A stretch of DNA of 64,000 nucleotides, from positions 13,586 through 77,585 of the forward strand of contig JAZTYV010000027.1 of NCBI GenBank assembly GCA_045637145.1, given 5' to 3'. The stretch comes from Clostridia bacterium (GTDB taxonomy: Bacteria > Bacillota > Clostridia > UMGS1810). The notes under the pieces were generated by a model that was not told the origin of the DNA, did not search any database, and saw only the letters and a program-made list of their open reading frames with translations. The position numbers were made by a program, and so were the translations under genes. The first letter of the stretch is position 1, and each line of letters starts with the position of its first letter. Positions 1-64,000 of the stretch are shown in pieces.

Positions 1-830
1 CATTTGATGCAGTTAGACAAGTGAAAAACAGCGGTGAATATTACGGTGCCAGAATTTTAGGAGTAAACAGCGAGGGGCCGTTTATAAACCCGTCCAAAAA
101 GGGCGCACAGGCAGAGGAACATATTTTGAAACCCGATGCCGATTTTATCTGCAAAAATGCAGATATCATAAAGCTCTTTACTGTTGCACCCGAGGTTGAC
201 GGTGCTTTGGAGTGTATAGAAAAGGTTTATAAAAATACAGATGTTCTTATCTCTATGGGTCACACCAATGCAACTTTCGAAGAAGCAAATGAGGGTATCA
301 ACAAGGGCGTAAGACACGCGACACATCTTTTCAATGCAATGACAGCGCTTTCGCACCGAAGCCCCGGAGTAGTTGGTGCATCTTTGTCCAATGGCGACAC
401 CAGTGCTGAGCTTATAGCAGACACATTCCATGTAGACAAAGGTCTGTTTAATCTTGTTGCAAAGCTAAAGGAAGATAAGCTTTGCCTTATTACCGACTGC
501 ATAAGAGCAGGAGGTATGTCCGATGGCGATTATTCTTTGGGAGGTCAGCCTGTACACAAAGAGGGCATCAAATGTCTTATGCCGGACGGCACTATAGCAG
601 GCAGTGTGTTGAATCTCAATGATGCGGTGTACAATTTGTATTCAAATACAAACCTTGAACTTCATGAGGCAGTTAAATGTGCATCCTTAAATCCTGCAAA
701 GGCATTGGGAGAAGACAGTGATATTGGTTCAATCGAGGTTGGTAAACGCGCCGATATATTGATTGCAGATGATAAATTCAAAGTAGCTATGACAATCCTT
801 GGCGGAGAAATAAGATATAAAGGAGAATGA
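1..830 (+). CDS. nagA: N-acetylglucosamine-6-phosphate deacetylase, C-terminal part (gene starts upstream of the window)
   Basis: The frame is already open at base 3 (FDAVRQVKNSGEYYGARILGVNSEGPFINP...), so the GTG at 21 in the ORF track is internal. It carries amidohydrolase-type NagA strings: EGPFI, MGHTNATFEEA, HATHLFNAM, HRSPGVVGA, GSIEVGKRADI. The stop overlaps the next start (ATGA at 827-830). Confidence 0.85.
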   Translation, partial: FDAVRQVKNSGEYYGARILGVNSEGPFINPSKKGAQAEEHILKPDADFICKNADIIKLFTVAPEVDGALECIEKVYKNTDVLISMGHTNATFEEANEGINKGVRHATHLFNAMTALSHRSPGVVGASLSNGDTSAELIADTFHVDKGLFNLVAKLKEDKLCLITDCIRAGGMSDGDYSLGGQPVHKEGIKCLMPDGTIAGSVLNLNDAVYNLYSNTNLELHEAVKCASLNPAKALGEDSDIGSIEVGKRADILIADDKFKVAMTILGGEIRYKGE

Positions 831-2200
831 TTATGATTGCAAAATTAGAACCAGAATTTATGCCTATGGCAAAGGTTATAAATGATTTTAAAGCTGCCGT
901 GGCAAACTCAGAATCTCAGGAGCTTTGTATTTCTGTTGAGAGAAATGGCGGACTCATTGCAGTGTATAAGCTTGATGTGTACAAAGAAAACACAGGCCAT
1001 GACGAAGAAAATTACGAAATAGCAGAAAGAATTATAAAGACTTTGCTTTGGGCAAAGGGCGGATACAAGGTATATATTGCAGGCTCAAAATATATATATG
1101 AGCGTATTGCAGATGATTACAGAGTTGGCGGAGCAAGAGAATTCGATTTCAATTTTATGGCTCGCGTTTACGAAAAACCCTTTGAGGTTGTATATGTAGA
1201 AAACATAAAAGATGCCCCCGCAGAAAATGATGTATCATCACCGGTTGGACGCCATCTTGACGGCTGCCGTATCGGTTTTGATGCCGGCGGAAGCGACCGT
1301 AAGGTATCTGCTGTTGTAGACGGTGAAACTGTATATTCCGAAGAGGTTGTATGGTTCCCCAAACTCCAAAGCGACCCTATGTATCACTATGATGGCATTT
1401 TAAGCGCTATGAAAACTGCAGCATCACATATGCCCAGAGTAGATGCTATCGGTGTGTCTTCTGCAGGTGTGTACATCGACAACAAGATAATGGTTGCATC
1501 ACTTTTCTTAAAAGTGTCTGACGAAGACTTTGAAAAGCATGTTAAAAATATGTATCTCGATGTTGCCAAAGAAATAGGTGATGTTCCGGTTGAAGTGGCA
1601 AATGACGGTGATGTAACAGCATTGGCTGGTGCAATGAGCCTTGAAGATAACAATGTTATGGGCATAGCTATGGGCACAAGCGAAGCTGCCGGCTATGTAG
1701 ATAAAGACGGTAATATTACAGGTTGGCTCAATGAGCTTGCTTTTGTTCCCGTTGATTTCAACAAGGGGGCAATGGTCGATGAATGGAGCGGTGACTACGG
1801 CTGCGGAGTTAAGTATTTATCTCAGGATGCAGTTATAAAGCTTGCTCCCAAAGCCGGCATAGAGCTTGATGAAAATCTATCCCCTGCAGAAAAGCTCAAG
1901 GTTGTACAGGGTCTCATGGAGAAAGATGACAGCCGCGCGGCAGATGTTTACGAAACAATAGGTACATATTTTGGATATTCAATAGCATATTATTCTATGT
2001 TCTACGATATCAAGCATGTGCTTATAATGGGAAGAGTTACCAGCGGAAAGGGCGGTACAATAATTCTTGCCAAGGCGAACGAAGTTTTAGAAGCAGAATT
2101 TCCCGAGCTGTTCAAAAAGATACAGCTTCATATTCCGGACGAAAAAGCAAGAAGAGTAGGTCAGTCTGTTGCTGCAGCAAGCCTGCCCAAAATAGTATAA
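827..2200 (+). CDS. ROK-family sugar kinase-like protein with N-terminal extension
   Basis: This is a 457-aa protein. Its C-terminal two thirds shows the actin-ATPase/ROK pattern (GFDAGGSDRKVSAV, VANDGDVTALAGA, GIAMGTSEAAGY). About 140 N-terminal residues are unassigned. It is translationally coupled to nagA, so an amino-sugar kinase role is plausible but not shown. Confidence 0.7.
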   Translation: MIMIAKLEPEFMPMAKVINDFKAAVANSESQELCISVERNGGLIAVYKLDVYKENTGHDEENYEIAERIIKTLLWAKGGYKVYIAGSKYIYERIADDYRVGGAREFDFNFMARVYEKPFEVVYVENIKDAPAENDVSSPVGRHLDGCRIGFDAGGSDRKVSAVVDGETVYSEEVVWFPKLQSDPMYHYDGILSAMKTAASHMPRVDAIGVSSAGVYIDNKIMVASLFLKVSDEDFEKHVKNMYLDVAKEIGDVPVEVANDGDVTALAGAMSLEDNNVMGIAMGTSEAAGYVDKDGNITGWLNELAFVPVDFNKGAMVDEWSGDYGCGVKYLSQDAVIKLAPKAGIELDENLSPAEKLKVVQGLMEKDDSRAADVYETIGTYFGYSIAYYSMFYDIKHVLIMGRVTSGKGGTIILAKANEVLEAEFPELFKKIQLHIPDEKARRVGQSVAAASLPKIV

Positions 2201-2212
2201 TTATATCAATAC

Positions 2213-2254
2213 AAACACGGTAAGTTTTTAAAAAACTTGCCGTGTTTTCTTTTA
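2213..2254 (+). terminator. Rho-independent terminator after the ROK gene
   Basis: Stem ACACGGTAAG (2215-2224) pairs with CTTGCCGTGT (2236-2245) with one G-U pair, and is followed by TTTCTTTT. Confidence 0.6.
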
Positions 2255-2487
2255 AATTCATATTGTTATTTTTGAATTATTGTGATATGATTATATTTGT
2301 AGAAATATGTTAAATTCAGCAAAGAAAAAATATCGATTTTCATAAGGGTTGATGCACACATTAATCCCAAAAATATTGAGCATTTGGTTTGTATATCGAC
2401 TTTTTTTACTGACTTGACACGACTCTAAGAATAAATGGTCAAATACAATCACAAAAAACTTTATATATTTCGAAGAGGAGTAATGTT

Positions 2488-2568
2488 ATGAACTTTACTA
2501 CTTGGCTTGCAATAGCTGTTGCAATAATAGTTCCAATAGCTATGTATATACATTATAACAAGGAATAA
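2488..2568 (+). CDS. Possible 26-aa single-pass membrane peptide (MNFTTWLAIAVAIIVPIAMYIHYNKE)
   Basis: The ATG lies 7 nt after GAAGAGGAG. The peptide has a hydrophobic core and a polar C-terminus. It lies 46 nt upstream of the PspC-domain gene and is below the ORF-track size cutoff. There is no homology evidence. Confidence 0.3.
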   Translation: MNFTTWLAIAVAIIVPIAMYIHYNKE

Positions 2569-2614
2569 TCAATACATAAAAACATATGACAATTAAAACA
2601 GGAGGTACATATTT

Positions 2615-2806
2615 ATGAAAAAGACATTGTACAAATCAGCAGAAAATAAAAAACTTTGCGGTGTATGCGGAGGAATATCCGAATATTTTAATATCGATCC
2701 TACAATGGTTCGTTTGGCGTGGATTTTATTTACCGCACTTGGCGGTTCCGGCATAATAGCATATATTGTAGCTGCATTGGTTATGCCATGCAAAAATGAA
2801 GATTAA
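2615..2806 (+). CDS. PspC-domain small membrane protein
   Basis: This 63-aa protein reads LYKSAENKKLCGVCGGISEYFNIDPTMVRLAWILFTALGGSGIIAYIVAALVMP. That is the classic PspC-domain pattern (amphipathic segment plus one TM helix). Confidence 0.8.
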   Translation: MKKTLYKSAENKKLCGVCGGISEYFNIDPTMVRLAWILFTALGGSGIIAYIVAALVMPCKNED

Positions 2807-2852
2807 GTTGGCTGATGTTTAATTATGAGTTTCCTGCTTTATCAAAAATTCA

Positions 2853-3551
2853 TTGAAAGGAGTAATTGCTATAGAAACACCAATACAAAAAGCTCTTCTT
2901 TTAATGGGTGAAGAAAAGTATAGGGAATTTGTTTCCAAACTTATTCCAACAGTTAAAAAAGATACAATCATAGGTATACGCACGCCTGTTCTTAGAAGGT
3001 ATGCCAAAACTTTGGAAAATTGCCAGGCCTTTTTAAATGAACTTCCGCATAAATATTATGAAGAAAACAATCTTCACGCTTTTTTAATAGAGAGGGAACC
3101 GAATTTTGACAAATGCATAGAAGGTCTTGATGCTTTTTTACCCTATGTGGATAATTGGTCAACTTGCGATTGTATGAAGCCAAAAATACTCAAAAGATAT
3201 CCTGATAAGCTTTTGATACATATACAACGATGGATAAAGTCAAATGATATTTATGCAGTAAGGTATGCAATCAATCTTTTGATGAGCTTTTATCTTGATG
3301 AAAACTTTGATGAACAATATCTTTGCCTTGTTGCCAATATTAAATCCGATGAGTATTACATCAACATGATGAGGGCATGGTACTTTGCTACGGCACTTGC
3401 CAAACAATATAAATATGCTTTGCCATATATAGAAAATAATATGCTTGATGAATGGACACATAACAAAACCATACAAAAGGCAAGAGAAAGCTATAGAATT
3501 ACAAACGACAAAAAGAAATATTTGAAAACATTTATACGAAAGAAAAAATAA
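2853..3551 (+). CDS. DNA alkylation repair protein (AlkD-like HEAT-repeat family)
   Basis: Family-typical strings are present: KYREFVSKLIPTVKKDTIIGIRTPVLRRYAK, NWSTCDCM, YAVRYAINLLM and MMRAWYFATALAKQY. The start is uncertain. The ORF-track TTG at 2853 has no SD, and AAAGGAG at 2855-2861 is followed only by ATT/ATA codons before the conserved N-terminus. Confidence 0.7.
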   Translation: MKGVIAIETPIQKALLLMGEEKYREFVSKLIPTVKKDTIIGIRTPVLRRYAKTLENCQAFLNELPHKYYEENNLHAFLIEREPNFDKCIEGLDAFLPYVDNWSTCDCMKPKILKRYPDKLLIHIQRWIKSNDIYAVRYAINLLMSFYLDENFDEQYLCLVANIKSDEYYINMMRAWYFATALAKQYKYALPYIENNMLDEWTHNKTIQKARESYRITNDKKKYLKTFIRKKK

Positions 3552-3602
3552 TGACATTATAATTTATTTATATAAAACACATCAAAAAAAGAGGCGAATA
3601 CA

Positions 3603-4439
3603 GTGAAAAAATCGAAAACACTTTTATTTACTATATGCGGAACAATGATAACAGGTTTTGCAATAGGCTCATTTTTAACCCCAAACAAAGTTGTAGGCGG
3701 AGGAGCATCGGGTATATCAACCATATTGTTTCACACCTTTGGAATACAACCCGGTGTAAGCTTTTTTATACTCAACATATTGTTTTTGCTTGTTGGTTTT
3801 ACAGTTTTGGGAAAGCAATTCATTTGCAAAACACTAATAGGAATTACTCTTTTGTCGCTGTTTACACAGATTTTCAGTTATTTTCCCATTTACACAGAGA
3901 ACCTTGTGCTCACAACTGTTTTTGGCGGTGTCTTATATGGCTTTGGCATTGGCATGAGCTTTGCTGCAGGTGCTTCAACAGGTGGCACGGATATCATAGG
4001 AAGAATTATTCAAACAAAATTCAGCTTTGTTCCCATAGGAAAGATGCTTTTGTTTGTAGATGGAATTATAATTGTTATTTCGTTTGCGGTATTTAAAAAT
4101 ATAGAGCTAACACTTTTTGGTATTTTCACACTCATAATTTCGAGCTATTCTATAGACTTTATTATAAGCAAATTAAATGTTTCAAGAATTGCTTTTGTTA
4201 TTACTGACACCGGTGATAAAATATCCAAAACACTTGTTTCAACATCGCCAAGAGGAGTTACTTTGATAGATGTTAAAGGTGTATATACAGACAGCCAAAA
4301 GCAAATGCTGTTTTGTGCATTAAAAGAGAGTGAAAGCGAAGAGTTTCAAAATAAAATTCTTGCTATCGACCCCAATGCTTTTATTGTGTTTTCCGAATCT
4401 CAAAGAATTAAAGGCAATGGGTTTTATCTTTACAAATAA
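3603..4439 (+). CDS. YitT-family membrane protein (DUF2179 C-terminal domain)
   Basis: This 278-aa protein has several TM segments. They are followed by a soluble C-terminal domain (RIAFVITDTGDKISKTL, GVTLIDVKGVYT, IDPNAFIVFSESQRIKGNGF), which is the YitT layout. Confidence 0.85.
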   Translation: MKKSKTLLFTICGTMITGFAIGSFLTPNKVVGGGASGISTILFHTFGIQPGVSFFILNILFLLVGFTVLGKQFICKTLIGITLLSLFTQIFSYFPIYTENLVLTTVFGGVLYGFGIGMSFAAGASTGGTDIIGRIIQTKFSFVPIGKMLLFVDGIIIVISFAVFKNIELTLFGIFTLIISSYSIDFIISKLNVSRIAFVITDTGDKISKTLVSTSPRGVTLIDVKGVYTDSQKQMLFCALKESESEEFQNKILAIDPNAFIVFSESQRIKGNGFYLYK

Positions 4440-4461
4440 AATATTTATATGAGGTGTTAAA

Positions 4462-5739
4462 ATGGCAAAGATTTCGTTTCCATATGGGAAAACCAAGATT
4501 AACTATGAGTTCAAAGATGATGAGCTTGCAGGCGTACTGACATCGTCTATAGAAGAGTACATACCCAAAGCGTGCCAGCAAGAGCTTGTTGAAACAGCTA
4601 TAACAAATCCAACAGGCACAGAACGGTTAAGTGAACTTGCAAAAGGTAAGAAAAAAATCGTTATCATTGCAAGTGACCATACCCGTCCTGTTCCCAGCAA
4701 AATTATTATGCCTTTGATGCTAAGGGAAATAAGAGAGGGAAATCCCGATGCGGATATCACCATACTTATAGCAACAGGTTGCCACAGGGGTACTACCAAA
4801 GCAGAACTGGTGGATAAGTTTGGAGAGGAAATTGCAGAAAACGAAAATATATATATTCACGACTGTGACGAACGCGAAAAGCTTATAAACATAGGAACAC
4901 TGCCATCAGACGGAGAGTGTGAAATCAACAAAATAGCTTATGATGCAGATTTGCTTGTTGCAGAGGGGTTCATAGAACCGCACTTTTTTGCCGGATTTTC
5001 CGGAGGAAGAAAGAGTGTTTTGCCAGGAATTGCAGGCAGGACAACGGTTCTCGCTAATCATTGTTCAGAGTTCATAGACAATGAGAATTCCCGCACCGGA
5101 ATACTGGAAAAGAATCCTATACACCAAGATATGCTTTGGGCAGCAAAAACAGCCAAGCTCAAGTTTATTGTAAATGTTGTATTAAATGCGGAAAAAGAGG
5201 TTATATATGCGGTGGCGGGCGACCCGGAAAAAGCGCACGAAAAAGGAACTCACTTTTTGTCCTCTTTATGCGGTGCCAAAGCAGTTTTGGCAGATGTTGC
5301 AATTTCGACAAACGGAGGATACCCGCTCGATCAGAATGTCTATCAGGCGGTAAAGGGAATGACTGCAGCAGAAGCCACTGTAAAAAAAGACGGAGTAATT
5401 ATTATGCTTGCGGCGTCAAATGACGGAATTGGCGGCGACCATTTTTATCATCAGCTTTCAGATGAAGATGATATATACAAGACAATGGATACGTTTTTAA
5501 AACGCGGACGCGGACAAACAGTACCTGACCAATGGCAGACTCAGATTTTGCTGAGAATATTGATGCATGCAAGGATAATATATATTTCCGAAATGCAGGA
5601 TGAACTGGTAGAAAAGATGCATATGATTCCTGCACATTCTATTGATGAGGCAATATCAAAAGCCAAAGAGATTTTGAAAAAAGAAAACATTAAAATTACA
5701 GCTATTCCGGACGGTGTATCGGTTATGGTAACAAAATGA
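4462..5739 (+). CDS. larA: LarA-family (nickel-pincer-dependent) 2-hydroxyacid racemase/epimerase-like protein
   Basis: This 425-aa protein shows the DUF2088/LarA pattern: IIASDHTRPVP, ILIATGCHRG, GFIEPHFFAGFSGGRKSVLPGIAG...LANH. The Lys in GGRK and the downstream His sit where LarA tethers and ligates the Ni-pincer cofactor. The substrate is unknown. Confidence 0.75.
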   Translation: MAKISFPYGKTKINYEFKDDELAGVLTSSIEEYIPKACQQELVETAITNPTGTERLSELAKGKKKIVIIASDHTRPVPSKIIMPLMLREIREGNPDADITILIATGCHRGTTKAELVDKFGEEIAENENIYIHDCDEREKLINIGTLPSDGECEINKIAYDADLLVAEGFIEPHFFAGFSGGRKSVLPGIAGRTTVLANHCSEFIDNENSRTGILEKNPIHQDMLWAAKTAKLKFIVNVVLNAEKEVIYAVAGDPEKAHEKGTHFLSSLCGAKAVLADVAISTNGGYPLDQNVYQAVKGMTAAEATVKKDGVIIMLAASNDGIGGDHFYHQLSDEDDIYKTMDTFLKRGRGQTVPDQWQTQILLRILMHARIIYISEMQDELVEKMHMIPAHSIDEAISKAKEILKKENIKITAIPDGVSVMVTK

Positions 5740-5749
5740 GGTGAAAAAA

Positions 5750-6889
5750 GTGAAAGTAACAGTATCAATAGATTCATTTAAAGGCAGTCTTTCTACCTTT
5801 CAGGCAGGAGAGGCAATATCAGAGGGTGTAAAGAAGGTTTATCCTGATGCCGAGGTAAATATATGTCCTCTTGCAGACGGAGGCGAGGGAACGGTCGATG
5901 CTATAATAGGTGCAACAGGCGGAGAAATGGCAGAAGTTACTGTACATAACCCTCTCGGAAAACTGATAAACAGTAGTTACGGAATTATACCTCATACCCA
6001 AACTGCTGTAATTGAGATGGCATCTGCATCCGGTATTACACTTATAAATGACGCCGAACGAAATCCTCTTCATACAACTACATTTGGTGTAGGTGAGCTT
6101 ATACTCGATGCTATTAAAAGAGGATGCCGAAAATTCATTGTGGGTATCGGCGGAAGTGCAACAAATGACGGAGGCATTGGCATGCTTCAGGCACTTGGAT
6201 TTGAGTTTTTGGATAAAGACTCAAATCAGGTTTCATTTGGTGCAAAAGGTCTTAAGGACATTGTAAAAATCAAGACAGACAATGCAATAAAGGAGCTTAA
6301 TGAATGTTCGTTTAGTGTTGCCTGCGATGTAAAAAATCCCCTGTGCGGAGAAAATGGCTGCAGTGCAATATACGGACCGCAAAAAGGTGCCACTTCGTCT
6401 ATGATAAAGGATATGGATATGTGGCTGAAAGAATATGCAAGATTAACGAAAGAAATACTCCCCGAATCTGACTTAAATATTCCCGGAACAGGTGCGGCGG
6501 GCGGACTTGGATTTGCATTTTTGTCTTATTTAAATTCAAGTTTGTCTTCCGGAGTAGATTTGGTCATCAAGGAAACACAACTTGAAAACTGTGTAAAAGA
6601 TGCAGATGTAGTTATTACCGGTGAGGGCCGTCTGGACGGACAGTCATATATGGGCAAGGCGCCGATAGGAGTGGCAAAGCTTGCAAAAAAATACAAAAAA
6701 CCTGTCATAGCATTTTCGGGATGCGTAACAGACGATGCTGTTATGTGCAATGAGCATGGTATAGATGCATTCTTTCCAATAGTAAGAAAGCCTTGTACAT
6801 TGGAAGAAGCTATGGATTTAGACAATGCACACAAGAATTTAAAGGACACGGTTAATCAGGTGTTCAGACTAATAAAAACTTCGTTTTGA
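5750..6889 (+). CDS. glxK: Glycerate kinase
   Basis: Glycerate-kinase strings are present: SIDSFKGSLS, CPLADGGEGTVD, VGIGGSATNDGGIGMLQALG and VITGEGRLDGQSYMGKAP. The GTG at 5750 lies 6 nt after GAGGTG, whereas the ORF-track GTG at 5741 has no SD. Confidence 0.85.
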   Translation: MKVTVSIDSFKGSLSTFQAGEAISEGVKKVYPDAEVNICPLADGGEGTVDAIIGATGGEMAEVTVHNPLGKLINSSYGIIPHTQTAVIEMASASGITLINDAERNPLHTTTFGVGELILDAIKRGCRKFIVGIGGSATNDGGIGMLQALGFEFLDKDSNQVSFGAKGLKDIVKIKTDNAIKELNECSFSVACDVKNPLCGENGCSAIYGPQKGATSSMIKDMDMWLKEYARLTKEILPESDLNIPGTGAAGGLGFAFLSYLNSSLSSGVDLVIKETQLENCVKDADVVITGEGRLDGQSYMGKAPIGVAKLAKKYKKPVIAFSGCVTDDAVMCNEHGIDAFFPIVRKPCTLEEAMDLDNAHKNLKDTVNQVFRLIKTSF

Positions 6890-6926
6890 ATTCGCAACAA
6901 CAGATAATGCAAAAGGATGTGATAAT

Positions 6927-7916
6927 ATGTCTTCTATAAGGGAAAACTATGAAAATACCGAATACAGAATTTTGTCACCTATGGGGTTTAAATCAAATGA
7001 AACCCAGGGCAGAATAAAGGAGGAAGAAAAGTGTCCTATAAGAACCGAATTTTGCCGCGATAGAGACAGGATTATTCACTCCAAATCTTTCAGGCGTTTA
7101 AAACATAAAACACAGGTTTTCATATCTGTATACAACGACCATTTCCGTACCCGCCTTACACATACGCTCGAGGTTTCGCAAATTGCCAGAACCATAAGCC
7201 GCGCCTTGGGGTTAAACGAAGACTTAACAGAGGCAATAGCTATGGGACACGACTTGGGTCATACACCGTTTGGACATTCGGGAGAGCGTGCACTGGATGC
7301 GCTAAACCCATCGGGATTTAAACACAACGAGCAGAGTCTCAGGGTAGTTGATGTTCTGGAAAAAGACGGAGATGGTATGAATCTCACATACGAGGTAAGA
7401 GATGGAATTTTAAACCATTCGGGAGACAACCCTGCCGCAACCAATGAAGGTATGGTAATAAAATATGCCGACAGATTTGCGTACATAAATCATGACATAG
7501 ATGACGCAATAAGAGTAGGGGTCATTTCACGGATGGATTTGCCTTTGAACTCAGTAAATCTTTTTGGATCCACACATTCCGACCGCATTGCCGCAATGAC
7601 CAAAGATATGGTCGAGGCAACAAAAAAAGCCGGAAGGATTTGTATGTCTCCCGAAAAAGAAAAAGCAATGCTTGAACTCAGGGAGTTTATGTTTGATGCT
7701 GTATATCGCGATCACGCCGTAAAGGACTACCAAACACAAATGGTTATAGAAAAATTGTATAAATATTTCCGTTCAAATCTTTCGAAATTGCCGTACGAGT
7801 ACGGGAAACTCCTTGAAGATTGGAATGCGGATACGGTTGTCTGCGATTATATATCGGGTATGACAGACAATTACTCAATAGCTCTGTTCAACGAGCTTTT
7901 TATGCCAATTAAATAG
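6927..7916 (+). CDS. dgt: dGTP triphosphohydrolase-like HD-domain protein
   Basis: HD-domain strings are present: FCRDRDRIIHSKSFRRLKHKTQVF, FRTRLTHTLEV, AMGHDLGHTPFGHSGE and INHDIDDA. It sits in the usual position upstream of dnaG-sigA. Confidence 0.85.
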   Translation: MSSIRENYENTEYRILSPMGFKSNETQGRIKEEEKCPIRTEFCRDRDRIIHSKSFRRLKHKTQVFISVYNDHFRTRLTHTLEVSQIARTISRALGLNEDLTEAIAMGHDLGHTPFGHSGERALDALNPSGFKHNEQSLRVVDVLEKDGDGMNLTYEVRDGILNHSGDNPAATNEGMVIKYADRFAYINHDIDDAIRVGVISRMDLPLNSVNLFGSTHSDRIAAMTKDMVEATKKAGRICMSPEKEKAMLELREFMFDAVYRDHAVKDYQTQMVIEKLYKYFRSNLSKLPYEYGKLLEDWNADTVVCDYISGMTDNYSIALFNELFMPIK

Positions 7917-7979
7917 ATATAAACATAAAAAAAGGGATTTTCGTTTTTTTGTCGAAAAGGATAATATAGGAGGATGATT

Positions 7980-9734
7980 ATGCCTTTATATCCTGAATAT
8001 TTAATACGAGAAGTGGCTGACAAAAACGACATCCGCGATGTAGTATCACAGTATGTTAACTTAAAGAAGGCGGGCAGCTCATATGTAGGACTTTGTCCTT
8101 TTCACAATGAGAAGACGCCTTCCTTTTCTGTATCACCCCAAAAGGGAATATTTCATTGTTTTGGTTGCGGAGAAGGCGGTAATGTCATCCATTTTGTTAT
8201 GAAAATTGAAAATATGCCTTTTGTGGAAGCAGTTGAAAAGCTTGCCGAACGAGCCGGAATATCACTACCCAAACCGGACGAAAAAGACAGTGAACGCCAT
8301 GTACTCATGGCAAAAGAAAGGGAAACCATATACGAAATGAATATGGAGGCAGCAAACTTCTTCTACGATAATCTCAAGGATGCAAAAACCGCTGTAGACT
8401 ATCTTAAAACGCGTTCTCTTTCCGGTGCAGATGCAAAACACTTTTTCATAGGTTATGCCAGGGACAGTTGGAATGCTTTATTTGAACATCTCAAATCAAA
8501 AGGTTATAAAGAGGGCGACATTCTAAAAGCCGGACTTATAAAATCAAATGAAAACGGCAAGTATTATGACGCGTTCAGAAACAGAGTTATATTTCCCATA
8601 TTTGATACCCGAAACAGAGTAATAGGCTTTGGAGGAAGAGTTCTGGATGACAGTAAACCAAAGTATCTTAATTCTCCGGATTCGCCTGTATTTAATAAAA
8701 GCCGAAATCTCTATTTTTTTAACGCTGCAAGACGGTCCAAAAAAGACTTTGTCATTCTTGCCGAAGGATATATGGATGTAATTGCTCTTGCCAAAAACGG
8801 CTATGTCAATTCTGTGGCAACGCTCGGTACTGCGCTTACTTCCTCTCAGGCAAAGCTTATTGCCTCGGAGTTCAAAGAGGTGGTAATATGCTATGACAGC
8901 GACCCGGCAGGCAGAAAGGCAACCAACAGAGCCATTACAATATTAAGAGAGTACGATATTGCAATTTCAGTACTCAATTTAAAGGATAAAAAAGACCCTG
9001 ACGAATATATTAATACTCTTGGCATCACAAGGTTTAACAATTGTGTCTCCAAGAGAAAAGCAGACATGATGTATCTCATAGACACCTTCGAGGAAGAGTA
9101 TGATTTGAGTATAAATTCGCAGAGGGTCTTGTATGTTGGTGCTGTTTTGGAATATCTTAAGCTTGTTAAAAATTCTGTAGAGCTTGATGTGTATGTGGAG
9201 GAGCTTGCTTCAAGAAGCAAGGTATCATCAAATGCAATATATTCTCAGCTTGGTGTGGTAAAAGCAGTAAATACCAAAACGGCATCTATAGATGAAACTC
9301 CCGATGTCACCATGATAGAAAGAAGAAAGAGCAAGCTTTCATCGGACGGAGCTTTGGAGCGAACTCGTGAACATCTTTTGGCATTGCTTATATCATCAAA
9401 ATCAATATACAAAAATAAAAAGCAGTTTATATCTTTGGACTTGTTTGAAAGCGAAACACACAAAAAACTTTTAAGCTATATTCTTGCCTTTTACGATATA
9501 GACAAAACCATAGAAACATCACAGGTTATCAATTTCTTTACCGAGGAGGAAGAAATAAAAGAAGTGTCGAAGATACTTTCTATAGATAACAGAACCGAGG
9601 ATGCTAATAAAGCTTTTGATGACTATATAAGGGTTATAAATGATCGGATGAACAAAAAGAATATACTTATGAGGTTAAACAGCCAGGACAAAGACAAAAT
9701 AGAAAAAATAAATAAAATAATAAAGAATAAATGA
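7980..9734 (+). CDS. dnaG: DNA primase
   Basis: It has a CHC2 zinc finger (GLCPFHNEKTPSFSVSPQKGIFHCFGCGEGGNVIHF) and a TOPRIM domain (ILAEGYMDVIAL, VICYDSDPAGRKAT). The ATG at 7980 lies 6 nt after TAGGAGG. The ORF-track ATG at 7974 is immediately adjacent to the SD. Confidence 0.95.
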   Translation: MPLYPEYLIREVADKNDIRDVVSQYVNLKKAGSSYVGLCPFHNEKTPSFSVSPQKGIFHCFGCGEGGNVIHFVMKIENMPFVEAVEKLAERAGISLPKPDEKDSERHVLMAKERETIYEMNMEAANFFYDNLKDAKTAVDYLKTRSLSGADAKHFFIGYARDSWNALFEHLKSKGYKEGDILKAGLIKSNENGKYYDAFRNRVIFPIFDTRNRVIGFGGRVLDDSKPKYLNSPDSPVFNKSRNLYFFNAARRSKKDFVILAEGYMDVIALAKNGYVNSVATLGTALTSSQAKLIASEFKEVVICYDSDPAGRKATNRAITILREYDIAISVLNLKDKKDPDEYINTLGITRFNNCVSKRKADMMYLIDTFEEEYDLSINSQRVLYVGAVLEYLKLVKNSVELDVYVEELASRSKVSSNAIYSQLGVVKAVNTKTASIDETPDVTMIERRKSKLSSDGALERTREHLLALLISSKSIYKNKKQFISLDLFESETHKKLLSYILAFYDIDKTIETSQVINFFTEEEEIKEVSKILSIDNRTEDANKAFDDYIRVINDRMNKKNILMRLNSQDKDKIEKINKIIKNK

Positions 9735-9820
9735 AAACTTATTAAAATATAAGAAAATCATCTTTAAACATAAGGCGTAGGGCGAGTGAGTCCTTTGTGT
9801 CTAAGAGGAGGAACATTACT

Positions 9821-10912
9821 GTGGAAAATAAAGAAGAAAAGACTGTAGCCGACAAAAAAACGGTCATAATGGAGCTTGTTGAACTCGGCAAAAAGAAAGG
9901 CGTTCTTTCTTACAAGGAAATAGAGGATGCTTTGGCAGAACTTGAACTGGAATTAAAAGATATCGAAAAGGTCTATGAAAGCCTGGAAGCTATGGGCATA
10001 GAGCTCGTTAAGGATTTGGACAAGGAGCTCGAAGAAATTCAGGCAAACGAAGAAGAAATTGACCTTACAGTTCCGGAAGGCATAGGTCTTGATGACCCTG
10101 TGCGTATGTACTTAAAAGAGATTGGCAAGGTTCCGCTTCTTTCGGCCGATGATGAAATACAGCTTGCAGAACTTATGCATAATGGCGATGAACAAGCCAA
10201 GAAAAAGCTTGCCGAAGCCAATCTTAGACTTGTTGTCAGCATAGCTAAAAGATATGTAGGAAGAGGTATGCTTTTCTTAGACCTTATTCAAGAGGGTAAT
10301 CTTGGTCTTATAAAGGCTGTAGAAAAGTTCGACTATACCAAAGGTTACAAATTCAGCACCTATGCTACATGGTGGATAAGACAGGCAATTACCAGAGCCA
10401 TAGCTGATCAGGCAAGAACCATAAGAATACCTGTTCATATGGTGGAAACCATTAACAAGCTTATACGCGTATCCCGCCAGTTGTTGCAGAAACTGGGAAG
10501 AGAGCCAAGAGTTGATGAAATTGCCAAAGAAATGAATATGAGCAAAGACAGAGTCCGTGAAATTATGAAAATAGCTCAGGAGCCGGTTTCTCTGGAAACA
10601 CCCATAGGCGAGGAAGAAGACAGCATACTTGGCGACTTTATTCCCGACAGCGATGCACCTGCACCTTCGGAAATGGCAGCCTTTACCTTGCTTAAGGAAC
10701 AGCTCATAGATGTTTTGGATACACTCACCCCAAGAGAGGCAAAGGTGTTAAAACTCAGATTTGGACTCGATGACGGAAGAAGCCGTACTCTCGAAGAGGT
10801 AGGCAAAGAGTTCAATGTTACAAGAGAACGAATAAGACAGATAGAAGCAAAAGCATTAAGAAAGCTAAGACATCCCAGCCGCAGTAAAAAGTTAAAGGAT
10901 TTTCTTGAATAA
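9821..10912 (+). CDS. sigA: Primary RNA polymerase sigma factor (sigma-70/SigA)
   Basis: Regions 1.2-4.2 are recognisable: [73 protein letters not shown] and [30 protein letters not shown]. The GTG at 9821 lies 9 nt after GAGGAGG. The ORF-track GTG at 9797 is also possible. Confidence 0.95.
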
Positions 10913-11460
10913 TGAATTTTGATAAAGTCGAAAAGATTATTGTACTAATTATGGCAGTTGTAGCTATGTCAGCAATTGGCTTGTATATAAACCGCACTGC
11001 CGTTACAAATGATGTTGTAATAGAATATTCAAACCAAACACATAAATATATAAAGGTTACCGTTTCGGGCGAGGTGGAAACACCGGGAGAATACAGAGTA
11101 AAGCAAGGCTCAAGAGTATATGAGGTAATATACGGTGCGGGAGGAATTACACCGAGCGCAGATGTCAAAAGGGTAGACTTGGATGCAATTGCTACAGACG
11201 GCATGACAATCCATGTGCCCTCTGATACAGACGAAAACGCACCTGCTGTTATACCTGTGGTAAATATAAACACTGCCGATTTTGAAACCTTGTGTATCAT
11301 ACCCGGAGTGGGAGAAAGCATTGCCCAGAGAATAATTGACTATCGAAAGAAAAACGGTAACTTCTCCGATGTTTCGGAAATTATGAATATAAGAGGAATC
11401 GGCAAGAAAACCTTTGAAAAAATGAAGTATTATATTAAGACGGAGGAAACTCAAAAATGA
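10912..11460 (+). CDS. comEA: ComEA-family DNA-binding protein (membrane anchor, SLBB, helix-hairpin-helix)
   Basis: It has an N-terminal TM helix, an SLBB-like segment (VSGEVETPGEYRVKQGSRVYEVI) and a C-terminal HhH pair (NINTADFETLCIIPGVGESIAQRIIDYRKKNGNFSDVSEIMNIRGIGKKTFEKMK). Its start overlaps the sigA stop (TAATG). Confidence 0.8.
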   Translation: MNFDKVEKIIVLIMAVVAMSAIGLYINRTAVTNDVVIEYSNQTHKYIKVTVSGEVETPGEYRVKQGSRVYEVIYGAGGITPSADVKRVDLDAIATDGMTIHVPSDTDENAPAVIPVVNINTADFETLCIIPGVGESIAQRIIDYRKKNGNFSDVSEIMNIRGIGKKTFEKMKYYIKTEETQK

Positions 11461-12143
11461 AAATATTGATAGTAGATGATGAAAAGCTTCTTGTAAAAGG
11501 TATGAAATTCAATTTCGAACAAGATGGCTACACCGTAGAAACTGCATATGACGGTGAAGAAGCGTTAAAGCTTGCTCACGACAAAAATCTGGACATAATA
11601 ATATTAGATCTTATGCTTCCCAAAATTGACGGACTTTCCGTATGTCAGAAAATAAGAGAGTTTTCAAGCATACCCATAATTATGGTTACTGCAAAGACAG
11701 AAGATATGGACAAGATAATGGGTCTCGAATACGGAGCAGATGACTACATAACAAAGCCGTTTAATATTCTCGAATTAAAGGCAAGGGTAAAGGCAATCAT
11801 GCGCCGCATTACTCCCGTTGCCAAAGAAGGAGACCGTTCAAAGATAAGAATGGGTGCCGTTGAGCTCGATTACAATCAGCGTACCGTAACCATAGAAGGT
11901 TCTACAGTAGACCTCACCAGTAAAGAATTTGACCTTATGGATTTGCTTGTGTGCAATCCCGGAAAGGTATATTCAAGAGAGAATCTTCTCGATCTTATAT
12001 GGGGCTATGACTATCCCGGCGATGCAAGAACCGTTGATGTTCATGTAAGGCGTTTAAGAGAAAAGATTGAGCCCAACAGCGCAGAGCCTGTATATCTGCT
12101 TACAAAGTGGGGAGCTGGTTACTATTTCAAAGATATCACATAA
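11457..12143 (+). CDS. OmpR/PhoB-family response regulator
   Basis: It has a receiver domain (ILIVDDE, IIILDLMLPKIDG, MVTAK) plus a winged-helix output domain (LTSKEFDLMDLL, VDVHVRRLREKIE, WGAGYYF). Confidence 0.9.
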   Translation: MKILIVDDEKLLVKGMKFNFEQDGYTVETAYDGEEALKLAHDKNLDIIILDLMLPKIDGLSVCQKIREFSSIPIIMVTAKTEDMDKIMGLEYGADDYITKPFNILELKARVKAIMRRITPVAKEGDRSKIRMGAVELDYNQRTVTIEGSTVDLTSKEFDLMDLLVCNPGKVYSRENLLDLIWGYDYPGDARTVDVHVRRLREKIEPNSAEPVYLLTKWGAGYYFKDIT

Positions 12144-13218
12144 TATAAAAAACAATATTTCCAAAAGAATTACAGTTAAAATAGCAATTTCATATTTTGG
12201 ATATTCATTGTTAATTTCATTGTTAGCTATGACAGTTATGGCTATAGTGTCTGTGTCAAATACGGGCGGTACATATTCGCCAAAAGCACTTGTTATCCTT
12301 GGTATATATTGCTTTTTGATGTCTCTTGTTTTAGCACTTTTAGGCACTGTAGTAGTAGCATTTTCCGTAAGGAAGCAAAGAAGAAGAATTTCAGATTATA
12401 CGCTTGCAATACAGTCAATGGCGGACGATAAAATAGGCGAAAAAATCGAAATAGCAGGCGATGACGAAATTTCAAAGCTGGGCAAAGCGTTCAATGATGT
12501 AAGCGAAAAATATGCTATAATCGAAAAACAGCGAACAGAATTTGTGTCCAATGCATCTCACGAACTCAAAACTCCCCTTAGTTCTATAAAGCTTATGGCT
12601 GACTCCATAATTCAGACTCCCGATATAGAAATGGATTATGTTAGAGAATTTCTTACCGATATGAACGAAGAGGTAGAGAGACTTAACCGTATAGTAAATA
12701 AGCTTCTGTATATTACCAAGCTTGACACCCTCACGGAAAATATGTCCGGCTCGCTCGAACTTATTAACCTTAAAGATGTGGTAATAGGAATAAACAAAAA
12801 CCTTATACCCATAGCAGAAATGGAAAATAAAGAGCTTATCCTCTCTGCAGATGAAGATATCCTTATAATGGCAAATAAGGATATTTTATGGCAAGCTGTG
12901 TATAATATAGTAGACAACGCATTAAAGTATACCAAAGAGCAGGGAAGGGTGGAAATAAAAGTTTTCAAAGATAAAAACCGTGCTGTGATTATTGTAAAAG
13001 ATGATGGTGTCGGTATTGCTGCAGAGGATTTACACAGAATATTCGACAGATTTTACCGTGTAGATAAGGCAAGAAGCCGCGAAACAGGCGGTACGGGACT
13101 GGGACTTTCAATTGCGCACTCCGCCATAGAATTTCACAACGGTTCAATAGAGGTTTTAAGTCAGGTTGGCGAGGGAAGTGAATTCAAAATTATTCTTCCT
13201 CTTGTTGATTGGCTGTAA
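12067..13218 (+). CDS. Sensor histidine kinase (partner of the preceding regulator)
   Basis: It has two TM segments, an H-box (FVSNASHELKTPLSS), an N-box (DNALKYT) and G-boxes (DDGVGI, GGTGLGLSIA). The only in-frame ATG (12067) overlaps the regulator gene by 77 nt. No ATG/GTG/TTG lies between the regulator stop and the first TM segment, so the true start is uncertain. Confidence 0.85.
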   Translation: MSPTAQSLYICLQSGELVTISKISHNIKNNISKRITVKIAISYFGYSLLISLLAMTVMAIVSVSNTGGTYSPKALVILGIYCFLMSLVLALLGTVVVAFSVRKQRRRISDYTLAIQSMADDKIGEKIEIAGDDEISKLGKAFNDVSEKYAIIEKQRTEFVSNASHELKTPLSSIKLMADSIIQTPDIEMDYVREFLTDMNEEVERLNRIVNKLLYITKLDTLTENMSGSLELINLKDVVIGINKNLIPIAEMENKELILSADEDILIMANKDILWQAVYNIVDNALKYTKEQGRVEIKVFKDKNRAVIIVKDDGVGIAAEDLHRIFDRFYRVDKARSRETGGTGLGLSIAHSAIEFHNGSIEVLSQVGEGSEFKIILPLVDWL

Positions 13219-13254
13219 TAGTAAAACCGGTTCTCAGTAAAGGAATGGTGTAAT

Positions 13255-13797
13255 ATGAAAAGAATAATTTTATTATCATTGGCATTGTCTGTATGTTTTT
13301 GTACTTCGTGCATAAAGAATCAGCAGGCATCACAGCAAATTACAAATTCCAAAACAGTAAATGTAGCTGAGGTTACTCCTCAGGAAAATAAGGAAACGGA
13401 TATAGTCCTGTATTATTCCGACAATCAGGGCATAGCTCTTCACGAAGAGAAAAGAACAGTTTCTTCAAAAGATGCATCCGACCCCGAGTTTGTCCTAAAA
13501 GAGCTTATAAAGGGTACACAAAATCCCGACTGCTCCAATGTAATTCCCCAAAACACCAAAGTAAATTCGTGCGTGGTGAAAGACGGCGTTTGCACTGTTG
13601 ATTTGGGAGTCGATTTTATAGAAATCAAGGGTACTGCATCGCAGGAAATGGCAATGTATTCTGTGGTAAATACCCTTTGTCAGATTGAAGGCATAGACAA
13701 AGTAAAATTTCTAATAGACGGCAAAGTAGTTTCGCTTTTTGGTTACTACGATTTTGCCGCACCGTTTGAAGAGGATATGTCTTTTATACAACAATAG
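13255..13797 (+). CDS. GerMN-domain (GerM-like) lipoprotein
   Basis: It has a signal peptide with Cys-containing end (LALSVCFCTSC). The GerMN-like pattern follows: IVLYYSDNQG, VLKELIKGT, DGVCTVDL, MAMYSVVNTLCQIEGIDKVKFLIDGK. Confidence 0.65.
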   Translation: MKRIILLSLALSVCFCTSCIKNQQASQQITNSKTVNVAEVTPQENKETDIVLYYSDNQGIALHEEKRTVSSKDASDPEFVLKELIKGTQNPDCSNVIPQNTKVNSCVVKDGVCTVDLGVDFIEIKGTASQEMAMYSVVNTLCQIEGIDKVKFLIDGKVVSLFGYYDFAAPFEEDMSFIQQ

Positions 13798-13810
13798 TAC
13801 GAGGTGATTT

Positions 13811-14584
13811 ATGCAAAAGCGAAACCTTCCCGTAGGAGTATTTGATTCCGGCGTTGGCGGTGTCAGCGTTTTAAGAGAACTTGTGCGTCTTTTGCCGCAT
13901 GATGATTTTTTATATATGTCAGATACAAAAAATGCTCCATACGGCACAAAAAGCCACGAGGAAATATCAAAGCACACCATTGATTGTGTGGAATATATGA
14001 TTTCAAGAGGCATCAAGGCATTGGTAGTTGCCTGCAATACTGCAACAAGTGTATGTATAGAGGAATTAAGAGAACGCTATCCCGATATGCCCATTGTTGG
14101 TATAGAGCCGGCGTTAAAGCCTGCTGTTATGTGCAAGGAGCATCCCACAGTTGTGGTTATGGCAACTCCCCTTACTCTTAAAGAGAAAAAATTTGCTGCA
14201 CTTTGCGAAACTTACAAAGAAAAGGCCAATATAATCCCGCTTCCGTGTCCGGGACTCATGGAACTTATAGAAAAGAAGCATCTGTCGGACAAAGTTGTAG
14301 AGAAGTTTTTAAAGAAATGTTTTGCTTCTGTACCATACGAGCATTTTGACAGTGTTGTTCTGGGTTGCACACACTATCCGTTTGTCAAAGATACCATATT
14401 AAAGCTTCATCCGGAAGCTCAGATTTTTGACGGCGGAGAGGGCACTGCAAAACAGCTCCAACGGCTTTTGGAGGAGCAATCTCTTGTTGACAGACACGGA
14501 AAATGGGGCACCATATGCTTTACAAACACATCAGGAAAAGGAAAGAAGAGCAGATTTGCATGCGAACTTCTTGATATGGAATAA
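13811..14584 (+). CDS. murI: Glutamate racemase
   Basis: Signatures include VGVFDSGVGGVSVL and the two catalytic-Cys motifs LVVACNTATS and VVLGCTHYPF. Confidence 0.9.
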   Translation: MQKRNLPVGVFDSGVGGVSVLRELVRLLPHDDFLYMSDTKNAPYGTKSHEEISKHTIDCVEYMISRGIKALVVACNTATSVCIEELRERYPDMPIVGIEPALKPAVMCKEHPTVVVMATPLTLKEKKFAALCETYKEKANIIPLPCPGLMELIEKKHLSDKVVEKFLKKCFASVPYEHFDSVVLGCTHYPFVKDTILKLHPEAQIFDGGEGTAKQLQRLLEEQSLVDRHGKWGTICFTNTSGKGKKSRFACELLDME

Positions 14585-14681
14585 AAAAGTGGATTTTTAC
14601 TATTGTAAAAAGTCAAATTTTGTTGTAAAATATAATTTATGGAATTATTATATAAAATTCAGTTAAAACAGGAGGAAGACA

Positions 14682-15680
14682 ATGAGTTTTATCGACAGAA
14701 TCAAAGAAAGAGCAAGAGCAGACAAAAAGACAATTGTACTGCCCGAATCCATGGACAGAAGAACCCTGGAGGCAGCAGCAAAAATTCTTAAAGAGGATAT
14801 TGCAAACATAATCATTATCGGAACAGATGAAGAGATTGCCGCAAACAGTGACGGACTTGACATTTCCAAGGCTACAGTCATCAATCCCTTTACATACGAA
14901 AAGACAGAGGAATATTTAAATCTTTTCGTAGAACTCAGAAAGTCCAAGGGTCTTACATATGAGGAAGCCAAGAAAACAGCTCTTGGCGACTATATGTACT
15001 ATGCTTGCCTTATGGTTAAGGCAGGAGATGCAGACGGTGTTGTATCGGGTGCCTGCCACTCCACAGCAAATACCTTAAGACCTTCGCTTCAGATTATAAA
15101 AACCAAACCCGGTGTTAAACTCGTATCGGCATTCTTCCTTATGGTTGTTCCCGATTGCGAATACGGCGAAAAGGGTACATTCATATTTGCAGACAGCGGT
15201 CTTGAGCAAAATCCCGATCCCGAAAAGCTTGCTTCAATTGCAGCTTGCTCTGCAGAATCTTTTGAGCTTCTTGTTGAAAAGGAAGCTATTGTTGCAATGC
15301 TTTCCCACTCCACAATGGGCAGTGCAAAGCATGCAGATGTAGACAAGGTAGTAGAAGCTACACGAATCTGCAAGGAAGCCAACCCCGGTCTCAAGGTAGA
15401 CGGTGAGCTTCAGCTCGATGCCGCTATTGTTCCCTCTGTAGGAAGCTCCAAAGCTCCCGATTCACCCGTTGCAGGCAAGGCAAATGTTCTTGTATTCCCC
15501 GACCTCGATGCAGGTAATATAGGTTACAAGCTTGTTCAGAGACTTGCAAAGGCAGAGGCATACGGACCTGTAACACAGGGTATTGCAATGCCTATCAACG
15601 ACCTTTCCAGAGGTTGCTCTGCAGACGATATCGTAGGTGTTGTTGCCATAACCGCAGTTCAGGCTCAGGCAAACAAATAA
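14682..15680 (+). CDS. pta: Phosphate acetyltransferase
   Basis: This is a 332-aa short-form Pta (IVLPES, GVVSGACHSTANTLRP, ADSGLEQNPDPEKLA, VFPDLDAGNIGYKLVQRL). It lies directly upstream of ackA. Confidence 0.95.
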   Translation: MSFIDRIKERARADKKTIVLPESMDRRTLEAAAKILKEDIANIIIIGTDEEIAANSDGLDISKATVINPFTYEKTEEYLNLFVELRKSKGLTYEEAKKTALGDYMYYACLMVKAGDADGVVSGACHSTANTLRPSLQIIKTKPGVKLVSAFFLMVVPDCEYGEKGTFIFADSGLEQNPDPEKLASIAACSAESFELLVEKEAIVAMLSHSTMGSAKHADVDKVVEATRICKEANPGLKVDGELQLDAAIVPSVGSSKAPDSPVAGKANVLVFPDLDAGNIGYKLVQRLAKAEAYGPVTQGIAMPINDLSRGCSADDIVGVVAITAVQAQANK

Positions 15681-15712
15681 GTTTATAAATAATTTGAAAG
15701 GATTGATTATAA

Positions 15713-16903
15713 ATGAAAATTTTGGTTATCAACGCAGGTAGTTCTTCACTTAAATATCAGTTTATCGACATTGAAACTCAGGCAGTTCTTGCCAAAGGTC
15801 TTTGCGAAAGAATAGGTATCGAAGGCTCCATGCTTACTCAAAAAGTAGAGGGCAAGGAAAATCTTGTAAGAGAAGAACATATGAACGACCATTCCGATGC
15901 TATAAAAATGGTTATCGAAGCATTAACAGGCAAAGAGCACAATGTTATCTCCGATATGAGCCAGATTGATGCAGTAGGACACAGAGTTGTTCACGGCGGT
16001 GAAATATTCTCCGGTTCGGTTATTATTGACGAAAAGGTTATGGATGCTTTAAGAGAATGTATACCTCTTGCACCTCTTCATAACCCTGCAAATATCATAG
16101 GTATCGAAGCATGCCGCAAGGCAATGCCCGGCACACCTCAGGTTGGTGTTTTTGATACCGCATTCCATCAGAAAATGCCCCCCAAGGCATTTATGTATGC
16201 TCTTCCGTATGAATGTTATACAGAGCACAAAGTAAGAAGATACGGCTCCCACGGCACAAGCCATAAGTATGTACCACAGCAGGCTGCAAAAATGCTTCGC
16301 AAACCCGTTGAAGAACTCAAAATCATCACTGCACACCTTGGAAACGGTTCTTCTGTTTCCGCGGTTATGAACGGTCATTCTGTAGATACCTCCATGGGCT
16401 TTACACCTCTTGCAGGTGTGGCTATGGGTACCCGTTGCGGCGATATCGACCCCGCTATAGTAACCTATCTTATGGATAAGATGAATCTTGATGCAAAGGG
16501 CATAGACAATCTTATGAACAAAGAATCGGGCGTTTTTGGTATTTCCGGCATAAGCAGTGACTTCAGAGACCTCGAAGCAGCCATGGAAACCAACGAAAGA
16601 GCAAGGCTTGCACTGGATATGTTCGCATATCATGTTAAAAAGCTTGTAGGTGCATACGCAGCAGCTATGGGCGGTGTAGATGCACTTGTATTTACAGCAG
16701 GTGTGGGCGAAAACACAAGACTTACAAGAGCCGCTGTAACAGAGGGTCTTGAGTATATGGGAATAGAAATAGATGCCGAAGCCAACAATTGCAGAGGCGT
16801 TCAAAAGGATATCTCTGCACCCGGTGCAAAGGTTAAGACTTTGGTTATCCCCACAAATGAAGAACTTATGATTGCTCTCGACACAGCAGCATTAGTAAAA
16901 TAA
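15713..16903 (+). CDS. ackA: Acetate kinase
   Basis: Acetate-kinase strings are present: [44 protein letters not shown] and TAGVGEN. Confidence 0.95.
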
Positions 16904-16925
16904 TTACAATATTATCAAAAAAAAC

Positions 16926-16954
16926 TTGACAAATTACCAATAAATATATATAAT
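16926..16954 (+). promoter_or_regulatory. Consensus sigma-A promoter for yceD-rpmF
   Basis: TTGACA (16926-16931), a 17-nt spacer, then TATAAT (16949-16954). Both hexamers are perfect. Confidence 0.6.
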
Positions 16955-16978
16955 AGTTTTGTTATGTCGAGGTGTATT

Positions 16979-17482
16979 ATGATTTTAGATGTATCGCAGC
17001 TAATACAAAACGCCGGCGCAGTTAAAGAGCTTGATTTCAGCATTAAGTTGGATGACACTTCATTTAACGGTCAGGATATTGTTTTTGAAACACCTTTTTA
17101 TCTTAAAGGAGCGGTAAAAAACATTGCAGGAGTTCTGTATTTAGATCTTGATGCAGATGTATCCTTTAAGACAGAGTGCGCCAGATGCTTAGATAGCGTC
17201 AGTGTACATCATCCCTTTAAAATAAGCGAGGTTTTTTCAAAAACCGAGCTTCACAATTTGGAGGAAGATGATGTAACTGTTCTTGAATCGGGCAATATCG
17301 ATTTGTTTGAGGTTGTAGACAAGGCGTTTGTGGGTTCACTTCCCATAAATTTTCTTTGCAGCGAAGATTGCAAAGGACTTTGCCCAAAGTGCGGCATCGA
17401 CCTCAATCATGAGAGCTGTTCGTGCGCTGATGACAATACAGATCCGAGACTGGCTGCATTAAAACAATTTTTAAAAGATTAG
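16979..17482 (+). CDS. yceD: YceD-family (DUF177) protein
   Basis: It has an acidic N-terminal part and a C-terminal Cys cluster (CSEDCKGLCPKCGIDLNHESCSC), in the conserved position upstream of rpmF. The ATG at 16979 follows GAGGTG. The ORF-track ATG at 16964 is the alternative. Confidence 0.85.
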   Translation: MILDVSQLIQNAGAVKELDFSIKLDDTSFNGQDIVFETPFYLKGAVKNIAGVLYLDLDADVSFKTECARCLDSVSVHHPFKISEVFSKTELHNLEEDDVTVLESGNIDLFEVVDKAFVGSLPINFLCSEDCKGLCPKCGIDLNHESCSCADDNTDPRLAALKQFLKD

Positions 17483-17509
17483 TTCTTACAAATATCAGGA
17501 GGTGGAATC

Positions 17510-17689
17510 ATGGCAGTACCCAAGAGAAAAACTTCAAAAGCAAGAAGAGATAAAAGAAGAGCAAACTGGAAGCTCGTTTTACCGGGTATGGTAAAATGCC
17601 CCAAGTGTCAGGAATACAAGTTACCGCACAGAGTATGTAAAGCATGCGGATACTACGATGGCAAAGAAGTTGTAAAGACTGAAGAATAA
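17510..17689 (+). CDS. rpmF: 50S ribosomal protein L32
   Basis: This gene is not in the ORF track because it is 59 aa. The translation is [59 protein letters not shown]. The ATG lies 6 nt after AGGAGGTGG. It has the canonical L32 N-terminus and CxxC...CxxC zinc ribbon. Confidence 0.92.
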
Positions 17690-17700
17690 TGCTTTTTAGA

Positions 17701-17732
17701 AAAACCTGTCCTTATGAAGGGCAGGTTTTTTT
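17701..17732 (+). terminator. Rho-independent terminator after rpmF
   Basis: CCTGTCC (17705-17711) pairs with GGGCAGG (17719-17725), with one G-U pair. A T7 run follows. Confidence 0.7.
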
Positions 17733-17750
17733 AGAAAATGGAGGCATAAT

Positions 17751-18401
17751 ATGAATAAATATGAGTATCTCTTGTTTGATTTTGACGGTACAATTGCAGA
17801 CAATTCCGAGGGCGTGTGCAAATCCTTTGCATATGCACTTTCTAAATACGGAATTACTGTAGAAAATTTAGACGATTTAATTCCTGTTATGGGACCGCCC
17901 TTAAAGGATTCGTTTATGGAACTCTATGGTTTTGACGAAGAAAAGGCCGAGGAGGCTGTCCAAAAGTATAGGGAAAGATATGCGGTAAAAGGTCTTATGG
18001 AATATCATATATACGATGGCATAGACGAGCTTTTTACAAAGCTGCGCCAAAGCGGATACAAGCTGGTTCTTGCCACCTGCAAACCCGAGAATTTTGCACG
18101 CAAAATCCTTGATGATGCATCTCTTACACACCACTTTCATTTCATAGCAGGTGCCGATATGCAAGGCAATATTTCACACAAGGAAGATGTGCTTAATTAT
18201 ATAGTAAACTCCCTGAACATATCCGATGTTTCCAAATGCCTTATGATAGGAGACAGAAAGTTCGATTTAATCGGTGCAAAAGAATTTGGCATGGATGCCC
18301 TGGGGGTACTGTATGGTTTTGGAGATTTAAATGAGCTTTCCAGCTATCCCAGTATAGGAATTGCAAAAACCGTGGGCGATATATCCAATATGTTGAATTG
18401 A
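17751..18401 (+). CDS. HAD-superfamily hydrolase (phosphoglycolate-phosphatase-like subfamily)
   Basis: HAD motif I is LLFDFDGTIADN, motif II is LATCK, and motifs III/IV are K...MIGDRKFDLIGA. Confidence 0.8.
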   Translation: MNKYEYLLFDFDGTIADNSEGVCKSFAYALSKYGITVENLDDLIPVMGPPLKDSFMELYGFDEEKAEEAVQKYRERYAVKGLMEYHIYDGIDELFTKLRQSGYKLVLATCKPENFARKILDDASLTHHFHFIAGADMQGNISHKEDVLNYIVNSLNISDVSKCLMIGDRKFDLIGAKEFGMDALGVLYGFGDLNELSSYPSIGIAKTVGDISNMLN

Positions 18402-18409
18402 GGTAAAAT

Positions 18410-19714
18410 ATGAGCAAAGCAGTTGTCAAATCTGTTGACCCCTGTTCCATAGCCGAAGATTGCGGTATAGAAAAGGGAGATATAATTACAAAAGTTAATA
18501 ACAGGGAATTTGCCGATGTGCTTGACTTTCGATATCTTACCTCAGACGAATACTATGTTGTTGAGGTCAAAAAGACAGACGGCACCGTAGAGGAAATAGA
18601 AGTGTACAACGACCTCTATGAGCAGTTCGGGTGCGAGTTTGAAAATTCGCTTATGGACGACCCCAAGACATGCCGAAACAAGTGTATTTTTTGCTTTATG
18701 GACCAGCTTCCGCCCAATATGAGAGACACCATGTATTTTAAGGATGATGATGTCCGTCTTTCTTTTCTTGAGGGCAACTATGTTACCCTTACTAATTTAA
18801 AGGATGAAGACATAGACAGGCTTTTAAGTCTTAAGGTAAGTCCCATAAATGTATCGGTTCACGCTACCGACCCCGACATCAGATGCCGTATGCTCGGCAA
18901 TCGTTTTGCCGGAAGAGTAATGGATATAATGACACGCTTTAAAGATGCGGGCATCTTTATGAATGCGCAGATTGTTCTTTGTAAGGGCATAAACGATGGC
19001 AAATGGCTCAAACAATCGCTTCTTGACCTTTCAAATCTTTTTCCCTATATCAAAAGCATATCCGTTGTTCCTGTAGGTCTCACAGGCCATAGAAAAGGTC
19101 TGTTTGAGCTCGAGCCTTTTGAAAAAGAAGATTGCGCCAAAGTGATAGATGAGGTTGAAAGCTGTCAAAAGGATTTTGTACACAAATACGGAACCCGTCT
19201 TGTATACCTTGCAGACGAATTTTATATAAAAGCACAAAGAGAGCTTCCCGGTGTAGAAAGCTATGAGGATTTTGCACAGATAGAAAACGGCGTTGGACTT
19301 ATGTCTGTACTCAGAAGCGAAATTGAGGAGCTTCTCAAAGAGCATACAGACTTTGGCGTGCCAAAACACAAATCTGTTGCCACATCGGAAATAGCATACG
19401 AATATATATGCTCATTTGTAGCAAAAATCAAAGAAAAATGCCCCAAATTAGACATAAATATATATAAGATAAAAAATAACTTCTTCGGAGGCAAAATCAC
19501 GGTAACGGGCCTTTTGTGCGGCTGTGACATCATAGAACAGCTTAAGGGTAAAAATCTCGGTGAATATCTTGTTCTTTCCGAGAGTATGTTCAAATCCGAC
19601 TGCGACATTCTCTTAGATGATGTTACCAAAGAAGATATAGAAAAAGAGCTTGGAGTTAAGGTTATAATATGCCCCAACAACGGGGTTGGATTTGTAAAAT
19701 CAATCACAGGGTAG
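18410..19714 (+). CDS. PDZ / radical-SAM-like / DUF512 protein
   Basis: It has an N-terminal PDZ-like segment (GIEKGDIITKVNN) and a CxxxCxxC motif (CRNKCIFCF). The C-terminal region is typical of DUF512 proteins found upstream of der in Clostridia. Confidence 0.75.
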   Translation: MSKAVVKSVDPCSIAEDCGIEKGDIITKVNNREFADVLDFRYLTSDEYYVVEVKKTDGTVEEIEVYNDLYEQFGCEFENSLMDDPKTCRNKCIFCFMDQLPPNMRDTMYFKDDDVRLSFLEGNYVTLTNLKDEDIDRLLSLKVSPINVSVHATDPDIRCRMLGNRFAGRVMDIMTRFKDAGIFMNAQIVLCKGINDGKWLKQSLLDLSNLFPYIKSISVVPVGLTGHRKGLFELEPFEKEDCAKVIDEVESCQKDFVHKYGTRLVYLADEFYIKAQRELPGVESYEDFAQIENGVGLMSVLRSEIEELLKEHTDFGVPKHKSVATSEIAYEYICSFVAKIKEKCPKLDINIYKIKNNFFGGKITVTGLLCGCDIIEQLKGKNLGEYLVLSESMFKSDCDILLDDVTKEDIEKELGVKVIICPNNGVGFVKSITG

Positions 19715-19730
19715 AAAGGATATGATTTCT

Positions 19731-21056
19731 ATGAAAAAACCCACCTTTGCCATAGTAGGCAGACCCAATGTGGGAAAATCTACACTTTTTAATAAACTGA
19801 TAGGAGAGAGAATATCCATAGTAGAAGACACACCGGGAGTAACCCGCGACAGAATATATGCTGAGGGCGAATGGGTTGGCAAAAAGTTCATACTCATAGA
19901 CACCGGAGGCATAGAATTAAAGACAAATGACATCATTCCGGAACAGATGAGACTTCAGGCAGAAATGGCAATAGAAATGTCCGATGTAATCATATTTATG
20001 GTAGATATAAAGACAGGTCTTACATCTGCGGACAAGGATGTTGCCGCAATGCTTCAAAAGAGCGGAAAGCCCATAGTTTTGGTATGCAACAAGGCAGATA
20101 ATGTAGGCGATTTGCCAATGGAATACTATGAGTTCTACAACCTTGGTCTTGATGACCCGATAGCAATATCTTCAATTCACGGCCTGGGAACGGGCGACCT
20201 TCTGGATAAGCTCTACAGTTATGTGGATTTTGACGAAGAAGCAGAAGATGACGAAGATGCCATTAAGGTTGCAGTAATCGGCAAGCCAAATGTGGGCAAG
20301 TCTTCGCTTATAAACAAAATTCTGGGAGAAAACAGAGTTATCGTAAGCGATATTGCAGGAACCACGCGCGATGCTATAGACAGTCCCTTTGAGCATGAAG
20401 GTCAAAAGTATGTTTTTATAGATACTGCCGGTATGCGCAAAAAGGGCAAAATAGACGAAAATGTAGAAAGATACAGCGTAATCCGTTCGCTTGCGGCGGT
20501 CGACCGAAGCGATGTGGTGCTCATTTTAATAGATGCCACCGAGGGAGTAACGGAGCAGGACACAAAAATTGCAGGTTATGCGCATGAAAAGGGAAAAGCC
20601 AGCATAATATGTGTAAATAAGTGGGATTTAATAGAAAAATCCACCAAAACAATGGAGCTGTACCGAAATGATGTGCATAGGGACCTTGCATATATGACTT
20701 ATGCACCTGTGGCGTTTTTCTCTGCCAAGACAGGCTCTCGTTTAAACAAGATATTCGACCTCATAAAATATGTAAGCAATCAGCACGCAATGCGTATTTC
20801 CACAGGTGTGCTAAACGATGTGTTAAACGAAGCAATCACCAAGGTTCAGCCACCCTCGGACAAGGGCAAACGCCTCAAAATATATTACATTACTCAGGCA
20901 ACCACAAGACCTCCCACATTTATACTTTTTGTAAATGACAGAGAGCTTGCTCACTTCTCTTATATAAGGTATCTGGAAAATCAGATACGCACTGCCTTTG
21001 GACTGGAGGGAACTCCTCTAAGGTTTATCATAAGAGAAAAGGGAAAGGAAGACTGA
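19731..21056 (+). CDS. der: Ribosome-associated GTPase Der (EngA)
   Basis: It has two tandem GTPase domains (IVGRPNVGKST...DTGG...NKAD and VIGKPNVGKSS...DTAG...NKWD) plus a KH-like C-terminus. The ATG at 19731 is better spaced from AAAGGA than the ORF-track ATG at 19722. Confidence 0.95.
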   Translation: MKKPTFAIVGRPNVGKSTLFNKLIGERISIVEDTPGVTRDRIYAEGEWVGKKFILIDTGGIELKTNDIIPEQMRLQAEMAIEMSDVIIFMVDIKTGLTSADKDVAAMLQKSGKPIVLVCNKADNVGDLPMEYYEFYNLGLDDPIAISSIHGLGTGDLLDKLYSYVDFDEEAEDDEDAIKVAVIGKPNVGKSSLINKILGENRVIVSDIAGTTRDAIDSPFEHEGQKYVFIDTAGMRKKGKIDENVERYSVIRSLAAVDRSDVVLILIDATEGVTEQDTKIAGYAHEKGKASIICVNKWDLIEKSTKTMELYRNDVHRDLAYMTYAPVAFFSAKTGSRLNKIFDLIKYVSNQHAMRISTGVLNDVLNEAITKVQPPSDKGKRLKIYYITQATTRPPTFILFVNDRELAHFSYIRYLENQIRTAFGLEGTPLRFIIREKGKED

Positions 21057-21057
21057 T

Positions 21058-21672
21058 ATGAAGTATTTTGTTATTGCTTTGTGTGCAATTGTTGCATATT
21101 TTTTGGGAAGTATAAATACTGCAATAATACTTTCATCATGTAAGGGAAAAGATATTAGAAAAGAAGGCAGCGGAAATGCAGGTGCAACCAATACCTTAAG
21201 AGTAATGGGCAAAAAGGCAGCTGCTTTGGTAGCACTTTTTGACGGTTTAAAAGGCGTAGTTGCAATCCTTGCGGCAAAACTCATATACCATGTCTTTGCA
21301 ATTGACACTGCAGACCAAAACACCGCAATCTACCTTGCTTCGCTTTTTGTAATGCTCGGTCACATATACCCCGTATATTTCGGTTTCAGGGGAGGCAAGG
21401 GTGTTATGACAACTATTGCAGTCATATTTATGCTGGACTGGCATATAGGTCTCATACTTTTTGCTTCATGCATAGCTGTAATGCTTTTAACCGGCTATGT
21501 ATCTTTAGGTTCCTGCATAGGTGCTGCGGCATTTCCCATACTTGTTGCAGTGTTACATACAGAAGATACATTGTTCATAGTAATTTCAGCGGCAATAGGT
21601 GTTCTTGCAATCTTTAAACATCGTTCAAATATTATAAGACTAATAAAAGGAACCGAGTCAAAACTCCGATAA
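21058..21672 (+). CDS. plsY: Glycerol-3-phosphate acyltransferase PlsY
   Basis: This is a 204-aa polytopic membrane protein with GSGNAGATN, GLKG and FRGGKGV motifs. Confidence 0.9.
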   Translation: MKYFVIALCAIVAYFLGSINTAIILSSCKGKDIRKEGSGNAGATNTLRVMGKKAAALVALFDGLKGVVAILAAKLIYHVFAIDTADQNTAIYLASLFVMLGHIYPVYFGFRGGKGVMTTIAVIFMLDWHIGLILFASCIAVMLLTGYVSLGSCIGAAAFPILVAVLHTEDTLFIVISAAIGVLAIFKHRSNIIRLIKGTESKLR

Positions 21673-21718
21673 AAATTTGTGTAGTGTAAAATTATAGCTT
21701 TTAATTGGGAGGAATAAC

Positions 21719-23050
21719 ATGATTACATTTGATTATTCAAAGGCTTCAAAGTTCATATCTACAGAAGAAATAGAAAATATGAGGTTTGATGTGGAAAATG
21801 CAGTCAAGACTCTCACAGAAGGAACGGGAGCAGGAAGTGACTTTTTGGGCTGGCTTCATCTTCCAAAAACCTACGACAGAGAAGAATTCGAAAGAATTAA
21901 AAGGTGCGCAGGAAAAATCCAATCGGATTCCGATGTTCTTGTAGTAGTGGGCATAGGGGGTTCGTATCTTGGTGCCAGAGCAGCTATAGAAATGCTTACC
22001 GATTCGTTTTACAATTTAAAATCAGACAAAAACACACCGCAGATAATCTATGCAGGCAATTCCATAAGCTCCGGATATCTTTCCGACCTTATGAATTATC
22101 TCAAAGACAAAGACTTTTCCGTAAACATAATTTCCAAATCGGGAACTACCACAGAACCCGCTATTGCATTTAGAATGCTTCGCTCACTTCTTGTAGATAG
22201 ATACGGTGAAGACAAAGCAAAGTCAAGAATATATGCTACCACAGACAAACAAAGAGGTGCTCTTAAAGAGTTCGCCGACAAGGAAGGCTACGAAACCTTT
22301 GTAATTCCCGATGACATAGGCGGCAGATTTTCTGTGCTTACGGCAGTGGGTTTGCTTCCGATTGCAACAGCCGGTATAGATATAGATGCTGTAATGCAGG
22401 GAGCATATGATGCCATGATTGAGTTTTCCAAACCTTACGAACAAAATGATTGCTTTAAGTATGCAGCAGCAAGAAACATTTTGTACCGCAAGGGCAAGAG
22501 TGTTGAAATAATGGTCAACTACGAGCCTTCACTTGTATACTTTTCTGAATGGTGGAAACAGCTTTTCGGCGAAAGCGAGGGTAAGGAACAAAAGGGTGTT
22601 TTCCCTGCGTCATGCAGTTTTTCTACAGACCTTCACTCCATGGGGCAGTACATTCAGGACGGCGCAAGACTTATGTTCGAAACCGTGCTTAAGGTAGACA
22701 CACCCGTATCCGATGCCAAAATACCCTATGATGAATCCAATGTAGATAAGCTCAATTTCCTTGCGGGCAAGAGTGTGGGTTTTGTTAACACCAAGGCTTA
22801 TCAGGGTACACTTTTGGCACACACCGATGGCGGTGTCCCAAACCTTGTTGTAAACATTCCAAGGCTCGATGCCTATAATTTCGGTTCACTCGTATACTTC
22901 TTCGAAAAGGCTTGCGGTGTAAGCGGTTATATTCTTGGAGTAAATCCCTTCAACCAACCGGGTGTCGAGGCATACAAGACAAATATGTTCGCACTTCTTG
23001 GAAAACCCGGATTTGAGACTCAAAAAGAAGAATTGGAAAAAAGATTATAG
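21719..23050 (+). CDS. pgi: Glucose-6-phosphate isomerase
   Basis: This is a 443-aa Firmicute-type PGI: [40 protein letters not shown] and GESEGK. Confidence 0.95.
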
Positions 23051-23060
23051 TTTTTAAATT

Positions 23061-23098
23061 GGCTGTAAAAAACTTGTTTTTACAGCCAAATTTTTATT
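23061..23098 (+). terminator. Rho-independent terminator after pgi
   Basis: GGCTGTAAAAA (23061-23071) pairs with TTTTTACAGCC (23077-23087). A T-rich tail follows. Confidence 0.7.
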
Positions 23099-23102
23099 AT
23101 TC

Positions 23103-23131
23103 TTGACTTTGTATTTATTATTGTTTAAAAT
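23103..23131 (+). promoter_or_regulatory. Candidate sigma-A promoter for the AraC-family gene
   Basis: TTGACT (23103-23108), a 17-nt spacer, then TAAAAT (23126-23131). Confidence 0.4.
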
Positions 23132-23172
23132 AATAATGATGTATAATTCTATTGTGAAACGGAAATACAATT

Positions 23173-23895
23173 ATGAATAATGAATTTAACATAATAACTC
23201 CAAAAGGAAATATACCTGTATATACCAGAGACGGCTTTTACAATAATTCCTGTATGCCTTCAAGCATACACAAGCACAGTAAGGCAGAGTTTCATGTTGT
23301 TTTGGGACATTCTGTAAGCTATACAATAGACAACACAAACCTTGAGTTGCCTTATGCATGTGTTTTGTATATTCCTGCAGGGACCATGCATTGTTGCAGC
23401 AAGACTTCCGAAGATGTTCAATGCTGTGCTTTTGAAACGGATTATAAGCTTGGCGATTTTCAGATTTTCAACATAGACCCCGACATTTTGTCGTCTTTTT
23501 TTAAAGAGATAAAAAAGCTAAGTCAATCCAATGACCATAGTGTTGTTGCATCATATATTTCATTGATATTTTCCATTATCGACAACAATGCTCTTACCCC
23601 AAAATTTATAGATGATTACTCATTTCTTATTGATGATTTTTTTGAAACAAAATACTCCCATGATGTTTCTCTTTCAGACCTTGCAAAGATTTTGCATCTG
23701 TCAGAAAGGCAAACACAGAGGGTGGTTGTTTCGCACACAGGAAGCACCTTCAGTCAACAGCTTACAAATAAAAGACTGGAAATCGCAAATATGCTTATGA
23801 AAAATACCAATATGACACTTACGGAAATAGCATTAAAGGTAGGCTATAAATCATATGTGGGGTTTTGGAAGGCATTAAATAAGGAGAACAAATAA
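23173..23895 (+). CDS. AraC-family transcriptional regulator (cupin-like sensor + HTH)
   Basis: The N-terminal part is cupin-like (HKHSKAEFHVVLGH, YIPAGTMHC). The C-terminal part is an AraC HTH pair (LSDLAKILHLSERQTQRVV, LTEIALKVGYKSYVGFWKALNK). Confidence 0.8.
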   Translation: MNNEFNIITPKGNIPVYTRDGFYNNSCMPSSIHKHSKAEFHVVLGHSVSYTIDNTNLELPYACVLYIPAGTMHCCSKTSEDVQCCAFETDYKLGDFQIFNIDPDILSSFFKEIKKLSQSNDHSVVASYISLIFSIIDNNALTPKFIDDYSFLIDDFFETKYSHDVSLSDLAKILHLSERQTQRVVVSHTGSTFSQQLTNKRLEIANMLMKNTNMTLTEIALKVGYKSYVGFWKALNKENK

Positions 23896-23938
23896 AAAAA
23901 ACCGATGTAAAAATTCTTTTTACATCGGTTTTGGTTTT
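23893..23938. terminator. Bidirectional terminator between convergent genes
   Basis: AACCGATGTAAAAA (23900-23913) pairs with TTTTTACATCGGTT (23917-23930). It is flanked by an A-run upstream and a T-rich run downstream. Confidence 0.7.
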
Positions 23939-23945
23939 AGGTGTT

Positions 23946-25109
23946 TTATTTTTCAAAGCTCCATTTTTGTTGCATTATTATAGCAGGGTTTAAACCTTTC
24001 ATCACAATGTTTACATCATTACTTTCAAACGCCTCATCCTCAAGATGTGTGTAGAAAATGGTGGCAAGCGAGCCGTCCTTAAGCTCAACGGTAGAGGGAT
24101 ATCCCATATCATAGCTTGCATTTGTTTCATAAAGGTGATGATTTTTATCCCATGTTTTGCCGTTGTCAAAGCTTATCATAGCTCTTATGGAAAATGGTGT
24201 TTGTTTTCTTAAGCAATATGTACATATAAGCGCACCCGAAGAGTGTTTAAAAATATAGGGTGGAGCACCGTCTGCATCTCCTATAATCTGCTCAGGCTTG
24301 CTCCATGTCTTACCCTTGTCCTTGGACACACTCTGGAATATTGTAAGCTTTTTGGGTGCCTCGGGCGGGATAACTATATCTTGAACTCTTATATGCACAA
24401 TTATTGTTCCGTCATCAAGCTCAATGGCATGAGGTTCACAGGCAAGATGCTTCTTACCGTCTACATATATGTCGTCAATACTGCTGAGATATGCCATTTC
24501 ACCGGTTTCAGTATTAACCGAGTAAACCTGAATGTCATTGTCGCTGTGCTTTTCTGCAGGAGGATATTGTGCCTTGGTACAACCAACCCAAATCACACTT
24601 CCGTCCTTTAAAGCACAAGGTCCGTGCGGAGAAAAAACGGGACTCTTCATTATTTTGCTAAAGGTTACACCGCAGTCATTGCTTATGCGGAATATCGAGC
24701 CTGTATCCTCGTTGTCCTTTTCTTCTGTAACAAAGTCTATATAAGCGGAATCCAAATCATCATAGCTAAAGAATTTAACATCGTCTCTTTCTGCTCTTTG
24801 AGCCTTCATATTGGCATCGTAAGAGGTTACAATAACACCTGTTTCGCCAAATGTAGCAATTCCTCCGTCACGGTTGTCTACAAAAGTGTCAAATAATACT
24901 GCGGGAAGTGTATATGTTTCACCGTCATTTTCGCTGTATGAAATTACGGTTTTACCAAAAGGACATACATGTCTTCTGCGCAATCCCGATGTTACCACTG
25001 CAATTTTGCCGTTTTGGAGTCTTGCGGCAGTAGGCCATGCAAAATAATTAAACGGACTGTCGTCATTGGACATGATAATTTGGGGTTTTCCAATAAGATT
25101 AACTTTCAT
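23946..25109 (-). CDS. BNR-repeat (sialidase/neuraminidase-fold) beta-propeller protein, no signal peptide
   Basis: Asp-boxes are SNDCGVTF, SKDKGKTW and SFDNGKTW, plus the variant SENDGETY. The N-terminus MKVNLIGKPQIIMSNDD has no hydrophobic leader. Confidence 0.75.
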   Translation of the reverse strand: MKVNLIGKPQIIMSNDDSPFNYFAWPTAARLQNGKIAVVTSGLRRRHVCPFGKTVISYSENDGETYTLPAVLFDTFVDNRDGGIATFGETGVIVTSYDANMKAQRAERDDVKFFSYDDLDSAYIDFVTEEKDNEDTGSIFRISNDCGVTFSKIMKSPVFSPHGPCALKDGSVIWVGCTKAQYPPAEKHSDNDIQVYSVNTETGEMAYLSSIDDIYVDGKKHLACEPHAIELDDGTIIVHIRVQDIVIPPEAPKKLTIFQSVSKDKGKTWSKPEQIIGDADGAPPYIFKHSSGALICTYCLRKQTPFSIRAMISFDNGKTWDKNHHLYETNASYDMGYPSTVELKDGSLATIFYTHLEDEAFESNDVNIVMKGLNPAIIMQQKWSFEK

Positions 25110-25273
25110 AAATTTCCTCCCGACAACATATGTTGCCTTAGATTGTAACTTGTTTTTAGTTAATTAGATGATAAATATAATGGTGTACAATTGCAATAAA
25201 CACATATGACATTTTCTAAATACGATGTCGTATTTGGAAATATAATGTGTAATTGGCATAAGTAAAATCATTT

Positions 25274-25328
25274 TTGTTACAATAACATATAACAAAATTG
25301 TCAACAAAACATAAAAATTGTTGACAAT
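25274..25328. promoter_or_regulatory. Three GntR-type operator-like boxes (TTGT-N1-2-ACAA)
   Basis: The boxes are TTGTTACAA (25274-25282), TTGTCAACAA (25298-25307) and TTGTTGACAA (25318-25327). The last two are exact reverse complements. The pattern matches the generic GntR/FadR-subfamily half-site pattern (GT-N-AC). Confidence 0.45.
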
Positions 25329-25349
25329 CTTTATATCTTGATATATACT
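25321..25349 (+). promoter_or_regulatory. Candidate sigma-A promoter of the GntR-led operon (overlaps the third box)
   Basis: TTGACA (25321-25326), a 17-nt spacer, then TATACT (25344-25349). Confidence 0.5.
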
Positions 25350-25371
25350 AAGCGTAAAGGGGGGATAGACT

Positions 25372-25992
25372 GTGCAAAGTACTATGAACAGAAGCAGTAC
25401 GGTCCTTGCTGTTTTAAACCGGTTAAGACGCGATATTATTCTTAAAAAGTTAAAAAATGATACCCCTGTTACAGAACTTCAGTTAGCCAGAGCCTACTCC
25501 TGCAGCCGTGCTGCCTTAAGAGGAGCCATCACAGTTTTGGAGCAGGAGGGGCTTATAAGCATAATGCCCAATGGCACCAAGAGAATACGGAGTTTAAGCT
25601 TGGAAGATATAAATAATCTGTATGAACTTCGTACATATGTTGAATGCAGTGCAGCAAAGCAAATACTGGAAAAAGATATTATGGATATATCAAAGCTCAT
25701 ACGGGTTCTTGAAAAAGCAGATGATACGGATTTTCTAAATTGCGATGCTTTGTTTCACGAAACCCTCGTTGCATTAAGCGGAAACAAAGCTTTAATGCAA
25801 GCGTGGAAGACCTTTGTTCCTGTAACCCGAGAGTTGTTTGTGTTGAATTTCAGTCATTCAAAAGATATCAAGAACACACTTCGGGACAGACATTTGCTCA
25901 TCGCAAAATTACTTTTTGAAAAGGATGAAAAAGTAATAGATGTATTAAAAAGTCATATTGAGGAAGCTAAAATGCTTTCTGTTAAAGAATAA
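25372..25992 (+). CDS. GntR-family transcriptional regulator (FadR/FCD-type C-terminal domain)
   Basis: It has an N-terminal winged HTH (VTELQLARAYSCSRAALRGAITVLEQEGLI) and a helical FCD-like C-terminus (FHETLVALSGNKALMQAW). The GTG start lies 7 nt after a G-rich SD. Confidence 0.85.
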   Translation: MQSTMNRSSTVLAVLNRLRRDIILKKLKNDTPVTELQLARAYSCSRAALRGAITVLEQEGLISIMPNGTKRIRSLSLEDINNLYELRTYVECSAAKQILEKDIMDISKLIRVLEKADDTDFLNCDALFHETLVALSGNKALMQAWKTFVPVTRELFVLNFSHSKDIKNTLRDRHLLIAKLLFEKDEKVIDVLKSHIEEAKMLSVKE

Positions 25993-26010
25993 TGAAAGGT
26001 GGAATTTCAA

Positions 26011-27132
26011 ATGAAAATTACAGATGTACAGGCAATAATCGTTAAACAGCCCGAAATCAGCATAATCGGAGACGGCAGTCAGGATACTGTTGTTATCAAG
26101 GTTATGACAGATGAAGGCATTACAGGCATAGGCGAAGTAGACTCCTCTCCCTATGTTGTAAAGGCAATTGTCGAAGCAGGCACATCTCACATGGTATGTA
26201 TGGGACTTCGCGATGTTGTAGTAGGCGAGGACCCCTTTGATGTAGAAAAAATATGGTACAAGATGTATGAACTCTGCTATTACTACGGCAGAAGAAGTGT
26301 TGCCATCCACGCAATGAGCGGTATTGATATGGCAATATGGGATATTTTGGGCAAGAAGATGGGCGTTCCCGTTCACAAGCTTTTGGGCGGTGCTTTCAGA
26401 GACAAAATTCCTGCATACTGCAGCGTATTGATGCCCGACAATGAGGATGAAATCAAGAGAATTGCAGATACATATCTTCCCCAGGGCTACACCGGCATCA
26501 AGTTTGGCTGGGGTGCATTGGGACAGAGCGAAAAGAGAGATTTGGAGCTTGTAAAAATGTGCCGTAAGGCAATGGGCGATGACCCCAAGCTTATGATAGA
26601 TGTAGGCATGGTATGGCGCGATTTAAAGACCGCTGTACGCCTTTGTAACGAATTTGAACAACAGGATGTATTCTGGGTAGAAGAACCCTTTAAGCCCGAT
26701 GACTTAAATGCATACAAGCGTCTTTGCAACTCTGTAAATATGCGCATTTCCGCAGGTGAAGAAGTTGGCACAATGTTCGAATTCAACGAACTCATTGCAG
26801 GCTGCGGCATAGACATCATTCAGCCTGACATCAGCCGTTGCGGCGGTATCACCATTGCCAAAAAGGTCATAGATATGGCATACCTCCACAAGATTCCTGT
26901 AATTCCTCATGCTTTCAAAACAGGCATACTCATGAGTGCTTCCCTGCAGGTTATAGCAGCTACACCCAATGCTTTGTGGCTTGAATACTGCTGTCAGGAA
27001 ACTGTACTTTCAAAGAATCTTGTTAAAAAGCACTTCTCCATAGATGATGAAGGTTTTGTAAACATTCCTCAAAAACCCGGTCTCGGTGTTGAAATCGATG
27101 AGGAAGTTTTAAAACGCTACGAGGTGAAATAA
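26011..27132 (+). CDS. Enolase-superfamily (mandelate racemase/muconate lactonizing enzyme family) acid-sugar dehydratase-like protein
   Basis: Family strings are present: MKITDVQAIIV, GITGIGEV, AMSGIDMAIWDILGK, LMIDVGMVW, FWVEEPF, ISAGEE and DIIQPDISRCGGIT. The ATG at 26011 lies 8 nt after GAAAGGTGG. The ORF-track GTG at 25999 sits inside that SD. Confidence 0.8.
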   Translation: MKITDVQAIIVKQPEISIIGDGSQDTVVIKVMTDEGITGIGEVDSSPYVVKAIVEAGTSHMVCMGLRDVVVGEDPFDVEKIWYKMYELCYYYGRRSVAIHAMSGIDMAIWDILGKKMGVPVHKLLGGAFRDKIPAYCSVLMPDNEDEIKRIADTYLPQGYTGIKFGWGALGQSEKRDLELVKMCRKAMGDDPKLMIDVGMVWRDLKTAVRLCNEFEQQDVFWVEEPFKPDDLNAYKRLCNSVNMRISAGEEVGTMFEFNELIAGCGIDIIQPDISRCGGITIAKKVIDMAYLHKIPVIPHAFKTGILMSASLQVIAATPNALWLEYCCQETVLSKNLVKKHFSIDDEGFVNIPQKPGLGVEIDEEVLKRYEVK

Positions 27133-27770
27133 TGACTTCATGGGAGCTTCAAAACCAAATACACAATGCTGTAAAGGAACACCTTACCGCCAAAATGACC
27201 GAAAATGAACTTGCAGATGTCATTTCCTCTGTATGCCCCGATTGGCAGGGCGACCTCATTTCAGGCAAAAGAACTGCAGACATTGAGGGAGCACCTACCG
27301 ACAAGGTAATAGAGCACGGTGATGTTGTGCTTTTGGATTTGCAGGTGTTTTCAGACGGAGCATGGTCGGACCTTACACGAGTGTATTTTGTGGGTGATGC
27401 CACAGACAAACAGAAGTCGGCATATAACATGGTGTTGGATGCCATAAAAGCGGGTGAGGCACTCCTTGCCCCCGGCACAAAAGCCAAGGATATATGGCAT
27501 ACTATGCGCAGTGCAATAGGCACCGAGTTTGCTTTCACGCATCACGGCGGACATAGAATAGGCGAGGACGACATCGTCACAGAACCAAGGTTTGTTCCTG
27601 AAAGCGAAGAGGTTCTGAGCGAAGGTATGATTGTAACTTTAGAGCCGGCTGTGTATTATCCCGATGAATTTGGCATCAGGCTCGAAAACAACTACCTCAT
27701 TACCAAAGACGGTTTCAAAAGACTTTGCTCTCTTTCAATGCAAATGTCAGACTATATATTGAAAGGATAA
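27132..27770 (+). CDS. Stand-alone M24 (pita-bread fold) metallopeptidase-like catalytic domain
   Basis: This is a 212-aa protein. Metal-ligand positions appear intact: LLDLQVFSDGAWSDLTRV (D, D), HHGGHRIG (H), VTLEPAVY (E), IRLENNY (E). It lacks the usual N-terminal creatinase/prolidase domain. Its start overlaps the upstream stop (TAATG). Confidence 0.65.
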   Translation: MTSWELQNQIHNAVKEHLTAKMTENELADVISSVCPDWQGDLISGKRTADIEGAPTDKVIEHGDVVLLDLQVFSDGAWSDLTRVYFVGDATDKQKSAYNMVLDAIKAGEALLAPGTKAKDIWHTMRSAIGTEFAFTHHGGHRIGEDDIVTEPRFVPESEEVLSEGMIVTLEPAVYYPDEFGIRLENNYLITKDGFKRLCSLSMQMSDYILKG

Positions 27771-27775
27771 TTGTT

Positions 27776-28672
27776 ATGTTAAAAGGTGCATACGGCGTTT
27801 TGCTCACTCCCTTTACCTTAGATGGCAAGGTTGACTACAACGCCTTTGAAAAGGAATTAGAATTTGTTGCAAAATCCGACATCAATGGTTTTTTTGTATG
27901 CGGCACCACGGGCGAATTTATAAGCCTTTCCCCCGAACAGAATATGGAAATGCTCGGATTTGCCGCAAGATACCTAAAAGGCAAAAAGCAGCTCCTTGCA
28001 GGTGCTTCGGACCCCAATCCATCCACAACACTTATGTATATGAAGTATGCGGCAGAACTCGGCTATGATGCTGCAATGATTTGCCCGCCATACTATTTCA
28101 CAATGACTCAAAATGATGTTGTAAGATACTATAAGTACCTTGCAAAGCAGAACATTTGCGACATTATACTCTACAAGATTCCCATGTTTACAACAGCAAT
28201 CGAAATGTCATCATTTGAACAGCTTGTCAATGAAAGACGCATCATAGCTATGAAGGACTCCTCTGCCAATATTAAGCAGATTGCACACGAGGCAGACATT
28301 GCCCGCAGAAACCGTCCCGAATTTGCTTTGCTCGGCGGCACGGACGATAGTCTTGTGCCAAGCCTTCTTGCAGGTTGTGTAGGTTCAGTTACAGCGTTCT
28401 CTGTTATTGTCCCCGAAGTAAATGCAAAGATATATGAACTCTTTAACGCAGGCAAAATCACAGAAGCAGTAGCTCTTAACCAAAAGGCGCTTAAACTTTT
28501 AAGATATGCAGACTCCACTATGTTCCCCAGCGGATACAAGCTTGTATACGAACAAAGAGGACTTCCGATGGGACATTGTCAGGTTGTGGACGAGACAGCA
28601 ATACGCTCTCTCCGTCTTGCAATAAGCGCAGAGCTGGACAACCTTTTGTCAAATTTACCAAGAATACAATAA
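27776..28672 (+). CDS. DapA/N-acetylneuraminate-lyase-family class I (Schiff-base) aldolase
   Basis: Family strings are present: GVLLTPF, FVCGTTGEFISLS, PPYYF and IIAMKDSS (Schiff-base Lys position). The ATG at 27776 follows GAAAGGA. The ORF-track ATG at 27725 would overlap the M24 gene by 46 nt. Confidence 0.8.
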   Translation: MLKGAYGVLLTPFTLDGKVDYNAFEKELEFVAKSDINGFFVCGTTGEFISLSPEQNMEMLGFAARYLKGKKQLLAGASDPNPSTTLMYMKYAAELGYDAAMICPPYYFTMTQNDVVRYYKYLAKQNICDIILYKIPMFTTAIEMSSFEQLVNERRIIAMKDSSANIKQIAHEADIARRNRPEFALLGGTDDSLVPSLLAGCVGSVTAFSVIVPEVNAKIYELFNAGKITEAVALNQKALKLLRYADSTMFPSGYKLVYEQRGLPMGHCQVVDETAIRSLRLAISAELDNLLSNLPRIQ

Positions 28673-28684
28673 GGGGTTATAAAT

Positions 28685-29710
28685 ATGAAAGCAGCAGTAT
28701 GGGATGCTATCAATCATGTAAGCATAATGGATAAACCCATGCCCATAGCAGACGAAGGGCATGTGGTAGTTAAAGTTAAAGCCGTTGGCATTTGCGCCAC
28801 CGATATACATATGATTACAGGCAAAGTTGCCCTGGCAACTCCTCCTGCGGTTCTCGGACATGAAATCGCAGGAGAAATCGAAGAAATCGGAAGCGGAGTT
28901 CAAGGCTGGAAAAAAGGCGACAGAGTGGTAATCGACACCATCATTTCCTGCGGAAGATGCCTTGCTTGCAAAAGCGGACGCAAAGAGCTCTGCAGCGAAA
29001 GAAACGAAATAGGCTACACCCCCTACGATGGCGGCTATGCCGAGTATGTACGGGTTCCCGCACAGTGTCTTGTGCATCTGCCCGACAGTATACCGTTTAA
29101 GGAAGCGGCAATCATGGAGAGCGTTGCCTGCCCGTTTGGTGCAGTGCTGAGGATAGGTGTAAAGCTTGGAAGCACAGTTCTTGTGCAGGGCGGCGGTCCT
29201 GCCGGTATTGCATTTATACAGGCGGCAAAATTAAGCGGTGCCAAAAAGGTCATTGCATCGGTAAGAGGCAAGGAAAGAATGGAATATGCAAGGCATTTTG
29301 GTGCCGATGAAGTAATCGATGCCAAAAACGAAAATGTCCTCGAGCGTGTAATGGAGCTTACAAACGGTAAAGGGTGCGATTATGTAATGGATGCCGCAGG
29401 AGCAGTAGAGAGCATTGCGCTTTGCTTTGATGCCTGCAAAAACGGCGGAGACATTTTATACTACGGTATACCTGATGCTAAGGCAAAAATAGAATTTCCG
29501 TTCATGAAGATGATGATGAAACAGCTTCGTGTTCACGGACTTTTAGAATACTGCGCAGGCTGGGATGTTTTGGTATCTCTTGTCGAAAACGGCAGAATAA
29601 ACTTAAAGGATATGGTAACACATACGTTTAAGCTTGAAGATATGCCTAAGGCATTGGATATGTTCAATTCTTCCGACCACAGTCATATAAAAATGGTCAT
29701 AGAAAATTAA
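28685..29710 (+). CDS. Zinc-dependent medium-chain dehydrogenase (sorbitol/threonine dehydrogenase-like)
   Basis: It has GICATDIHM, GHEIAGEI, a structural-zinc Cys cluster (CGRCLACKSGRKELC) and a Rossmann motif (LVQGGGPAGIAF). Confidence 0.85.
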   Translation: MKAAVWDAINHVSIMDKPMPIADEGHVVVKVKAVGICATDIHMITGKVALATPPAVLGHEIAGEIEEIGSGVQGWKKGDRVVIDTIISCGRCLACKSGRKELCSERNEIGYTPYDGGYAEYVRVPAQCLVHLPDSIPFKEAAIMESVACPFGAVLRIGVKLGSTVLVQGGGPAGIAFIQAAKLSGAKKVIASVRGKERMEYARHFGADEVIDAKNENVLERVMELTNGKGCDYVMDAAGAVESIALCFDACKNGGDILYYGIPDAKAKIEFPFMKMMMKQLRVHGLLEYCAGWDVLVSLVENGRINLKDMVTHTFKLEDMPKALDMFNSSDHSHIKMVIEN

Positions 29711-29721
29711 ACACAAATATA

Positions 29722-29757
29722 AACGGAGCAGTGATTAAATTCACTGCTCCGTTTTGC
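29722..29757 (+). terminator. Rho-independent terminator after the dehydrogenase gene
   Basis: AACGGAGCAGTGA (29722-29734) pairs with TCACTGCTCCGTT (29741-29753), followed by TTTG. Confidence 0.7.
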
Positions 29758-29834
29758 TGTAAAAACAATCCGTATTTCGTTTTAAAATATTTAACATCAA
29801 TGTGTGTCCGTATTTTTTATACTTCATAGCAAGA

Positions 29835-29866
29835 TTGTTTCTCATTTCCCGGGAAATGAGAGACAA
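29835..29866 (-). terminator. Stem-loop just downstream of the minus-strand regulator gene
   Basis: This is a near-perfect 32-nt palindrome, TTGTTTCTCATTTCCC/GGGAAATGAGAGACAA, with one mismatch. There is no clear U-tract on the minus strand. Confidence 0.4.
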
Positions 29867-29871
29867 TTAAA

Positions 29872-32085
29872 TCAATCGTTTTTCTTTTTCATATATGCAC
29901 TTGGTGTAACATTATATTTTTTTGTAAATGCTCTTGTAAATGTTTCGCTTGTGTAGCCAACTCTTTTTGCCACATCATTCAGCTTTACATACGGGTCGGA
30001 ACTCATAAATTCTATGGCTTTGGCAAGGCGTACATTTGTAAGGTAATCCTTAAAGTTTTCACCTGTAATCTGCTTAAATATTCTGCTTGCATACGATTGC
30101 GACATATTGAGGTATTCTGCCAGTGTATATAGCGATATATCCTCGTTGTAATGCCTGTTAACATACGAAAGTATGTATTCGGAAGAATCCGTTATTGTGT
30201 CCTTTTGCATAGCCTCAATATTGCTCATAAGTGTATCAAATATGCTTGTCAGTGTGTGTGCAAAGCTCTCAGGATTGGCAGAGTTCATAAGCTCAAGGTA
30301 TACACTCATGGGGGCGAATACCTCTTTCTCGGTCTTGTTTATTCTAAATAGTATTTTAATAACCGTAGAATATATCATTGTAACAAAGTGCGAGAAATAT
30401 TCGTGATGAAGATATGCGTTGTTAAAGTTTAGGTCAATTATATTTTTAAGGCACATATACACCATACTCTTGTTGTTTTGAAAGACATAGTCTATAAGCT
30501 CTGTTTCCTGCTCTGTGGTATATGCGGGAGATTCAAATCGTCTGTCTTCTTTTTTAGTTATTACAATGCTCTCTTCCGATATAATTCTGCTTTTGTTTTT
30601 AAGTCCCAGAGCCTCCGCATATGATGCGGGAATGTCATACCAGCTGTCCGCTTTTTTGCCCATAAAAACAACTATATTTATGTCAAGCACAGCCTCAATG
30701 TTAAGCACACATTTTCTTAGCTGATTTTCAAGCCATTCATATTTTTGCGGGCATATTATTGCACAAAAGCTTTCCTGGTCGATGTCTGTTATCTCTGTAA
30801 ATTTTGCTTTTTCAAAATACTTTTCAAAACATTCCTTTATTGCATCGCGCACTTCTGCAAGTCCGTCAATGGTAAGGATGGATTTTAGCTCGTCAAAGTT
30901 TTTGTAGCATATTATGCATGCCGCACCCGGAAATTCAACCTCTTCAAGATTATGATTTACAAGCTCGCACTTTATTTGCTCGCGTGTAAGGGTAGAGGCA
31001 GTAAGCTGATTTAAAAATCTGTCTCTCAGCTGTATCTGATTTTTTGATATTATTTCCGACATTGCATTTTTCTGAGATTCAAGCGAATTAAACAGCTTGC
31101 TTACAGCTTCAAATTCGTCATCTGCACCGGAATTTTTGGGAAGTGTCGAAAGTATTTTTTTAATTGGTCTGTATAGCTGGAGCGCTTTTTTCTTGATATA
31201 CAAATGCCCCGCAAAAGCCAATGCCACTACAAATAGCAGTAAGAACACAAAAAAGTTGTTTATGTGCATAAAGTACGAAACTGCAGACACATAAACTGTG
31301 CAGTCAATATTTCCCCAAAACATATTTTTCAAAGCTTGTGATGTCAATGTTATGTATCCGCGGTGCTTTTTAGTGTCACCAAATTCCACATTGTCTTCTT
31401 TGTTGGAATAATAGGAAATATCCAGATTATCCTTTCCGACCTTTAGGTTTACAATATGCGGCACACTTTCGTTTGGCATTCCGTCAAAGAAATCCTTTAC
31501 ATCGCTGCTCACCAGAAATATCATTGGACTTCCGCTTTCGGAGTGCTTTATACTAACAGAAACAAGCTTGTCCGAAAGTATGTCCTTGCCGTTGCTTTCG
31601 GAACAAATTATTTCCATGTAATTGTTTGCATTGGATTGCTTTTTTGCCTTCAGTGCAAGCGCCCCGCTGTCTATACCGCATATTTCTTCTGCGTATTCGG
31701 CAGACATGGTACCTGTGGAGCTTACTGCAATGTTTTTTTGGAGATTTACAAGTACCACAGTGGAATTATGCATACCCGAAACTTTTGTACTCGAAATAAT
31801 GCCCATAATCTCTGTAATTTTTGTAAGGTTGTATTCTCCCGAGTCAAAGAAATCCACAATCTTTTTGTTTGCACTAAGACCCGATGTTATATGTGAGGTG
31901 TTCAAAAGATAGCTTTCAACATTGTTTGTAATTTGCGATATATATTTTTCTTCCGTTCTTTTGTTGTCGGTATGTACATATATAAGACATAGCGAATATG
32001 CCGCTAAAGTAAATATAATTACATATACGGTGTACAGTCGCATAAGTCTGCTCGACAGAAAGCTGTAATAGTTTTTTATCTTCAT
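29872..32085 (-). CDS. Membrane-spanning AraC-family one-component sensor-regulator
   Basis: This is a 737-aa protein. TM1 is LYTVYVIIFTLAAYSLCLIYV, followed by a roughly 250-aa loop, then TM2 (FFVFLLLFVVALAFAGHLYI). A long cytoplasmic region ends in an AraC HTH pair (LYTLAEYLNMSQSYASRIFKQITG, LNDVAKRVGYTSETFTRAFTKKY). Confidence 0.8.
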   Translation of the reverse strand: MKIKNYYSFLSSRLMRLYTVYVIIFTLAAYSLCLIYVHTDNKRTEEKYISQITNNVESYLLNTSHITSGLSANKKIVDFFDSGEYNLTKITEIMGIISSTKVSGMHNSTVVLVNLQKNIAVSSTGTMSAEYAEEICGIDSGALALKAKKQSNANNYMEIICSESNGKDILSDKLVSVSIKHSESGSPMIFLVSSDVKDFFDGMPNESVPHIVNLKVGKDNLDISYYSNKEDNVEFGDTKKHRGYITLTSQALKNMFWGNIDCTVYVSAVSYFMHINNFFVFLLLFVVALAFAGHLYIKKKALQLYRPIKKILSTLPKNSGADDEFEAVSKLFNSLESQKNAMSEIISKNQIQLRDRFLNQLTASTLTREQIKCELVNHNLEEVEFPGAACIICYKNFDELKSILTIDGLAEVRDAIKECFEKYFEKAKFTEITDIDQESFCAIICPQKYEWLENQLRKCVLNIEAVLDINIVVFMGKKADSWYDIPASYAEALGLKNKSRIISEESIVITKKEDRRFESPAYTTEQETELIDYVFQNNKSMVYMCLKNIIDLNFNNAYLHHEYFSHFVTMIYSTVIKILFRINKTEKEVFAPMSVYLELMNSANPESFAHTLTSIFDTLMSNIEAMQKDTITDSSEYILSYVNRHYNEDISLYTLAEYLNMSQSYASRIFKQITGENFKDYLTNVRLAKAIEFMSSDPYVKLNDVAKRVGYTSETFTRAFTKKYNVTPSAYMKKKND

Positions 32086-32186
32086 AGTATATATGCTCTC
32101 CTTGTAAATATAAATCCGTTGTTGTCACCATACATTAAGATGTTATCACAAAATGTTTATTTAGTCAATAAGTAAAAAAAACAAGG

Positions 32187-32235
32187 TTTTTTACAAAAAA
32201 AGTCTGTTTCTGTTTTCACATATATTTGGTACAAT
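32187..32235 (+). promoter_or_regulatory. 22-nt conserved box plus extended -10 promoter (beta-helix/BNR operon)
   Basis: The box is TTTTTTACAAAAAAAGTCTGTT (32187-32208). The extended -10 element is TGgTACAAT (32227-35). The -35 hexamer is poor (TTTCTG), as expected for an activator-dependent promoter. The same box occurs at 35220 with identical spacing to its -10. Confidence 0.45.
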
Positions 32236-32272
32236 GTACATAGAGTAAATTATAATGGAAAGGAAGAGTTTT

Positions 32273-33820
32273 ATGAAAAAGATTTACGCAAGTAGCGTAG
32301 TAACTCTCGACAGTAATGTTATTACCGGAGGAGGCACCGACGTTACCGATGAACTTCAGGCAATTTTAGATTTGGCACCCGAGTGCGGAGGAGTTCATTT
32401 GGTTTTGGACGGTGCGGCGCTTGTACGAGGCCTCAAGCTTCATTCCAATACCACAATCGAATGTCCAAACCGTGATTGCGGTTTGTTTATGGTAGACCAT
32501 ACCAATAGACCTCTTTTATCAAACTACAACTGGAGCTTTTATTCCCTTAACAGTCGCAATATCACCATAAAGGGAGGCACCTTCAATCACAACTGTGCAA
32601 CTCAGGCATGGTTTGTTGACCCCGCAGAGCATCCCTGGCCCGATGATTTTGACCCCATGGAAGGTATCGAAGAAATCGAAAGACACTTTGTGTTCCTTTT
32701 TGAATTCTACGGTGTTGAAAACTTCTATGTAGACGGCGTTAAGTTTTTAAATCAGCGCGGTTATACTTTGTGCCTTGGAAACTTTTTAAATGCCCGCGTG
32801 GAAAATTCCGAGATAGAAGTAAATATACATATGATTCCGTCAAATCAGGACGGCTTCCACATCTTCGGACCCGGCAAGTTCCTTGTTATGAAGAATTTAA
32901 AAGGCTGCACAGGCGATGACTTTATGAACATCACACCGGACGAGCTTGACGGCAAGTCCTCAATTACAGATGTCCTTGTAGACGGAGTATTCCTGGACGA
33001 TACATATCAGGGTATTCGCGTTCTTTCCAAAAAGAACGGAAGACTCGACAGAATTTCCTTTAAGAATATCACAGGAAGAACCAGAACATACGGATTTAGT
33101 ATTATACCGTTCTATCCCGGCGAAAACTTCGGAAATGTAGGCGATATTTATTTTGAAAATATAGACATTCGCCAGATACCGCAGACATACAACTACACAC
33201 CGCTTACATTTATGCAGCTTGGCGGTAACTTTGAAAATGTCACAATGAAAAATGTGCGTTTCCACAACCCCGTTCGTAAAAATGTTGTATTCGACATAGG
33301 CAGACCCTTCCACTATGTTCCCGAAGAGTTTACCGAAGAGGAAGCGCGCGAACTAGACAAGAAAATGAAAGAAAATGCAGGCGATGCACAAAGCACCCAG
33401 ATGTACGAAGACGGCTGGATGCCCGAAAATGGTTTAAGACCCCGCATCAAGAACTTTATGATAGACGGTCTTACTGTAGTAACTGACTCCGTTGCAGATG
33501 ATATGGACATATTCCACTTAAGATACAACATAGACAATTTCACTGCAAAAAATATTCAGGTGTTCCGTTCTGATGATTCAAAAGCAAGCGGCAATCTTAT
33601 TAAGCTTTCCGATGAAGCAAAAATCAAGAATATGATAATAGAAGATGTCTTTGCCGAAAAGATAGGCTCTGTACTTTCGGGAACCGATGAACATAGCATA
33701 TCCACAGTAAAGGCAGACAACATTGTTCTTGTAGACGGCGGAACTGTATTTGATATAAATGATGTAAACATAAAAAGAAAGCTCATCTCGGGCGTAAACG
33801 AACTGGAGGATATTAAATGA
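32273..33820 (+). CDS. Right-handed parallel beta-helix (pectate-lyase-fold) protein, cytoplasmic; possible glycosidase
   Basis: The N-terminal GGGTDVTDELQAILD resembles the pectate-lyase-superfamily N-cap. Many beta-helix rungs follow (ITIKGGTFNHN, FYVDGVKFLNQRG, VLVDGVFLDD, ISFKNITGRT, IYFENIDIRQ, VTMKNVRFHN, FMIDGLTVV, FTAKNIQVF). There is no signal peptide. The ATG at 32273 lies 6 nt after AGGAAG, and the ORF-track ATG at 32255 is the alternative. Confidence 0.6.
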   Translation: MKKIYASSVVTLDSNVITGGGTDVTDELQAILDLAPECGGVHLVLDGAALVRGLKLHSNTTIECPNRDCGLFMVDHTNRPLLSNYNWSFYSLNSRNITIKGGTFNHNCATQAWFVDPAEHPWPDDFDPMEGIEEIERHFVFLFEFYGVENFYVDGVKFLNQRGYTLCLGNFLNARVENSEIEVNIHMIPSNQDGFHIFGPGKFLVMKNLKGCTGDDFMNITPDELDGKSSITDVLVDGVFLDDTYQGIRVLSKKNGRLDRISFKNITGRTRTYGFSIIPFYPGENFGNVGDIYFENIDIRQIPQTYNYTPLTFMQLGGNFENVTMKNVRFHNPVRKNVVFDIGRPFHYVPEEFTEEEARELDKKMKENAGDAQSTQMYEDGWMPENGLRPRIKNFMIDGLTVVTDSVADDMDIFHLRYNIDNFTAKNIQVFRSDDSKASGNLIKLSDEAKIKNMIIEDVFAEKIGSVLSGTDEHSISTVKADNIVLVDGGTVFDINDVNIKRKLISGVNELEDIK

Positions 33821-35121
33821 GCGTAGAAGTTAAAATTTCCGAGCCAAAGCTTGTTTACTGCGCACCCGTAAACGAAGCCACTTCAAAGTGGGGAGTGTAT
33901 TGTATTCCCAGGATGTGGCGTTTGCCCACAGGCGAGCTTGTGGTTCGATTTAACGGTGAAGAGGACTCGTGTCTTGTACAGGAAATGCAAAAGGCCCCCA
34001 ATATGTTCTTTATTTCGCACGATGACGGCGAGAGCTGGCAGGAGGTTGCCGAAAGCGAAAGACTGTACGATTACAACACAGTCCTTGGCATCGACTCACC
34101 ATACATCAAACTCCGCAACGGAAAGTGGATTTGGATTAGAGAAAAGGACAACCGTAAGCCAATAGGAGACGGTGTAAAGCACTTCAAGGAATTCAAGCTT
34201 CCCGATGGCGAGGCAATAGTCTATGACTATTACTACGGCGATATACCCGATGAATGTAAAGGACTTGAGCTTCTCGAATATGACCCTGAAACAGGCAAGA
34301 CAACATGCACAGAGGCAATCCTCGACTTCCCCGAAAGAGAAGTACTTGTAAATGCTCTTGCTCCCGATGAAAGCGGTGAGTATGTACCTGTACCTAAGCT
34401 CATAAGACCGTACATATTTAAAAACCCGTACATTTCTTCTATCAAGGAGTTAGATGACGGCACGCTTGTAGCAACAGCATGCGGACAGCACCCCGATGTT
34501 TCTGATGACAACTGCGGTATTGTGTACCTTGTTGCATCCGAAGATGGCGGACGCACCTGGAAAAAGCGCGGTGTAATTGCCGAAGATACGCACAAGTACC
34601 CATATGGCTATGCAGGAGACGGCTACGAAAACACTCTTACCGTTGCTTCCAACGGCGACCTGCTTTGTGTAATGCGTATGGATATGACAGTAAACCTCTT
34701 GTACGACAGACCAATGTGTGACACTATGCTTGCCATATCCAAAGACAACGGCTACACATGGGGCGAACCCTTTTCCGTATCCGATTGCAGTATAACTCCT
34801 CACATAGAAGCACTAAAGGATGACATCGTGTTCTTTACATACGGAAGACCGGGAGTTCACTTTAAGTATTCCGAAGACAATGGTGCCACATGGAGCAATT
34901 CTTTAAGCATCATAGGCAAAACACTCGAAGAGGAGCGTGCAGCCGGCAGAAATGATTTGGATAGCAAATACACAGACACCCCAAGCTACAGCAACAGCTT
35001 TGTAGAAAGGATTTCCGATGACAGTGTTTTGGTTCTCTACACAAACCTAAAGTACGACAATGGAGACGGTATTTGCCATAAGGCAGGCCTTGTAAAGAAA
35101 ATTACAATAAGCAAAAAATAA
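33817..35121 (+). CDS. BNR-repeat (sialidase-fold) beta-propeller protein, no signal peptide
   Basis: It has four Asp-boxes: SHDDGESW, SEDGGRTW, SKDNGYTW, SEDNGATW. The N-terminus MSVEVKISEPKLVYCAP is not a leader. Its start overlaps the upstream stop (ATGA). Confidence 0.75.
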   Translation: MSVEVKISEPKLVYCAPVNEATSKWGVYCIPRMWRLPTGELVVRFNGEEDSCLVQEMQKAPNMFFISHDDGESWQEVAESERLYDYNTVLGIDSPYIKLRNGKWIWIREKDNRKPIGDGVKHFKEFKLPDGEAIVYDYYYGDIPDECKGLELLEYDPETGKTTCTEAILDFPEREVLVNALAPDESGEYVPVPKLIRPYIFKNPYISSIKELDDGTLVATACGQHPDVSDDNCGIVYLVASEDGGRTWKKRGVIAEDTHKYPYGYAGDGYENTLTVASNGDLLCVMRMDMTVNLLYDRPMCDTMLAISKDNGYTWGEPFSVSDCSITPHIEALKDDIVFFTYGRPGVHFKYSEDNGATWSNSLSIIGKTLEEERAAGRNDLDSKYTDTPSYSNSFVERISDDSVLVLYTNLKYDNGDGICHKAGLVKKITISKK

Positions 35122-35219
35122 TCAAACTTTTATGATAAAACATTTTTTGTTTGTTTTCAAAAAAATGTGTATAAAGCAGTAATACCGCATTTAGAGGAGA
35201 AAAAGTAAAATATAATCTG

Positions 35220-35268
35220 TTTTTTACAAAAAATGTCGGTTGAAGAAAAATTACAAAAATGTTAAAAT
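35220..35268 (+). promoter_or_regulatory. Second copy of the 22-nt box plus promoter (ABC importer operon)
   Basis: The box is TTTTTTACAAAAAATGTCGGTT (35220-35241). The promoter reads TTGAAG (35240-45), a 17-nt spacer, then TGtTAAAAT (35260-68). The distance from box start to -10 start is 43 nt, the same as at 32187. Confidence 0.5.
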
Positions 35269-35305
35269 ACTCTTATGACTATTTATATAAAAACGACAAA
35301 AGGAG

Positions 35306-36268
35306 ATGAAGTTGGCAGTGAAATCAAATATCACACCAAAACTTAATCCGAATCCGAAATCCCGCTCAAGATTTTGGACGGATGTATTGAGGGACTATCA
35401 GTTATACATCATGATACTCCCCGTAGTCATTTATTACATAATGTTCCACTATGTGCCGCTGTATGGCTTGCAGATTGCGTGGAAGGATTATCGTCCGTTT
35501 TTGGGCGTACTAAAGAGTGAGTGGGTCGGCTGGACACACTTTATCAACTTTTTCCAGAGCCCATATGCATGGCGTGTAATCCGCAACTCATTGGTTATCA
35601 ATATTTACGACCTGGCAATCAACTTTGTACTCCAAATTGTTTTTGCCATCATCTTAAACGAGCTTACAAGCAGAAAGTTTAGAACAGTTGCACAGACCAT
35701 TATGTATATGCCGTACTTCGTTTCATCGGTCGTTGTGGCAGGTCTTGTTATTACAATGCTTTCTCCCTCGTCAGGTATCATCAACACAGTTATAGCTGCA
35801 CTTGGCGGCGAAAAGAAGTATTTCCTTGCTGACCCCGACTGGTTCAGACTCATATTCACTCTTATGGGAACTTGGATAGCCACAGGCTTCAACACAATTG
35901 TTTACACCTCGGCAATCTGCTCCATAGACGAAAGTCTCTATGAGGCAGCATCCATAGACGGTGCAGGCCGCTTCCAGAAGATTTGGCACATCACTCTCCC
36001 CGGCATCAAGAGTACCATAGCAATTATGCTTATCTTAAAGATGGGTCAGATGTTAACTGTAGGAGCAGATACAGTTCTCTTGCTTTATCAGCCTGCTACA
36101 TACGAAACTGCCGATGTTATTTCTACATTCGTATACCGTTACGGACTTGAAATGGGCGATTATTCATATGCTACAGCGGTTGGACTTTTCAACGGACTTA
36201 TTGCTTTGGTGCTTGTTTCCATATCAAACAAAATATCTGCAAAAGTCAGCGAATCATCAGTATGGTAA
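35306..36268 (+). CDS. Carbohydrate ABC transporter permease (LplB/MalF-like)
   Basis: It has six TM segments and an EAA loop (EAASIDGAGRFQKIWHITLPGIK). The ATG is only 1 nt from AAAGGAG, so the in-frame TTG at 35312 may be the real start. Confidence 0.9.
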   Translation: MKLAVKSNITPKLNPNPKSRSRFWTDVLRDYQLYIMILPVVIYYIMFHYVPLYGLQIAWKDYRPFLGVLKSEWVGWTHFINFFQSPYAWRVIRNSLVINIYDLAINFVLQIVFAIILNELTSRKFRTVAQTIMYMPYFVSSVVVAGLVITMLSPSSGIINTVIAALGGEKKYFLADPDWFRLIFTLMGTWIATGFNTIVYTSAICSIDESLYEAASIDGAGRFQKIWHITLPGIKSTIAIMLILKMGQMLTVGADTVLLLYQPATYETADVISTFVYRYGLEMGDYSYATAVGLFNGLIALVLVSISNKISAKVSESSVW

Positions 36269-36283
36269 AGGAGGCGTATTACA

Positions 36284-37162
36284 ATGAAGATTAAAAAATC
36301 ATTTGGTGAACATGTATTTGACATTTCACTCTATCTCATAACTCTTATAGCAATGTTCCTTTGCCTCTATCCGCTCTGGTATGTTTTGGTGGCATCGTTT
36401 TCCAACGGTAAACTTGTAGCACAGGGTGAGGTTACTTTCTGGATTAAGGACTTCAACTTCGATGCATACAAAAAGGCTTTTGCAACACCGTATATCGGTT
36501 CGTCATACCTCATGACACTTTACTATTCTGTTTTCGGTGTTATCTTAAGCATGGGTCTTACAATGCTTGGTGCGTATCCGCTTTCCAAAAAGCGTCTTCG
36601 CGGCAGAAAGTTCTTCAACATCATGATAACTGTTACAATGTGGTTTGCAGCAGGTCTTTTGCCTACATACATCACATTCAGAACATATGGCCTTTTAGAC
36701 ACAACCCTTGGTGTTCTTCTTCATGGTGCCATATCGCCTTTCTACCTTATTATAATGCGTAATGGATTTGAGGGCGTTCCCGATGCTCTCGAAGAGTCAA
36801 TGCGATTGGACGGTGCCTCAGATATTCAGATTTTCTGGCATGTATACATACCGCTTAGTATTCCGACAATTATGACTCTTACACTTTACTACTTTGTTGC
36901 CAGATGGAACACATACTTCTGGCCTATGGTTATCTTAACAGACGAAAGATTGGTTCCGCTTCAGGTTATATTAAAGAAGCTTGTCGTAGATATGAATGTA
37001 TCTGCCGAAAACCTTGCAACCAGAGATGTGGCATCCACAATCTCTCAGGAAACAATGGTATTTTCTACCATCATCATAGCAGTTGTTCCTATGCTTATTC
37101 TTTATCCGTTCATACAGAGGTTCTTTGTTAAGGGTATTACAGTAGGTGCTGTAAAGGGTTAA
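36284..37162 (+). CDS. Carbohydrate ABC transporter permease (LplC/MalG-like)
   Basis: This is a polytopic membrane protein with an EAA loop (ESMRLDGASDIQIFWHVYIPLSIP). Confidence 0.9.
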   Translation: MKIKKSFGEHVFDISLYLITLIAMFLCLYPLWYVLVASFSNGKLVAQGEVTFWIKDFNFDAYKKAFATPYIGSSYLMTLYYSVFGVILSMGLTMLGAYPLSKKRLRGRKFFNIMITVTMWFAAGLLPTYITFRTYGLLDTTLGVLLHGAISPFYLIIMRNGFEGVPDALEESMRLDGASDIQIFWHVYIPLSIPTIMTLTLYYFVARWNTYFWPMVILTDERLVPLQVILKKLVVDMNVSAENLATRDVASTISQETMVFSTIIIAVVPMLILYPFIQRFFVKGITVGAVKG

Positions 37163-37199
37163 TTTTGCATATACAACAAAACAGTCCGTGTTTGGTAAC

Positions 37200-37237
37200 T
37201 AATCTGTTACAGCATCCGTATATGCTGTAACAGATTA
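37200..37237. repeat. Perfect 16-bp inverted repeat (stem-loop) between permease and binding-protein genes
   Basis: TAATCTGTTACAGCAT (37200-37215), loop CCGTAT, then ATGCTGTAACAGATTA (37222-37237). No T-run follows. It is the first of five stem-loops in 37200-37375. Confidence 0.85.
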
Positions 37238-37460
37238 CCTCGACTTAAGACTGATTGCTTAGGGGGACATCCGTAGGTCTCCCGGAATAAAATTAATTTC
37301 TACATTATATTATGTAGCGGGAAATATTTTAGTTTCCCAAATTCAAAATTTCATATATCACAGTCGAAAGACTGTAATATAAATAAAATACTTAATATAC
37401 TGATTTGTTAAAAAACCGTAAAATTTCAAAATGTAAAACTTCTTTTAAAGGAGGAACAAA

Positions 37461-38978
37461 ATGAAAACATTTAAAAAATTACTTGCTCTTACACTTATTT
37501 TTGTTCTTGTAGCATCTTGCTTTGCAGGATGTAAAGATGACAAGAAAAAGGTAGGCAAAGGTGAGTATGATGCTTTTATTTATATGAGTCCCAATCCGTA
37601 TAATCCGGAAATGCCCATATGGAAAGAAGCAGAAAGCAAAACAGGAGTTCGTTTAAACGGTGTTGTATCCGAAGTTGCGTCTGATGTTGCATCAAGCTAT
37701 CAGACAATGCTCGCAGGAAGCAAGCTTCCCGAAGTTATAAGATACAACTATACAGAATTGCAGAAGCTTGCCAGAGACGGTGCAGTTGTACCTCTAAATG
37801 ACCTCATTGATGAGTACGCTCCCAACATCAAGGCATTTTTCGAAAAATACGAAGATGCCAAGGCAGTTGCAACTGCAGAAGACGGCAACATATACATTTT
37901 GCCTTCTATGAGTTCTGAGCTGGAAGCAGCACCTTCCATGGGCTTCTTCATCAGACAGGACTGGCTCGATAAACTCGGTCTTGAAGTTCCCACAAATGTT
38001 GAAGAATTTGAGGAAGTTTTAAGAGCATTCAAAAACGAGGACCCCAACGGCAACGGCAAGAAGGATGAAATCCCTTACTTTGGACGAAGCGGAACCCTTG
38101 AACAGCTCCTCCAGCTCTTTAACGCAAACATGTATCTCATCATGGATGGCGACAAGGTAGTATATTCTCCTACAACAAAGGATTTCAAAAAGGGTATCAA
38201 GACAGTTGCCCGTTGGTATCAGGAAGGTCTCATCGACCCCGAAATCTTTACAAGACAGAATGCCAGAGAGCAGCTTCTTGGCGGAAATACGGGCGGTGTT
38301 ACCTGTGACTGGTTCTCATCCACAGGTGCATTCAACGATACCTACAAGGAAAGCATTCCAGGCTTCAACTTTGTGCCTATGCTTCCTCCCAAAAATACAA
38401 AAGGCAAGGTGCAGTCTTTAGAAAGTGCATATACCATCAATACAGATGCATGGTGCATCACTGCATCTGCAGACGAAGAAGCACAGATAGAGCTCATCAA
38501 GTACTTTGATTTCTGGTACAGTGAAGAGGGTCAGGAGCTTGCCGCTTACGGTGTCGAAGGCGAAAGCTACGAAATAGACAAAAACGGCAACAAGAAGTGG
38601 ACAAAGAAAGCTCTTGAATATCCGGGCGGTCAGCCTGAATTCATGCGTTCAATCGGCGGCGGCGAGCTTCCCACAATCGGCAGCAGCGAAGCCCTCAAGA
38701 GCGCAATGCACAAGGTTTCTCTCAAAGGTTATGAAATGTACGAGTCAATCGTAGTAAAGCGTCCTCCCAAGTTCGCTCATACCGATAAAGAAAATGAAAT
38801 CATTGCTGCAAAATTCTCCAATGTTCAGACAGCATTGGAGGAGCAAGTTCAAAAATGGCTTATAGGCAGAGGCGATGTAGATAAGGACTGGGATTCCTAT
38901 GTTGAAACCTTAAACAGCATGGGTGCAAAGGAACTCACAAAAATTTACAACGCTGCCTATAAAAGAATGTATAAATAA
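37461..38978 (+). CDS. Extracellular solute-binding lipoprotein (LplA-like, large family-1 SBP)
   Basis: It has a lipoprotein signal (LIFVLVASCFAGC). At 505 aa it matches the size of SBPs paired with LplB/LplC-type permeases. A strong SD (AAAGGAGGA) precedes it. Confidence 0.88.
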   Translation: MKTFKKLLALTLIFVLVASCFAGCKDDKKKVGKGEYDAFIYMSPNPYNPEMPIWKEAESKTGVRLNGVVSEVASDVASSYQTMLAGSKLPEVIRYNYTELQKLARDGAVVPLNDLIDEYAPNIKAFFEKYEDAKAVATAEDGNIYILPSMSSELEAAPSMGFFIRQDWLDKLGLEVPTNVEEFEEVLRAFKNEDPNGNGKKDEIPYFGRSGTLEQLLQLFNANMYLIMDGDKVVYSPTTKDFKKGIKTVARWYQEGLIDPEIFTRQNAREQLLGGNTGGVTCDWFSSTGAFNDTYKESIPGFNFVPMLPPKNTKGKVQSLESAYTINTDAWCITASADEEAQIELIKYFDFWYSEEGQELAAYGVEGESYEIDKNGNKKWTKKALEYPGGQPEFMRSIGGGELPTIGSSEALKSAMHKVSLKGYEMYESIVVKRPPKFAHTDKENEIIAAKFSNVQTALEEQVQKWLIGRGDVDKDWDSYVETLNSMGAKELTKIYNAAYKRMYK

Positions 38979-38995
38979 TTAAGAGGTGAAACTAA

Positions 38996-40606
38996 ATGAA
39001 ATTAAACAAAGTAATTTCGCTTGCACTTGTATTTGCTATGCTCATCTCTGCTATGTGCTTTACAACAGCAAGCGCAGATGACATTTATACTGTGAGTGAT
39101 ATCACTATTTCTAGTCGTGGATATTGTACAGTTTCTGCCTTGTCAGCAAAACCTGGTGCATATCATGTGGCTTATAGAAGTGGCGATGGTAAACTTGCAG
39201 GTGTTAGATTTGGTACAGAAAACATACAGCTTGATGCAAATTGTAAAGCAAATACAATTTTAAGATATTCTATGGATGTTGAGTTTCTTCATGGAATAAA
39301 CAATACACAAATTCACGCTGTAACTACAGGCGGTACTTTTGCCAGTGAAACAGGAGCTAGTTTAACTGATGGAGCAAAGGGTCAGATAGATGTTGTTCTA
39401 GACCTCAGTGGTGGGTCATTTTGGGCAAATTTCCATGATGACGCCACTAACACAGACACAGTAATCAGACACAAAGGTTATAGTGGCTTAATTAGCAGTA
39501 TTACAAAGGACCCGGCCCCTGTACTTACAGCTGTTGAACTTCAGATGGGTTCTACAGGGTTAAGCACAGCCGATATCCCTCTTTATGAATTAAGCAATGT
39601 TAAAAGATATCAATATGCTGCCGGCGTAACTTTAGCCGACGTTCGGGCACATATAGCAGATGAAAATTTCTTTAATAGGCCTGTTTCTGGCAACCTCAAC
39701 GCTATGGCTAGATACAACAACCACACTGTAACAGGTTCAAATGGTAGCTATGTATCTACCGGTTCCTTTGCTGCATATGATGTTATGAGCAATGCTCCCG
39801 GTCAGGCAATTTTCCTTAACCTTCCTTCAAATGTAGATTTCAACAGTGATAATAAGTATCTTGTGTACAAGTGCTCGTTTAGCTTAAATGATGAATGTGC
39901 AGATAGTATTGAATTAGGTTTAACTTACTCTACAGCAAACAATACGGAAGACCCGGCTAAAAATAATGGCGGCCCCTCAGTTGCAAATCTTGCTACAAAT
40001 GCAATTACAATGCGTAGCGGACACACCTATGACCTCAATGTAATATTTGACTTAGTTAACAAGACATATAACACATACTTAGATGGTCAGCTTATTGGTA
40101 GCGGTGCTGTTAACTCATCTGTTACAACAATGAGAACAATCCGTTTGTGGTACACACACAGAAATCCTTCAGGTGCTAGCTACAACATGCCCTACACAGC
40201 AACATACAAGATTTATCCCGGTACTTCAACATTTACTTTATCTGATGTTGTTGCTGCAGAAGTAGGTCAGGTTGTTACTGGACCTGTTATTTCCGAACTC
40301 TACTGGAACGGTGGCGTTAACGAAGGCGACGAAGAGTACCTCAATTTGGTTACTTATGAGCCAATCCCCGAAGGATACAAGCTCTTCATTGCTGTATACG
40401 ATGAAGCTGATACCGAAGGTAGCGAAACCTTAATCACTGCATTTCCTATCGATAGCACAACCGAGTACACAAACCACAATAATGGTACAACAAAGTACAC
40501 TGCTGCTATTCCCGGTGTTAAGGTTCCCAACGTTAAGTTCTTTATTTGGGATGCAAACTACAATCCTTTAGACGCTGCTCGTACAGTTCGTTATTTCCAC
40601 AAATAA
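38996..40606 (+). CDS. Secreted protein built from the same non-catalytic modules as the C-terminus of the next gene (LamG/jelly-roll-like, inferred)
   Basis: The signal peptide is MKLNKVISLALVFAMLISAMCFTTASA. Three modules align by eye with lyase-1 C-terminal modules: LYELSNVKRYQYAAGVTLADVRAHIADE vs LFEVSNIKQYIYSYGTELATVQGHLASE; HTYDLNVIFDLVNKTYNTYLDGQLIG vs VEYDLKIIVDIGDKTAYSYVDNCLVN; VKFFIWDANYNPL vs VRIFVWDNQISPI. Confidence 0.55.
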   Translation: MKLNKVISLALVFAMLISAMCFTTASADDIYTVSDITISSRGYCTVSALSAKPGAYHVAYRSGDGKLAGVRFGTENIQLDANCKANTILRYSMDVEFLHGINNTQIHAVTTGGTFASETGASLTDGAKGQIDVVLDLSGGSFWANFHDDATNTDTVIRHKGYSGLISSITKDPAPVLTAVELQMGSTGLSTADIPLYELSNVKRYQYAAGVTLADVRAHIADENFFNRPVSGNLNAMARYNNHTVTGSNGSYVSTGSFAAYDVMSNAPGQAIFLNLPSNVDFNSDNKYLVYKCSFSLNDECADSIELGLTYSTANNTEDPAKNNGGPSVANLATNAITMRSGHTYDLNVIFDLVNKTYNTYLDGQLIGSGAVNSSVTTMRTIRLWYTHRNPSGASYNMPYTATYKIYPGTSTFTLSDVVAAEVGQVVTGPVISELYWNGGVNEGDEEYLNLVTYEPIPEGYKLFIAVYDEADTEGSETLITAFPIDSTTEYTNHNNGTTKYTAAIPGVKVPNVKFFIWDANYNPLDAARTVRYFHK

Positions 40607-40632
40607 TATTAATTTAAATGGTTTTTCCCCAA

Positions 40633-40662
40633 GGGTAATGCAATGGTTTCATTGCATTACCC
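40633..40662 (+). terminator. 12-bp perfect stem-loop after the 536-aa gene (no U-tract)
   Basis: GGGTAATGCAAT (40633-40644), loop GGTTTC, then ATTGCATTACCC (40651-40662). Confidence 0.4.
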
Positions 40663-40876
40663 CGACTGGGGTAATCCTACGAGTTTAACTCATAGACTTT
40701 TGATTAAATTTTTGTTTGTGTTTTTGGTTTGTTGCAAAAAGCTGCAACAAGTCAAAACCATGTGCAAAACACAAAGATTTACCATTGGGTGCAGCTTGCA
40801 AGTAAGGCTTCATCATAAACTGCACACAAAAGATATTGTTTTCAATACATTTTTTACTACACAGGAGCGTGGTTCA

Positions 40877-43800
40877 ATGAAAAAGAAAAGCACATTATTA
40901 CTGGCAGTATTTTTGTTTGTTTTTGCCGTATCCGTTGTCTACCTTGCAGATTGTCCTGCATTGGCAGCCGTTCCCGAGCTTTCGCAAAAGGGCGCTGTTA
41001 TAGAAGCTGAAAGCATGACCTATAGCAGCAATATGACAAAAGCATTTAGCACTTCCGCATCCGGTTGGTATAACCTCAAGGTAAACAACGGACTTAGCGA
41101 CATCAATACTCCTCCTGCATCTACCACCTCAGGAGATATAGAATACGAGTTCAAAGCCACCGAGGATTGCCTCTACATCATATGGGTTAGGGCATATGCA
41201 TCGGGTGCCAGCTCTGACTCCTGCTATGTTGCCATAGACAACTACACCCCCTATGTATCGCAGGCAATTACTACTCACGGAGAGTATATGTGGAAGCGTC
41301 TTGAAGTCAGCATAGAAGCCAAGGCGGGTGAGACCTACAAGTTTAAGTTCCACCGCAGAGAAGGCTCACTTCAGGTAGACCAGTTCATCATTACAGGTAT
41401 CATTGGCTACGAGCCGTCAGGAAACTCCAAGGTGTCGAGTCTTCCCGATACAAACGATATTGCGCTTCCCGATATATACAACGACCCCGCGTACAATCCT
41501 CCTGCAGATGAACACCCCAGAGTTTATTTTACAGATGACGACATCGCAGAGCTTATAGTAAACCTCAACCATTCGTCAAATGCTCCCTTCAAGGAAATTT
41601 TTGACTCCTATGTGGAAGAAACCAATGTAGACATAGGCGCTGAGTATAACTTGACAGCTCTCGACAAAATAGAATGTAAGGCGTACTACTACGCACTCTA
41701 CAAAGACGAAACCGTGGGCAGACAGGCAATAGACCTTGCTCTTCAAACCATGACAGACTGGCCGTTTTTAAGCTATGGTGAACTAAACACCCGTTTAAAC
41801 GGCATGCTCATATCTACATGGTCCGAGGTCTATGACTGGTGCTACGACCTCCTCACCGAATCCGAAAAACAACAGTTCATAAAACGCTCCATGACCAGTG
41901 CATCGGTTATGGAAAACGGCTGGCCCCCCTCCAAGCAGGAGGCAATTACAGGCCATGGAGCCGAAGCCCAGCTTTTAAGAGTCATCATGTCTTTTGCCAT
42001 TGCTGTCTATGACGAAAGACCGGACATATGGCAGTATGTAGGTGGAAGATTCTACGATGAGTTTGTTCCTCCGAGACTCTTCTTCTACAAGGCAGGCATG
42101 CACATTCAGGGCACAAGCTACGGTGTGTACAGAAACATATGGGATCTCCACGCATACAAGCTTATCACAGGCATGGGTGTTCCCGAGCCGTATCCTGCAG
42201 AGGAAGTTGCGGGTATGGATGCAAGCCGTCTCATATACCTAAGAAGACCGGACGGCAACCTCACCTTAGACGGCGACACACCAAGTTTGTATACAGTTCC
42301 CATGACCTACGGTTATGCGGCACAGGCTGCCGTGCTTTTGGCTTCATCTGTAGGCAACGACCCTTACCTTAAGGATGAGTATGTAAGGGCAACCTTTACC
42401 GCAGACAAAGACGGTTTAACCAGAAAACGCGGAGAAGGTGACGAATCAACTATAGTAAATCACCTTATGTTCTCCGACCCTGACCTTGAAAGACAGTCCA
42501 TAGCCAACCTCCCGCTGTCCAAATACTTTGGAAGCCCCATGGGTGTTATGGCGGCAAGAACCGGCTGGGGAGACGGTGTTCAGTCGAATGCTGTCGTTGC
42601 CGAGATGAAGATAGGTGAGTACTATGTAGGCGGACATCAGATGCCCGCTGCAGGACACTTTTCAATCTACTACAAGGGTCCTCTTACCAATCAGGGCGGT
42701 GTGTACGACATCTTCAACTCACCTGCATTCAATCATTACAATCACAAAACCACAGCAAGCAACTGCATACTGGTCTACGACCCCAACGAACCCGCAGAAA
42801 ACTTTATGTGGGGCGAAAATGACGGCGGACAGAAGCTCGACCCTGTAAGCTTAAATGCTGCAAATGGTGGAACCTGGACCCCCGATGAAGAATACCACAG
42901 GGCAGAGGTACAAGGTCACGAAATCGATCCTGCAGACCCTATTGCTCCAGACTATACATATCTAAAAGGTGATATTGCCAAATACTACAGTGACAAAATT
43001 ACAGACTACAAACGCTCCATGATGTTCTTAAATCTCAAGGACTCTGCCGTTCCTGCGGCTATGGTAGTGTTTGACAAATTGTCTGTCAAAGACCCCTCCT
43101 TTAAGAAAACATGGGTACTTCACGGACAGACATCTCCCGTCATAGACGGTGCAAGAACAGTGTGGGGAAGCAGCCCCTATGTCAATTCTCTCGGCGAACG
43201 CTATACCGGCAAGATGGTACACGACATCGTTCTTCCTGACCAGAGCAAGCTTACAAAAACTGTTGTAGGCGGTGAAGAAGAGGGCTGGAACATCATAAAC
43301 GGTGTTAATGTCCCCGGTAACACCCAAAACGGCAAAGACAGAGAGGAAAACACATACAGACTTGAGCTTTCGCCCACAGAAAACAACTCCACCGAGCTTT
43401 TCTTAAATGTAATTCAGGTTACAGATGAGTCCAATGAGGCTTATCTCAATGTAACCAAGGTAGAAAACGACAAGTTCGTAGGCGTACAGCTTGCAGACAG
43501 AGTTGTACTTTTTGCAAAGAGCGGAAACAGAGAGTCCTCGGGCATCGAGTTTACCACCACAGGTACAGGCACACTCAAGTACACCGTGTGCGATGTACAA
43601 AGCGGTACATACTCCGTTACAGCAGCAGGGCAGACTCTTACTGCTGTTGTTACCGAAGAGGGCGGAGTTCTCTCGTTCGAAGCTCCAGCAGGCTCGGTAA
43701 GTGCAGTACGCACTTCATCTCAGGTTCCCGAAACCGAAGTTCAGCCTGTAGAACTTGGAGACAAAGTATCATACTATGTCAAGGTAAATAATCAGCTTGT

Positions 43801-46156
43801 CAATATGCCTGTTGACGCAGAGCTTGCAGACGGCACACTTATGTTTCCCGTTAAAAACCTTGCAGTTAAGATGGGTCTTAACGAGAACACCGAATTCGAA
43901 AGAACAATATACTCTCACGCTTCACAAAAGATAGAAGTGCAGATTACACCTTCCTCCAATATAATCATAGTTGACGGCAAAGAAGTTGCAATGCAAAAGC
44001 CTGCATATGTAAAAGACGGCTATCTCATGGTAGACATCAAAACCTTTGCCGAGGCCTTCAACTTTGTATATCATTGGGATGACTGGTCCGAGACAGCATA
44101 TCTCGTATCCAACCCAAAGCCCGCAAAGGAAGAGCTTGTATATACTGTAAATACTCCTGTTATAACAAATCAGATTTCCAGTATGACAATAGAGGAAAAT
44201 GCAGATAGACCGGGCACCTACAGTGTGTACCACCTTGGAAGCAATCCCGCAATGTACACAGCTTTTGCTCTTGTAGGCGACCCTGTACAGCTCGATTTCA
44301 AGGGAACAGATGCAAAATATCCGTTCTCACGAAAGACAATAGTGCGCTACTCTGCCGAAATAGAGTCTTTTGTGGATTCCACAGTGTTCTATCTGTACAC
44401 CGATTTCTCAGACGGAAACACTGCATGGCGTAATGCAGAAACACAAAAACCTGCCAAAAATCAGAAAATCAAGCTGGATGTTGTGGTAGACTTAAGCAAT
44501 CTGTATGTTCGCTATTACATAGACAATGTATTGATAAAAGCCATGCCCTTTACTGCGGCAACAGACATTACCTCGCTTAGCTTAAACGGTATCCGCGTAC
44601 AGCTTGGCGATGCCAACACCACCACATCGGGTACAAAGCTTTTTGAAGTAAGCAACATAAAGCAGTACATATACTCCTACGGCACAGAGCTTGCCACGGT
44701 TCAGGGGCACCTTGCTTCCGAGCCTACCGTTACTTCTCTTACACCCGTAGCACAGGATTCAAGCAGATGGACAATTTCAAGTGCAGGAAACGGTGTGTGG
44801 AATGTTACAGCAAAGCGCACAGGCTACACCAACGGAGGTTTCTATATTCCGTTTGATGTAAATATGACAGACGGTGTAACATCAGGCTTCTATCGTGTAT
44901 CTGCAACCATTACACCGAAAACCAGTCTCTACGATACTTCAAATGCAGTGTTCAATGCACTCTATACCGTTGATGGCACAAATGCATGGCAGTACTATTT
45001 CAATTCCAACATTCACTCGGGCAGACCAAACTATCTCACCAAATATGCCCCTGTTAAGTTTGACATGTTTGTAGACAAGAGCAACAATATGGTGTACTAC
45101 TACTTAAACGGTCGCCAGGTTGCATCCAACACATATAATGCACAGGCGCAAGGTTCTGAGGTTATATTAAAGAACATGGGCATATATGTTGTGGCATATG
45201 GCATAGAAGCAGGTGATTTGGCTTTCCAGATGAGCAATGTCAAAAAGTATACCTACTCTGCATTGGCAACCAGGCAGAGTGTAATAAATGACATTCTCTC
45301 TGAAACTCAGGGTGTTTCCAAGGCAAGCCTTACCTATACAAAACGAAGCGACCATGTTACATTTACAACTACCGCAGGTGAGGGATTAAAGGTTGTTTCC
45401 GCAGACGGAAACGCCACATTCAACTTCTGGATGAACCTTCCTGAAAGCATAAACTTTGCCTCATCCGATTACAAGTATCTGGTACTGCAAAACACCTTAA
45501 AGCACAATGTACCTGCATCTTCATTAGAGCTTGTTACACAGCTTGGCAAGGATGCCACAGATACCAGAGTCGGCGGTTCCAACATTGCAATGCATCAGGG
45601 CGTTGAGTACGATTTAAAGATTATTGTAGACATCGGAGACAAAACAGCCTACTCATATGTAGACAATTGCCTTGTAAACACAATAGATTTGTCAGGCTTT
45701 ACCGAGCTTAGAAGAATGCTTATCTACCTCGATGAGAGAACAGGTGACGGCATTTCGGCAGGCGAAGTAGATATGACGCTTTTCGATTACAATGCAGTGT
45801 ACTATCCTTTGGATTACACAGGCGGCATAGACGATGTAATTGCCCTGGAAATCGGCACCGACATCGAAGATTTCTATGTAAAGCGTGCTTACTACAAATA
45901 CAACAACGGCTCCCAAAGGTATGATGCATATTTCAATACAAGCATCAACATACCCGAGGACTACAGCGTGTATTTGGTTTCATATACAGTAGATGTTAAC
46001 GGTACGGAAACTTTGATTAATTCCACCCAGCTTAGTGGAGGAAAAGACTTTTCCGTACAACTTCCAAGAGAGTTTGACAGAGTAAGAATATTTGTGTGGG
46101 ACAATCAGATTTCGCCCATAAGCAAATCCTTTGACCTTGCACAATTTGCAAACTGA
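40877..46156 (+). CDS. Giant secreted multi-module protein with heparinase II/III-type (putative polysaccharide lyase) core
   Basis: The ATG at 40877 lies 8 nt after ACAGGAG and gives the signal peptide MKKKSTLLLAVFLFVFAVSVVYLADCPALAA. Approximate module order is as follows.
- A CBM-like beta-sandwich (40990-41398).
- An alpha-toroid plus heparinase II/III-like region (~41490-43520; PADEHPRVYFT, GHGAEAQ, GGHQMPAAGHFSIYYKGPLTNQ).
- A copper-amine-oxidase-N-like module (~43740-44110; DGTLMFPVKNLAVKMGL, DGYLMVDIKTFAEAFNF).
- Three LamG-like modules and a roughly 100-aa terminal module. Confidence 0.7.
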   Translation: MKKKSTLLLAVFLFVFAVSVVYLADCPALAAVPELSQKGAVIEAESMTYSSNMTKAFSTSASGWYNLKVNNGLSDINTPPASTTSGDIEYEFKATEDCLYIIWVRAYASGASSDSCYVAIDNYTPYVSQAITTHGEYMWKRLEVSIEAKAGETYKFKFHRREGSLQVDQFIITGIIGYEPSGNSKVSSLPDTNDIALPDIYNDPAYNPPADEHPRVYFTDDDIAELIVNLNHSSNAPFKEIFDSYVEETNVDIGAEYNLTALDKIECKAYYYALYKDETVGRQAIDLALQTMTDWPFLSYGELNTRLNGMLISTWSEVYDWCYDLLTESEKQQFIKRSMTSASVMENGWPPSKQEAITGHGAEAQLLRVIMSFAIAVYDERPDIWQYVGGRFYDEFVPPRLFFYKAGMHIQGTSYGVYRNIWDLHAYKLITGMGVPEPYPAEEVAGMDASRLIYLRRPDGNLTLDGDTPSLYTVPMTYGYAAQAAVLLASSVGNDPYLKDEYVRATFTADKDGLTRKRGEGDESTIVNHLMFSDPDLERQSIANLPLSKYFGSPMGVMAARTGWGDGVQSNAVVAEMKIGEYYVGGHQMPAAGHFSIYYKGPLTNQGGVYDIFNSPAFNHYNHKTTASNCILVYDPNEPAENFMWGENDGGQKLDPVSLNAANGGTWTPDEEYHRAEVQGHEIDPADPIAPDYTYLKGDIAKYYSDKITDYKRSMMFLNLKDSAVPAAMVVFDKLSVKDPSFKKTWVLHGQTSPVIDGARTVWGSSPYVNSLGERYTGKMVHDIVLPDQSKLTKTVVGGEEEGWNIINGVNVPGNTQNGKDREENTYRLELSPTENNSTELFLNVIQVTDESNEAYLNVTKVENDKFVGVQLADRVVLFAKSGNRESSGIEFTTTGTGTLKYTVCDVQSGTYSVTAAGQTLTAVVTEEGGVLSFEAPAGSVSAVRTSSQVPETEVQPVELGDKVSYYVKVNNQLVNMPVDAELADGTLMFPVKNLAVKMGLNENTEFERTIYSHASQKIEVQITPSSNIIIVDGKEVAMQKPAYVKDGYLMVDIKTFAEAFNFVYHWDDWSETAYLVSNPKPAKEELVYTVNTPVITNQISSMTIEENADRPGTYSVYHLGSNPAMYTAFALVGDPVQLDFKGTDAKYPFSRKTIVRYSAEIESFVDSTVFYLYTDFSDGNTAWRNAETQKPAKNQKIKLDVVVDLSNLYVRYYIDNVLIKAMPFTAATDITSLSLNGIRVQLGDANTTTSGTKLFEVSNIKQYIYSYGTELATVQGHLASEPTVTSLTPVAQDSSRWTISSAGNGVWNVTAKRTGYTNGGFYIPFDVNMTDGVTSGFYRVSATITPKTSLYDTSNAVFNALYTVDGTNAWQYYFNSNIHSGRPNYLTKYAPVKFDMFVDKSNNMVYYYLNGRQVASNTYNAQAQGSEVILKNMGIYVVAYGIEAGDLAFQMSNVKKYTYSALATRQSVINDILSETQGVSKASLTYTKRSDHVTFTTTAGEGLKVVSADGNATFNFWMNLPESINFASSDYKYLVLQNTLKHNVPASSLELVTQLGKDATDTRVGGSNIAMHQGVEYDLKIIVDIGDKTAYSYVDNCLVNTIDLSGFTELRRMLIYLDERTGDGISAGEVDMTLFDYNAVYYPLDYTGGIDDVIALEIGTDIEDFYVKRAYYKYNNGSQRYDAYFNTSINIPEDYSVYLVSYTVDVNGTETLINSTQLSGGKDFSVQLPREFDRVRIFVWDNQISPISKSFDLAQFAN

Positions 46157-46346
46157 CACAATTGTTATTCTTAGGCACACAGGGGAGATGTGCTCGCCTT
46201 GTGCTTAGAGATATTTGTAATAGATTACTGTAATGCAAATTTCTCTTAAATACCCTTTGAAATCTTTATATTTCTACATGGATATAGAGCTTAAATAAAA
46301 AACCAACACACATTGGACAAAACAAATTTAGTATGGGAGTGATACA

Positions 46347-49300
46347 ATGAAAAACAGAAAAATCATTGCGGCAGTATTAGTAATGCTTTCTTTACTAATT
46401 GGAATGACCTTTGTAGGTGCGGCAGACACTGCTACTGCACCCAAGCTTGTTGAAGACCAGATTTTCGAACTAGAAAATGCTTCACATTCGGGTATGACCA
46501 CAAGAAAAGTAAAGAGTATTCATGCCAGCGGCGGTGAATACATTGTGAATGATGCTGCCGGTATCGCAGACAAAAAAGACATCATTGTCGATGACCTGTC
46601 TGTTACCTTCAACCTTGCAAAAGGTGGCGAAATCAGAATGTTCGTAAGACTTCAGGTGCCTATGAACGCTGAAGGCTCCTTCTTCTATCGTTGGGATGAC
46701 GAAGAATGGAAGGATCAGGTTTGCTTTGCAAGCAAAGACTTTCAGTGGATAGAAGTTCCTGCCAAGTTCTTAACTGACGGACAGCACAAGTTCTCTATTG
46801 CCAGAAAGAGTACAGGCATACTCTACGATGCAGTCTATATGACTCGTGACCCCGAGTTTGTACCGGCTGTACCCGAGGGCGTAGAGCCTATTACCGATGC
46901 CGCAAGAGTTATTGCACACTATCAGGAGTCAATTCCTGAGTTCGACTACAGAGGTGGCGTAATAGATATGGAAGACATGACCTACGAAGATGGTATGACT
47001 TTGGTCGAAGATGCAAAGGCATCCGGCAAAACTGCCATGAAGGTCATAATGCCCAACCAGGCGTCAAGTATGTCTGCCCCGAATGCTTCCGAACCCGGTA
47101 CTGTGGAATTTGAATTTACCGCCACAGAAAACTGCGGATACTCAATTTGGATGCGTAGCTTTGCAAAAGACGGCGGTTCCGACTCCTGTTATGTTCAGGT
47201 AGAAGGAAAAACTCAGTATATGCAGATGAACCTTCCTTACCACGGCAGATGGACCTGGAAGCAGGTTGTTGCTCGTTTCGAAGCAAAAGCAGGCGAAACC
47301 TATAAGTTTAAGTTCTATTTCAGAGAAAAGAACTTCCTTATTGACCAGTTCGTCATCACCGGTATCATGGGATACGCTCCCGTCGGTGAACAGCAGACAG
47401 GTATAGAAGCCGAAATCGTTACCGAACTTAAAGAAAACACAGCAGGTGTTTTGGAACAGTTCTACGATATGCCTCCCTATAACCCACCTGCAGGCGTACA
47501 CCCCAGAGTGTACTTTACCAAGGAAGACATTCCCTCTCTTATAGAAAAGCTTAATGACCCAATAAATGCTCCTCTTAAGAAAATATTTGACGGCTATATA
47601 GCAGACCACAGTGGTGCAGGCAGTGCATACAATGGTGCTGCTCAGCTTGAAAAGATGGAAGCCAAGGCATACTACTATGCACTCTTTGGCGATAAGGAAG
47701 TTGGTCGCGAAGCCATCAACCTTTCTCTTGAGTCTATGAGAACCTGGCCCTTCCTTTCAGATATTGAGGGTAACACCAGAACAAACGGTTGGTTCATAGC
47801 AACTTGGTCCAAGGTTTACGACTGGTGCTATGACCTCCTTACCGAAGAGGAAAAAGCATTCTTTATCACCCGTTGCGAACAGTCCGCAAGTGTAATGGAA
47901 GTTGGTTGGCCTCCTGTTAAACAGCCCGAAATGCTGTGGGGCCACGGCGCGGAAGCACAGGTTCACAGAGATTTATTGTGCTTTGCTATTGCAACCTACG
48001 ATGAAAGACCCGACATATGGAACAACGTTGCAGGTGAAATTTATCAATTATCCGTTCCTGCAAGAAAGTTCATGCATCAGGGTGGATTGAATCTTGCCGG
48101 TGTATCCTACGGTACCTACCGTTACATCTGGGAGTGCCATGCATACCTTCTCTTAACTGCCATGGGACTTCCCGAGCCCTGGCCCGGTGAAGACGTAGCT
48201 TGGGCTTTGAGAAGCCACTCCATATACTTCAGAAGACCCGACGGTACTTGGTTTATGAATGGCGACACACCAAACCTTTACAATGTACCTATGTCCTACA
48301 GTTACGGTCAGCAGGCTGCAACACTTCTTGCTGCAGTTATATCCGATGATCCATACCTTATGGACCAGTACTACAGAATAACCAACATTGCAGATAAGGA
48401 AGGCTATGAGCATCAGCGTGCGGAAAAAGACGAGCTCACCCTTACCGATGCACTCATATTCTTTGACCCAAGCCTCATTCCCAAGTCCATATCCAACTTG
48501 CCTCAGTCTATGTATGTTCCGAGTCCTTCGGGCATGATGCTTGCAAGAACAGGCTGGGACGATGGCGTACAGTCCAATGTTGCAGTTGCATTTATGAAGA
48601 TGGAAGAATACTATGTAGGCGGTCACCAGACACCTGCGGCTGGTCACTTCTCCATCTACTACAAAGGACCTCTTACAAACCAGAGTGGTATCTACGACAT
48701 TATGTTCTCACCCGGATTCCAGCACTACAACCATCACTCTATTGCAAGTAACTGTATCTTGGTGTACGACCCCAACGAGGATCCTGCAAACTTCCAATAC
48801 ACACCAAACGATGGTGGTCAGAAGTGGGCACCTGATGATAGCGGTATCCCCGGTATCGATCTCAGTCCATCTTTAGATACACCGGATTTCGAAGGTGATT
48901 GGTGGCTGGATGACGCCTTCAAGAGAACCACTACCGAAGGTGTAGAAATCGATCCCAAGAACCCCATCACGCCCGACTACTCATACCTAAAGGGTGACAT
49001 TACCAAATGGTATAGCGACAAAGTTAAGGATTATCACCGTTCTATGATCTTCTTAGACCTTAAGGACGACACAATCCCTGCCGCTATGGTAGTGTTCGAT
49101 AAATTGTCCGTAAAGAACCCAACTCACAAAAAGACTTGGGTACTCCACGGTCAGACTGTTCCCCAAATAATTGGTGGCAGAACAATCTGGGGCTCCAGCC
49201 CCTTCAAGAACTCTGTTGGTGAAGAATACACAGGTTCGATGGTTCACGACATCATTCTCCCTGCACCTTCCGACCTCAACAAAGAGGTAATAGGCAGCGA

Positions 49301-51020
49301 GGAAGAAGGATGGAACATCGTTAACGGTGTTAATGTTCCTAACAATACTGCCGGTGGTGCAGCACTGGAAGAAAACACCTACAGACTTGAGCTTTCACCT
49401 AAAGCAAACAACGAAACAGAGTTGTTCCTAAATGTAATTCAGGTTACAGACAGAAGTAACAAAGCATACCATGCAGTAACCAAGGTAGAAAACACAACCC
49501 ATGTCGGCGTTAAGATTTCCGACAGAGTAGTGCTCTTCTCCAAGGATGCCAAGAGGGTAGGCACAAGCTTTGAAGTAAATGCTATTGGTTCCGGCAGTGT
49601 TAAGTACACCATCTGTGATATGCAGGCAGGTGTATGGAATGTTACCAACGGTGGCAAGACCTTCGAAGTTGTAGTAACCGAAGAAGGCGGCGTGCTTGCA
49701 TTCGATGGCGTAATGGGTAATGTTAAGGCGGTGCCCGCAGGCAAAGGCGCTCCCGTAGTTGAGGAAGTTCCATTAGTGCTTTCCGACGACAGAGCTCTTA
49801 GAGTAAAGATTGGTAATTCCTTTGCTTATATGCCCGTTGAGCCCGACATAGTAAATGGCTCATTAGTGGTTCCTATCGAGTACATTGCACCCAAGATGAA
49901 CCTAAAGCGCCAAGCGGACTTTATGAAGGAAGTATTTGTAGAAGACAGACAGAAGATTACCGCTGAGGTAAGACCTGACGCCACTACATTCCTTGTAAAT
50001 GGCGAAGTTAGAGATCTTAATGTTCCTACCTATATGAAAGACGGCTACCTTATGGTAGAGCTCAGAACTTTTGCAGAAGCATTCAACTATCTTGTATACT
50101 GGGATAACTTTGCAAAGACTGCAAACCTCGTATCTAACCCCGTTATCGTTAAGGAAGATGATAAGAACTATGCAAAAGTTGTAAATGTAATAACAGATGA
50201 AATAGGTGTATCCGACCCGACAACTGGAGGTGGTAGATTTGCAGTTGACGGCGACTTAGAAACACTTTGGTCTGCAAATGCTGCAGAAGGCCCTGTAGGC
50301 TTCATAATGGAACTCGAAGAGGAAACCCTACTTGAAAATATTGAAATAGTATTTAACCCCAATTCATTTAGAACACCGTACTTCGACGTATACGTATCAC
50401 AAGACGGCGTTAACTTTACACACATCTTAAATGCTATCGGTTCCCCCGATGCCAACGGCTTTGACTACGAAACATTTGCCTTCGATCCACAGATTGAAGT
50501 ATATGCAAAATATGTTCAGTATCTTGCAAATGGTTCCGATAAGTCCAAGTGGAATGGTGTAAAGGAAATTAGATTCAAAGTCGGCGAACCCATTAAGAGA
50601 TGGGAAACTACAGAAAATCATGCAGTAATTTCTAAAGTACAAGGCGACGGTGGGGAGACAGATCCCGCAAATACACCTCCCAACATTGCCGACAACAACG
50701 GCAGAACAATTTGGGCGGCACAAGGTGTAGGTAGATATGTAACCTTTGCCCTTGAAGATGAAACCGACCTCGTTGGTGTTGAAATAATATTCAACAAGAA
50801 CTCCAACAGAATTCCTAAGTTCGAAATCCATGTTTCTGACGATGGTGAAAACTTCCGCAAGATTTACGGTTCAGCAGGTAATCCCGAAGCTGGACAGTTC
50901 GAGTGGGAATCCTTCAACTTTGGTAACCCGGTATCGGCGAAGTATGTTCGCTACGTTGCTATGGGTTCAAACTTAAGTGCTTGGAACGGCGTCGTTGAAG
51001 TTCGTTTCCTAAAAAAATAA
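46347..51020 (+). CDS. Second giant secreted heparinase II/III-type protein (paralog) with two discoidin (F5/8 type C) modules
   Basis: The signal peptide is MKNRKIIAAVLVMLSLLIGMTFVGA. Approximate module order is as follows.
- Two CBM-like modules (~46458-46850 and 46954-47363).
- A core alignable with the previous gene (~47470-49560).
- A copper-amine-oxidase-N-like module (~49760-50140).
- Two discoidin-like modules (FAVDGDLETLWSA...WNGVKEIRF; IADNNGRTIWAAQG...WNGVVEVRF). Confidence 0.7.
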   Translation: MKNRKIIAAVLVMLSLLIGMTFVGAADTATAPKLVEDQIFELENASHSGMTTRKVKSIHASGGEYIVNDAAGIADKKDIIVDDLSVTFNLAKGGEIRMFVRLQVPMNAEGSFFYRWDDEEWKDQVCFASKDFQWIEVPAKFLTDGQHKFSIARKSTGILYDAVYMTRDPEFVPAVPEGVEPITDAARVIAHYQESIPEFDYRGGVIDMEDMTYEDGMTLVEDAKASGKTAMKVIMPNQASSMSAPNASEPGTVEFEFTATENCGYSIWMRSFAKDGGSDSCYVQVEGKTQYMQMNLPYHGRWTWKQVVARFEAKAGETYKFKFYFREKNFLIDQFVITGIMGYAPVGEQQTGIEAEIVTELKENTAGVLEQFYDMPPYNPPAGVHPRVYFTKEDIPSLIEKLNDPINAPLKKIFDGYIADHSGAGSAYNGAAQLEKMEAKAYYYALFGDKEVGREAINLSLESMRTWPFLSDIEGNTRTNGWFIATWSKVYDWCYDLLTEEEKAFFITRCEQSASVMEVGWPPVKQPEMLWGHGAEAQVHRDLLCFAIATYDERPDIWNNVAGEIYQLSVPARKFMHQGGLNLAGVSYGTYRYIWECHAYLLLTAMGLPEPWPGEDVAWALRSHSIYFRRPDGTWFMNGDTPNLYNVPMSYSYGQQAATLLAAVISDDPYLMDQYYRITNIADKEGYEHQRAEKDELTLTDALIFFDPSLIPKSISNLPQSMYVPSPSGMMLARTGWDDGVQSNVAVAFMKMEEYYVGGHQTPAAGHFSIYYKGPLTNQSGIYDIMFSPGFQHYNHHSIASNCILVYDPNEDPANFQYTPNDGGQKWAPDDSGIPGIDLSPSLDTPDFEGDWWLDDAFKRTTTEGVEIDPKNPITPDYSYLKGDITKWYSDKVKDYHRSMIFLDLKDDTIPAAMVVFDKLSVKNPTHKKTWVLHGQTVPQIIGGRTIWGSSPFKNSVGEEYTGSMVHDIILPAPSDLNKEVIGSEEEGWNIVNGVNVPNNTAGGAALEENTYRLELSPKANNETELFLNVIQVTDRSNKAYHAVTKVENTTHVGVKISDRVVLFSKDAKRVGTSFEVNAIGSGSVKYTICDMQAGVWNVTNGGKTFEVVVTEEGGVLAFDGVMGNVKAVPAGKGAPVVEEVPLVLSDDRALRVKIGNSFAYMPVEPDIVNGSLVVPIEYIAPKMNLKRQADFMKEVFVEDRQKITAEVRPDATTFLVNGEVRDLNVPTYMKDGYLMVELRTFAEAFNYLVYWDNFAKTANLVSNPVIVKEDDKNYAKVVNVITDEIGVSDPTTGGGRFAVDGDLETLWSANAAEGPVGFIMELEEETLLENIEIVFNPNSFRTPYFDVYVSQDGVNFTHILNAIGSPDANGFDYETFAFDPQIEVYAKYVQYLANGSDKSKWNGVKEIRFKVGEPIKRWETTENHAVISKVQGDGGETDPANTPPNIADNNGRTIWAAQGVGRYVTFALEDETDLVGVEIIFNKNSNRIPKFEIHVSDDGENFRKIYGSAGNPEAGQFEWESFNFGNPVSAKYVRYVAMGSNLSAWNGVVEVRFLKK

Positions 51021-51045
51021 ACACACATACGAAAGGGGAATATAA

Positions 51046-52725
51046 ATGCAAAAAAAATTCTTTTTGATATCCGCTTTGGTCGTTGCATTGCTTTGCATGG
51101 TAGTTTGTGCAAGCGCAGACCAGCAGATATGCGAAAAAATCAGCTATTATGATGCAGACGGCAACATCCTGACCTCGTATACCGAGGGTGAAGTTACAGC
51201 AGTTGCCTCTTGCACCAATACCACTTCAAAAGCTATAAAACCCGTCCTTGTAGTTACCAGCTACAGGGACGGACAGCAAAACGGTTTTTGGTATGCCAGT
51301 GCAGAGTCTTCTATTGCAAAGAACGAAGAAGGCTTAGTAGAAGTAACCTTTACACCTGCAGCAGGCGATGTTATCAAGGCTACACTGATTGATAGCCTCC
51401 AAAACCTCAATCCTTACCTTGCAACAGCTAAGATGCTAAACAACACCACAAACTTAGATGGTGTGTTTGTAGACGGCGTATTCTTACCCGGATTTACAAA
51501 CGATGAAGATGCCTATGAATATAAGGTTACAGGTGCTGGAAAAGTTACAGCACTTGCCGAAGATGGCTCCTCCGCTGTTACCATTACAGAGCCCGAGTCG
51601 CTCCCTGGATATGCAAATGTTAATGTATTGTCCGCTTTTGGTGACCAAAGAGATGTTTCCATACTTATGTATAAAGACTTAGAAGATCTCTACACCTTAA
51701 AGGGTATCAACTATATTGTCAATGGTACCGAGTATTCAATGCCCGATTTCAACCACGACAACTTTGACCCCACCAAGGGAGCATATATCTACTCATTGTC
51801 ACTTCCCGACAACACACTTTTTGCAGAGCTTGTACCAATTCCTACATTTGAAGGTGCAGACATAAAGGTAGAAGTTGAAGATACTGACCACATGTACAGA
51901 TACTTCGATGGACTTCTTTATCGTTACCACGGTTTCCACAGAACCTACATCAACTCATTTGGTAAAGCAAGAGGAACATTTGACAACATCGTTCCTATAA
52001 AGAATGAAGAGGTTATAGTTACCATTACTGTTTCCTACGGTGATCTTTCCAAAAAGTACAGAATCACAATGGGCGGAAGACAGCCAAGACTTACAAGCTA
52101 TAACTTCAATCCCGATGCAGTTTCCACTGCAACACCTGTATTCGTAGGTGGTGCGGCTGTAAACAACGACAACGGTACCACATATTCAATCGACCGTTGG
52201 TGGGCTTTTACAAACGTTTCTGAAAACCTCGTTGGTGCAAGTATGTTTGTAATGCCTGTTAGAGATACTCAGTCAACATCCTGGTGGGGACAGAACACCG
52301 AAGGTGTATACTTTGACTTTACTGCAGATACACCCGGTACAATCTACATGATCCACGATACAGCTAATCTTACCGCATCAAATATTAACCCTGCATATAT
52401 CGCTGATGGTTGGGAATACATAGACCGCTCCGATCTTCAAACCTACACAACAGGCGGAAACTTCGCAGGACTACCCGTAACATTCAATGATTTTGGCGAT
52501 GACCGTCTAAACATTTGTATGTATTCATTTAGTGATGACGTAGCTTCTAGATATGGAGATAGTGCATATACGCCGGGAGGAAGAACCCTATTCGATAGCT
52601 ACTTCAAGAGAGATTTCCAAGCTGGCGAAGTAATAGAAATTCACAACACAGGCTCATGGGCAGGTACAGACATGAATTCCAAGCACTCCCTTACCTACCT
52701 TATAGTTTGGGATATTGAAGAATAA
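51046..52725 (+). CDS. Secreted protein: ~100-aa N-module, two cadherin-like beta-sandwich modules, unassigned ~215-aa C-terminal domain
   Basis: The signal peptide is MQKKFFLISALVVALLCMVVCASA. The cadherin-like pattern is LDGVFVDGVFLPGFTNDEDAYEYKV...AVTITEP. The C-terminal domain is homologous to ORF 60417-61109 (VYFDFTADTPGTIYMIHD / IYEFTISKPATVYIIPYA; LTYLIVWDIEE / AIFIVWDEVQE). Confidence 0.5.
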   Translation: MQKKFFLISALVVALLCMVVCASADQQICEKISYYDADGNILTSYTEGEVTAVASCTNTTSKAIKPVLVVTSYRDGQQNGFWYASAESSIAKNEEGLVEVTFTPAAGDVIKATLIDSLQNLNPYLATAKMLNNTTNLDGVFVDGVFLPGFTNDEDAYEYKVTGAGKVTALAEDGSSAVTITEPESLPGYANVNVLSAFGDQRDVSILMYKDLEDLYTLKGINYIVNGTEYSMPDFNHDNFDPTKGAYIYSLSLPDNTLFAELVPIPTFEGADIKVEVEDTDHMYRYFDGLLYRYHGFHRTYINSFGKARGTFDNIVPIKNEEVIVTITVSYGDLSKKYRITMGGRQPRLTSYNFNPDAVSTATPVFVGGAAVNNDNGTTYSIDRWWAFTNVSENLVGASMFVMPVRDTQSTSWWGQNTEGVYFDFTADTPGTIYMIHDTANLTASNINPAYIADGWEYIDRSDLQTYTTGGNFAGLPVTFNDFGDDRLNICMYSFSDDVASRYGDSAYTPGGRTLFDSYFKRDFQAGEVIEIHNTGSWAGTDMNSKHSLTYLIVWDIEE

Positions 52726-52740
52726 GGAGGATAGGTGACT

Positions 52741-54405
52741 ATGAAAAAACTAATATCAATTTTAATTGCATCTTTGCTTATGCTTCAGTGTGTGGCTTTT
52801 GCCGATTATTCACTGGGAACTTCAGAGGATGAAGTCGTTATTTCAGGTCAGGCCAATCCTTTTAAAATGGTATCCTTTGTACTTTTAAATAATGAAGCAT
52901 TCACAGCAGATTCTATAGACGGCATAGTGGATGAATACATTGCCGACATAGAAGATGGAAATATTCTTACAACAGAAAAGATTTTCTACTTTGATGCTGT
53001 AAGAGCAGACGCAAACGGCGATTGGCAAGTAATTGTCGATATGGCCGGCATTGAAACCAAGGACCTCATTCTCTTCGAAAGTGAAGACAAGTACGAACCC
53101 GTATTCTTCGCTTCTGTAGACTACAGAGCAGGTATCCTTTCAAACCTCATTGAAAAAGCATTTGTAGAGGATGACAACGCATCATTAAAGAACGCTATCA
53201 CAACCGATATTTCATATATCGCAGATAGCTGGGATCTCTACGGTAAGCTTACAAACAAATTGTTTGTTGCAAACTTTGTAGATGACACCATTAAGACCTT
53301 TGATCCCATAACAGCAGGCTCTGCAGAGCTCGCAGTGTTAAAGGCTAAGATGGACAAGGCAATCCTCCTTCAGGCAATTAGCGAAGGTAAGATGTCCAAC
53401 TTCGACAAGGCTTTCTATTTTGACTATGATACTTCCCTTAAGGCTACAATGTCATCTGCCGGTCAGACAAAGACACTTGAACTCTTAAAGGGTGGCGACT
53501 ACAGCGTAGAGGATGACTACATCGCTGCTGCACAAGAAGTATTAAAGCTCCAGAATTTCAACTACAACACCAACCAAAATGGTAACAACCTTGTAGAAGT
53601 TTTAGAAACCTTAGGTCTTGACCTTGATGACTTTGACGACCTTGGCAATAGCGATCAGGCTAAGGCTGCAAAGAGTCTTGCTAAGAAGAAGAGCGAAGAC
53701 TACGAAGAAGCTCAGGATAACCTTGACGATATCGTAGAAGATATTTTATATGGTAAAGGCGGTTCCAAAGGCGGCTTTAGTGATGTTTCATCACTTCCTT
53801 TCACCCCCAATCCTAAAGAAAGCATCTCCGACGAAAACATTCAGGGTCAGAAGTACATCTACACAGATTCTCACCTTGCTCCTTGGAGTGCAGATGCTGT
53901 AGTTTACCTCTCCGATAAAAGCATTGTTGCAGGCTATGAAGATGGTTCCTTCAAGCCCAACAACTCCATCACAAGAGCAGAATTCACAAAACTCGTTGTA
54001 GAAGCCTTCTATGGCATCACAGCGTACGAATACACAACAGCATTCTCCGATGTACCTCAGAATGCTTGGTATGCTCCTTATGTAAACAAAGCATACGACA
54101 ATGGTATCGTGGCAGGTACTTCTGCTGGCAAATTCAACCCCAACGATACAATCACAAGAGAAGATATGGCAGTTATCCTATACAACGCTGCTATTAAGCA
54201 CGGTTTAATTGCTACAGCTTCTCCCAACAAATTATTTGCAGATGAAGCTTTAATTAGCGCATATGCAAAAGATGCAGTTTACACACTTAAGGCACTTAAC
54301 ATTGTAAGTGGTGTAGGCACAGGCGAATTTGAGCCCAAGTCCAACGCTACAAGAGCAGCTGCTTGCCAGATGCTATACTCACTTATGGTTAAGACATCCA
54401 AATAA
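52741..54405 (+). CDS. Secreted protein with three C-terminal SLH (S-layer homology) repeats
   Basis: The signal peptide is MKKLISILIASLLMLQCVAFA. The SLH repeats lie at ~53860-54390: YTDSHLAPWSADAVVYLSDKSIVAGYEDGSFKPNNSITRAEFTKLV; FSDVPQNAWYAPYVNKAYDNGIVAGTSAGKFNPNDTITREDMAVIL; FADEALISAYAKDAVYTLKALNIVSGVGTGEFEPKSNATRAAACQML. The N-terminal ~370 aa are unassigned. The ORF-track GTG at 52735 is the alternative start. Confidence 0.8.
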   Translation: MKKLISILIASLLMLQCVAFADYSLGTSEDEVVISGQANPFKMVSFVLLNNEAFTADSIDGIVDEYIADIEDGNILTTEKIFYFDAVRADANGDWQVIVDMAGIETKDLILFESEDKYEPVFFASVDYRAGILSNLIEKAFVEDDNASLKNAITTDISYIADSWDLYGKLTNKLFVANFVDDTIKTFDPITAGSAELAVLKAKMDKAILLQAISEGKMSNFDKAFYFDYDTSLKATMSSAGQTKTLELLKGGDYSVEDDYIAAAQEVLKLQNFNYNTNQNGNNLVEVLETLGLDLDDFDDLGNSDQAKAAKSLAKKKSEDYEEAQDNLDDIVEDILYGKGGSKGGFSDVSSLPFTPNPKESISDENIQGQKYIYTDSHLAPWSADAVVYLSDKSIVAGYEDGSFKPNNSITRAEFTKLVVEAFYGITAYEYTTAFSDVPQNAWYAPYVNKAYDNGIVAGTSAGKFNPNDTITREDMAVILYNAAIKHGLIATASPNKLFADEALISAYAKDAVYTLKALNIVSGVGTGEFEPKSNATRAAACQMLYSLMVKTSK

Positions 54406-54425
54406 GAACAGGAGGATAAAATAAT

Positions 54426-57176
54426 ATGAATAAAAAAATTGTTTCGATTATAACAGCCCTTCTGTTGATTTTGCAGTGCTTCTCAGCATTTGCTGCCGAT
54501 ACTTCGGCAGCAGATGTGGATGCAATTCACATTGAAGGATTTTTAAAGAGCATTGGCATTGTACCCGAGGGCACAGACTCTACAGGTGTTACCACCAGAG
54601 GTCAGGCAGCTCAGTACATTGCAGCAATTCTAAATGACAAGTACACTACACCCGCTTACAGAGGCATATTTGCCGATGTTTCCGCAGACCACCCCAATGC
54701 AATAGCTATTGAAACTCTTGCAGACTTAGGTGTAGTTCGCGGTGATGGCAACTTTAACTTCTATCCCGACAGCTACCTCACATACGATCAGGCTGCATGC
54801 ATCTTTGCCTATATGCTTGGTTACTCCGCAGCAGGTACGCTTCCCGCACAGGCACACCTCTATGTGTCCCGTCATGGCATTTGGGATGGCGTAGTTGCAG
54901 AATATGACTATGTTTCCACTCAGGACCTTTTTGCTATGATTTACAATATACTCCACTGTGAAGTTCTCGAGCAGGTAAACTTTGGCAATAAGGAAGAGTA
55001 CAAGTTCAGTGAAGAAGACCTTCTCTACAAAAACTTTGAAGTTATTAAGACCTATGGTGTTGTTGTAAAGAACGATATTTCCTACCTTTGGTCTTCTGCC
55101 GATGCTGACGATGCTACTTTAGTAGTAGAGCAGGAAGACGGCACCGACATTACAGTAGACATTACAGGCAAGAATGTAGATACCAGAGATATCCTCGGTA
55201 AGTACATCACCTTGTACTATGTCTACAACGATGCTACACGCAAGAATGACTATGTATACCACATAGAAGAAGATACCGACAAGATTTTCTCCTTGTCACT
55301 CTACGATCTTGACTTAAACAAGTCATCTATCGACAACGGCAAAATTTACTATTATGCTGAAGATGGCGATGTTGAAGGAATTAACTTAGCTTCTGATTGC
55401 AGCCTCATTTACAACAACGCTGCATACAAGAGCCACACAATTGATTTTGCTACATTAACCAACAAGGTTGGTTTTGTAGAACTCATTGACTACGATGGAA
55501 ACAAGAAGTATGATGTTATTAAGCTTACAGTATATGATACCTTTGTTGTTGGAAGCGTTGCAAAGACCTATTTGACATTACTTGATAGATACGATACTTC
55601 CAGCATCTTAAGCTACAATGCTGATGATTACGACAAGCTCTACATCGAAGATGTAAACGGTACACCTGTTGAAGCAACAACTATTCAGGAAGGTGATGTT
55701 CTTTCTGTAGCAAAGAGTGACACCTACACAGGTGAAAAGATTGTTACAATCGTTGTCTCCAAGGGCATCGTAAACGGTAAAATTACCGAATACGAAGACC
55801 TGGGATATGAGCGCTCCATTGTACTTGATGCTACATCCAAGTTCCGTCTTGCAGACAGAGCTTGCTCAACACTCAGCTACAAGATTGGTACAAATGTTGC
55901 AGTCTACATTGATGCATTTGATAATGCAGTATATGTAACAAACGACTATGGCAGAAATATGCAGTACGCTTTCGTATTTGGCGTTGCAAAGGATTCCGAA
56001 GCCTTCACTCGTGACGTTAAGGTTAAGATGATGCGCTTTGACGGCACATTCCATGTTGTAAGCCTTTGCGACAACGTTACGATAGACGGCAGAGTATACA
56101 AAGAGCAGTACAACGATGCATACGATCGCTTAATGCTTGCTAAGACAGACTTGGGTAGCGTAGGTTCTATTGAAGACGCATTCCTTATCCGCTACACCTT
56201 AGATGCAGCAGGAAAGATGAAAGTTATCGATACTCCCGAATCTGACCTCGGTGGTGACAAGGATAGCCTTCAAAAGATGATAGGCGGTAACTACCTTGTA
56301 GACCGTCAGGGAATAATTGGCCAGAAGGTTCCGATTAGCCCTGCAGCAAATGTAATAAACATTGCTACAAGAGATATGACAGATGTTGATTCCTACGACG
56401 AGCCCAATATGCTCTACATAACTCCCAGATCTATGTCCTTTGGTTCACTAAAGAGCTACAAGGTTGTTGCATATCGTTCTGACCTTCAGGCACCTTATGC
56501 AGATGTTGTTATCAACATCGCGGACACAATCCTCACAATGGATGAAGGCCTCTTCCTTATAGACACAGTTAAGCATGTATATGATGCAGAAAATGACGAC
56601 AAAATCTACAAGTTAGATGGCTTTGTAAACGGTGTTGCTAAGAGTTACTGGATTCCTGAAGAAGGTACCAACAAGCAGACAACAACAACAGGTGGTTTTG
56701 TTCTCACCGACGAGCTCAAAAATGCAGTTCGTGGTGACGTACTTCGTGTTGTAGTAGACCAGAGCAACAAGATTACAGCTTATGACTACATCTTCGACAG
56801 AACAGGTAATACAGATGTAGTAAATACACCTCTCTTCTCTTCCGAACTTGTGGACACGGCTACTAACTCCTATGGTATGTTCACAGGTTATGTAAAGACA
56901 CGTTATGAATCTGTTATCGATGTTGCACACCTCTACAACTATGGTGAAGTTCCTGCTCCCACAAATGACCTCTTCTCCGGTGTTAATGTTAAGAACTACA
57001 CCACTATGATTCCTGGCGGATTACAGATTATGATTGTAGATGATACAGAAAACAAGATTTTCATAGGTAATATGAATGATGTCCGCGATTTTGAACGTTT
57101 CGGCTCTGAAGCATCCTTCATCATTGCTAAATTCCGTACAAATGCTATGACAGATGTAATTATATACAACAAATAA
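54426..57176 (+). CDS. Secreted 916-aa protein with N-terminal SLH repeats and unassigned ~750-aa passenger
   Basis: The signal peptide is MNKKIVSIITALLLILQCFSAFA. SLH-like repeats lie at ~54500-54960. The clearest is FADVSADHPNAIAIETLADLGVVRGDGNFNFYPDSYLTYDQAACIFAYML, and the flanking repeats are degenerate. Confidence 0.7.
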   Translation: MNKKIVSIITALLLILQCFSAFAADTSAADVDAIHIEGFLKSIGIVPEGTDSTGVTTRGQAAQYIAAILNDKYTTPAYRGIFADVSADHPNAIAIETLADLGVVRGDGNFNFYPDSYLTYDQAACIFAYMLGYSAAGTLPAQAHLYVSRHGIWDGVVAEYDYVSTQDLFAMIYNILHCEVLEQVNFGNKEEYKFSEEDLLYKNFEVIKTYGVVVKNDISYLWSSADADDATLVVEQEDGTDITVDITGKNVDTRDILGKYITLYYVYNDATRKNDYVYHIEEDTDKIFSLSLYDLDLNKSSIDNGKIYYYAEDGDVEGINLASDCSLIYNNAAYKSHTIDFATLTNKVGFVELIDYDGNKKYDVIKLTVYDTFVVGSVAKTYLTLLDRYDTSSILSYNADDYDKLYIEDVNGTPVEATTIQEGDVLSVAKSDTYTGEKIVTIVVSKGIVNGKITEYEDLGYERSIVLDATSKFRLADRACSTLSYKIGTNVAVYIDAFDNAVYVTNDYGRNMQYAFVFGVAKDSEAFTRDVKVKMMRFDGTFHVVSLCDNVTIDGRVYKEQYNDAYDRLMLAKTDLGSVGSIEDAFLIRYTLDAAGKMKVIDTPESDLGGDKDSLQKMIGGNYLVDRQGIIGQKVPISPAANVINIATRDMTDVDSYDEPNMLYITPRSMSFGSLKSYKVVAYRSDLQAPYADVVINIADTILTMDEGLFLIDTVKHVYDAENDDKIYKLDGFVNGVAKSYWIPEEGTNKQTTTTGGFVLTDELKNAVRGDVLRVVVDQSNKITAYDYIFDRTGNTDVVNTPLFSSELVDTATNSYGMFTGYVKTRYESVIDVAHLYNYGEVPAPTNDLFSGVNVKNYTTMIPGGLQIMIVDDTENKIFIGNMNDVRDFERFGSEASFIIAKFRTNAMTDVIIYNK

Positions 57177-57198
57177 TTTTTTTCGTGGGGCTGGGCAC

Positions 57199-60100
57199 AT
57201 GAATATGCACACTTTACTTAAAAAAATTTCATCTATAATTATAGCAATTATTCTAACAGCGGTTACTTTTGTAACCGCTGTTGGTGCAAATAAAGTTTTG
57301 CCTGTATTTCAGGCAGGCACAGTATATGAAGCCGAACAGGCTTACATATACGAAGGCAAAATGGAAATACTAAACGATGGACTGGCTTCGGGCGGAACAG
57401 CTCTTAAGCCAAGAGGTGAATATCAGGCAACTGCTGCGGATGTAACAGGTCCCATGCTTGCATTTGATGTAAGCTCCGATATAGAGCGCCAAAATTGCAA
57501 GTTATCTGTAAAATACATCAGCAAAGCAGGTTCCACATCCTTCTTCTACCGCATCAACGGCGGTGCGTGGACATGCGTGTATCCCGCAAAAGCCACTGAG
57601 TATACCTGGTTTGAGGTGCCTTATGTAAGCATCAATGTTGGTGAAACTGCCACACGCGTAGAACTTGCTCAGCGTGTAGATGGAATAACAATAGACCAGA
57701 TTAAAATAAGCGAAGGAGAAGAAAACCTGCCGGTGTTTAATCTCGACACAGCATACGAAGCCGAACAGGCTCATGTATACGGCACCAATATGACTCTTGT
57801 AGATGATGGTGCGGCTTCGGGCGGCAAAGTTCTCAAAACAAGCGGTCAATATCAGGCAAAGGCTGCCGATGTAAAGGGACCAATGCTTGGTTTCTATGTA
57901 TATGCTCCGCAAGACCTCAATAATTGCAAATTGATGATTAGGTATATACACAAGGCAGGCAGTACATCTTTTTTCTATAAGATAGGTAATGCATCTTCTT
58001 GGACTGTAACTTATCCGCCAAAGCAAACAGAATATGTGTGGTACGAAGTTCCTTATTTAACTTTGTCCCTTTCCAAGGGAAACAACCTCATTAAGTTTGC
58101 TCAGCGTACCGGAGACTGGAAAGTAGACCAGATTAAAATTGTAGGCCCTGCAAAAGATTTCGCAGAGCCAAGCGTTACAGACGGAAATATTGTATATCCT
58201 CAAACCATGCAGGCAAACCGTGTTAACAATGTGCCCGCCTTTGAAGACGGCGACAACATTCTTTTCATAGGCGACTCCATTACCCATGGTGCATTAAGCG
58301 GTAAATATCTTGCATATCTTTCCGCATTCTATGCAGGAAGATTTCCGGATAAGAAGATTACATATCTAAACAAAGCCATCGGCGGAAATGACGCCGGTGA
58401 GGCTGTAATGAGATTTAACTATGACATCATAAACGAGCTTGATGCTCCTGCCAACAAAGCTGTTATCCTTATAGGTACAAATGACATGGAAATGTACAAC
58501 TATTATGATGGTACCGAGGATAATCCCGGCGAAAAGCTAAGAAGAGCAGACAACATCACTCGCTATGAAGCATATATGAGAACTCTTATTTCCAAACTTA
58601 GACAAAATGGAGTTGAAGATATAATCCTTATTTCTCCTCCGTTGTATGATGAGTGGGGAAGTATGAGTGCAGTTAATGCCAAGGACTTTAACAACATATC
58701 CCGAAAGGCTGCAGCATTACAGTACAAGCTCTCGCAGGAACTGGAGGATGTGTATTTCATAGATATCAATACACCGATGTATGCTGTAGATATTTATAAT
58801 AAATCCATAAAGGGCTTGGGCTTCAGACTTGCACCCGACCGTGTACATCCAAATGACGAAGCAAACTGGATTATTGCATACTCTATCCTAAAGGCACAAG
58901 GCATGGACAAGGATGTTGCAAATGTAAGCATAGATGCACAGTCTCAAACTGTTAATGCATATAATGCTGCTGTAACAAACCTTACAAGCACACAAAATGC
59001 TGTAACATATACATATTCACCAAACGCTCTGCCTATTGCTGCAGACAGCCTGTACAGAGGCGGAGATGAGCTTGTTCCTATTACAAATGAATTGAACAGA
59101 GAAATAATCAAAGTAACAGGTTTGGCAGATGGTGTATATGACATTAAACTAAACGGTAATGTTGTAATGCGTGCAACCAATGCTCAGCTTGAAGAAGGCA
59201 TAAATATTGCCGACAAGAAAAACAATCCCGGTCAGCAATCTGCTCTTAAGGCTCTTACCGCCGCATTGCAAAGAATAGAGCACGACACCGCGCACAGAAC
59301 ATTCCACTACAATCTGCTGATAACTGTTTCAGAATATGGTCTCAATTATTCCAGCAATGAAGCTCTTATAACTTCCGCACAAAAATATTCCAATGTAAGT
59401 TCAATTGCTGCTCTTCTTGAGCAGAAGGAAAACGAAGGCTCTGTTTTGGCTACAAGCAAGGCATTTGAAGATCAGGTTTATTCTGCAAGTGTTCCTGTAA
59501 GCTCAAATGTGGAGATATCACTCTCAGCAGACCAGACCGAACCCGGAGACATTACATACAGCTATGTTGATGTTACTTTTCCGCAAAACACTGTTTCCAT
59601 AATTCCGGACGACAAAACTCCCAGCATATCCGTTGACAGAATAGTTTTTGAAGACGAAAACGGCAATGAACTTACATCCTTGCCTCAGTCGGGCACAGTA
59701 ACAGCAAAGGCAATTCTCAGAAACAACACCTTAAGTGATGCATCTGCAACACTATGGATTGCTTCCTATACTGCAGATACTTTGGATGTTTCTGCATTTT
59801 CCGACACAGTTTCTGTTGCTCCCGGCAAAGAAACAACTGTTTCTGAATCTGTAACCATAACTCAGGCATCTGCTCTCCTTAAGGCAGGTGTTTGGGAAGC
59901 TGGAGACAGCGCAACACCTCTTGTGGCTTTGGCAGAGTATCCCTCTCAAAACTATGGCATCAAAGATGTATATGTAAACGGCAAAGAGCTTAGCTTTGAC
60001 CCGGAGGTTTACAACTACACATATATGCTTGCCACCGAGGAAACAAATGCTCCCATGGTAAGCGTTACTCCTGCAAATACCAATGCAGATATCAAGATTA

Positions 60101-60387
60101 CACAGGCTTCTTCCACAAAAGACAGTGCAGTTATAAAAGCAGGTGACAACACCTACAGAATATCATTTAAAATATCCGACCCTCATGTTACACAAGTTAA
60201 AATAAACAATGTTGTGTATGAGAAGTTTGTTCCCGATGCATATTACTACGAATTGCCAAAGGCAAGCATGGGAGAAGTAAGTGCGGTTGCAGGCTATGAT
60301 GTAGATGTAAGCATCACTCAGCCCACAGCTTCAAACCCCACAGCCATAATTACAACCGAGGCTATAAACGGCGAACAGAGAACATAA
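57199..60387 (+). CDS. Secreted 2x CBM-like + SGNH/GDSL hydrolase (putative carbohydrate esterase) + cadherin-like modules; apparently truncated by a frame change
   Basis: A signal/anchor sequence (ISSIIIAIILTAVTFVTAVGA) leads. Two CBM-like modules follow (57316-57712 and 57742-58146). The SGNH blocks are ILFIGDSITHG, NKAIGGNDAG, LIGTNDM and PDRVHPND. Two cadherin-like modules follow (VYVNGKELSFDPEVYNYTY...NTYRISFKI; VKINNVVYEKFVPDAYYYEL...). The stop falls inside the last strand of the second module. Confidence 0.75.
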   Translation: MNMHTLLKKISSIIIAIILTAVTFVTAVGANKVLPVFQAGTVYEAEQAYIYEGKMEILNDGLASGGTALKPRGEYQATAADVTGPMLAFDVSSDIERQNCKLSVKYISKAGSTSFFYRINGGAWTCVYPAKATEYTWFEVPYVSINVGETATRVELAQRVDGITIDQIKISEGEENLPVFNLDTAYEAEQAHVYGTNMTLVDDGAASGGKVLKTSGQYQAKAADVKGPMLGFYVYAPQDLNNCKLMIRYIHKAGSTSFFYKIGNASSWTVTYPPKQTEYVWYEVPYLTLSLSKGNNLIKFAQRTGDWKVDQIKIVGPAKDFAEPSVTDGNIVYPQTMQANRVNNVPAFEDGDNILFIGDSITHGALSGKYLAYLSAFYAGRFPDKKITYLNKAIGGNDAGEAVMRFNYDIINELDAPANKAVILIGTNDMEMYNYYDGTEDNPGEKLRRADNITRYEAYMRTLISKLRQNGVEDIILISPPLYDEWGSMSAVNAKDFNNISRKAAALQYKLSQELEDVYFIDINTPMYAVDIYNKSIKGLGFRLAPDRVHPNDEANWIIAYSILKAQGMDKDVANVSIDAQSQTVNAYNAAVTNLTSTQNAVTYTYSPNALPIAADSLYRGGDELVPITNELNREIIKVTGLADGVYDIKLNGNVVMRATNAQLEEGINIADKKNNPGQQSALKALTAALQRIEHDTAHRTFHYNLLITVSEYGLNYSSNEALITSAQKYSNVSSIAALLEQKENEGSVLATSKAFEDQVYSASVPVSSNVEISLSADQTEPGDITYSYVDVTFPQNTVSIIPDDKTPSISVDRIVFEDENGNELTSLPQSGTVTAKAILRNNTLSDASATLWIASYTADTLDVSAFSDTVSVAPGKETTVSESVTITQASALLKAGVWEAGDSATPLVALAEYPSQNYGIKDVYVNGKELSFDPEVYNYTYMLATEETNAPMVSVTPANTNADIKITQASSTKDSAVIKAGDNTYRISFKISDPHVTQVKINNVVYEKFVPDAYYYELPKASMGEVSAVAGYDVDVSITQPTASNPTAIITTEAINGEQRT

Positions 60388-60416
60388 CACTTAAGTTTAT
60401 AGACAGAGATGTAGGT

Positions 60417-61109
60417 GTGGTGTCAAATATTAAGCTAAATGGCTCTTTAGCTCCATCAACAGGATACAACCGTGTTGTAGCTGTACCTTCCAAGGGCGTT
60501 GAGCTGGTCAACTACTATGACCCCGATTTAACATTGGAGCAGATGTATGCTAATCTTTGCGATGACGAAGTATACGAAGATGAAGCATGTATGATGTCCA
60601 GTACCAGCTACCGTACTCCTGTTGGCATGTGGGATCGTGCTGAAAACAACACATATGGATACTGCATACAGTTCTTATATGCTGATGTGGGAGGTTCCTT
60701 CCTTATAAACGATAATGTTACAAGATTAATAAAACCCGACAATGAATTTGTATCGGGCTCAGACCCCACAAAAATATATGAATTTACTATTTCCAAGCCT
60801 GCTACCGTATACATTATACCTTATGCAAGAAGTACTTATATTGAAAGCTTAAATGCAGGCTGGACATATGCTTGTGACACAACTATGTACACCCCGCATA
60901 TTCCTTCATCCATCGAACTTATGCTCGATAGAGGAGTAAAGGTTAAAATACCCACAGGTGCTACAACCTATTATACACCTTTCCGCGAAGGTCACGCGTA
61001 CTACAAGCACTACAATGCAGGCGAAACGGCACAGATTCCCTCACACTCCGCTACATCATCCACCAGAAGCCGCGCTATATTCATTGTGTGGGATGAGGTT
61101 CAGGAATAA
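60417..61109 (+). CDS. 230-aa ORF with no leader and a GTG start; probably the detached C-terminal domain of the preceding gene
   Basis: Its frame is open back to 60369 and overlaps the last 19 nt of the upstream gene in another frame. It has no signal peptide and no good SD. It is homologous to the C-terminal domain of the 559-aa protein, where that domain follows two cadherin-like modules. Confidence 0.5.
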   Translation: MVSNIKLNGSLAPSTGYNRVVAVPSKGVELVNYYDPDLTLEQMYANLCDDEVYEDEACMMSSTSYRTPVGMWDRAENNTYGYCIQFLYADVGGSFLINDNVTRLIKPDNEFVSGSDPTKIYEFTISKPATVYIIPYARSTYIESLNAGWTYACDTTMYTPHIPSSIELMLDRGVKVKIPTGATTYYTPFREGHAYYKHYNAGETAQIPSHSATSSTRSRAIFIVWDEVQE

Positions 61110-61137
61110 TTGAACAGTTATAAATAATACATAAGGA

Positions 61138-61170
61138 AAGACGGTTGTTTTAAAACAGCCGTCTTTTTTG
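61138..61170 (+). terminator. Rho-independent terminator ending the secreted-protein block
   Basis: GACGGTTG (61140-61147) pairs with CAGCCGTC (61156-61163), with one G-U pair. A T6 run follows. Confidence 0.75.
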
Positions 61171-61228
61171 TGTATGGTTTGATTTTGATAATATAATGCC
61201 GGTGGATGAGACAATTTTCTGTCGGTAC

Positions 61229-61257
61229 TTGAATTATATGCAAAAATATTGTATAAT
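61229..61257 (+). promoter_or_regulatory. Candidate sigma-A promoter for the DUF2130 gene leader
   Basis: TTGAAT (61229-61234), a 17-nt spacer, then TATAAT (61252-61257). This implies a 5-prime leader of about 270 nt. Confidence 0.5.
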
Positions 61258-61281
61258 GATTTCAAACGAAACTTGAAATCA

Positions 61282-61473
61282 TCGATATGAATTCTTGCAG
61301 AATTTTCGATATGTCAAAAATGACTCAATATGTGCTTCGCACTCGATATGTTGTCTTACGGCAACGAGAATTTATATTATATCGAGTTTTGTAGGGAAGG
61401 TGCTTGCTCCTTCCGAAAAACATATCGATTTTACGGAAGTAAAAATATCTAGCAAACGGAGTTTGCATATCGA
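61282..61473. repeat. Cluster of seven TCGATATG / CATATCGA octamers (4 forward then 3 inverted)
   Basis: Forward copies start at 61282, 61306, 61325 (TCAATATG) and 61343. Reverse-complement copies start at 61378 (TATATCGA), 61421 and 61466. That is five exact and two one-mismatch copies. Confidence 0.85.
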
Positions 61474-61488
61474 CAAAAGGAGAACGAA

Positions 61489-61509
61489 ATGGAGCAGAAC
61501 AAAAAATAA
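61489..61509 (+). CDS. Possible 6-codon upstream ORF (MEQNKK)
   Basis: It has the strongest SD in the leader (AAAAGGAG, 61475-61482), 6 nt before the ATG. It ends 26 nt before the main ATG. The evidence is purely positional. Confidence 0.2.
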
Positions 61510-61535
61510 CTCTTGTCAGAGAAAGGGCTGTTAAA

Positions 61536-62723
61536 ATGCATGAAATAAGATGTCCAAAGTGCAGTGAGGTATTTCAGGTTGACGAATCAGGATATACTGC
61601 AATCATAAAGCAGGTTCGCGACAAAGAATTTCAAAAAGAAATTGCCGAAAGAGAAAATGCCTACAAAACCGAAAAGGAAAATGCGGTGGAGATTGCCGTT
61701 GCAAAAGCGCAGTCGGACAAAGAGCACGCTCTTTCCGAAAAAGAGCTGGAAATTGCAAAACTAAAAAGTGAACTTGAACTTGCAAAGTCAAACAGCGACT
61801 TAGCTGTAAAAAATGCTGTTCAGCAAAAAGAAACAAAGATAATAGAACTTGAAAACAAAATTGAACTGGAAAAGAGTCAAAGAGAACTTGGCGAAAAAGC
61901 TTTAAGCAAAAGATATGAAGACGAACTAAAGCTAAAAGATGAGCAAATTGCCTATTACAAGGATTTCAAAGCCCGTCAGTCTACCAAGATGATAGGAGAG
62001 AGCCTTGAGGTTCACTGCGAAACAGAATTCAACAAGCTAAGAGCAACTGCCTTCCCAAATGCATATTTCGAAAAAGATAATGATGCAAAAAGCGGAAGCA
62101 AAGGCGACTTTATATACCGCGAGTCCTCAGACGATGGGGTAGAGTTTATATCCATAATGTTTGAAATGAAAAATGAAATGGATACCACTTCCACAAAACA
62201 CCGTAACGAAGACTTTTTTAAAGAGCTTGACAAGGACAGAAACCAAAAAGGCTGCGAATATGCCGTTTTGGTTACAATGCTCGAAGCCGACAACGAGTAT
62301 TACAACTCCGGGATTGTGGATGTTTCCTACAAGTATCCCAAAATGTATGTGGTTAGACCTCAGTTTTTTATACCCATAATTACAGTTTTAAGAAATGCAG
62401 CATTAAATTCACTTGCCTACAAAAAAGAACTTCAGGTAATACGAAGTCAGAATATAGACATAACCCGTTTTGAAGATGACATCAATGACTTTAAGGACAA
62501 GTTTGCCCGCAATTTCCGTCTGGCAAGCGAAAAATTCAACAAGGCTATTGAAGAAATAGACAAAACCATAGACCATCTGCAAAAAACAAAGGAGGCTCTG
62601 CTTTCCTCCGAAAACAACCTAAGGCTTGCAAATAACAAGGCAGAGGACCTCAGCATAAAGCGTCTTACAAGGGGCAATCCCACAATGGCGGCAAAGTTTG
62701 AGGAATTAAAAATGAATGATTAA
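61536..62723 (+). CDS. DUF2130-family protein (CPxC knuckle, long coiled coil, PD-(D/E)xK-like C-terminal domain)
   Basis: The N-terminus [20 protein letters not shown] is typical of DUF2130. A coiled coil of about 100 aa follows ([18 protein letters not shown]...). The C-terminal region carries E...GDFIY...FEMKNE, which fits a restriction-endonuclease-like motif. Confidence 0.75.
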
Positions 62724-62753
62724 AATTAACAGGGGATAGGAAAAAGATTTGGA

Positions 62754-62842
62754 ATGAACAAACTGAGCCCAAGCAAGGCTTTGTCTTGCTTGGTGGGACC
62801 CAAGAGCGTACAAAGGTTCGCCGAGAGGCGAAGTTTGTTCAT
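62754..62842 (+). ncRNA. Candidate structured RNA element (3-prime UTR element or small RNA)
   Basis: An 11-bp closing helix, ATGAACAAACT (62754-64) / AGTTTGTTCAT (62832-42), encloses two hairpins. They are CCAAGCAAG-GCTTTGT-CTTGCTTGG (62769-62793) and TCGCC-GAGA-GGCGA (62818-62831, GNRA-type loop). The element is GC-rich relative to its flanks, and a strong terminator follows 22 nt later. I recognise no known family. Confidence 0.3.
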
Positions 62843-62864
62843 AGCAAAAAAGATTAAATTTTGG

Positions 62865-62906
62865 AAAAAACTCAAAATTGGAAAAATATCCAATTTTGAG
62901 TTTTTT
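62865..62906. terminator. Bidirectional Rho-independent terminator
   Basis: CTCAAAATTGG (62871-62881) pairs with CCAATTTTGAG (62890-62900). It is flanked by an A6 run upstream and a T6 run downstream. Confidence 0.8.
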
Positions 62907-63012
62907 CGTCATTATTATGTTTATTATTTAATGATTGAACATATCCGTTGTTCTATATATTTCCCTTCTTTTTTGCGTTCCGGACTTTTTTTACATCCCC
63001 TGTTTTTTTGTA

Positions 63013-63040
63013 ACATCAATTATATGCCTTTCATATTATA
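63013..63040 (+). promoter_or_regulatory. Possible mother-cell sporulation-sigma (sigma-K/sigma-E-like) promoter for cotJ operon
   Basis: AC (63013-14), a 17-nt spacer, then CATATTATA (63032-40). This fits the AC-N16-17-CATA---TA pattern. TCATATT also resembles a sigma-E -35 element. The evidence is weak and by eye only. Confidence 0.3.
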
Positions 63041-63069
63041 ATTATGAACAACAAATTGGAGGTGTTACA

Positions 63070-63246
63070 ATGGATAAAGTTTTCAGGACCCAAAATCCCA
63101 GAGTAGGTTTTGTGTATGTACCGTATCAGGCATTCAAAAATTTATATAATTGGTCAGATGCTCTGAAAAACGGAACAATTTTTAAAGAACTCAATATTCC
63201 CTTTAGCGAATATGCATCAAATCCAATAATGAATCCATTTAAATAA
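63070..63246 (+). CDS. cotJA: Spore coat-associated protein CotJA
   Basis: This is a 58-aa protein: MDKVFRTQNPRVGFVYVPYQAFKNLYNWSDALKNGTIFKELNIPFSEY. The CotJA pattern is present (YVP.Q......Y....AL..GT.F.EL..PF). The ATG lies 6 nt after GGAGGTG. The ORF-track start at 62935 is an artefactual upstream extension. Confidence 0.8.
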   Translation: MDKVFRTQNPRVGFVYVPYQAFKNLYNWSDALKNGTIFKELNIPFSEYASNPIMNPFK

Positions 63247-63258
63247 GGAAGTGACAAT

Positions 63259-63903
63259 ATGATATATCCCAAAAATCCTTATTGCCCCTTCGACAAGGAC
63301 TATATGCGTCCCGGAAACGGCAATGCAGGAAATAACAATAATACCGGTGGTAACATAGGCAACGGCAGCATGGGCAACGGCAGCATGGGCAACGGCAGCA
63401 TGGGCAATGGCAGCATGGGCAATGGCAACATGGGTAACGGCAACATGGGCAATGGCAGCATGGGCAATGGCAGCATGGGCAACGGCAACATGGGCAATGG
63501 CAACATGGGTAACGGCAACATGGGCAATGGCAACATGGGCAATGGCAGCATGGGCAATGGCAACATGGGCAATGGCAGCATGGGTAACGGCAACATGGGC
63601 GATTGCAACATGGGCAACGGTAACATGGGCAATGGCAACAATGCCACAGGCAACATGAACCGCAACGAGCTTATGCAGTATATCTCCGAGCTGGAATTTG
63701 CCCTTACAGATTTAAATCTCTATCTGGATACTCATCCCGACAATGCAGAAGCTCTCGAAATGTTCACAAAGCTATCTGCCACATTAAAAAGTCTTAAGGC
63801 CGATTATGTACGAAGATTTGCACCCATCACAGCTATGGATTCAAAGAACGAGGTACCTTTCCAATGGGTATCTTCCGAGTACAAGTGGCCCTGGCAGGCA
63901 TAG
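63259..63903 (+). CDS. cotJB: Spore coat protein CotJB with a long N-terminal (G-N-G-S/N-M)n repeat insertion
   Basis: The C-terminal ~85 aa carry the CotJB pattern (LMQYISELEFALTDLNLYLDTHPDNAEALEMF...YVRRFAPIT...WPW). They are preceded by about 100 aa of pentapeptide repeats. Confidence 0.8.
   Translation: MIYPKNPYCPFDKDYMRPGNGNAGNNNNTGGNIGNGSMGNGSMGNGSMGNGSMGNGNMGNGNMGNGSMGNGSMGNGNMGNGNMGNGNMGNGNMGNGSMGNGNMGNGSMGNGNMGDCNMGNGNMGNGNNATGNMNRNELMQYISELEFALTDLNLYLDTHPDNAEALEMFTKLSATLKSLKADYVRRFAPITAMDSKNEVPFQWVSSEYKWPWQA
63358..63627 (+). repeat. 18 tandem units of a 15-nt repeat GGCAAYGGCARCATG
   Basis: The 15-nt periodicity was counted directly. The units encode GNGSM/GNGNM, plus one GDCNM. 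Degenerate units flank the array (about 63343-63657). Confidence 0.95.
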
Positions 63904-63915
63904 GAGGTATAGAGT

Positions 63916-64000
63916 ATGTGGAAATATGAAAAAAAGCTTTTGTATCCGGTAAAAATCAAAAACAAAAATCCCCGTCTTGCACAAATTATACTTTCGCAGT
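63916..64000 (+). CDS. cotJC: CotJC (manganese-catalase-family spore coat protein), N-terminal fragment running off the window
   Basis: MWKYEKKLLYPVKIKNKNPRLAQIILSQ matches the conserved CotJC N-terminus. An SD (TAGGAGG) lies upstream. Confidence 0.8.
   Translation, partial: MWKYEKKLLYPVKIKNKNPRLAQIILSQ

Follow-up and report, generated by a model that had tools for sequence, protein, structure and literature searches.

A probable polysaccharide-utilisation locus of uncultured Clostridia that combines PL21 lyases with two SLH-domain proteins

Introduction

Multi-domain glycanases anchored by SLH domains occur in Caldicellulosiruptor and in Paenibacillus sp. JDR-2 (XynA1), and SLH domains also anchor the scaffoldins SdbA and OlpB of Clostridium thermocellum. 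In the locus described here, SLH triples would likewise place polysaccharide-degrading machinery on a Gram-positive wall. Unlike in the glycanases, they are found on separate, non-catalytic proteins (O5 and O6) instead of the enzymes, and unlike in C. thermocellum, neither cohesins nor dockerins are present. O6 has an N-terminal domain of three SLH repeats that matches those of Sap and EA1 of Bacillus anthracis and SpaA of Paenibacillus alvei, but no sequence similarity could be detected between its ~720-aa body and the assembly domains of these proteins, and O6 is locus-linked to CAZymes. The SusD/E/F-like proteins of Bacteroidota, which are non-catalytic, locus-encoded, surface-attached and associated with different enzyme families, offer a functional analogy only: the proteins are unrelated in sequence and fold, O5 and O6 are SLH-anchored rather than lipid-anchored, and glycan binding by O4, O5 and O6 is putative.

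The two lyases of the locus can be aligned with the whole three-domain core (~730 residues) of the PL21 enzyme heparinase II (HepB) of Pedobacter heparinus (PDB 2FUQ, 3E80). In contrast to HepB, they fall below the NCBI equivalog cut-off, have the presumed zinc ligands replaced, carry the core within secreted Gram-positive proteins of 1,557–1,759 aa with five to seven extra modules, and lie in a locus without a sulfatase among its annotated genes. Gram-positive polysaccharide-utilisation loci of Firmicutes, in work attributed to Sheridan and colleagues (2016), reportedly consist of a regulator, an ABC importer and extracellular CAZymes. A transmembrane AraC protein, a solute-binding protein with two permeases and secreted depolymerases are similarly co-located and co-oriented here, but the enzymes are PL21 lyases instead of glycoside hydrolases, and the unit includes a conserved non-catalytic surface trio (O4, O5 and O6).

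The locus belongs to an uncultured, spore-forming member of the Clostridia known from assemblies alone, and was analysed within a window of 64,000 nt (the whole stretch of DNA examined). It is probably a chromosomal Gram-positive polysaccharide-utilisation locus with lyases, an esterase, an SLH pair and import, as the original prediction had proposed from the sequence, and its most likely function is the extracellular degradation of an acidic polysaccharide.

Results and discussion

Gene content of the locus

The block at 38996–61109 contains eight co-directional ORFs totalling 7,175 codons (with the O2 start at 40877), close to the ~7,170 originally counted. Its genes are labelled O1–O8, and related loci L001, L005 and so on.

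38996–40606, +, O1: secreted non-catalytic protein, 536 aa
40877–46156 (ORF from 40643), +, O2: secreted PL21 lyase, 1,759 aa
46347–51020, +, O3: secreted PL21 lyase, 1,557 aa
51046–52725, +, O4: secreted non-catalytic protein, 559 aa
52735–54405, +, O5: secreted protein with SLH triple, 556 aa
54426–57176, +, O6: secreted protein with SLH triple, 916 aa
57199–60387, +, O7: SGNH esterase, part of the gene 57199–61109
60417–61109, +, O8: distant X215-type C-terminal domain of the same gene

The eight ORFs make up seven genes: ORF7 and ORF8 belong to a single esterase gene that a 1-nt frameshift has split. A signal peptide (K/R-rich start, hydrophobic run, A-x-A-like end) can be read at each of the seven N-termini, as predicted. 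The very short gaps originally described apply to four intervals of 9–25 nt, but not to O1–O2 (270 nt) or O2–O3 (190 nt). The impression that the block is built largely of unassigned modules held, as about 63% of its residues lack a Pfam or PDB-sequence assignment and about 60% of the cluster falls in no described protein family. Consistent with the earlier reading, no dockerin-like loops or C-terminal LPXTG-type signals were found in the block proteins, and Pfam matched no glycoside hydrolase within 38996–61109. A GH88/GH105-type gene was likewise absent from the window.

The PL21 lyases and their likely substrate

The start of O2 at 40877 gives a protein that exactly matches a 1,759-aa product in a public protein collection. 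The two lyases share 53.6% identity over 1,094 aa and are composed as follows (all on the + strand).

O2, N-terminal part: signal peptide, then one ~135-aa module
O2, 41501–43699: PL21 core, residues 209–941
O2, ~43781–44101: Cu_amine_oxidN1 (Pfam)
O2, 44123–45856: three M190 modules, then a ~100-aa C-terminal module
O3, N-terminal part: signal peptide, then two ~135-aa modules
O3, 47487–49727: PL21 core, residues 381–1127
O3, 49818–50120: Cu_amine_oxidN1 (Pfam)
O3, ~50214–51017: two discoidin (F5/8 type C) modules (Pfam)

Both heparinase II/III-type cores of the original prediction were identified as PL21 by PDB, NCBIfam and Pfam searches, and its two discoidin modules (both in O3) and the copper-amine-oxidase-N modules of both giant proteins were also recovered. 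The O2 core matches heparinase II (3E80) at E=4e-111 over 733 residues, and HepII_C was found in O2 by Pfam. In the 3E80 alignment (chain index +23), O2 keeps His202, Glu205, Tyr257 and His406, and O3 keeps the same four catalytic residues when read in the register of O2; His202, Tyr257 and His406 are active-site residues of heparinase II (PMC10656541). Searches assigned no function to the M190 and ~135-aa N-terminal modules. Positions 408, 425 and 451, which we take to be the zinc ligands of heparinase II (His408, Asp425 and His451), are occupied by Met/Thr, Gln and Ser in the lyase cores.

A uronic-acid-containing substrate is suggested by PL21 chemistry, and an acetylated one solely by the presence of the esterase. 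With heparinase II/HepB as the best PDB and NCBIfam matches, the locus could act on a glycosaminoglycan (heparin, heparan sulfate or heparosan); the discoidin (CBM32-like) modules would suit host-glycan binding, and related locus L006 encodes a GH88 (unsaturated glucuronyl hydrolase). We nevertheless regard this as distinctly unlikely. Both cores score below the HepB cut-off of 600 bits (O2, 508; O3, 448), and no sulfatase was found among the annotated window ORFs (part of the window ORFs were scanned) or among the Pfam-annotated genes of related loci. The accessory genes elsewhere are a GH78 rhamnosidase (L005), a GH29 fucosidase and a GH94 (L006), and GH3 (three genes in L007), and the related MAGs may be of herbivore-gut or digester origin, judging by record titles alone. 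The substrate is probably not sulfated heparin, although unsulfated heparosan-like polymers are possible; a likelier candidate is an acidic heteropolysaccharide of microbial or plant origin that is probably acylated.

The esterase

The esterase gene (57199–61109, +) encodes a signal peptide and two ~135-aa modules, followed by the features below.

58228–59310, +: SGNH esterase with helical extension, residues 344–704 (Pfam Lipase_GDSL_2)
residues 813–914, +: Ig-like module, then beta-sandwich modules
near 60379–60387, +: 1-nt frameshift

The predicted SGNH assignment was borne out by Pfam matches above cut-off and by PDB 7BR2 (E=3e-32), and the GDS, G, GxND and DxxH blocks are all present in the translation. 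ORF8 as a separate gene was ruled out by a 1,165-aa homologue in L001 that spans both ORFs (ORF7 172–1059 aligned with 28–925, ORF8 2–227 with 941–1167). The ORF7/ORF8 junction reads as a 1-nt indel, reflecting either decay or a sequencing error. In comparison with the X215 domain described below, O8 gave an hhalign value of 91.6%.

O1, O4 and the X215 domain

Two of the secreted proteins consist entirely of accessory modules.

O1, 39074–39661 and 39662–40291, +: two M190 modules (~190 aa), after the signal peptide and before a ~100-aa C-terminal module
O4, residues 28–132, +: Ig-like module, then two beta-sandwich modules
O4, 52078–52722, +: X215 domain (~215 aa), residues ~345–559

Pfam searches placed the cores, esterase, discoidin, Cu_amine_oxidN1 and SLH modules of the block, but O1 had no match in Pfam, NCBIfam or PDB, and O4 none in Pfam or NCBIfam. 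The M190 modules of O1 are related to those in the O2 C-terminus, and an HMM of the O4 Ig-like module matches O7 813–914 at 1e-12. The cadherin-like modules originally suggested were not confirmed by HMM, but the AF2 model of O4 (pLDDT 82) contains beta-sandwiches, and one homologue has a precomputed PF12733 match. The LamG-like modules likewise lacked HMM confirmation, leaving a sequence motif only.

When X215 was modelled alone (pLDDT 76, pTM 0.80), a fold search of the PDB gave no match (best E=0.03, TM 0.33). Its family alignment contains invariant QPR, NND, FxADTxG and AxE motifs. X215 is also fused to other PL21 proteins, with up to four tandem copies within one of them, and to the esterase, and was seen only together with PL21/O4/O5/O6-type cassettes. 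As modelled, it appears to be a new beta-sandwich domain, similar in its behaviour to a carbohydrate-binding or accessory module.

Conservation of the cassette and the SLH proteins

In the neighbourhood comparison among related Clostridia, the gene order PL21, O4-like, O5, O6 was kept in at least eight uncultured lineages (L001, L005, L006, L007, L011, L012, L013 and L025) at 24–50% identity, and L005, L006 and L013 also contain a 2-Hacid_dh and xylose-isomerase-like pair. O5 and O6 are fused as one protein in L012 and L013, which suggests that they work as one unit. This synteny supports the proposal of SLH proteins dedicated to the locus. The predicted SLH triplets were verified in O5 by Pfam and in O6 by PDB profile search.

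O5, ~53857–54402, +: C-terminal SLH triple (Pfam SLH, three stretches, E=1.7e-37)
O6, 54498–54959, +: N-terminal SLH triple, residues 25–178
O6, 55011–57173, +: unassigned body, ~720 aa

The N-terminal ~370 aa of O5 had no match in the searches. Pfam detects one SLH repeat in O6; in the PDB profile search, the whole Sap and SpaA triples were matched, with no match in the body. By sequence comparison, this body defines a family of about 150–500 clusters of ~900-aa SLH proteins (501, 153 and 27 representatives at E<=1e-3, 1e-10 and 1e-30). SLH was present in 36 of 40 aligned members, among which no other Pfam family recurred (three one-off weak matches).

The arrangement of an N-terminal SLH triple and a ~700-aa body, as in Sap and EA1, would also fit S-layer or envelope proteins of an ordinary kind, placed beside a lyase operon by chance or shared ancestry and without a role in polysaccharide use, and two distant O6 relatives (L018 and L022) do lie outside CAZyme loci. 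This is highly improbable, given that synteny persists at 24–30% sequence identity, that the genes are spaced by 9–22 nt, that X215 was found only with the cassette, and that five of the seven distant O6 relatives examined adjoin extracellular CAZymes of four families (PL8, Hepar_II_III, PL2 and GH141).

Neither an anchor nor a docking module could be recognised in the lyases, which may therefore just be released. Alternatively, in line with the original prediction, O5 and O6 could act as a non-cohesin scaffold to which the anchorless lyases, together with the esterase, O1 and O4, bind physically at the S-layer or wall; one of the shared modules, Cu_amine_oxidN1 (common to both lyases), the ~100-aa Ig-like module (common to O4 and O7) or M190, would be the dockerin equivalent. 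All enzymes are secreted without SLH, LPXTG or dockerin, and their synteny with O5 and O6 is strict. Full-length O5 homologues were seen only in loci with SLH-less enzymes (the PL21 cassettes and GH141 locus L020), and O5 is absent from L017, L019, L021 and L023, where one large protein has a C-terminal SLH triple itself; this correlation is, however, drawn from about a dozen loci. Neither O5 nor O6 shows a repeated 'cohesin-like' module, and because O3 lacks the Ig-like and M190 modules, there is none that all the putative cargo proteins share. L017, L019 and L021 have the classical enzyme–SLH fusion beside an O6 relative, and PL8, Hepar_II_III and Big_4 proteins with their own C-terminal SLH triple occur in some distant O6 loci. 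That distant O6 relatives accompany self-anchoring enzymes argues against O6 being simply an anchor for anchorless ones. We consider a docking scaffold rather unlikely.

Regulator, importer and proposed pathway

The genes directly upstream of the block complete the proposed polysaccharide-utilisation locus.

29872–32085, −: transmembrane AraC-family regulator, 737 aa (Pfam HTH_18 and HTH_AraC at residues 655–733)
32255–33820, +: 521-aa protein without signal peptide
33817–35121, +: BNR/sialidase-like beta-propeller, 434 aa, without signal peptide (BNR_2)
35306–36268 and 36284–37162, +: two ABC importer permeases (Pfam BPD_transp_1)
37461–38978, +: solute-binding lipoprotein, 505 aa (Pfam SBP_bac_1)

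The originally described importer and membrane AraC sensor are present, as are two signal-less proteins, for which an enzymatic role is still a candidate one. As read from its translation, the regulator has two transmembrane segments, the first of them N-terminal, on either side of an outside domain of ~230 aa; the cytoplasmic part follows and ends in the AraC HTH. A 739-aa AraC protein is present in the same locus type in L017. The regulator may act as an extracellular sensor of the substrate or of fragments derived from it. The two secreted lyases would then cut a uronic-acid polysaccharide by beta-elimination, in keeping with their conserved residues, and the secreted SGNH esterase would remove acyl groups, its C-terminal domain being severed by the frameshift in this genome. 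O4, O5 and O6 are three further non-catalytic secreted proteins of the same unit; the most likely role of the O5/O6 pair would be to retain the polymer, the enzymes that lack an anchor, or both, at the wall. The co-location of regulator, importer, PL21 lyases and esterase supports a Gram-positive polysaccharide-utilisation system, as does the GH88 of related locus L006.

Unsaturated oligosaccharides would be imported through the adjacent ABC importer and finished in the cytoplasm by the 521-aa protein, the BNR propeller and neighbouring sugar-acid genes (enolase-superfamily dehydratase, DHDPS-type aldolase and Zn-dehydrogenase). The 521-aa protein had no match in Pfam, NCBIfam or PDB, and the propeller has weak sialidase/GH93 matches in addition to BNR_2; the pair (32255–35121) are candidate intracellular oligosaccharide-processing enzymes. 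The solute-binding protein contains a lipobox-like LVASCFAGC in its translation, and the same three importer genes are found upstream of the cassette in L012, with 43–59% identity.

Organization of the block and the split esterase gene

The block is a run of eight co-directional ORFs (O1 to O8), whose main landmarks are as follows.

38996–61109, + strand: eight consecutive ORFs, O1 to O8
40643–40876, + strand: 78 extra codons of the mechanical O2 ORF, 5′ of the signal-peptide start
41501–43699, + strand: PL21 lyase core of O2
47487–49727, + strand: PL21 lyase core of O3
60379–60417, + strand: junction of ORF7 and ORF8

With 40877 taken as the start of O2, the block amounts to 7,175 codons, close to the approximately 7,170 of the original prediction. 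The formal opening of O2 lies at 40643, and when translation begins with the signal peptide at 40877 (MKKKSTLLL), the product is exactly the 1,759-aa protein of the public protein collection. The 78-codon extension is probably not translated, in which case a 270-nt intergenic region follows O1. The gap between O2 and O3 measures 190 nt, and four others range from 9 to 25 nt. Promoter and terminator scans returned signals at or below shuffle expectation. Seven N-termini (O1 to O7) read as signal peptides, the same number as had been claimed, and ORF8 has none.

The eight predicted ORFs are all present, but they represent only seven genes, as ORF7 and ORF8 are parts of one esterase gene. Its homologue in the related locus L001 is a single 1,165-aa protein, in which residues 28–925 align with ORF7 172–1059 and residues 941–1167 with ORF8 2–227. 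At the junction, the L001 homologue reads TEAHYGETLKYTVKFIDRDIG, where one frame of the window runs TEAINGEQRT and a stop, and the following frame ...ENITLKFIDRDVG. The difference is a 1-nt indel near 60379–60387; the addition of one A (AGAACA to AGAAACA) would restore ...GEQRNITLKFIDRDVG, matching the L001 homologue. Either real decay or an error of sequencing or assembly may account for the frameshift. ORF8 is not a gene in its own right, and the block contains seven genes, all of them with export signals.

Lyase and esterase cores

O2 and O3 are giant proteins that each contain a heparinase II/III-type core, as had been noticed from the sequence. Residues 209–941 of O2 align with residues 21–745 of heparinase II (PDB 3E80; also 2FUQ) at E = 4e-111, covering the entire three-domain core. 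The NCBIfam model of the heparin/heparan-sulfate lyase HepB (NF045571) matches both proteins near its full length, and both scores (508 bits for O2, 448 bits for O3) fall under its curated equivalog cut-off of 600 bits. The cores are members of polysaccharide lyase family PL21, not demonstrable iso-functional HepB orthologues. The two proteins share 53.6% identity over 1,094 residues. The Pfam families HepII_C and Cu_amine_oxidN1 occur in both, and two F5/8-type-C modules occur in O3; these correspond to the copper-amine-oxidase-N-like modules of both giants and to the two discoidin modules of the original prediction.

The active-site residues of HepII are His202, Tyr257 and His406 (PMC10656541). 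In the HepII alignment, where the chain index plus 23 gives the published numbering, O2 retains His202/Glu205 (GHGAE for GHASE), Tyr257 (GTSY for GMSY) and His406 (GGHQ for NHQH). The same catalytic motifs were read in O3. The zinc site, whose ligands we take to be His408, Asp425 and His451, is replaced at all three positions in both cores, by Met, Gln and Ser in O2 and by Thr, Gln and Ser in O3. To our knowledge, very few members of PL21 have been characterised, all of them on heparin-type substrates.

The single SGNH esterase that had been recognised is O7, continued in ORF8. It matches Lipase_GDSL_2 at 55.2 bits against a gathering cut-off of 32.9, and it contains all four SGNH blocks (GDS, G, GxND and DxxH) as FIGDSITHG, AIGGND, IGTNDM and DRVHPN. 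Among PDB sequences, residues 344–704 match the GDSL enzyme 7BR2 (E = 3e-32) and the acetyl-xylan esterase Axe2 (7e-7). As foreseen, no glycoside hydrolase family was found by Pfam in the block.

Accessory modules and the X215 domain

Assigned segments account for about 2,630 of the 7,175 residues, and approximately 63% of the block matches no Pfam family or PDB sequence, which agrees with its description as made largely of modules that could not be named. Several of these modules recur between proteins. Mutually alignable N-terminal modules of approximately 135 aa are found once in O2, twice in O3 and twice in O7; they match nothing in Pfam at E ≤ 1 or, as a profile, among PDB sequences, and their "EAE...ASGG" appearance presumably recalls CBM6/35. 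Modules of approximately 190 aa (M190), mutually related at phmmer E-values from 1e-10 to 1e-2, occur as two copies in O1 and three in O2. Their motif LDVVVDLSN..Y..Y.DN resembles LamG, with no match in Pfam at E ≤ 1 or PDB at E ≤ 10. O1 and O2 also have in common a C-terminal module of approximately 100 aa (E = 3e-4), and the N-terminal Ig-like module of O4 (residues 28–132), a secreted non-catalytic protein, recurs at residues 813–914 of O7 (E = 1e-12). Cadherin-like PF12733 was not found by Pfam in the window proteins, and one homologue (P0013) has a precomputed match. Pfam searches at E ≤ 1 on ten sub-segments of the block proteins returned SLH alone.

O4 ends in a domain of approximately 215 residues (X215), with the motifs QPRL, NND, DR.W, F.ADT.G and F.A.E invariant across its 20-member family. 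In AF2 models, X215 folds as a beta-sandwich that includes short helices (pLDDT 76, pTM 0.80), and O4 has further beta-sandwich modules at residues 135–210 and 218–345. A Foldseek search with the whole of O4 returned generic Ig-like arrays (BbgIII, C5a peptidase, transglutaminase and Sap/EA1) and was set aside as uninformative. With X215 alone, the best Foldseek match in the PDB had E = 0.03 and a TM-score of 0.33, and the X215 profile reached a best E of 0.15 against PDB sequences. Pfam gave no match at E ≤ 1 for the first family member and single stray matches above 0.01 elsewhere. Up to four copies of X215 stand in tandem in a 2,443-aa PL21 protein (L012), the domain is fused to PL21 in L016, L015 and L011, and ORF8 is distantly related to it (hhalign 91.6%). 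When metagenomes were scanned with X215, five loci were recovered, all within a cassette of PL21, O4-like, O5 and O6 genes. A catalytic role for X215 was considered and rejected, since tandem copies and fusion to different enzymes better fit an accessory or binding module, which its distribution suggests it to be.

SLH proteins and the conserved cassette

Two proteins, O5 and O6, had been predicted to bear SLH triplets, and both do. The C-terminal triple of O5 is seen by Pfam as three stretches (E = 1.7e-37). In O6, which combines an N-terminal triple with a body of approximately 720 aa, Pfam sees one repeat, and a profile built from O6 relatives finds the full triples of Sap (three stretches) and SpaA in the PDB, across residues 25–178. 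Among the annotated ORFs of the window, none suggested the pyruvylated secondary cell-wall polymer or CsaB that go with SLH anchoring. Other anchoring signals were looked for in the eight ORFs: Dockerin and Cohesin gave no Pfam match, no duplicated Ca-binding loop pattern was present, and neither a regular-expression search nor reading of the C-termini found an LPXTG-type sortase signal, as the original prediction had stated for dockerin-type loops and LPXTG. An OmpM-type outer-membrane anchoring role for O6 was rejected, as its triple SLH domain and the cotJB gene in the window point to a monoderm spore-former.

Twenty detectable relatives of O4 were found among 5.8 billion clustered proteins. 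In a genome scan, relatives occurred in MAGs of uncultured Clostridia only, namely Clostridiaceae AS10tlH2TH_150, Clostridiales Firm_18, an Oscillospiraceae MAG and several "Clostridia bacterium" bins; the genome from which the window comes was not among them. The comparison of gene neighbourhoods in related Clostridia, put forward with the original prediction, shows a recurrent order of PL21 (in most cases as two genes), O4-like, O5 and O6, with identities of O4, O5 and O6 as low as 24–33%.

Related loci with the PL21, O4-like, O5, O6 core
L001 (also L002–L004): complete core, followed by an intact esterase gene
L005 / L008: complete core
L006: complete core
L007: complete core
L011 (9444–13655): core with split O5, its N-terminal part separate and its SLH triple joined to the O6 body
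L012 (18664–21732, at the locus end): core with O5 and O6 fused, at least 1,023 aa
L013 (3257–7633): core with O5 and O6 fused, 1,459 aa
L025: complete core

Direct evidence for O5 and O6 working as a single unit comes from the natural fusions. In the fused form, two SLH triples lie back to back in mid-protein. A 434-aa protein resembling the N-terminal part of O4 precedes the O5/O6 genes in L011, L012 and L013.

The genes after the core vary. They include the esterase in L001, GH78 in L005, GH29, GH88 and GH94 in L006, and three GH3 genes in L007; the GH88 gene supports unsaturated uronate products. A 2-hydroxyacid dehydrogenase and a xylose-isomerase-like TIM-barrel protein are encoded directly downstream of O6 in L005 (16754–17740 and 19751–20518), L006 (16208–17985) and L013 (7718–9534), and this pair may act on the unsaturated uronate product as isomerase and reductase. 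The window has no such pair. No sulfatase was found among the annotated genes of the related loci or the window.

The wider O6 family and its possible role in surface display

Searched exhaustively by phmmer against 1.84 billion representatives, the O6 body gave 501 matches at E ≤ 1e-3, of which 153 reach E ≤ 1e-10 and 27 reach E ≤ 1e-30. The length is 850–950 aa in nearly all of them, and the body begins near residue 200. SLH was found in 36 of 40 aligned members, with no other recurrent Pfam family (three one-off weak matches), and family profiles searched against PDB and Pfam matched SLH alone. A metagenome scan with a four-sequence alignment of the O6 body found no relative. The neighbourhoods of seven distant relatives were examined.

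Neighbourhoods of distant O6 relatives
L017: PL8-discoidin-SLH lyase, Big_5-SLH protein, two permeases, substrate-binding protein, 739-aa AraC
L018: no CAZyme locus
L019: AraC, aBig_2 protein, 1,797-aa Hepar_II_III-SLH enzyme, GH20
L020: CBM4_9 protein, CBM4_9-GH141 enzyme, full-length O5 homologue, GDSL+CE4 esterase
L021: GDSL, Big_4, Pectate_lyase_2, 1,774-aa Big_4-SLH protein
L022: no CAZyme locus
L023: AraC, 1,845-aa protein with four CBM4_9 modules and a C-terminal SLH-like region (blast)

Across at least five enzyme families, clostridial loci that serve the extracellular breakdown of polysaccharides repeatedly include O6-type proteins. In each of L017, L019, L020, L021 and L023, a protein ending in an SLH triple adjoins or lies near the O6 relative. 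In a small sample of about a dozen loci, this neighbour is O5 where the enzymes have no SLH of their own (the PL21 and GH141 loci), and O5 was not seen where a large protein has an SLH of its own. Among the five distant CAZyme loci, a full-length O5 homologue occurs only in L020, whose enzyme lacks SLH.

The O5/O6 pair may bind the polymer, or it may dock the enzymes, the latter in line with the original prediction. The restriction of O5 to loci with SLH-free enzymes keeps the docking idea alive, as a tentative and fairly unlikely one; for O6, the adjacency of its relatives to self-anchoring enzymes argues against a mere anchor.

The ways in which Gram-positive anaerobes retain polysaccharide-degrading enzymes and substrate at their surface are understood chiefly for cellulosomes, sortase-anchored enzymes and enzyme-SLH fusions. 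Unlike a cellulosome, the locus has neither cohesin nor dockerin; its proteins lack the signal used in sortase display, and its SLH domains sit elsewhere than on the enzymes, in contrast to classical enzyme-SLH fusions. Literature searched on PL21 with SLH, Gram-positive polysaccharide-utilisation loci with SLH, and Firmicutes heparinase II with SLH described no such locus or O6 family. The farthest-reaching reading, an unlikely one, is that O5 and O6, with an O4-type protein in front, would form a portable, undescribed clostridial surface module in which a C-terminal-SLH protein lies next to the N-terminal-SLH O6. The N-terminal domain of O5 would be the adaptor that docks anchorless enzymes in PL21 and GH141 loci, giving a display independent of cohesin and dockerin; X215 would constitute a new family of carbohydrate-binding modules, and the specificity of the PL21 cores would be for something other than heparin. 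The locus is solid, conserved "dark matter" that offers testable hypotheses, without an established new mechanism.

The O6 family comprises hundreds of 50%-identity clusters, and its members also lie with PL8, PL2, Hepar_II_III and GH141 enzymes. If it binds glycans or docks enzymes, the family would mark clostridial polysaccharide loci in general and form a functional part of them. The diverged, multi-module clostridial PL21 proteins, probably from gut or digester MAGs and encoded in loci whose annotated genes include no sulfatase, could widen the known specificity of their family. Structural and binding studies have concrete targets in X215, M190, the approximately 135-aa N-terminal module and the body of O6.

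Genomic context and predicted pathway

Features of the window outside the block
First 23 kb: housekeeping genes dnaG, rpoD, ackA, der and plsY
23946–29710: second BNR propeller (- strand), then GntR/FCD regulator, enolase-superfamily dehydratase, M24-fold protein, DHDPS-type aldolase and Zn-dehydrogenase
32255–33820: 521-aa protein
Downstream of the block: DUF2130 and cotJB (63259–63903)

A substrate-binding protein with two permeases, a BNR propeller, the 521-aa protein and a divergent AraC regulator with two transmembrane segments lie immediately upstream of the block. Neither the BNR nor the 521-aa protein has a signal peptide, and the importer, two cytoplasmic enzymes and membrane AraC sensor of the original prediction are thereby accounted for. 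With a regulator, a transporter and at least one predicted extracellular polysaccharide-degrading enzyme co-located, the locus fits the concept of a Gram-positive polysaccharide-utilisation locus, as had been proposed. In such a pathway, the secreted PL21 lyases and SGNH esterase would depolymerise an acidic polymer by beta-elimination and deacylate it outside the cell, O4, O5 and O6 would serve in surface retention, the ABC system would take up the resulting oligosaccharides, and their breakdown would be finished in the cytoplasm. The set at 23946–29710 is plausibly for catabolism of sugar acids (possibly deoxy-sugar acids), and may serve the same locus.

Searches of Pfam, NCBIfam and PDB sequences gave no match for the 521-aa protein. 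On visual inspection, the beginning of the protein (GGGTDVTDELQAILDLAPECGGVHLVLDGAALV) looks like that of right-handed beta-helix enzymes of the "Pectate_lyase_3" type, and its gene runs 4 nt into the start of the BNR propeller gene. A search of the entire 64 kb with Rfam gave no match at the gathering threshold, and so no riboswitch, tRNA or leader.

A horizontal island was considered and rejected, as GC content is barely raised (0.42–0.48 against 0.38–0.43) and the flanks are housekeeping genes. cotJB is a spore-coat gene and marks a spore-former, on whose chromosome the block lies. Elsewhere in the window, a LarA-type racemase gene adjoins that of a glycerate kinase (4462–6889).

Follow-up and report, generated by a model that had tools for sequence, protein, structure and literature searches.

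Tandem multi-modular relatives of heparinase II (family PL21) with a replaced zinc site in a conserved Clostridia cassette

Results

Two adjacent genes in the 64,000-nucleotide stretch of DNA analysed here (the window) encode relatives of heparinase II, and we consider it rather probable that both are secreted, multi-modular, endo-acting lyases of family PL21 at the heart of a conserved utilisation cassette of Gram-positive type. This reading is built on homology, residue conservation, module folds and synteny, from which activity, substrate, localisation and transport are predicted. In phmmer searches of the PDB the cores aligned over their entire length with heparinase II of Pedobacter (2fuq/3e80; E = 4e-111), the Pfam HepII_C domain was found in them, and HepB was the sole strong NCBIfam match of both, at 508 bits for gene 1 and 448 bits for gene 2, under the equivalog cut-off of 600 bits. 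The heparinase II-type core of the original prediction is thereby confirmed, but contrary to its view the sequence alone does identify the family, both cores being full-length PL21 homologues. By these alignments the two proteins are relatives of heparinase II within PL21, a known kind of enzyme rather than a new one. About 730 residues align with HepB of Pedobacter heparinus (PL21, 2FUQ/3E80) across all three domains, at approximately 35–38% identity to Pedobacter-type HepB. In contrast to HepB, the two proteins carry 800–1000 additional residues of accessory modules and belong to a Gram-positive host with an ABC/SLH cassette, whereas HepB lies in a Sus-type locus of Bacteroidota that includes sulfatases and GH88.

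The catalytic residues His202, Glu205, Tyr257 and His406 of heparinase II align with His360, Glu363, Tyr415 and His587 of gene 1 and with His533, Glu536, Tyr588 and His760 of gene 2, and this set is also kept in nearly all of about 255 relatives. The motifs proposed earlier as candidates do contain these equivalents, with His/Glu in GHGAEAQ, Tyr in SYGVYRN and His in GGHQ.... The roles of the residues are documented for heparinase II (PMC12088678) and supported by mutagenesis of PCHepII (PMC10656541). By analogy, the two proteins would cleave a 4-linked uronic-acid polysaccharide via beta-elimination, in which Glu363/536 would neutralise the carboxylate, Tyr415/588 and His360/533 with His587/760 would act as base and acid, and delta-4,5-unsaturated oligosaccharides would be the products.

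The ORF listing of the + strand gave frames at 40643..46156 and 46347..51020. For gene 1, position 40877, the start given in the original prediction, is better than 40643 because it opens a predicted signal peptide (MKKKSTLLL...) with an AGGAG ribosome-binding site 9 nt upstream; a signal peptide is also visible in the translation of gene 2. The host is an uncultured gut-type Clostridia bacterium. Residues 31–1100 of gene 1 aligned with residues 195–1286 of gene 2 by BLASTP, with 54% identity over 1094 residues (E = 0) and 61% in the core only. All seven peptide runs quoted when the genes were first described as tandem paralogues with cores alike along their whole length, EAKAGETYKFKF, VYDWCYDLLTE, YDERPDIW, PAAGHFSIYYKGPLTNQ, PAAMVVFDKLSVK, KKTWVLHGQT and TELFLNVIQVTD, are shared and collinear. 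DNA identity is only 60%, and where the residues are identical the third codon positions agree in 53% of cases. Judged from these sequences, the pair is an old tandem duplication retained by selection, neither a recent copy nor an assembly artefact, and both genes have evidently been under purifying selection since.

The accessory modules differ between the copies, as had been noted. Behind its signal peptide, gene 1 has one N module, the PL21 core, a Cu_amine_oxidN1 domain, three R repeats and a small terminal T module, whereas gene 2 has two N modules, the core, Cu_amine_oxidN1 and two discoidin domains; the copper-amine-oxidase-N-like module noted after both cores was recovered by Pfam. The N modules, formerly just CBM-like, could be assigned more specifically to a CBM6/CBM35-like fold: the AlphaFold2 model of the gene 1 module (pLDDT 91.4) matched CBM35/CBM6 structures (e.g., 2W47, 2WZ8, 5FUI) in Foldseek with E of about 1e-6 to 1e-5 and target-normalised TM of 0.65–0.74, although Pfam and the PDB gave no sequence-level match. 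The structural matches include a uronate-binding CBM35; uronates, or their unsaturated forms, are ligands of certain CBM35 modules. The three R repeats of gene 1 are real, but their proposed LamG likeness holds at fold-class level alone, since the model (pLDDT 76.5) found lectin/jelly-roll matches at PDB TM values of 0.35–0.47, weakly suggesting a ConA/LamG-like jelly-roll; a word-indexed database search gave no homologue of these repeats. The discoidin region of gene 2 is 54% identical to the corresponding region of L004, a locus described below. Targeting of the enzymes to their glycan would fall to the CBM6/35-like N modules, together with the discoidin (CBM32-type) domains and ConA-like repeats.

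The zinc site differs from that of HepB, whose ligands His408, Asp425 and His451, as well as Asp410 and Asn405, are all replaced. Gene 1 has Asn405->Gly, His408->Met, Asp410->Ala, Asp425->Gln and His451->Ser, and gene 2 has Thr762, Ala764, Gln779 and Ser801 at the zinc-ligand positions. Every such position near the catalytic His is replaced in gene 1, gene 2 and one close relative (P0001), an unusual loss, and the positions are retained in more than 90% of the approximately 255 family members. Clade-specific changes concentrate at residues 586–606 and 628 of gene 1; ligands were lost independently in other rare family members (P0338, P0098). The zinc site of heparinase II braces the loop that bears the catalytic His, and with non-liganding residues there gene 1 and gene 2 would be metal-independent at that site, one wall of the substrate cleft probably being remodelled. 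P0001 (1258 aa, NCBI-derived), the only close relative, is 66% identical to the gene 1 core and shares the zinc-less signature, the N module and Cu_amine_oxidN1, but has a discoidin domain in place of the R repeats. A neighbour-joining tree groups ((gene 1, P0001), gene 2).

Several metagenome assemblies of Clostridia carry this cassette as well, with its AraC regulator and ABC importer, pair of PL21 genes, secreted protein and two SLH proteins, and it is shared by many uncultured Clostridia. The two-lyase cassettes have the gene order seen here, i.e., AraC, two permeases, binding protein, unknown protein, PL21-A, PL21-B, a protein like that of ORF 51046, an SLH protein and a 916-aa SLH protein. 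Gene 2 matches the cassette PL21-B over its full length (40%, identical architecture). In contrast, the position-A lyase (about 1200 aa, one R repeat, without Cu_amine_oxidN1) is just 33–38% identical to gene 1, which instead has a gene 2-like core (61%), Cu_amine_oxidN1 and three R repeats. The AraC regulator is 37% identical to its counterpart in L085 (from ENA ERZ28614804) and also has matches in Paenibacillus loci, and importer counterparts in L085, L004 (from the Hadza-gut MAG CAKSIW01) and Paenibacillus loci are 50–64% identical. The secreted 559-aa protein had no match in Pfam or the PDB; in L022, L004, L085 and L006 a homologue immediately follows the second of the two lyases, and SLH counterparts occur in L004, L006, L007, L011, L022 and L085. 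The regulator, an ABC system that would import oligosaccharides, the conserved secreted protein and the two cell-wall SLH proteins would complete the cassette. Relative to the related cassettes, the window locus carries three extras, namely proteins of beta-helix-like and BNR type and a GDSL esterase that none of those compared has. Unlike gene 1 and gene 2, the cassette lyases of L085, L004, L022 and L006 keep their zinc ligands.

The Pfam scan of window ORFs found no GH88, GH105, KduI/KduD or sulfatase family, in agreement with the original prediction for the first three, and scanning the window for sulfatase motifs was likewise negative. Of five small ORFs outside the direct Pfam scan, four belong to the housekeeping part and have annotated counterparts in L086, a syntenic locus, and the fifth (21-830) is unannotated. 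Neither the window nor the DNA up to 10 kb away from the cassette-type relatives has a sulfatase, GH88/GH105, GH89 or Kdu gene. Cassettes without such genes are unusual. Neither the tandem pair nor the missing partners are peculiar to this locus, since two-PL21 cassettes without GH88 or sulfatase recur in L085, L004, L022 and L006. A well-studied family in a standard locus had been named as an outcome that would speak against the original prediction; the family assignment is robust (PL21), but the locus is not a standard one.

Table 1. Features of the lyase pair and its neighbours (window coordinates)
Feature	Position	Strand	Details and evidence
AraC-family regulator	29872..32085	-	737 aa; Pfam; conserved cassette head
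ABC importer	35306..38978	+	permeases 35306-36268, 36284-37162; solute-binding lipoprotein 37461-38978; Pfam
Secreted 536-aa protein	38996..40606	+	2 R repeats, T module; jackhmmer, BLASTP
Gene 1	40877..46156	+	1759 aa; ORF listing, BLASTP, Pfam, phmmer, jackhmmer
Gene 1 signal peptide (predicted)	40877..40966	+	aa 1-30, cleavage after ALA; translation, AGGAG RBS upstream
Gene 1 N module	40964..41476	+	aa 30-200, CBM6/CBM35-like beta-sandwich; jackhmmer, AlphaFold2, Foldseek
Gene 1 PL21 core	41501..43699	+	aa 209-941; matches full-length heparinase II
Gene 1 catalytic residues	41954..42637	+	His360 41954-41956, Glu363 41963-41965, Tyr415 42119-42121, His587 42635-42637; alignments
Gene 1 remodelled metal-site segment	42632..42760	+	aa 586-628; alignments
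Gene 1 Cu_amine_oxidN1	43781..44101	+	aa 969-1075; Pfam E=5e-14
Gene 1 R repeats (3)	44159..45856	+	aa 1095-1285, ~1290-1480, ~1485-1660; jackhmmer
Gene 1 T module	45857..46153	+	aa 1661-1759; also at C-terminus of ORF 38996, BLASTP E=4e-7
Gene 2	46347..51020	+	1557 aa; ORF listing, BLASTP, Pfam, NCBIfam, jackhmmer
Gene 2 N1 and N2 modules	46434..47426	+	aa 30-188, aa 194-360; jackhmmer E=7e-33, 5e-53
Gene 2 PL21 core	47487..49727	+	aa 381-1127; NCBIfam HepB
Gene 2 Cu_amine_oxidN1	49818..50120	+	aa 1158-1258; Pfam E=1.3e-12
Gene 2 F5/8 type C (discoidin, CBM32-type) domains (2)	50214..51017	+	Pfam PF00754 E=3.6e-24, two stretches
Secreted 559-aa protein	51046..52725	+	conserved cassette partner
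SLH-domain cell-wall proteins (2)	52735..57176	+	556 aa, 916 aa; Pfam SLH
Secreted GDSL/SGNH esterase	57199..60387	+	1062 aa, 2 copies of lyase N module; Pfam, jackhmmer

Discussion

The weakest link of our explanation is the substrate. We tentatively favour a heparosan/heparan-type glycan with little or no sulfation (GlcNAc-alpha1,4-uronate) as the likeliest class; a different acidic glycan is possible, if doubtful. The heparan-type context of some relatives counts for the former, i.e., the PL8 lyase and GH20 adjoining P0025, the SGSH-type sulfatases of Paenibacillus PL21 loci and the derivation of relatives from gut metagenome assemblies. Against our explanation as a whole stand the HepB scores below cut-off, the loss of zinc ligands, the lack of sulfatase, GH88/GH105, GH89 and Kdu genes nearby, the soil Paenibacillus that have regulator, importer and lyase core in common with this locus, and the absence of any PL21 from a Gram-positive organism in our literature searches. 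The O-acyl esterase of the window and a GH78 rhamnosidase by one related cassette do not fit heparan sulfate.

It is unlikely, though worth weighing, that the clade without zinc ligands, or indeed every Clostridia cassette of this type, uses the same fold and chemistry on a non-glycosaminoglycan acidic polymer, such as a bacterial capsule or exopolysaccharide bearing O-acetyl groups, or a glycan of plant or algal origin that contains glucuronan or rhamnose, in which case downstream processing would proceed without GH88 or Kdu. The remodelled loop forming one cleft wall, where the clade changes fall, would suit such a polymer, as would the sub-threshold HepB scores, the missing sulfatase and GH88, the esterase with the same N modules, the GH78 rhamnosidase and 2-hydroxyacid dehydrogenase flanking the L022 cassette, and the soil Paenibacillus loci. 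However, all characterised PL21 enzymes use heparin, heparan sulfate or acharan sulfate (PMC8056909, PMC12088678). His202, tied to iduronate handling, is retained, host glycans are in keeping with the discoidin/CBM32-type modules and with relatives coming from the gut, and the esterase and GH78 each occur in one locus only.

That loss of the metal site abolished or changed catalysis, making the pair non-catalytic glycan-binding surface proteins or C5-epimerase-like, as in the related DS-epimerase fold, is improbable. The zinc of heparinase II is reported to be structural (Shaya 2006), P0338 and P0098 lost their ligands independently, and three diverged members (61–66% identity) all retain the catalytic quartet along with most family-invariant positions, a pattern hard to explain unless catalysis has persisted. 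Such a change would nevertheless be in line with the replacement of all ligand positions in both genes, with the loss of DS-epi1 activity on mutation of the ligands at the homologous site and the argument that small active-site changes can switch the fold between lyase and epimerase (PMC8006597), and with the abolition of PCHepII activity by EDTA (PMC10656541).

The idea that faulty assembly or annotation created the similarity, or that one copy is a decaying pseudogene, is effectively refuted, as the sole point in favour, a mechanical gene 1 ORF beginning 234 nt upstream of the real start, is outweighed by frames open across 4.7–5.3 kb, protein sequence conserved at 60% DNA identity, the presence of both proteins as such in a public representative library (P0244, P0245) and orthologous two-lyase cassettes elsewhere.

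The protein of ORF 38996, just upstream of the pair, resembles a free-standing version of the gene 1 C-terminus.

A tandem pair of PL21 lyases

The ORF listing of the window gives two long plus-strand frames, 40643-46156 and 46347-51020, which hold the tandem paralogues referred to here as g1 and g2. The true start of g1 lies at 40877, where MKKKSTLLL... opens a typical signal peptide with AGGAG just upstream, and the frame opening at 40643 is a spurious 5' extension; since the signal peptide and its preceding AGGAG fall exactly there, the gene coordinates of the original prediction are correct. BLASTP aligned the two proteins with 54% identity across 1094 residues (E=0), the cores alone share 61% identity, and all seven identical peptide runs picked out earlier recur collinearly in the pair. 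DNA identity over the aligned part is 60%, the third codon position matches at just 53% of identical residues, and identity in 50-codon windows never rises above 76%. The duplication is therefore old, purifying selection has acted on g1 and g2 alike, and a recent copy, an artefact and a recent conversion between the two genes are all ruled out. Directly past the stop codon of the preceding ORF 38996, within the spurious extension of g1, lies a perfect 13-bp hairpin (GGGTAATGCAATG / gttt / CATTGCATTACCC) with no T-run behind it, which may act in processing or stabilisation, or as a tail-less terminator. A promoter and terminator scan of the window gave no signal above shuffled background and thus no operon boundaries, and no Rfam family was matched anywhere in it.

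The family of the two proteins had been thought unreadable from the sequence, yet sequence searches do identify it. In a phmmer search against all PDB sequences, residues 209-941 of g1 aligned to residues 21-745 of 749 of the Pedobacter heparinus heparinase II chain (HepII; HepB, PL21) with E=4e-111, and the core matched heparinase II chains only, with no heparinase III or oligo-alginate lyase structures among the hits. Similarity in both genes is full-length over the alpha/alpha-toroid, central beta and HepII_C domains, the pattern of PL21, and Pfam finds HepII_C in each (E about 1e-17). The sole strong NCBIfam match is HepB (NF045571), spanning model positions 42-773 of 774 and scoring 508 bits for g1 and 448 bits for g2, both under the curated equivalog cut-off of 600 bits. 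Neither gene matches PF07940 (Hepar_II_III_C) in Pfam at E<=0.01, which, together with a PDB search giving heparinase II alone, excludes membership of PL12, PL15 and PL17. On the strength of the HepII alignment, the HepB match below its cut-off, the HepII_C domain and the absence of PF07940, g1 and g2 are assigned to CAZy family PL21, at a distance from the characterised enzymes that is too great for automatic transfer of function.

In HepII, His202, Tyr257 and His406 are catalytic and Glu205 is the carboxylate neutraliser (PMC12088678); mutagenesis in another PL21 enzyme, PCHepII, confirmed the importance of these residues (PMC10656541). The alignment equates His202/Glu205/Tyr257/His406 with H360/E363/Y415/H587 of g1 and H533/E536/Y588/H760 of g2, which completes the catalytic set of the family, and the motifs originally singled out as likely catalytic do contain these equivalents. 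The two genes are a real, well-delimited pair of PL21 lyases whose general kind is known; what sets this variant apart is its Gram-positive cassette, its accessory modules and a zinc site that has been dismantled. PL21 has so far been characterised in Bacteroidota only, and on heparin, heparan sulfate and acharan sulfate only; our literature searches found no characterised member from a Gram-positive organism.

Loss of the metal site

A zinc site beside the catalytic His is typical of PL21, although it does not formally define the family, and this feature is absent from g1 and g2. The zinc ligands of HepII are reportedly His408, Asp425 and His451, and the metal is said to brace a loop which makes up a wall of the substrate cleft; conservation across the family and the equivalent site of human DS-epimerase 1 (DS-epi1) support these ligand identities. 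Zinc is bound near the HepII active site, the equivalent in DS-epi1 being a manganese site, where a liganding His lies two residues past the catalytic His in the same loop and ligand mutants lose activity (PMC8006597). In our alignment, His408 is replaced by Met in g1 and Thr in g2, and both proteins carry Gln for Asp425, Ser for His451, Ala for Asp410 and Gly for Asn405. The H / D-or-E / H set is kept in >90% of about 255 relatives, in a census drawing on 120 word-indexed homologues, about 96 matches in the fetched loci and 150 library representatives. Positions that are >=85% conserved family-wide yet altered in the zinc-less clade fall nearly all in g1 586-606 and 628.

The full zinc-less signature was found in one further protein only, P0001 (66% identity), which groups with g1 in a neighbour-joining tree, ((g1, P0001), g2), the sisters P0002 and P0003 retaining the zinc site. 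Two unrelated PL21 members have also lost ligand positions in rare, independent events, completely in P0338 (P/N/A/S at the zinc-ligand positions) and partially in P0098 (F/A/R, last His retained), so metal-site loss has happened more than once in PL21. Because most of the family keeps the ligands while P0001, P0338 and P0098 deviate, the zinc-less variant is best regarded as rare, not unique. Three members with mutual identities of only 61-66% keep every catalytic residue, which argues for catalysis having been retained despite the loss. If active, these enzymes would provide a natural test of whether the heparinase II/DS-epimerase fold can dispense with a conserved metal site. Multi-modular lyases in Clostridia will not greatly surprise specialists; the interest lies in the substrate and in the dispensability of the metal.

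Accessory modules

Behind the core, Pfam matches Cu_amine_oxidN1 (PF07833) in g1 (52.6 bits) and g2 (48 bits; gathering cut-off 24.2), and two F5/8 type C domains (PF00754, discoidin, CBM32-type; 85.7 bits, cut-off 28.2) form the end of g2, in agreement with the copper-amine-oxidase-N and discoidin modules of the original prediction. For the other accessory modules, and for ORFs 38996, 51046 and 32255, Pfam gave nothing usable at E<=10.

The N-terminal modules (N modules) have no Pfam match, and those of g2 gave nothing significant among PDB sequences. Iterative HMM searches united them in one family, with one copy in g1, two in g2 and two in the GDSL esterase of the window; about 25 of the 120 PL21 homologues also carry the module, singly or in duplicate. 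An AlphaFold2 model built from a 20-sequence alignment was confident (pLDDT 91.4), and Foldseek matched it to CBM35 and CBM6 structures at target-normalised TM values of 0.65-0.74, including a CBM35 solved with unsaturated galacturonate. The confident model and these matches support a CBM6/35-like predicted fold, which bears out, and makes more specific, the earlier reading of one CBM-like module in g1 and two in g2.

The C-terminal 675 residues of g1 found no homologue in the word-indexed database search. This region contains three repeats (R repeats), which also occur twice in ORF 38996, and a small terminal module (T module) common to g1 and that ORF (E=4e-7). A single R repeat ends PL21 proteins of ~1200 aa (P0006-P0008, P0011, P0013 and others), a tie made solely by iterative HMM search among the sequences collected here. 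The repeat has no Pfam match; its model is of medium confidence (pLDDT 76.5), and its PDB matches, at TM values of just 0.35-0.47, are all lectin/jelly-roll folds (trans-sialidase lectin domain, botulinum Hc/NTNH, legume lectin, pentraxin, PL7/PL18 and CBM4/66). Given these values, a LamG-like nature is plausible at the level of fold class only. Of the three LamG-like modules and small terminal module first proposed, the repeats and the T module are thus real, and the LamG label holds only at that level.

A recurrent cassette around the lyases

The fetched loci around PL21 homologues (L numbers) share a conserved order: AraC regulator, permease, permease, binding protein, a ~650-680-aa unknown, PL21-A, PL21-B, a 51046-like protein, an SLH protein and a ~916-aa SLH protein. 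This cassette is seen in L085, L004 and L022, modified in L006 and partial in L007, L009 and L011, and its regulator, importer and lyase portion is also found in Paenibacillus and Cohnella loci. By position and architecture, g2 is the counterpart of PL21-B (40% full-length identity). g1 occupies position A and carries R repeats, as position-A lyases typically do, but its core and Cu_amine_oxidN1 are g2-like (61% to g2 versus 33-38% to position-A lyases). This combination implies that, in the lineage of the window, position A was long ago taken over by a copy of the B-type gene or received one by fusion.

Features of the lyase locus and its surroundings, in window order
Feature	Coordinates	Strand	Length	Description
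ORF 23946	23946-25109	-		BNR (sialidase/GH93-like) propeller
Sugar-acid run	25372-29710			operon-like; GntR/FCD regulator, enolase-superfamily sugar-acid dehydratase, M24 peptidase-like fragment, DHDPS-family aldolase, Zn-dependent dehydrogenase
AraC regulator		opposite		first of the locus neighbours
ORF 32255	from 32255		521 aa	cytoplasmic, without signal peptide; no match in Pfam, NCBIfam or PDB sequences
ORF 33817	from 33817 (with ORF 32255 spanning 32255-35121)			cytoplasmic BNR propeller, without signal peptide
ABC importer				two permeases, then solute-binding lipoprotein
ORF 38996	38996-40606		536 aa	signal peptide
Hairpin	40632-40668			directly past ORF 38996
g1	40877-46156	+	1759 aa	PL21 lyase, position A
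g2	46347-51020	+	1557 aa	PL21 lyase, position B
ORF 51046	from 51046			secreted, unknown fold; directly after g2
SLH proteins	from 52735; from 54426			after ORF 51046
GDSL/SGNH esterase	57199-60387		1062 aa	large, secreted
ORF 60417	from 60417			after the esterase

ORF 38996 is a stand-alone version of the g1 C-terminus, with two R repeats and the T module; in relatives its slot is held by the unannotated ~650-680-aa protein, whose L004 version faintly resembles the g1 repeats. The esterase carries its two N modules as the lyases do, its C-terminal residues 809-1062 are homologous to the N-terminus of ORF 51046, and no counterpart of it was found in related cassettes. Searches of PDB sequences with ORFs 32255, 51046 and 54426 returned nothing significant. 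ORFs 32255 (beta-helix-like) and 33817, which lie between regulator and importer and are missing from related cassettes, are candidates for intracellular processing of imported oligosaccharides. Against PDB sequences the BNR protein gave a weak match to sialidase/GH93 propellers; ORF 23946 is a propeller of the same kind. The M24 fragment of the sugar-acid run comprises 212 aa, covers the C-terminal half of its family only and overlaps the next ORF. None of the sugar-acid genes, nor the esterase, binding protein or regulator, reached an NCBIfam equivalog cut-off, and the idea that the BNR, DHDPS and GDSL genes serve sialic acid was dropped, as none attains its curated cut-off. In L083, at 5752-17596, a PL21 gene lies after an SLH pair and between two giant genes (1207 and 1643 aa; DSE-like_N plus Hepar_II_III_C), an array of three lyases drawn from two distinct heparinase-fold families on a single metagenomic contig.

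Substrate and proposed function

GH88, GH105, KduI/KduD and sulfatases have no Pfam family match in the window, where a sulfatase-motif scan was also negative. The co-located sulfatases, GH88 and amino-sugar/Kdu genes that mark heparan-sulfate utilisation loci are missing from the window and do not show up among the top families encoded beside the Clostridia relatives. The lack of downstream lyase partners had been noted at the outset as unusual; their absence from the window stands, and the Clostridia census indicates that it is not peculiar to this locus. Among 85 neighbour proteins of Clostridia loci, sulfatase and GH88 are not among the leading Pfam families, in censuses covering the top 25 families within 10 kb on each side, and GH88 may lie farther off in those genomes. 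The Clostridia census yielded instead GFO/IDH/MocA oxidoreductases, xylose-isomerase-like TIM barrels and further Cu_amine_oxidN1 proteins, and that of Paenibacillaceae eight additional heparinase II/III-like proteins besides five sulfatases of SGSH type. Sulfatases occur near non-cassette PL21 genes only, those of Paenibacillus and Bacteroidota; the motif scan locates them in Bacteroidota loci and in other non-cassette loci, L059 and L060 among them. Behind the L022 cassette come genes for a 2-hydroxyacid dehydrogenase and a GH78 rhamnosidase.

A heparosan- or heparan-like substrate is a serious possibility that falls a little short of probable. Such activities are the only ones known for PL21, the equivalent of HepII His202 is retained, g2 carries discoidin modules, relatives come from gut assemblies, and a PL8 lyase and a GH20 adjoin one relative. 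Against a heparan-type substrate speak the lack of sulfatase and GH88, the esterase in the window locus, a GH78 beside the cassette of one relative, the occurrence of relatives in Paenibacillus and a cleft wall that has been remodelled; another acidic glycan is a somewhat less likely alternative. Should the substrate be heparan sulfate, the pair would be an ordinary extension of a known family. If active, the enzymes would give gut Clostridia a route to attack heparan-like or other acidic glycans, and would bring new carbohydrate-binding modules.

With family, catalytic residues, predicted module folds and synteny established for g1 and g2, a scheme can be outlined in which both would be exported, would bind the polymer via their CBM6/35-like, discoidin and ConA-like modules and would cleave it by beta-elimination. 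The ABC system of the cassette would then import the unsaturated oligosaccharides under AraC control, with the SLH proteins and the 51046-type protein as presumed wall-bound partners. The locus and its cassette reveal a large uncharacterised Gram-positive branch of PL21, present in four or five copies in some gut metagenome assemblies, with accessory modules and SLH partners of its own and without sulfatases or GH88. It is rather unlikely, taken as a whole, that it represents a Gram-positive cell-surface counterpart of the Bacteroidota polysaccharide-utilisation locus, built on zinc-independent PL21 lyases of new specificity. Under that joint reading, the substrate would be something other than heparin or heparan sulfate, such as an acidic glycan of microbial or dietary source that is O-acylated; the conserved SLH proteins would hold the lyases at the wall, with docking possibly through Cu_amine_oxidN1; and the unsaturated products would be handled without GH88, GH105 or Kdu enzymes, for which the beta-helix-like and BNR proteins beside the importer are candidates.

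Host lineage and distribution

The window carries sporulation and housekeeping genes (CotJB, dnaG, sigA, pta-ackA and der). Der has relatives at 93-95% identity, and those at 82-84% belong to 'Clostridia bacterium' or 'Ruminococcaceae bacterium' metagenome assemblies. The closest relative found, L086 (GCA_054281415.1, JAZPVV010000031.1; Der 95% identical), is syntenic with window positions 7974-23895, from dnaG to pgi. After pgi, the next gene in L086 is a Zn_peptidase_2 gene, and in the window an AraC-like gene followed by the glycan loci, which L086 lacks; the glycan region looks like accessory genome, and the whole of it, 23-61 kb, may be strain- or species-specific. An alignment-based genome scan of GTDB representatives, which do not include the species of the window itself, found the nearest PL21 loci in Hadza, human and chicken gut assemblies. 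In view of the window genes, the Der relatives, the synteny with L086 and this gut origin, the host is an uncultured lineage of spore-forming Clostridia that is probably gut-associated.

At E<=1e-30, PL21 comprises 806 representative clusters. Individual Clostridia metagenome-assembled genomes carry four or five separate PL21 genes: JAAZFB01 (L007, L009, L010, L029, L075), DVOF01 (L013, L014, L017, L024) and CABUKE01 (L012, L016, L021, L026). Compared with Bacteroidota, where the family is known from single genes, such copy numbers amount to a strong expansion.
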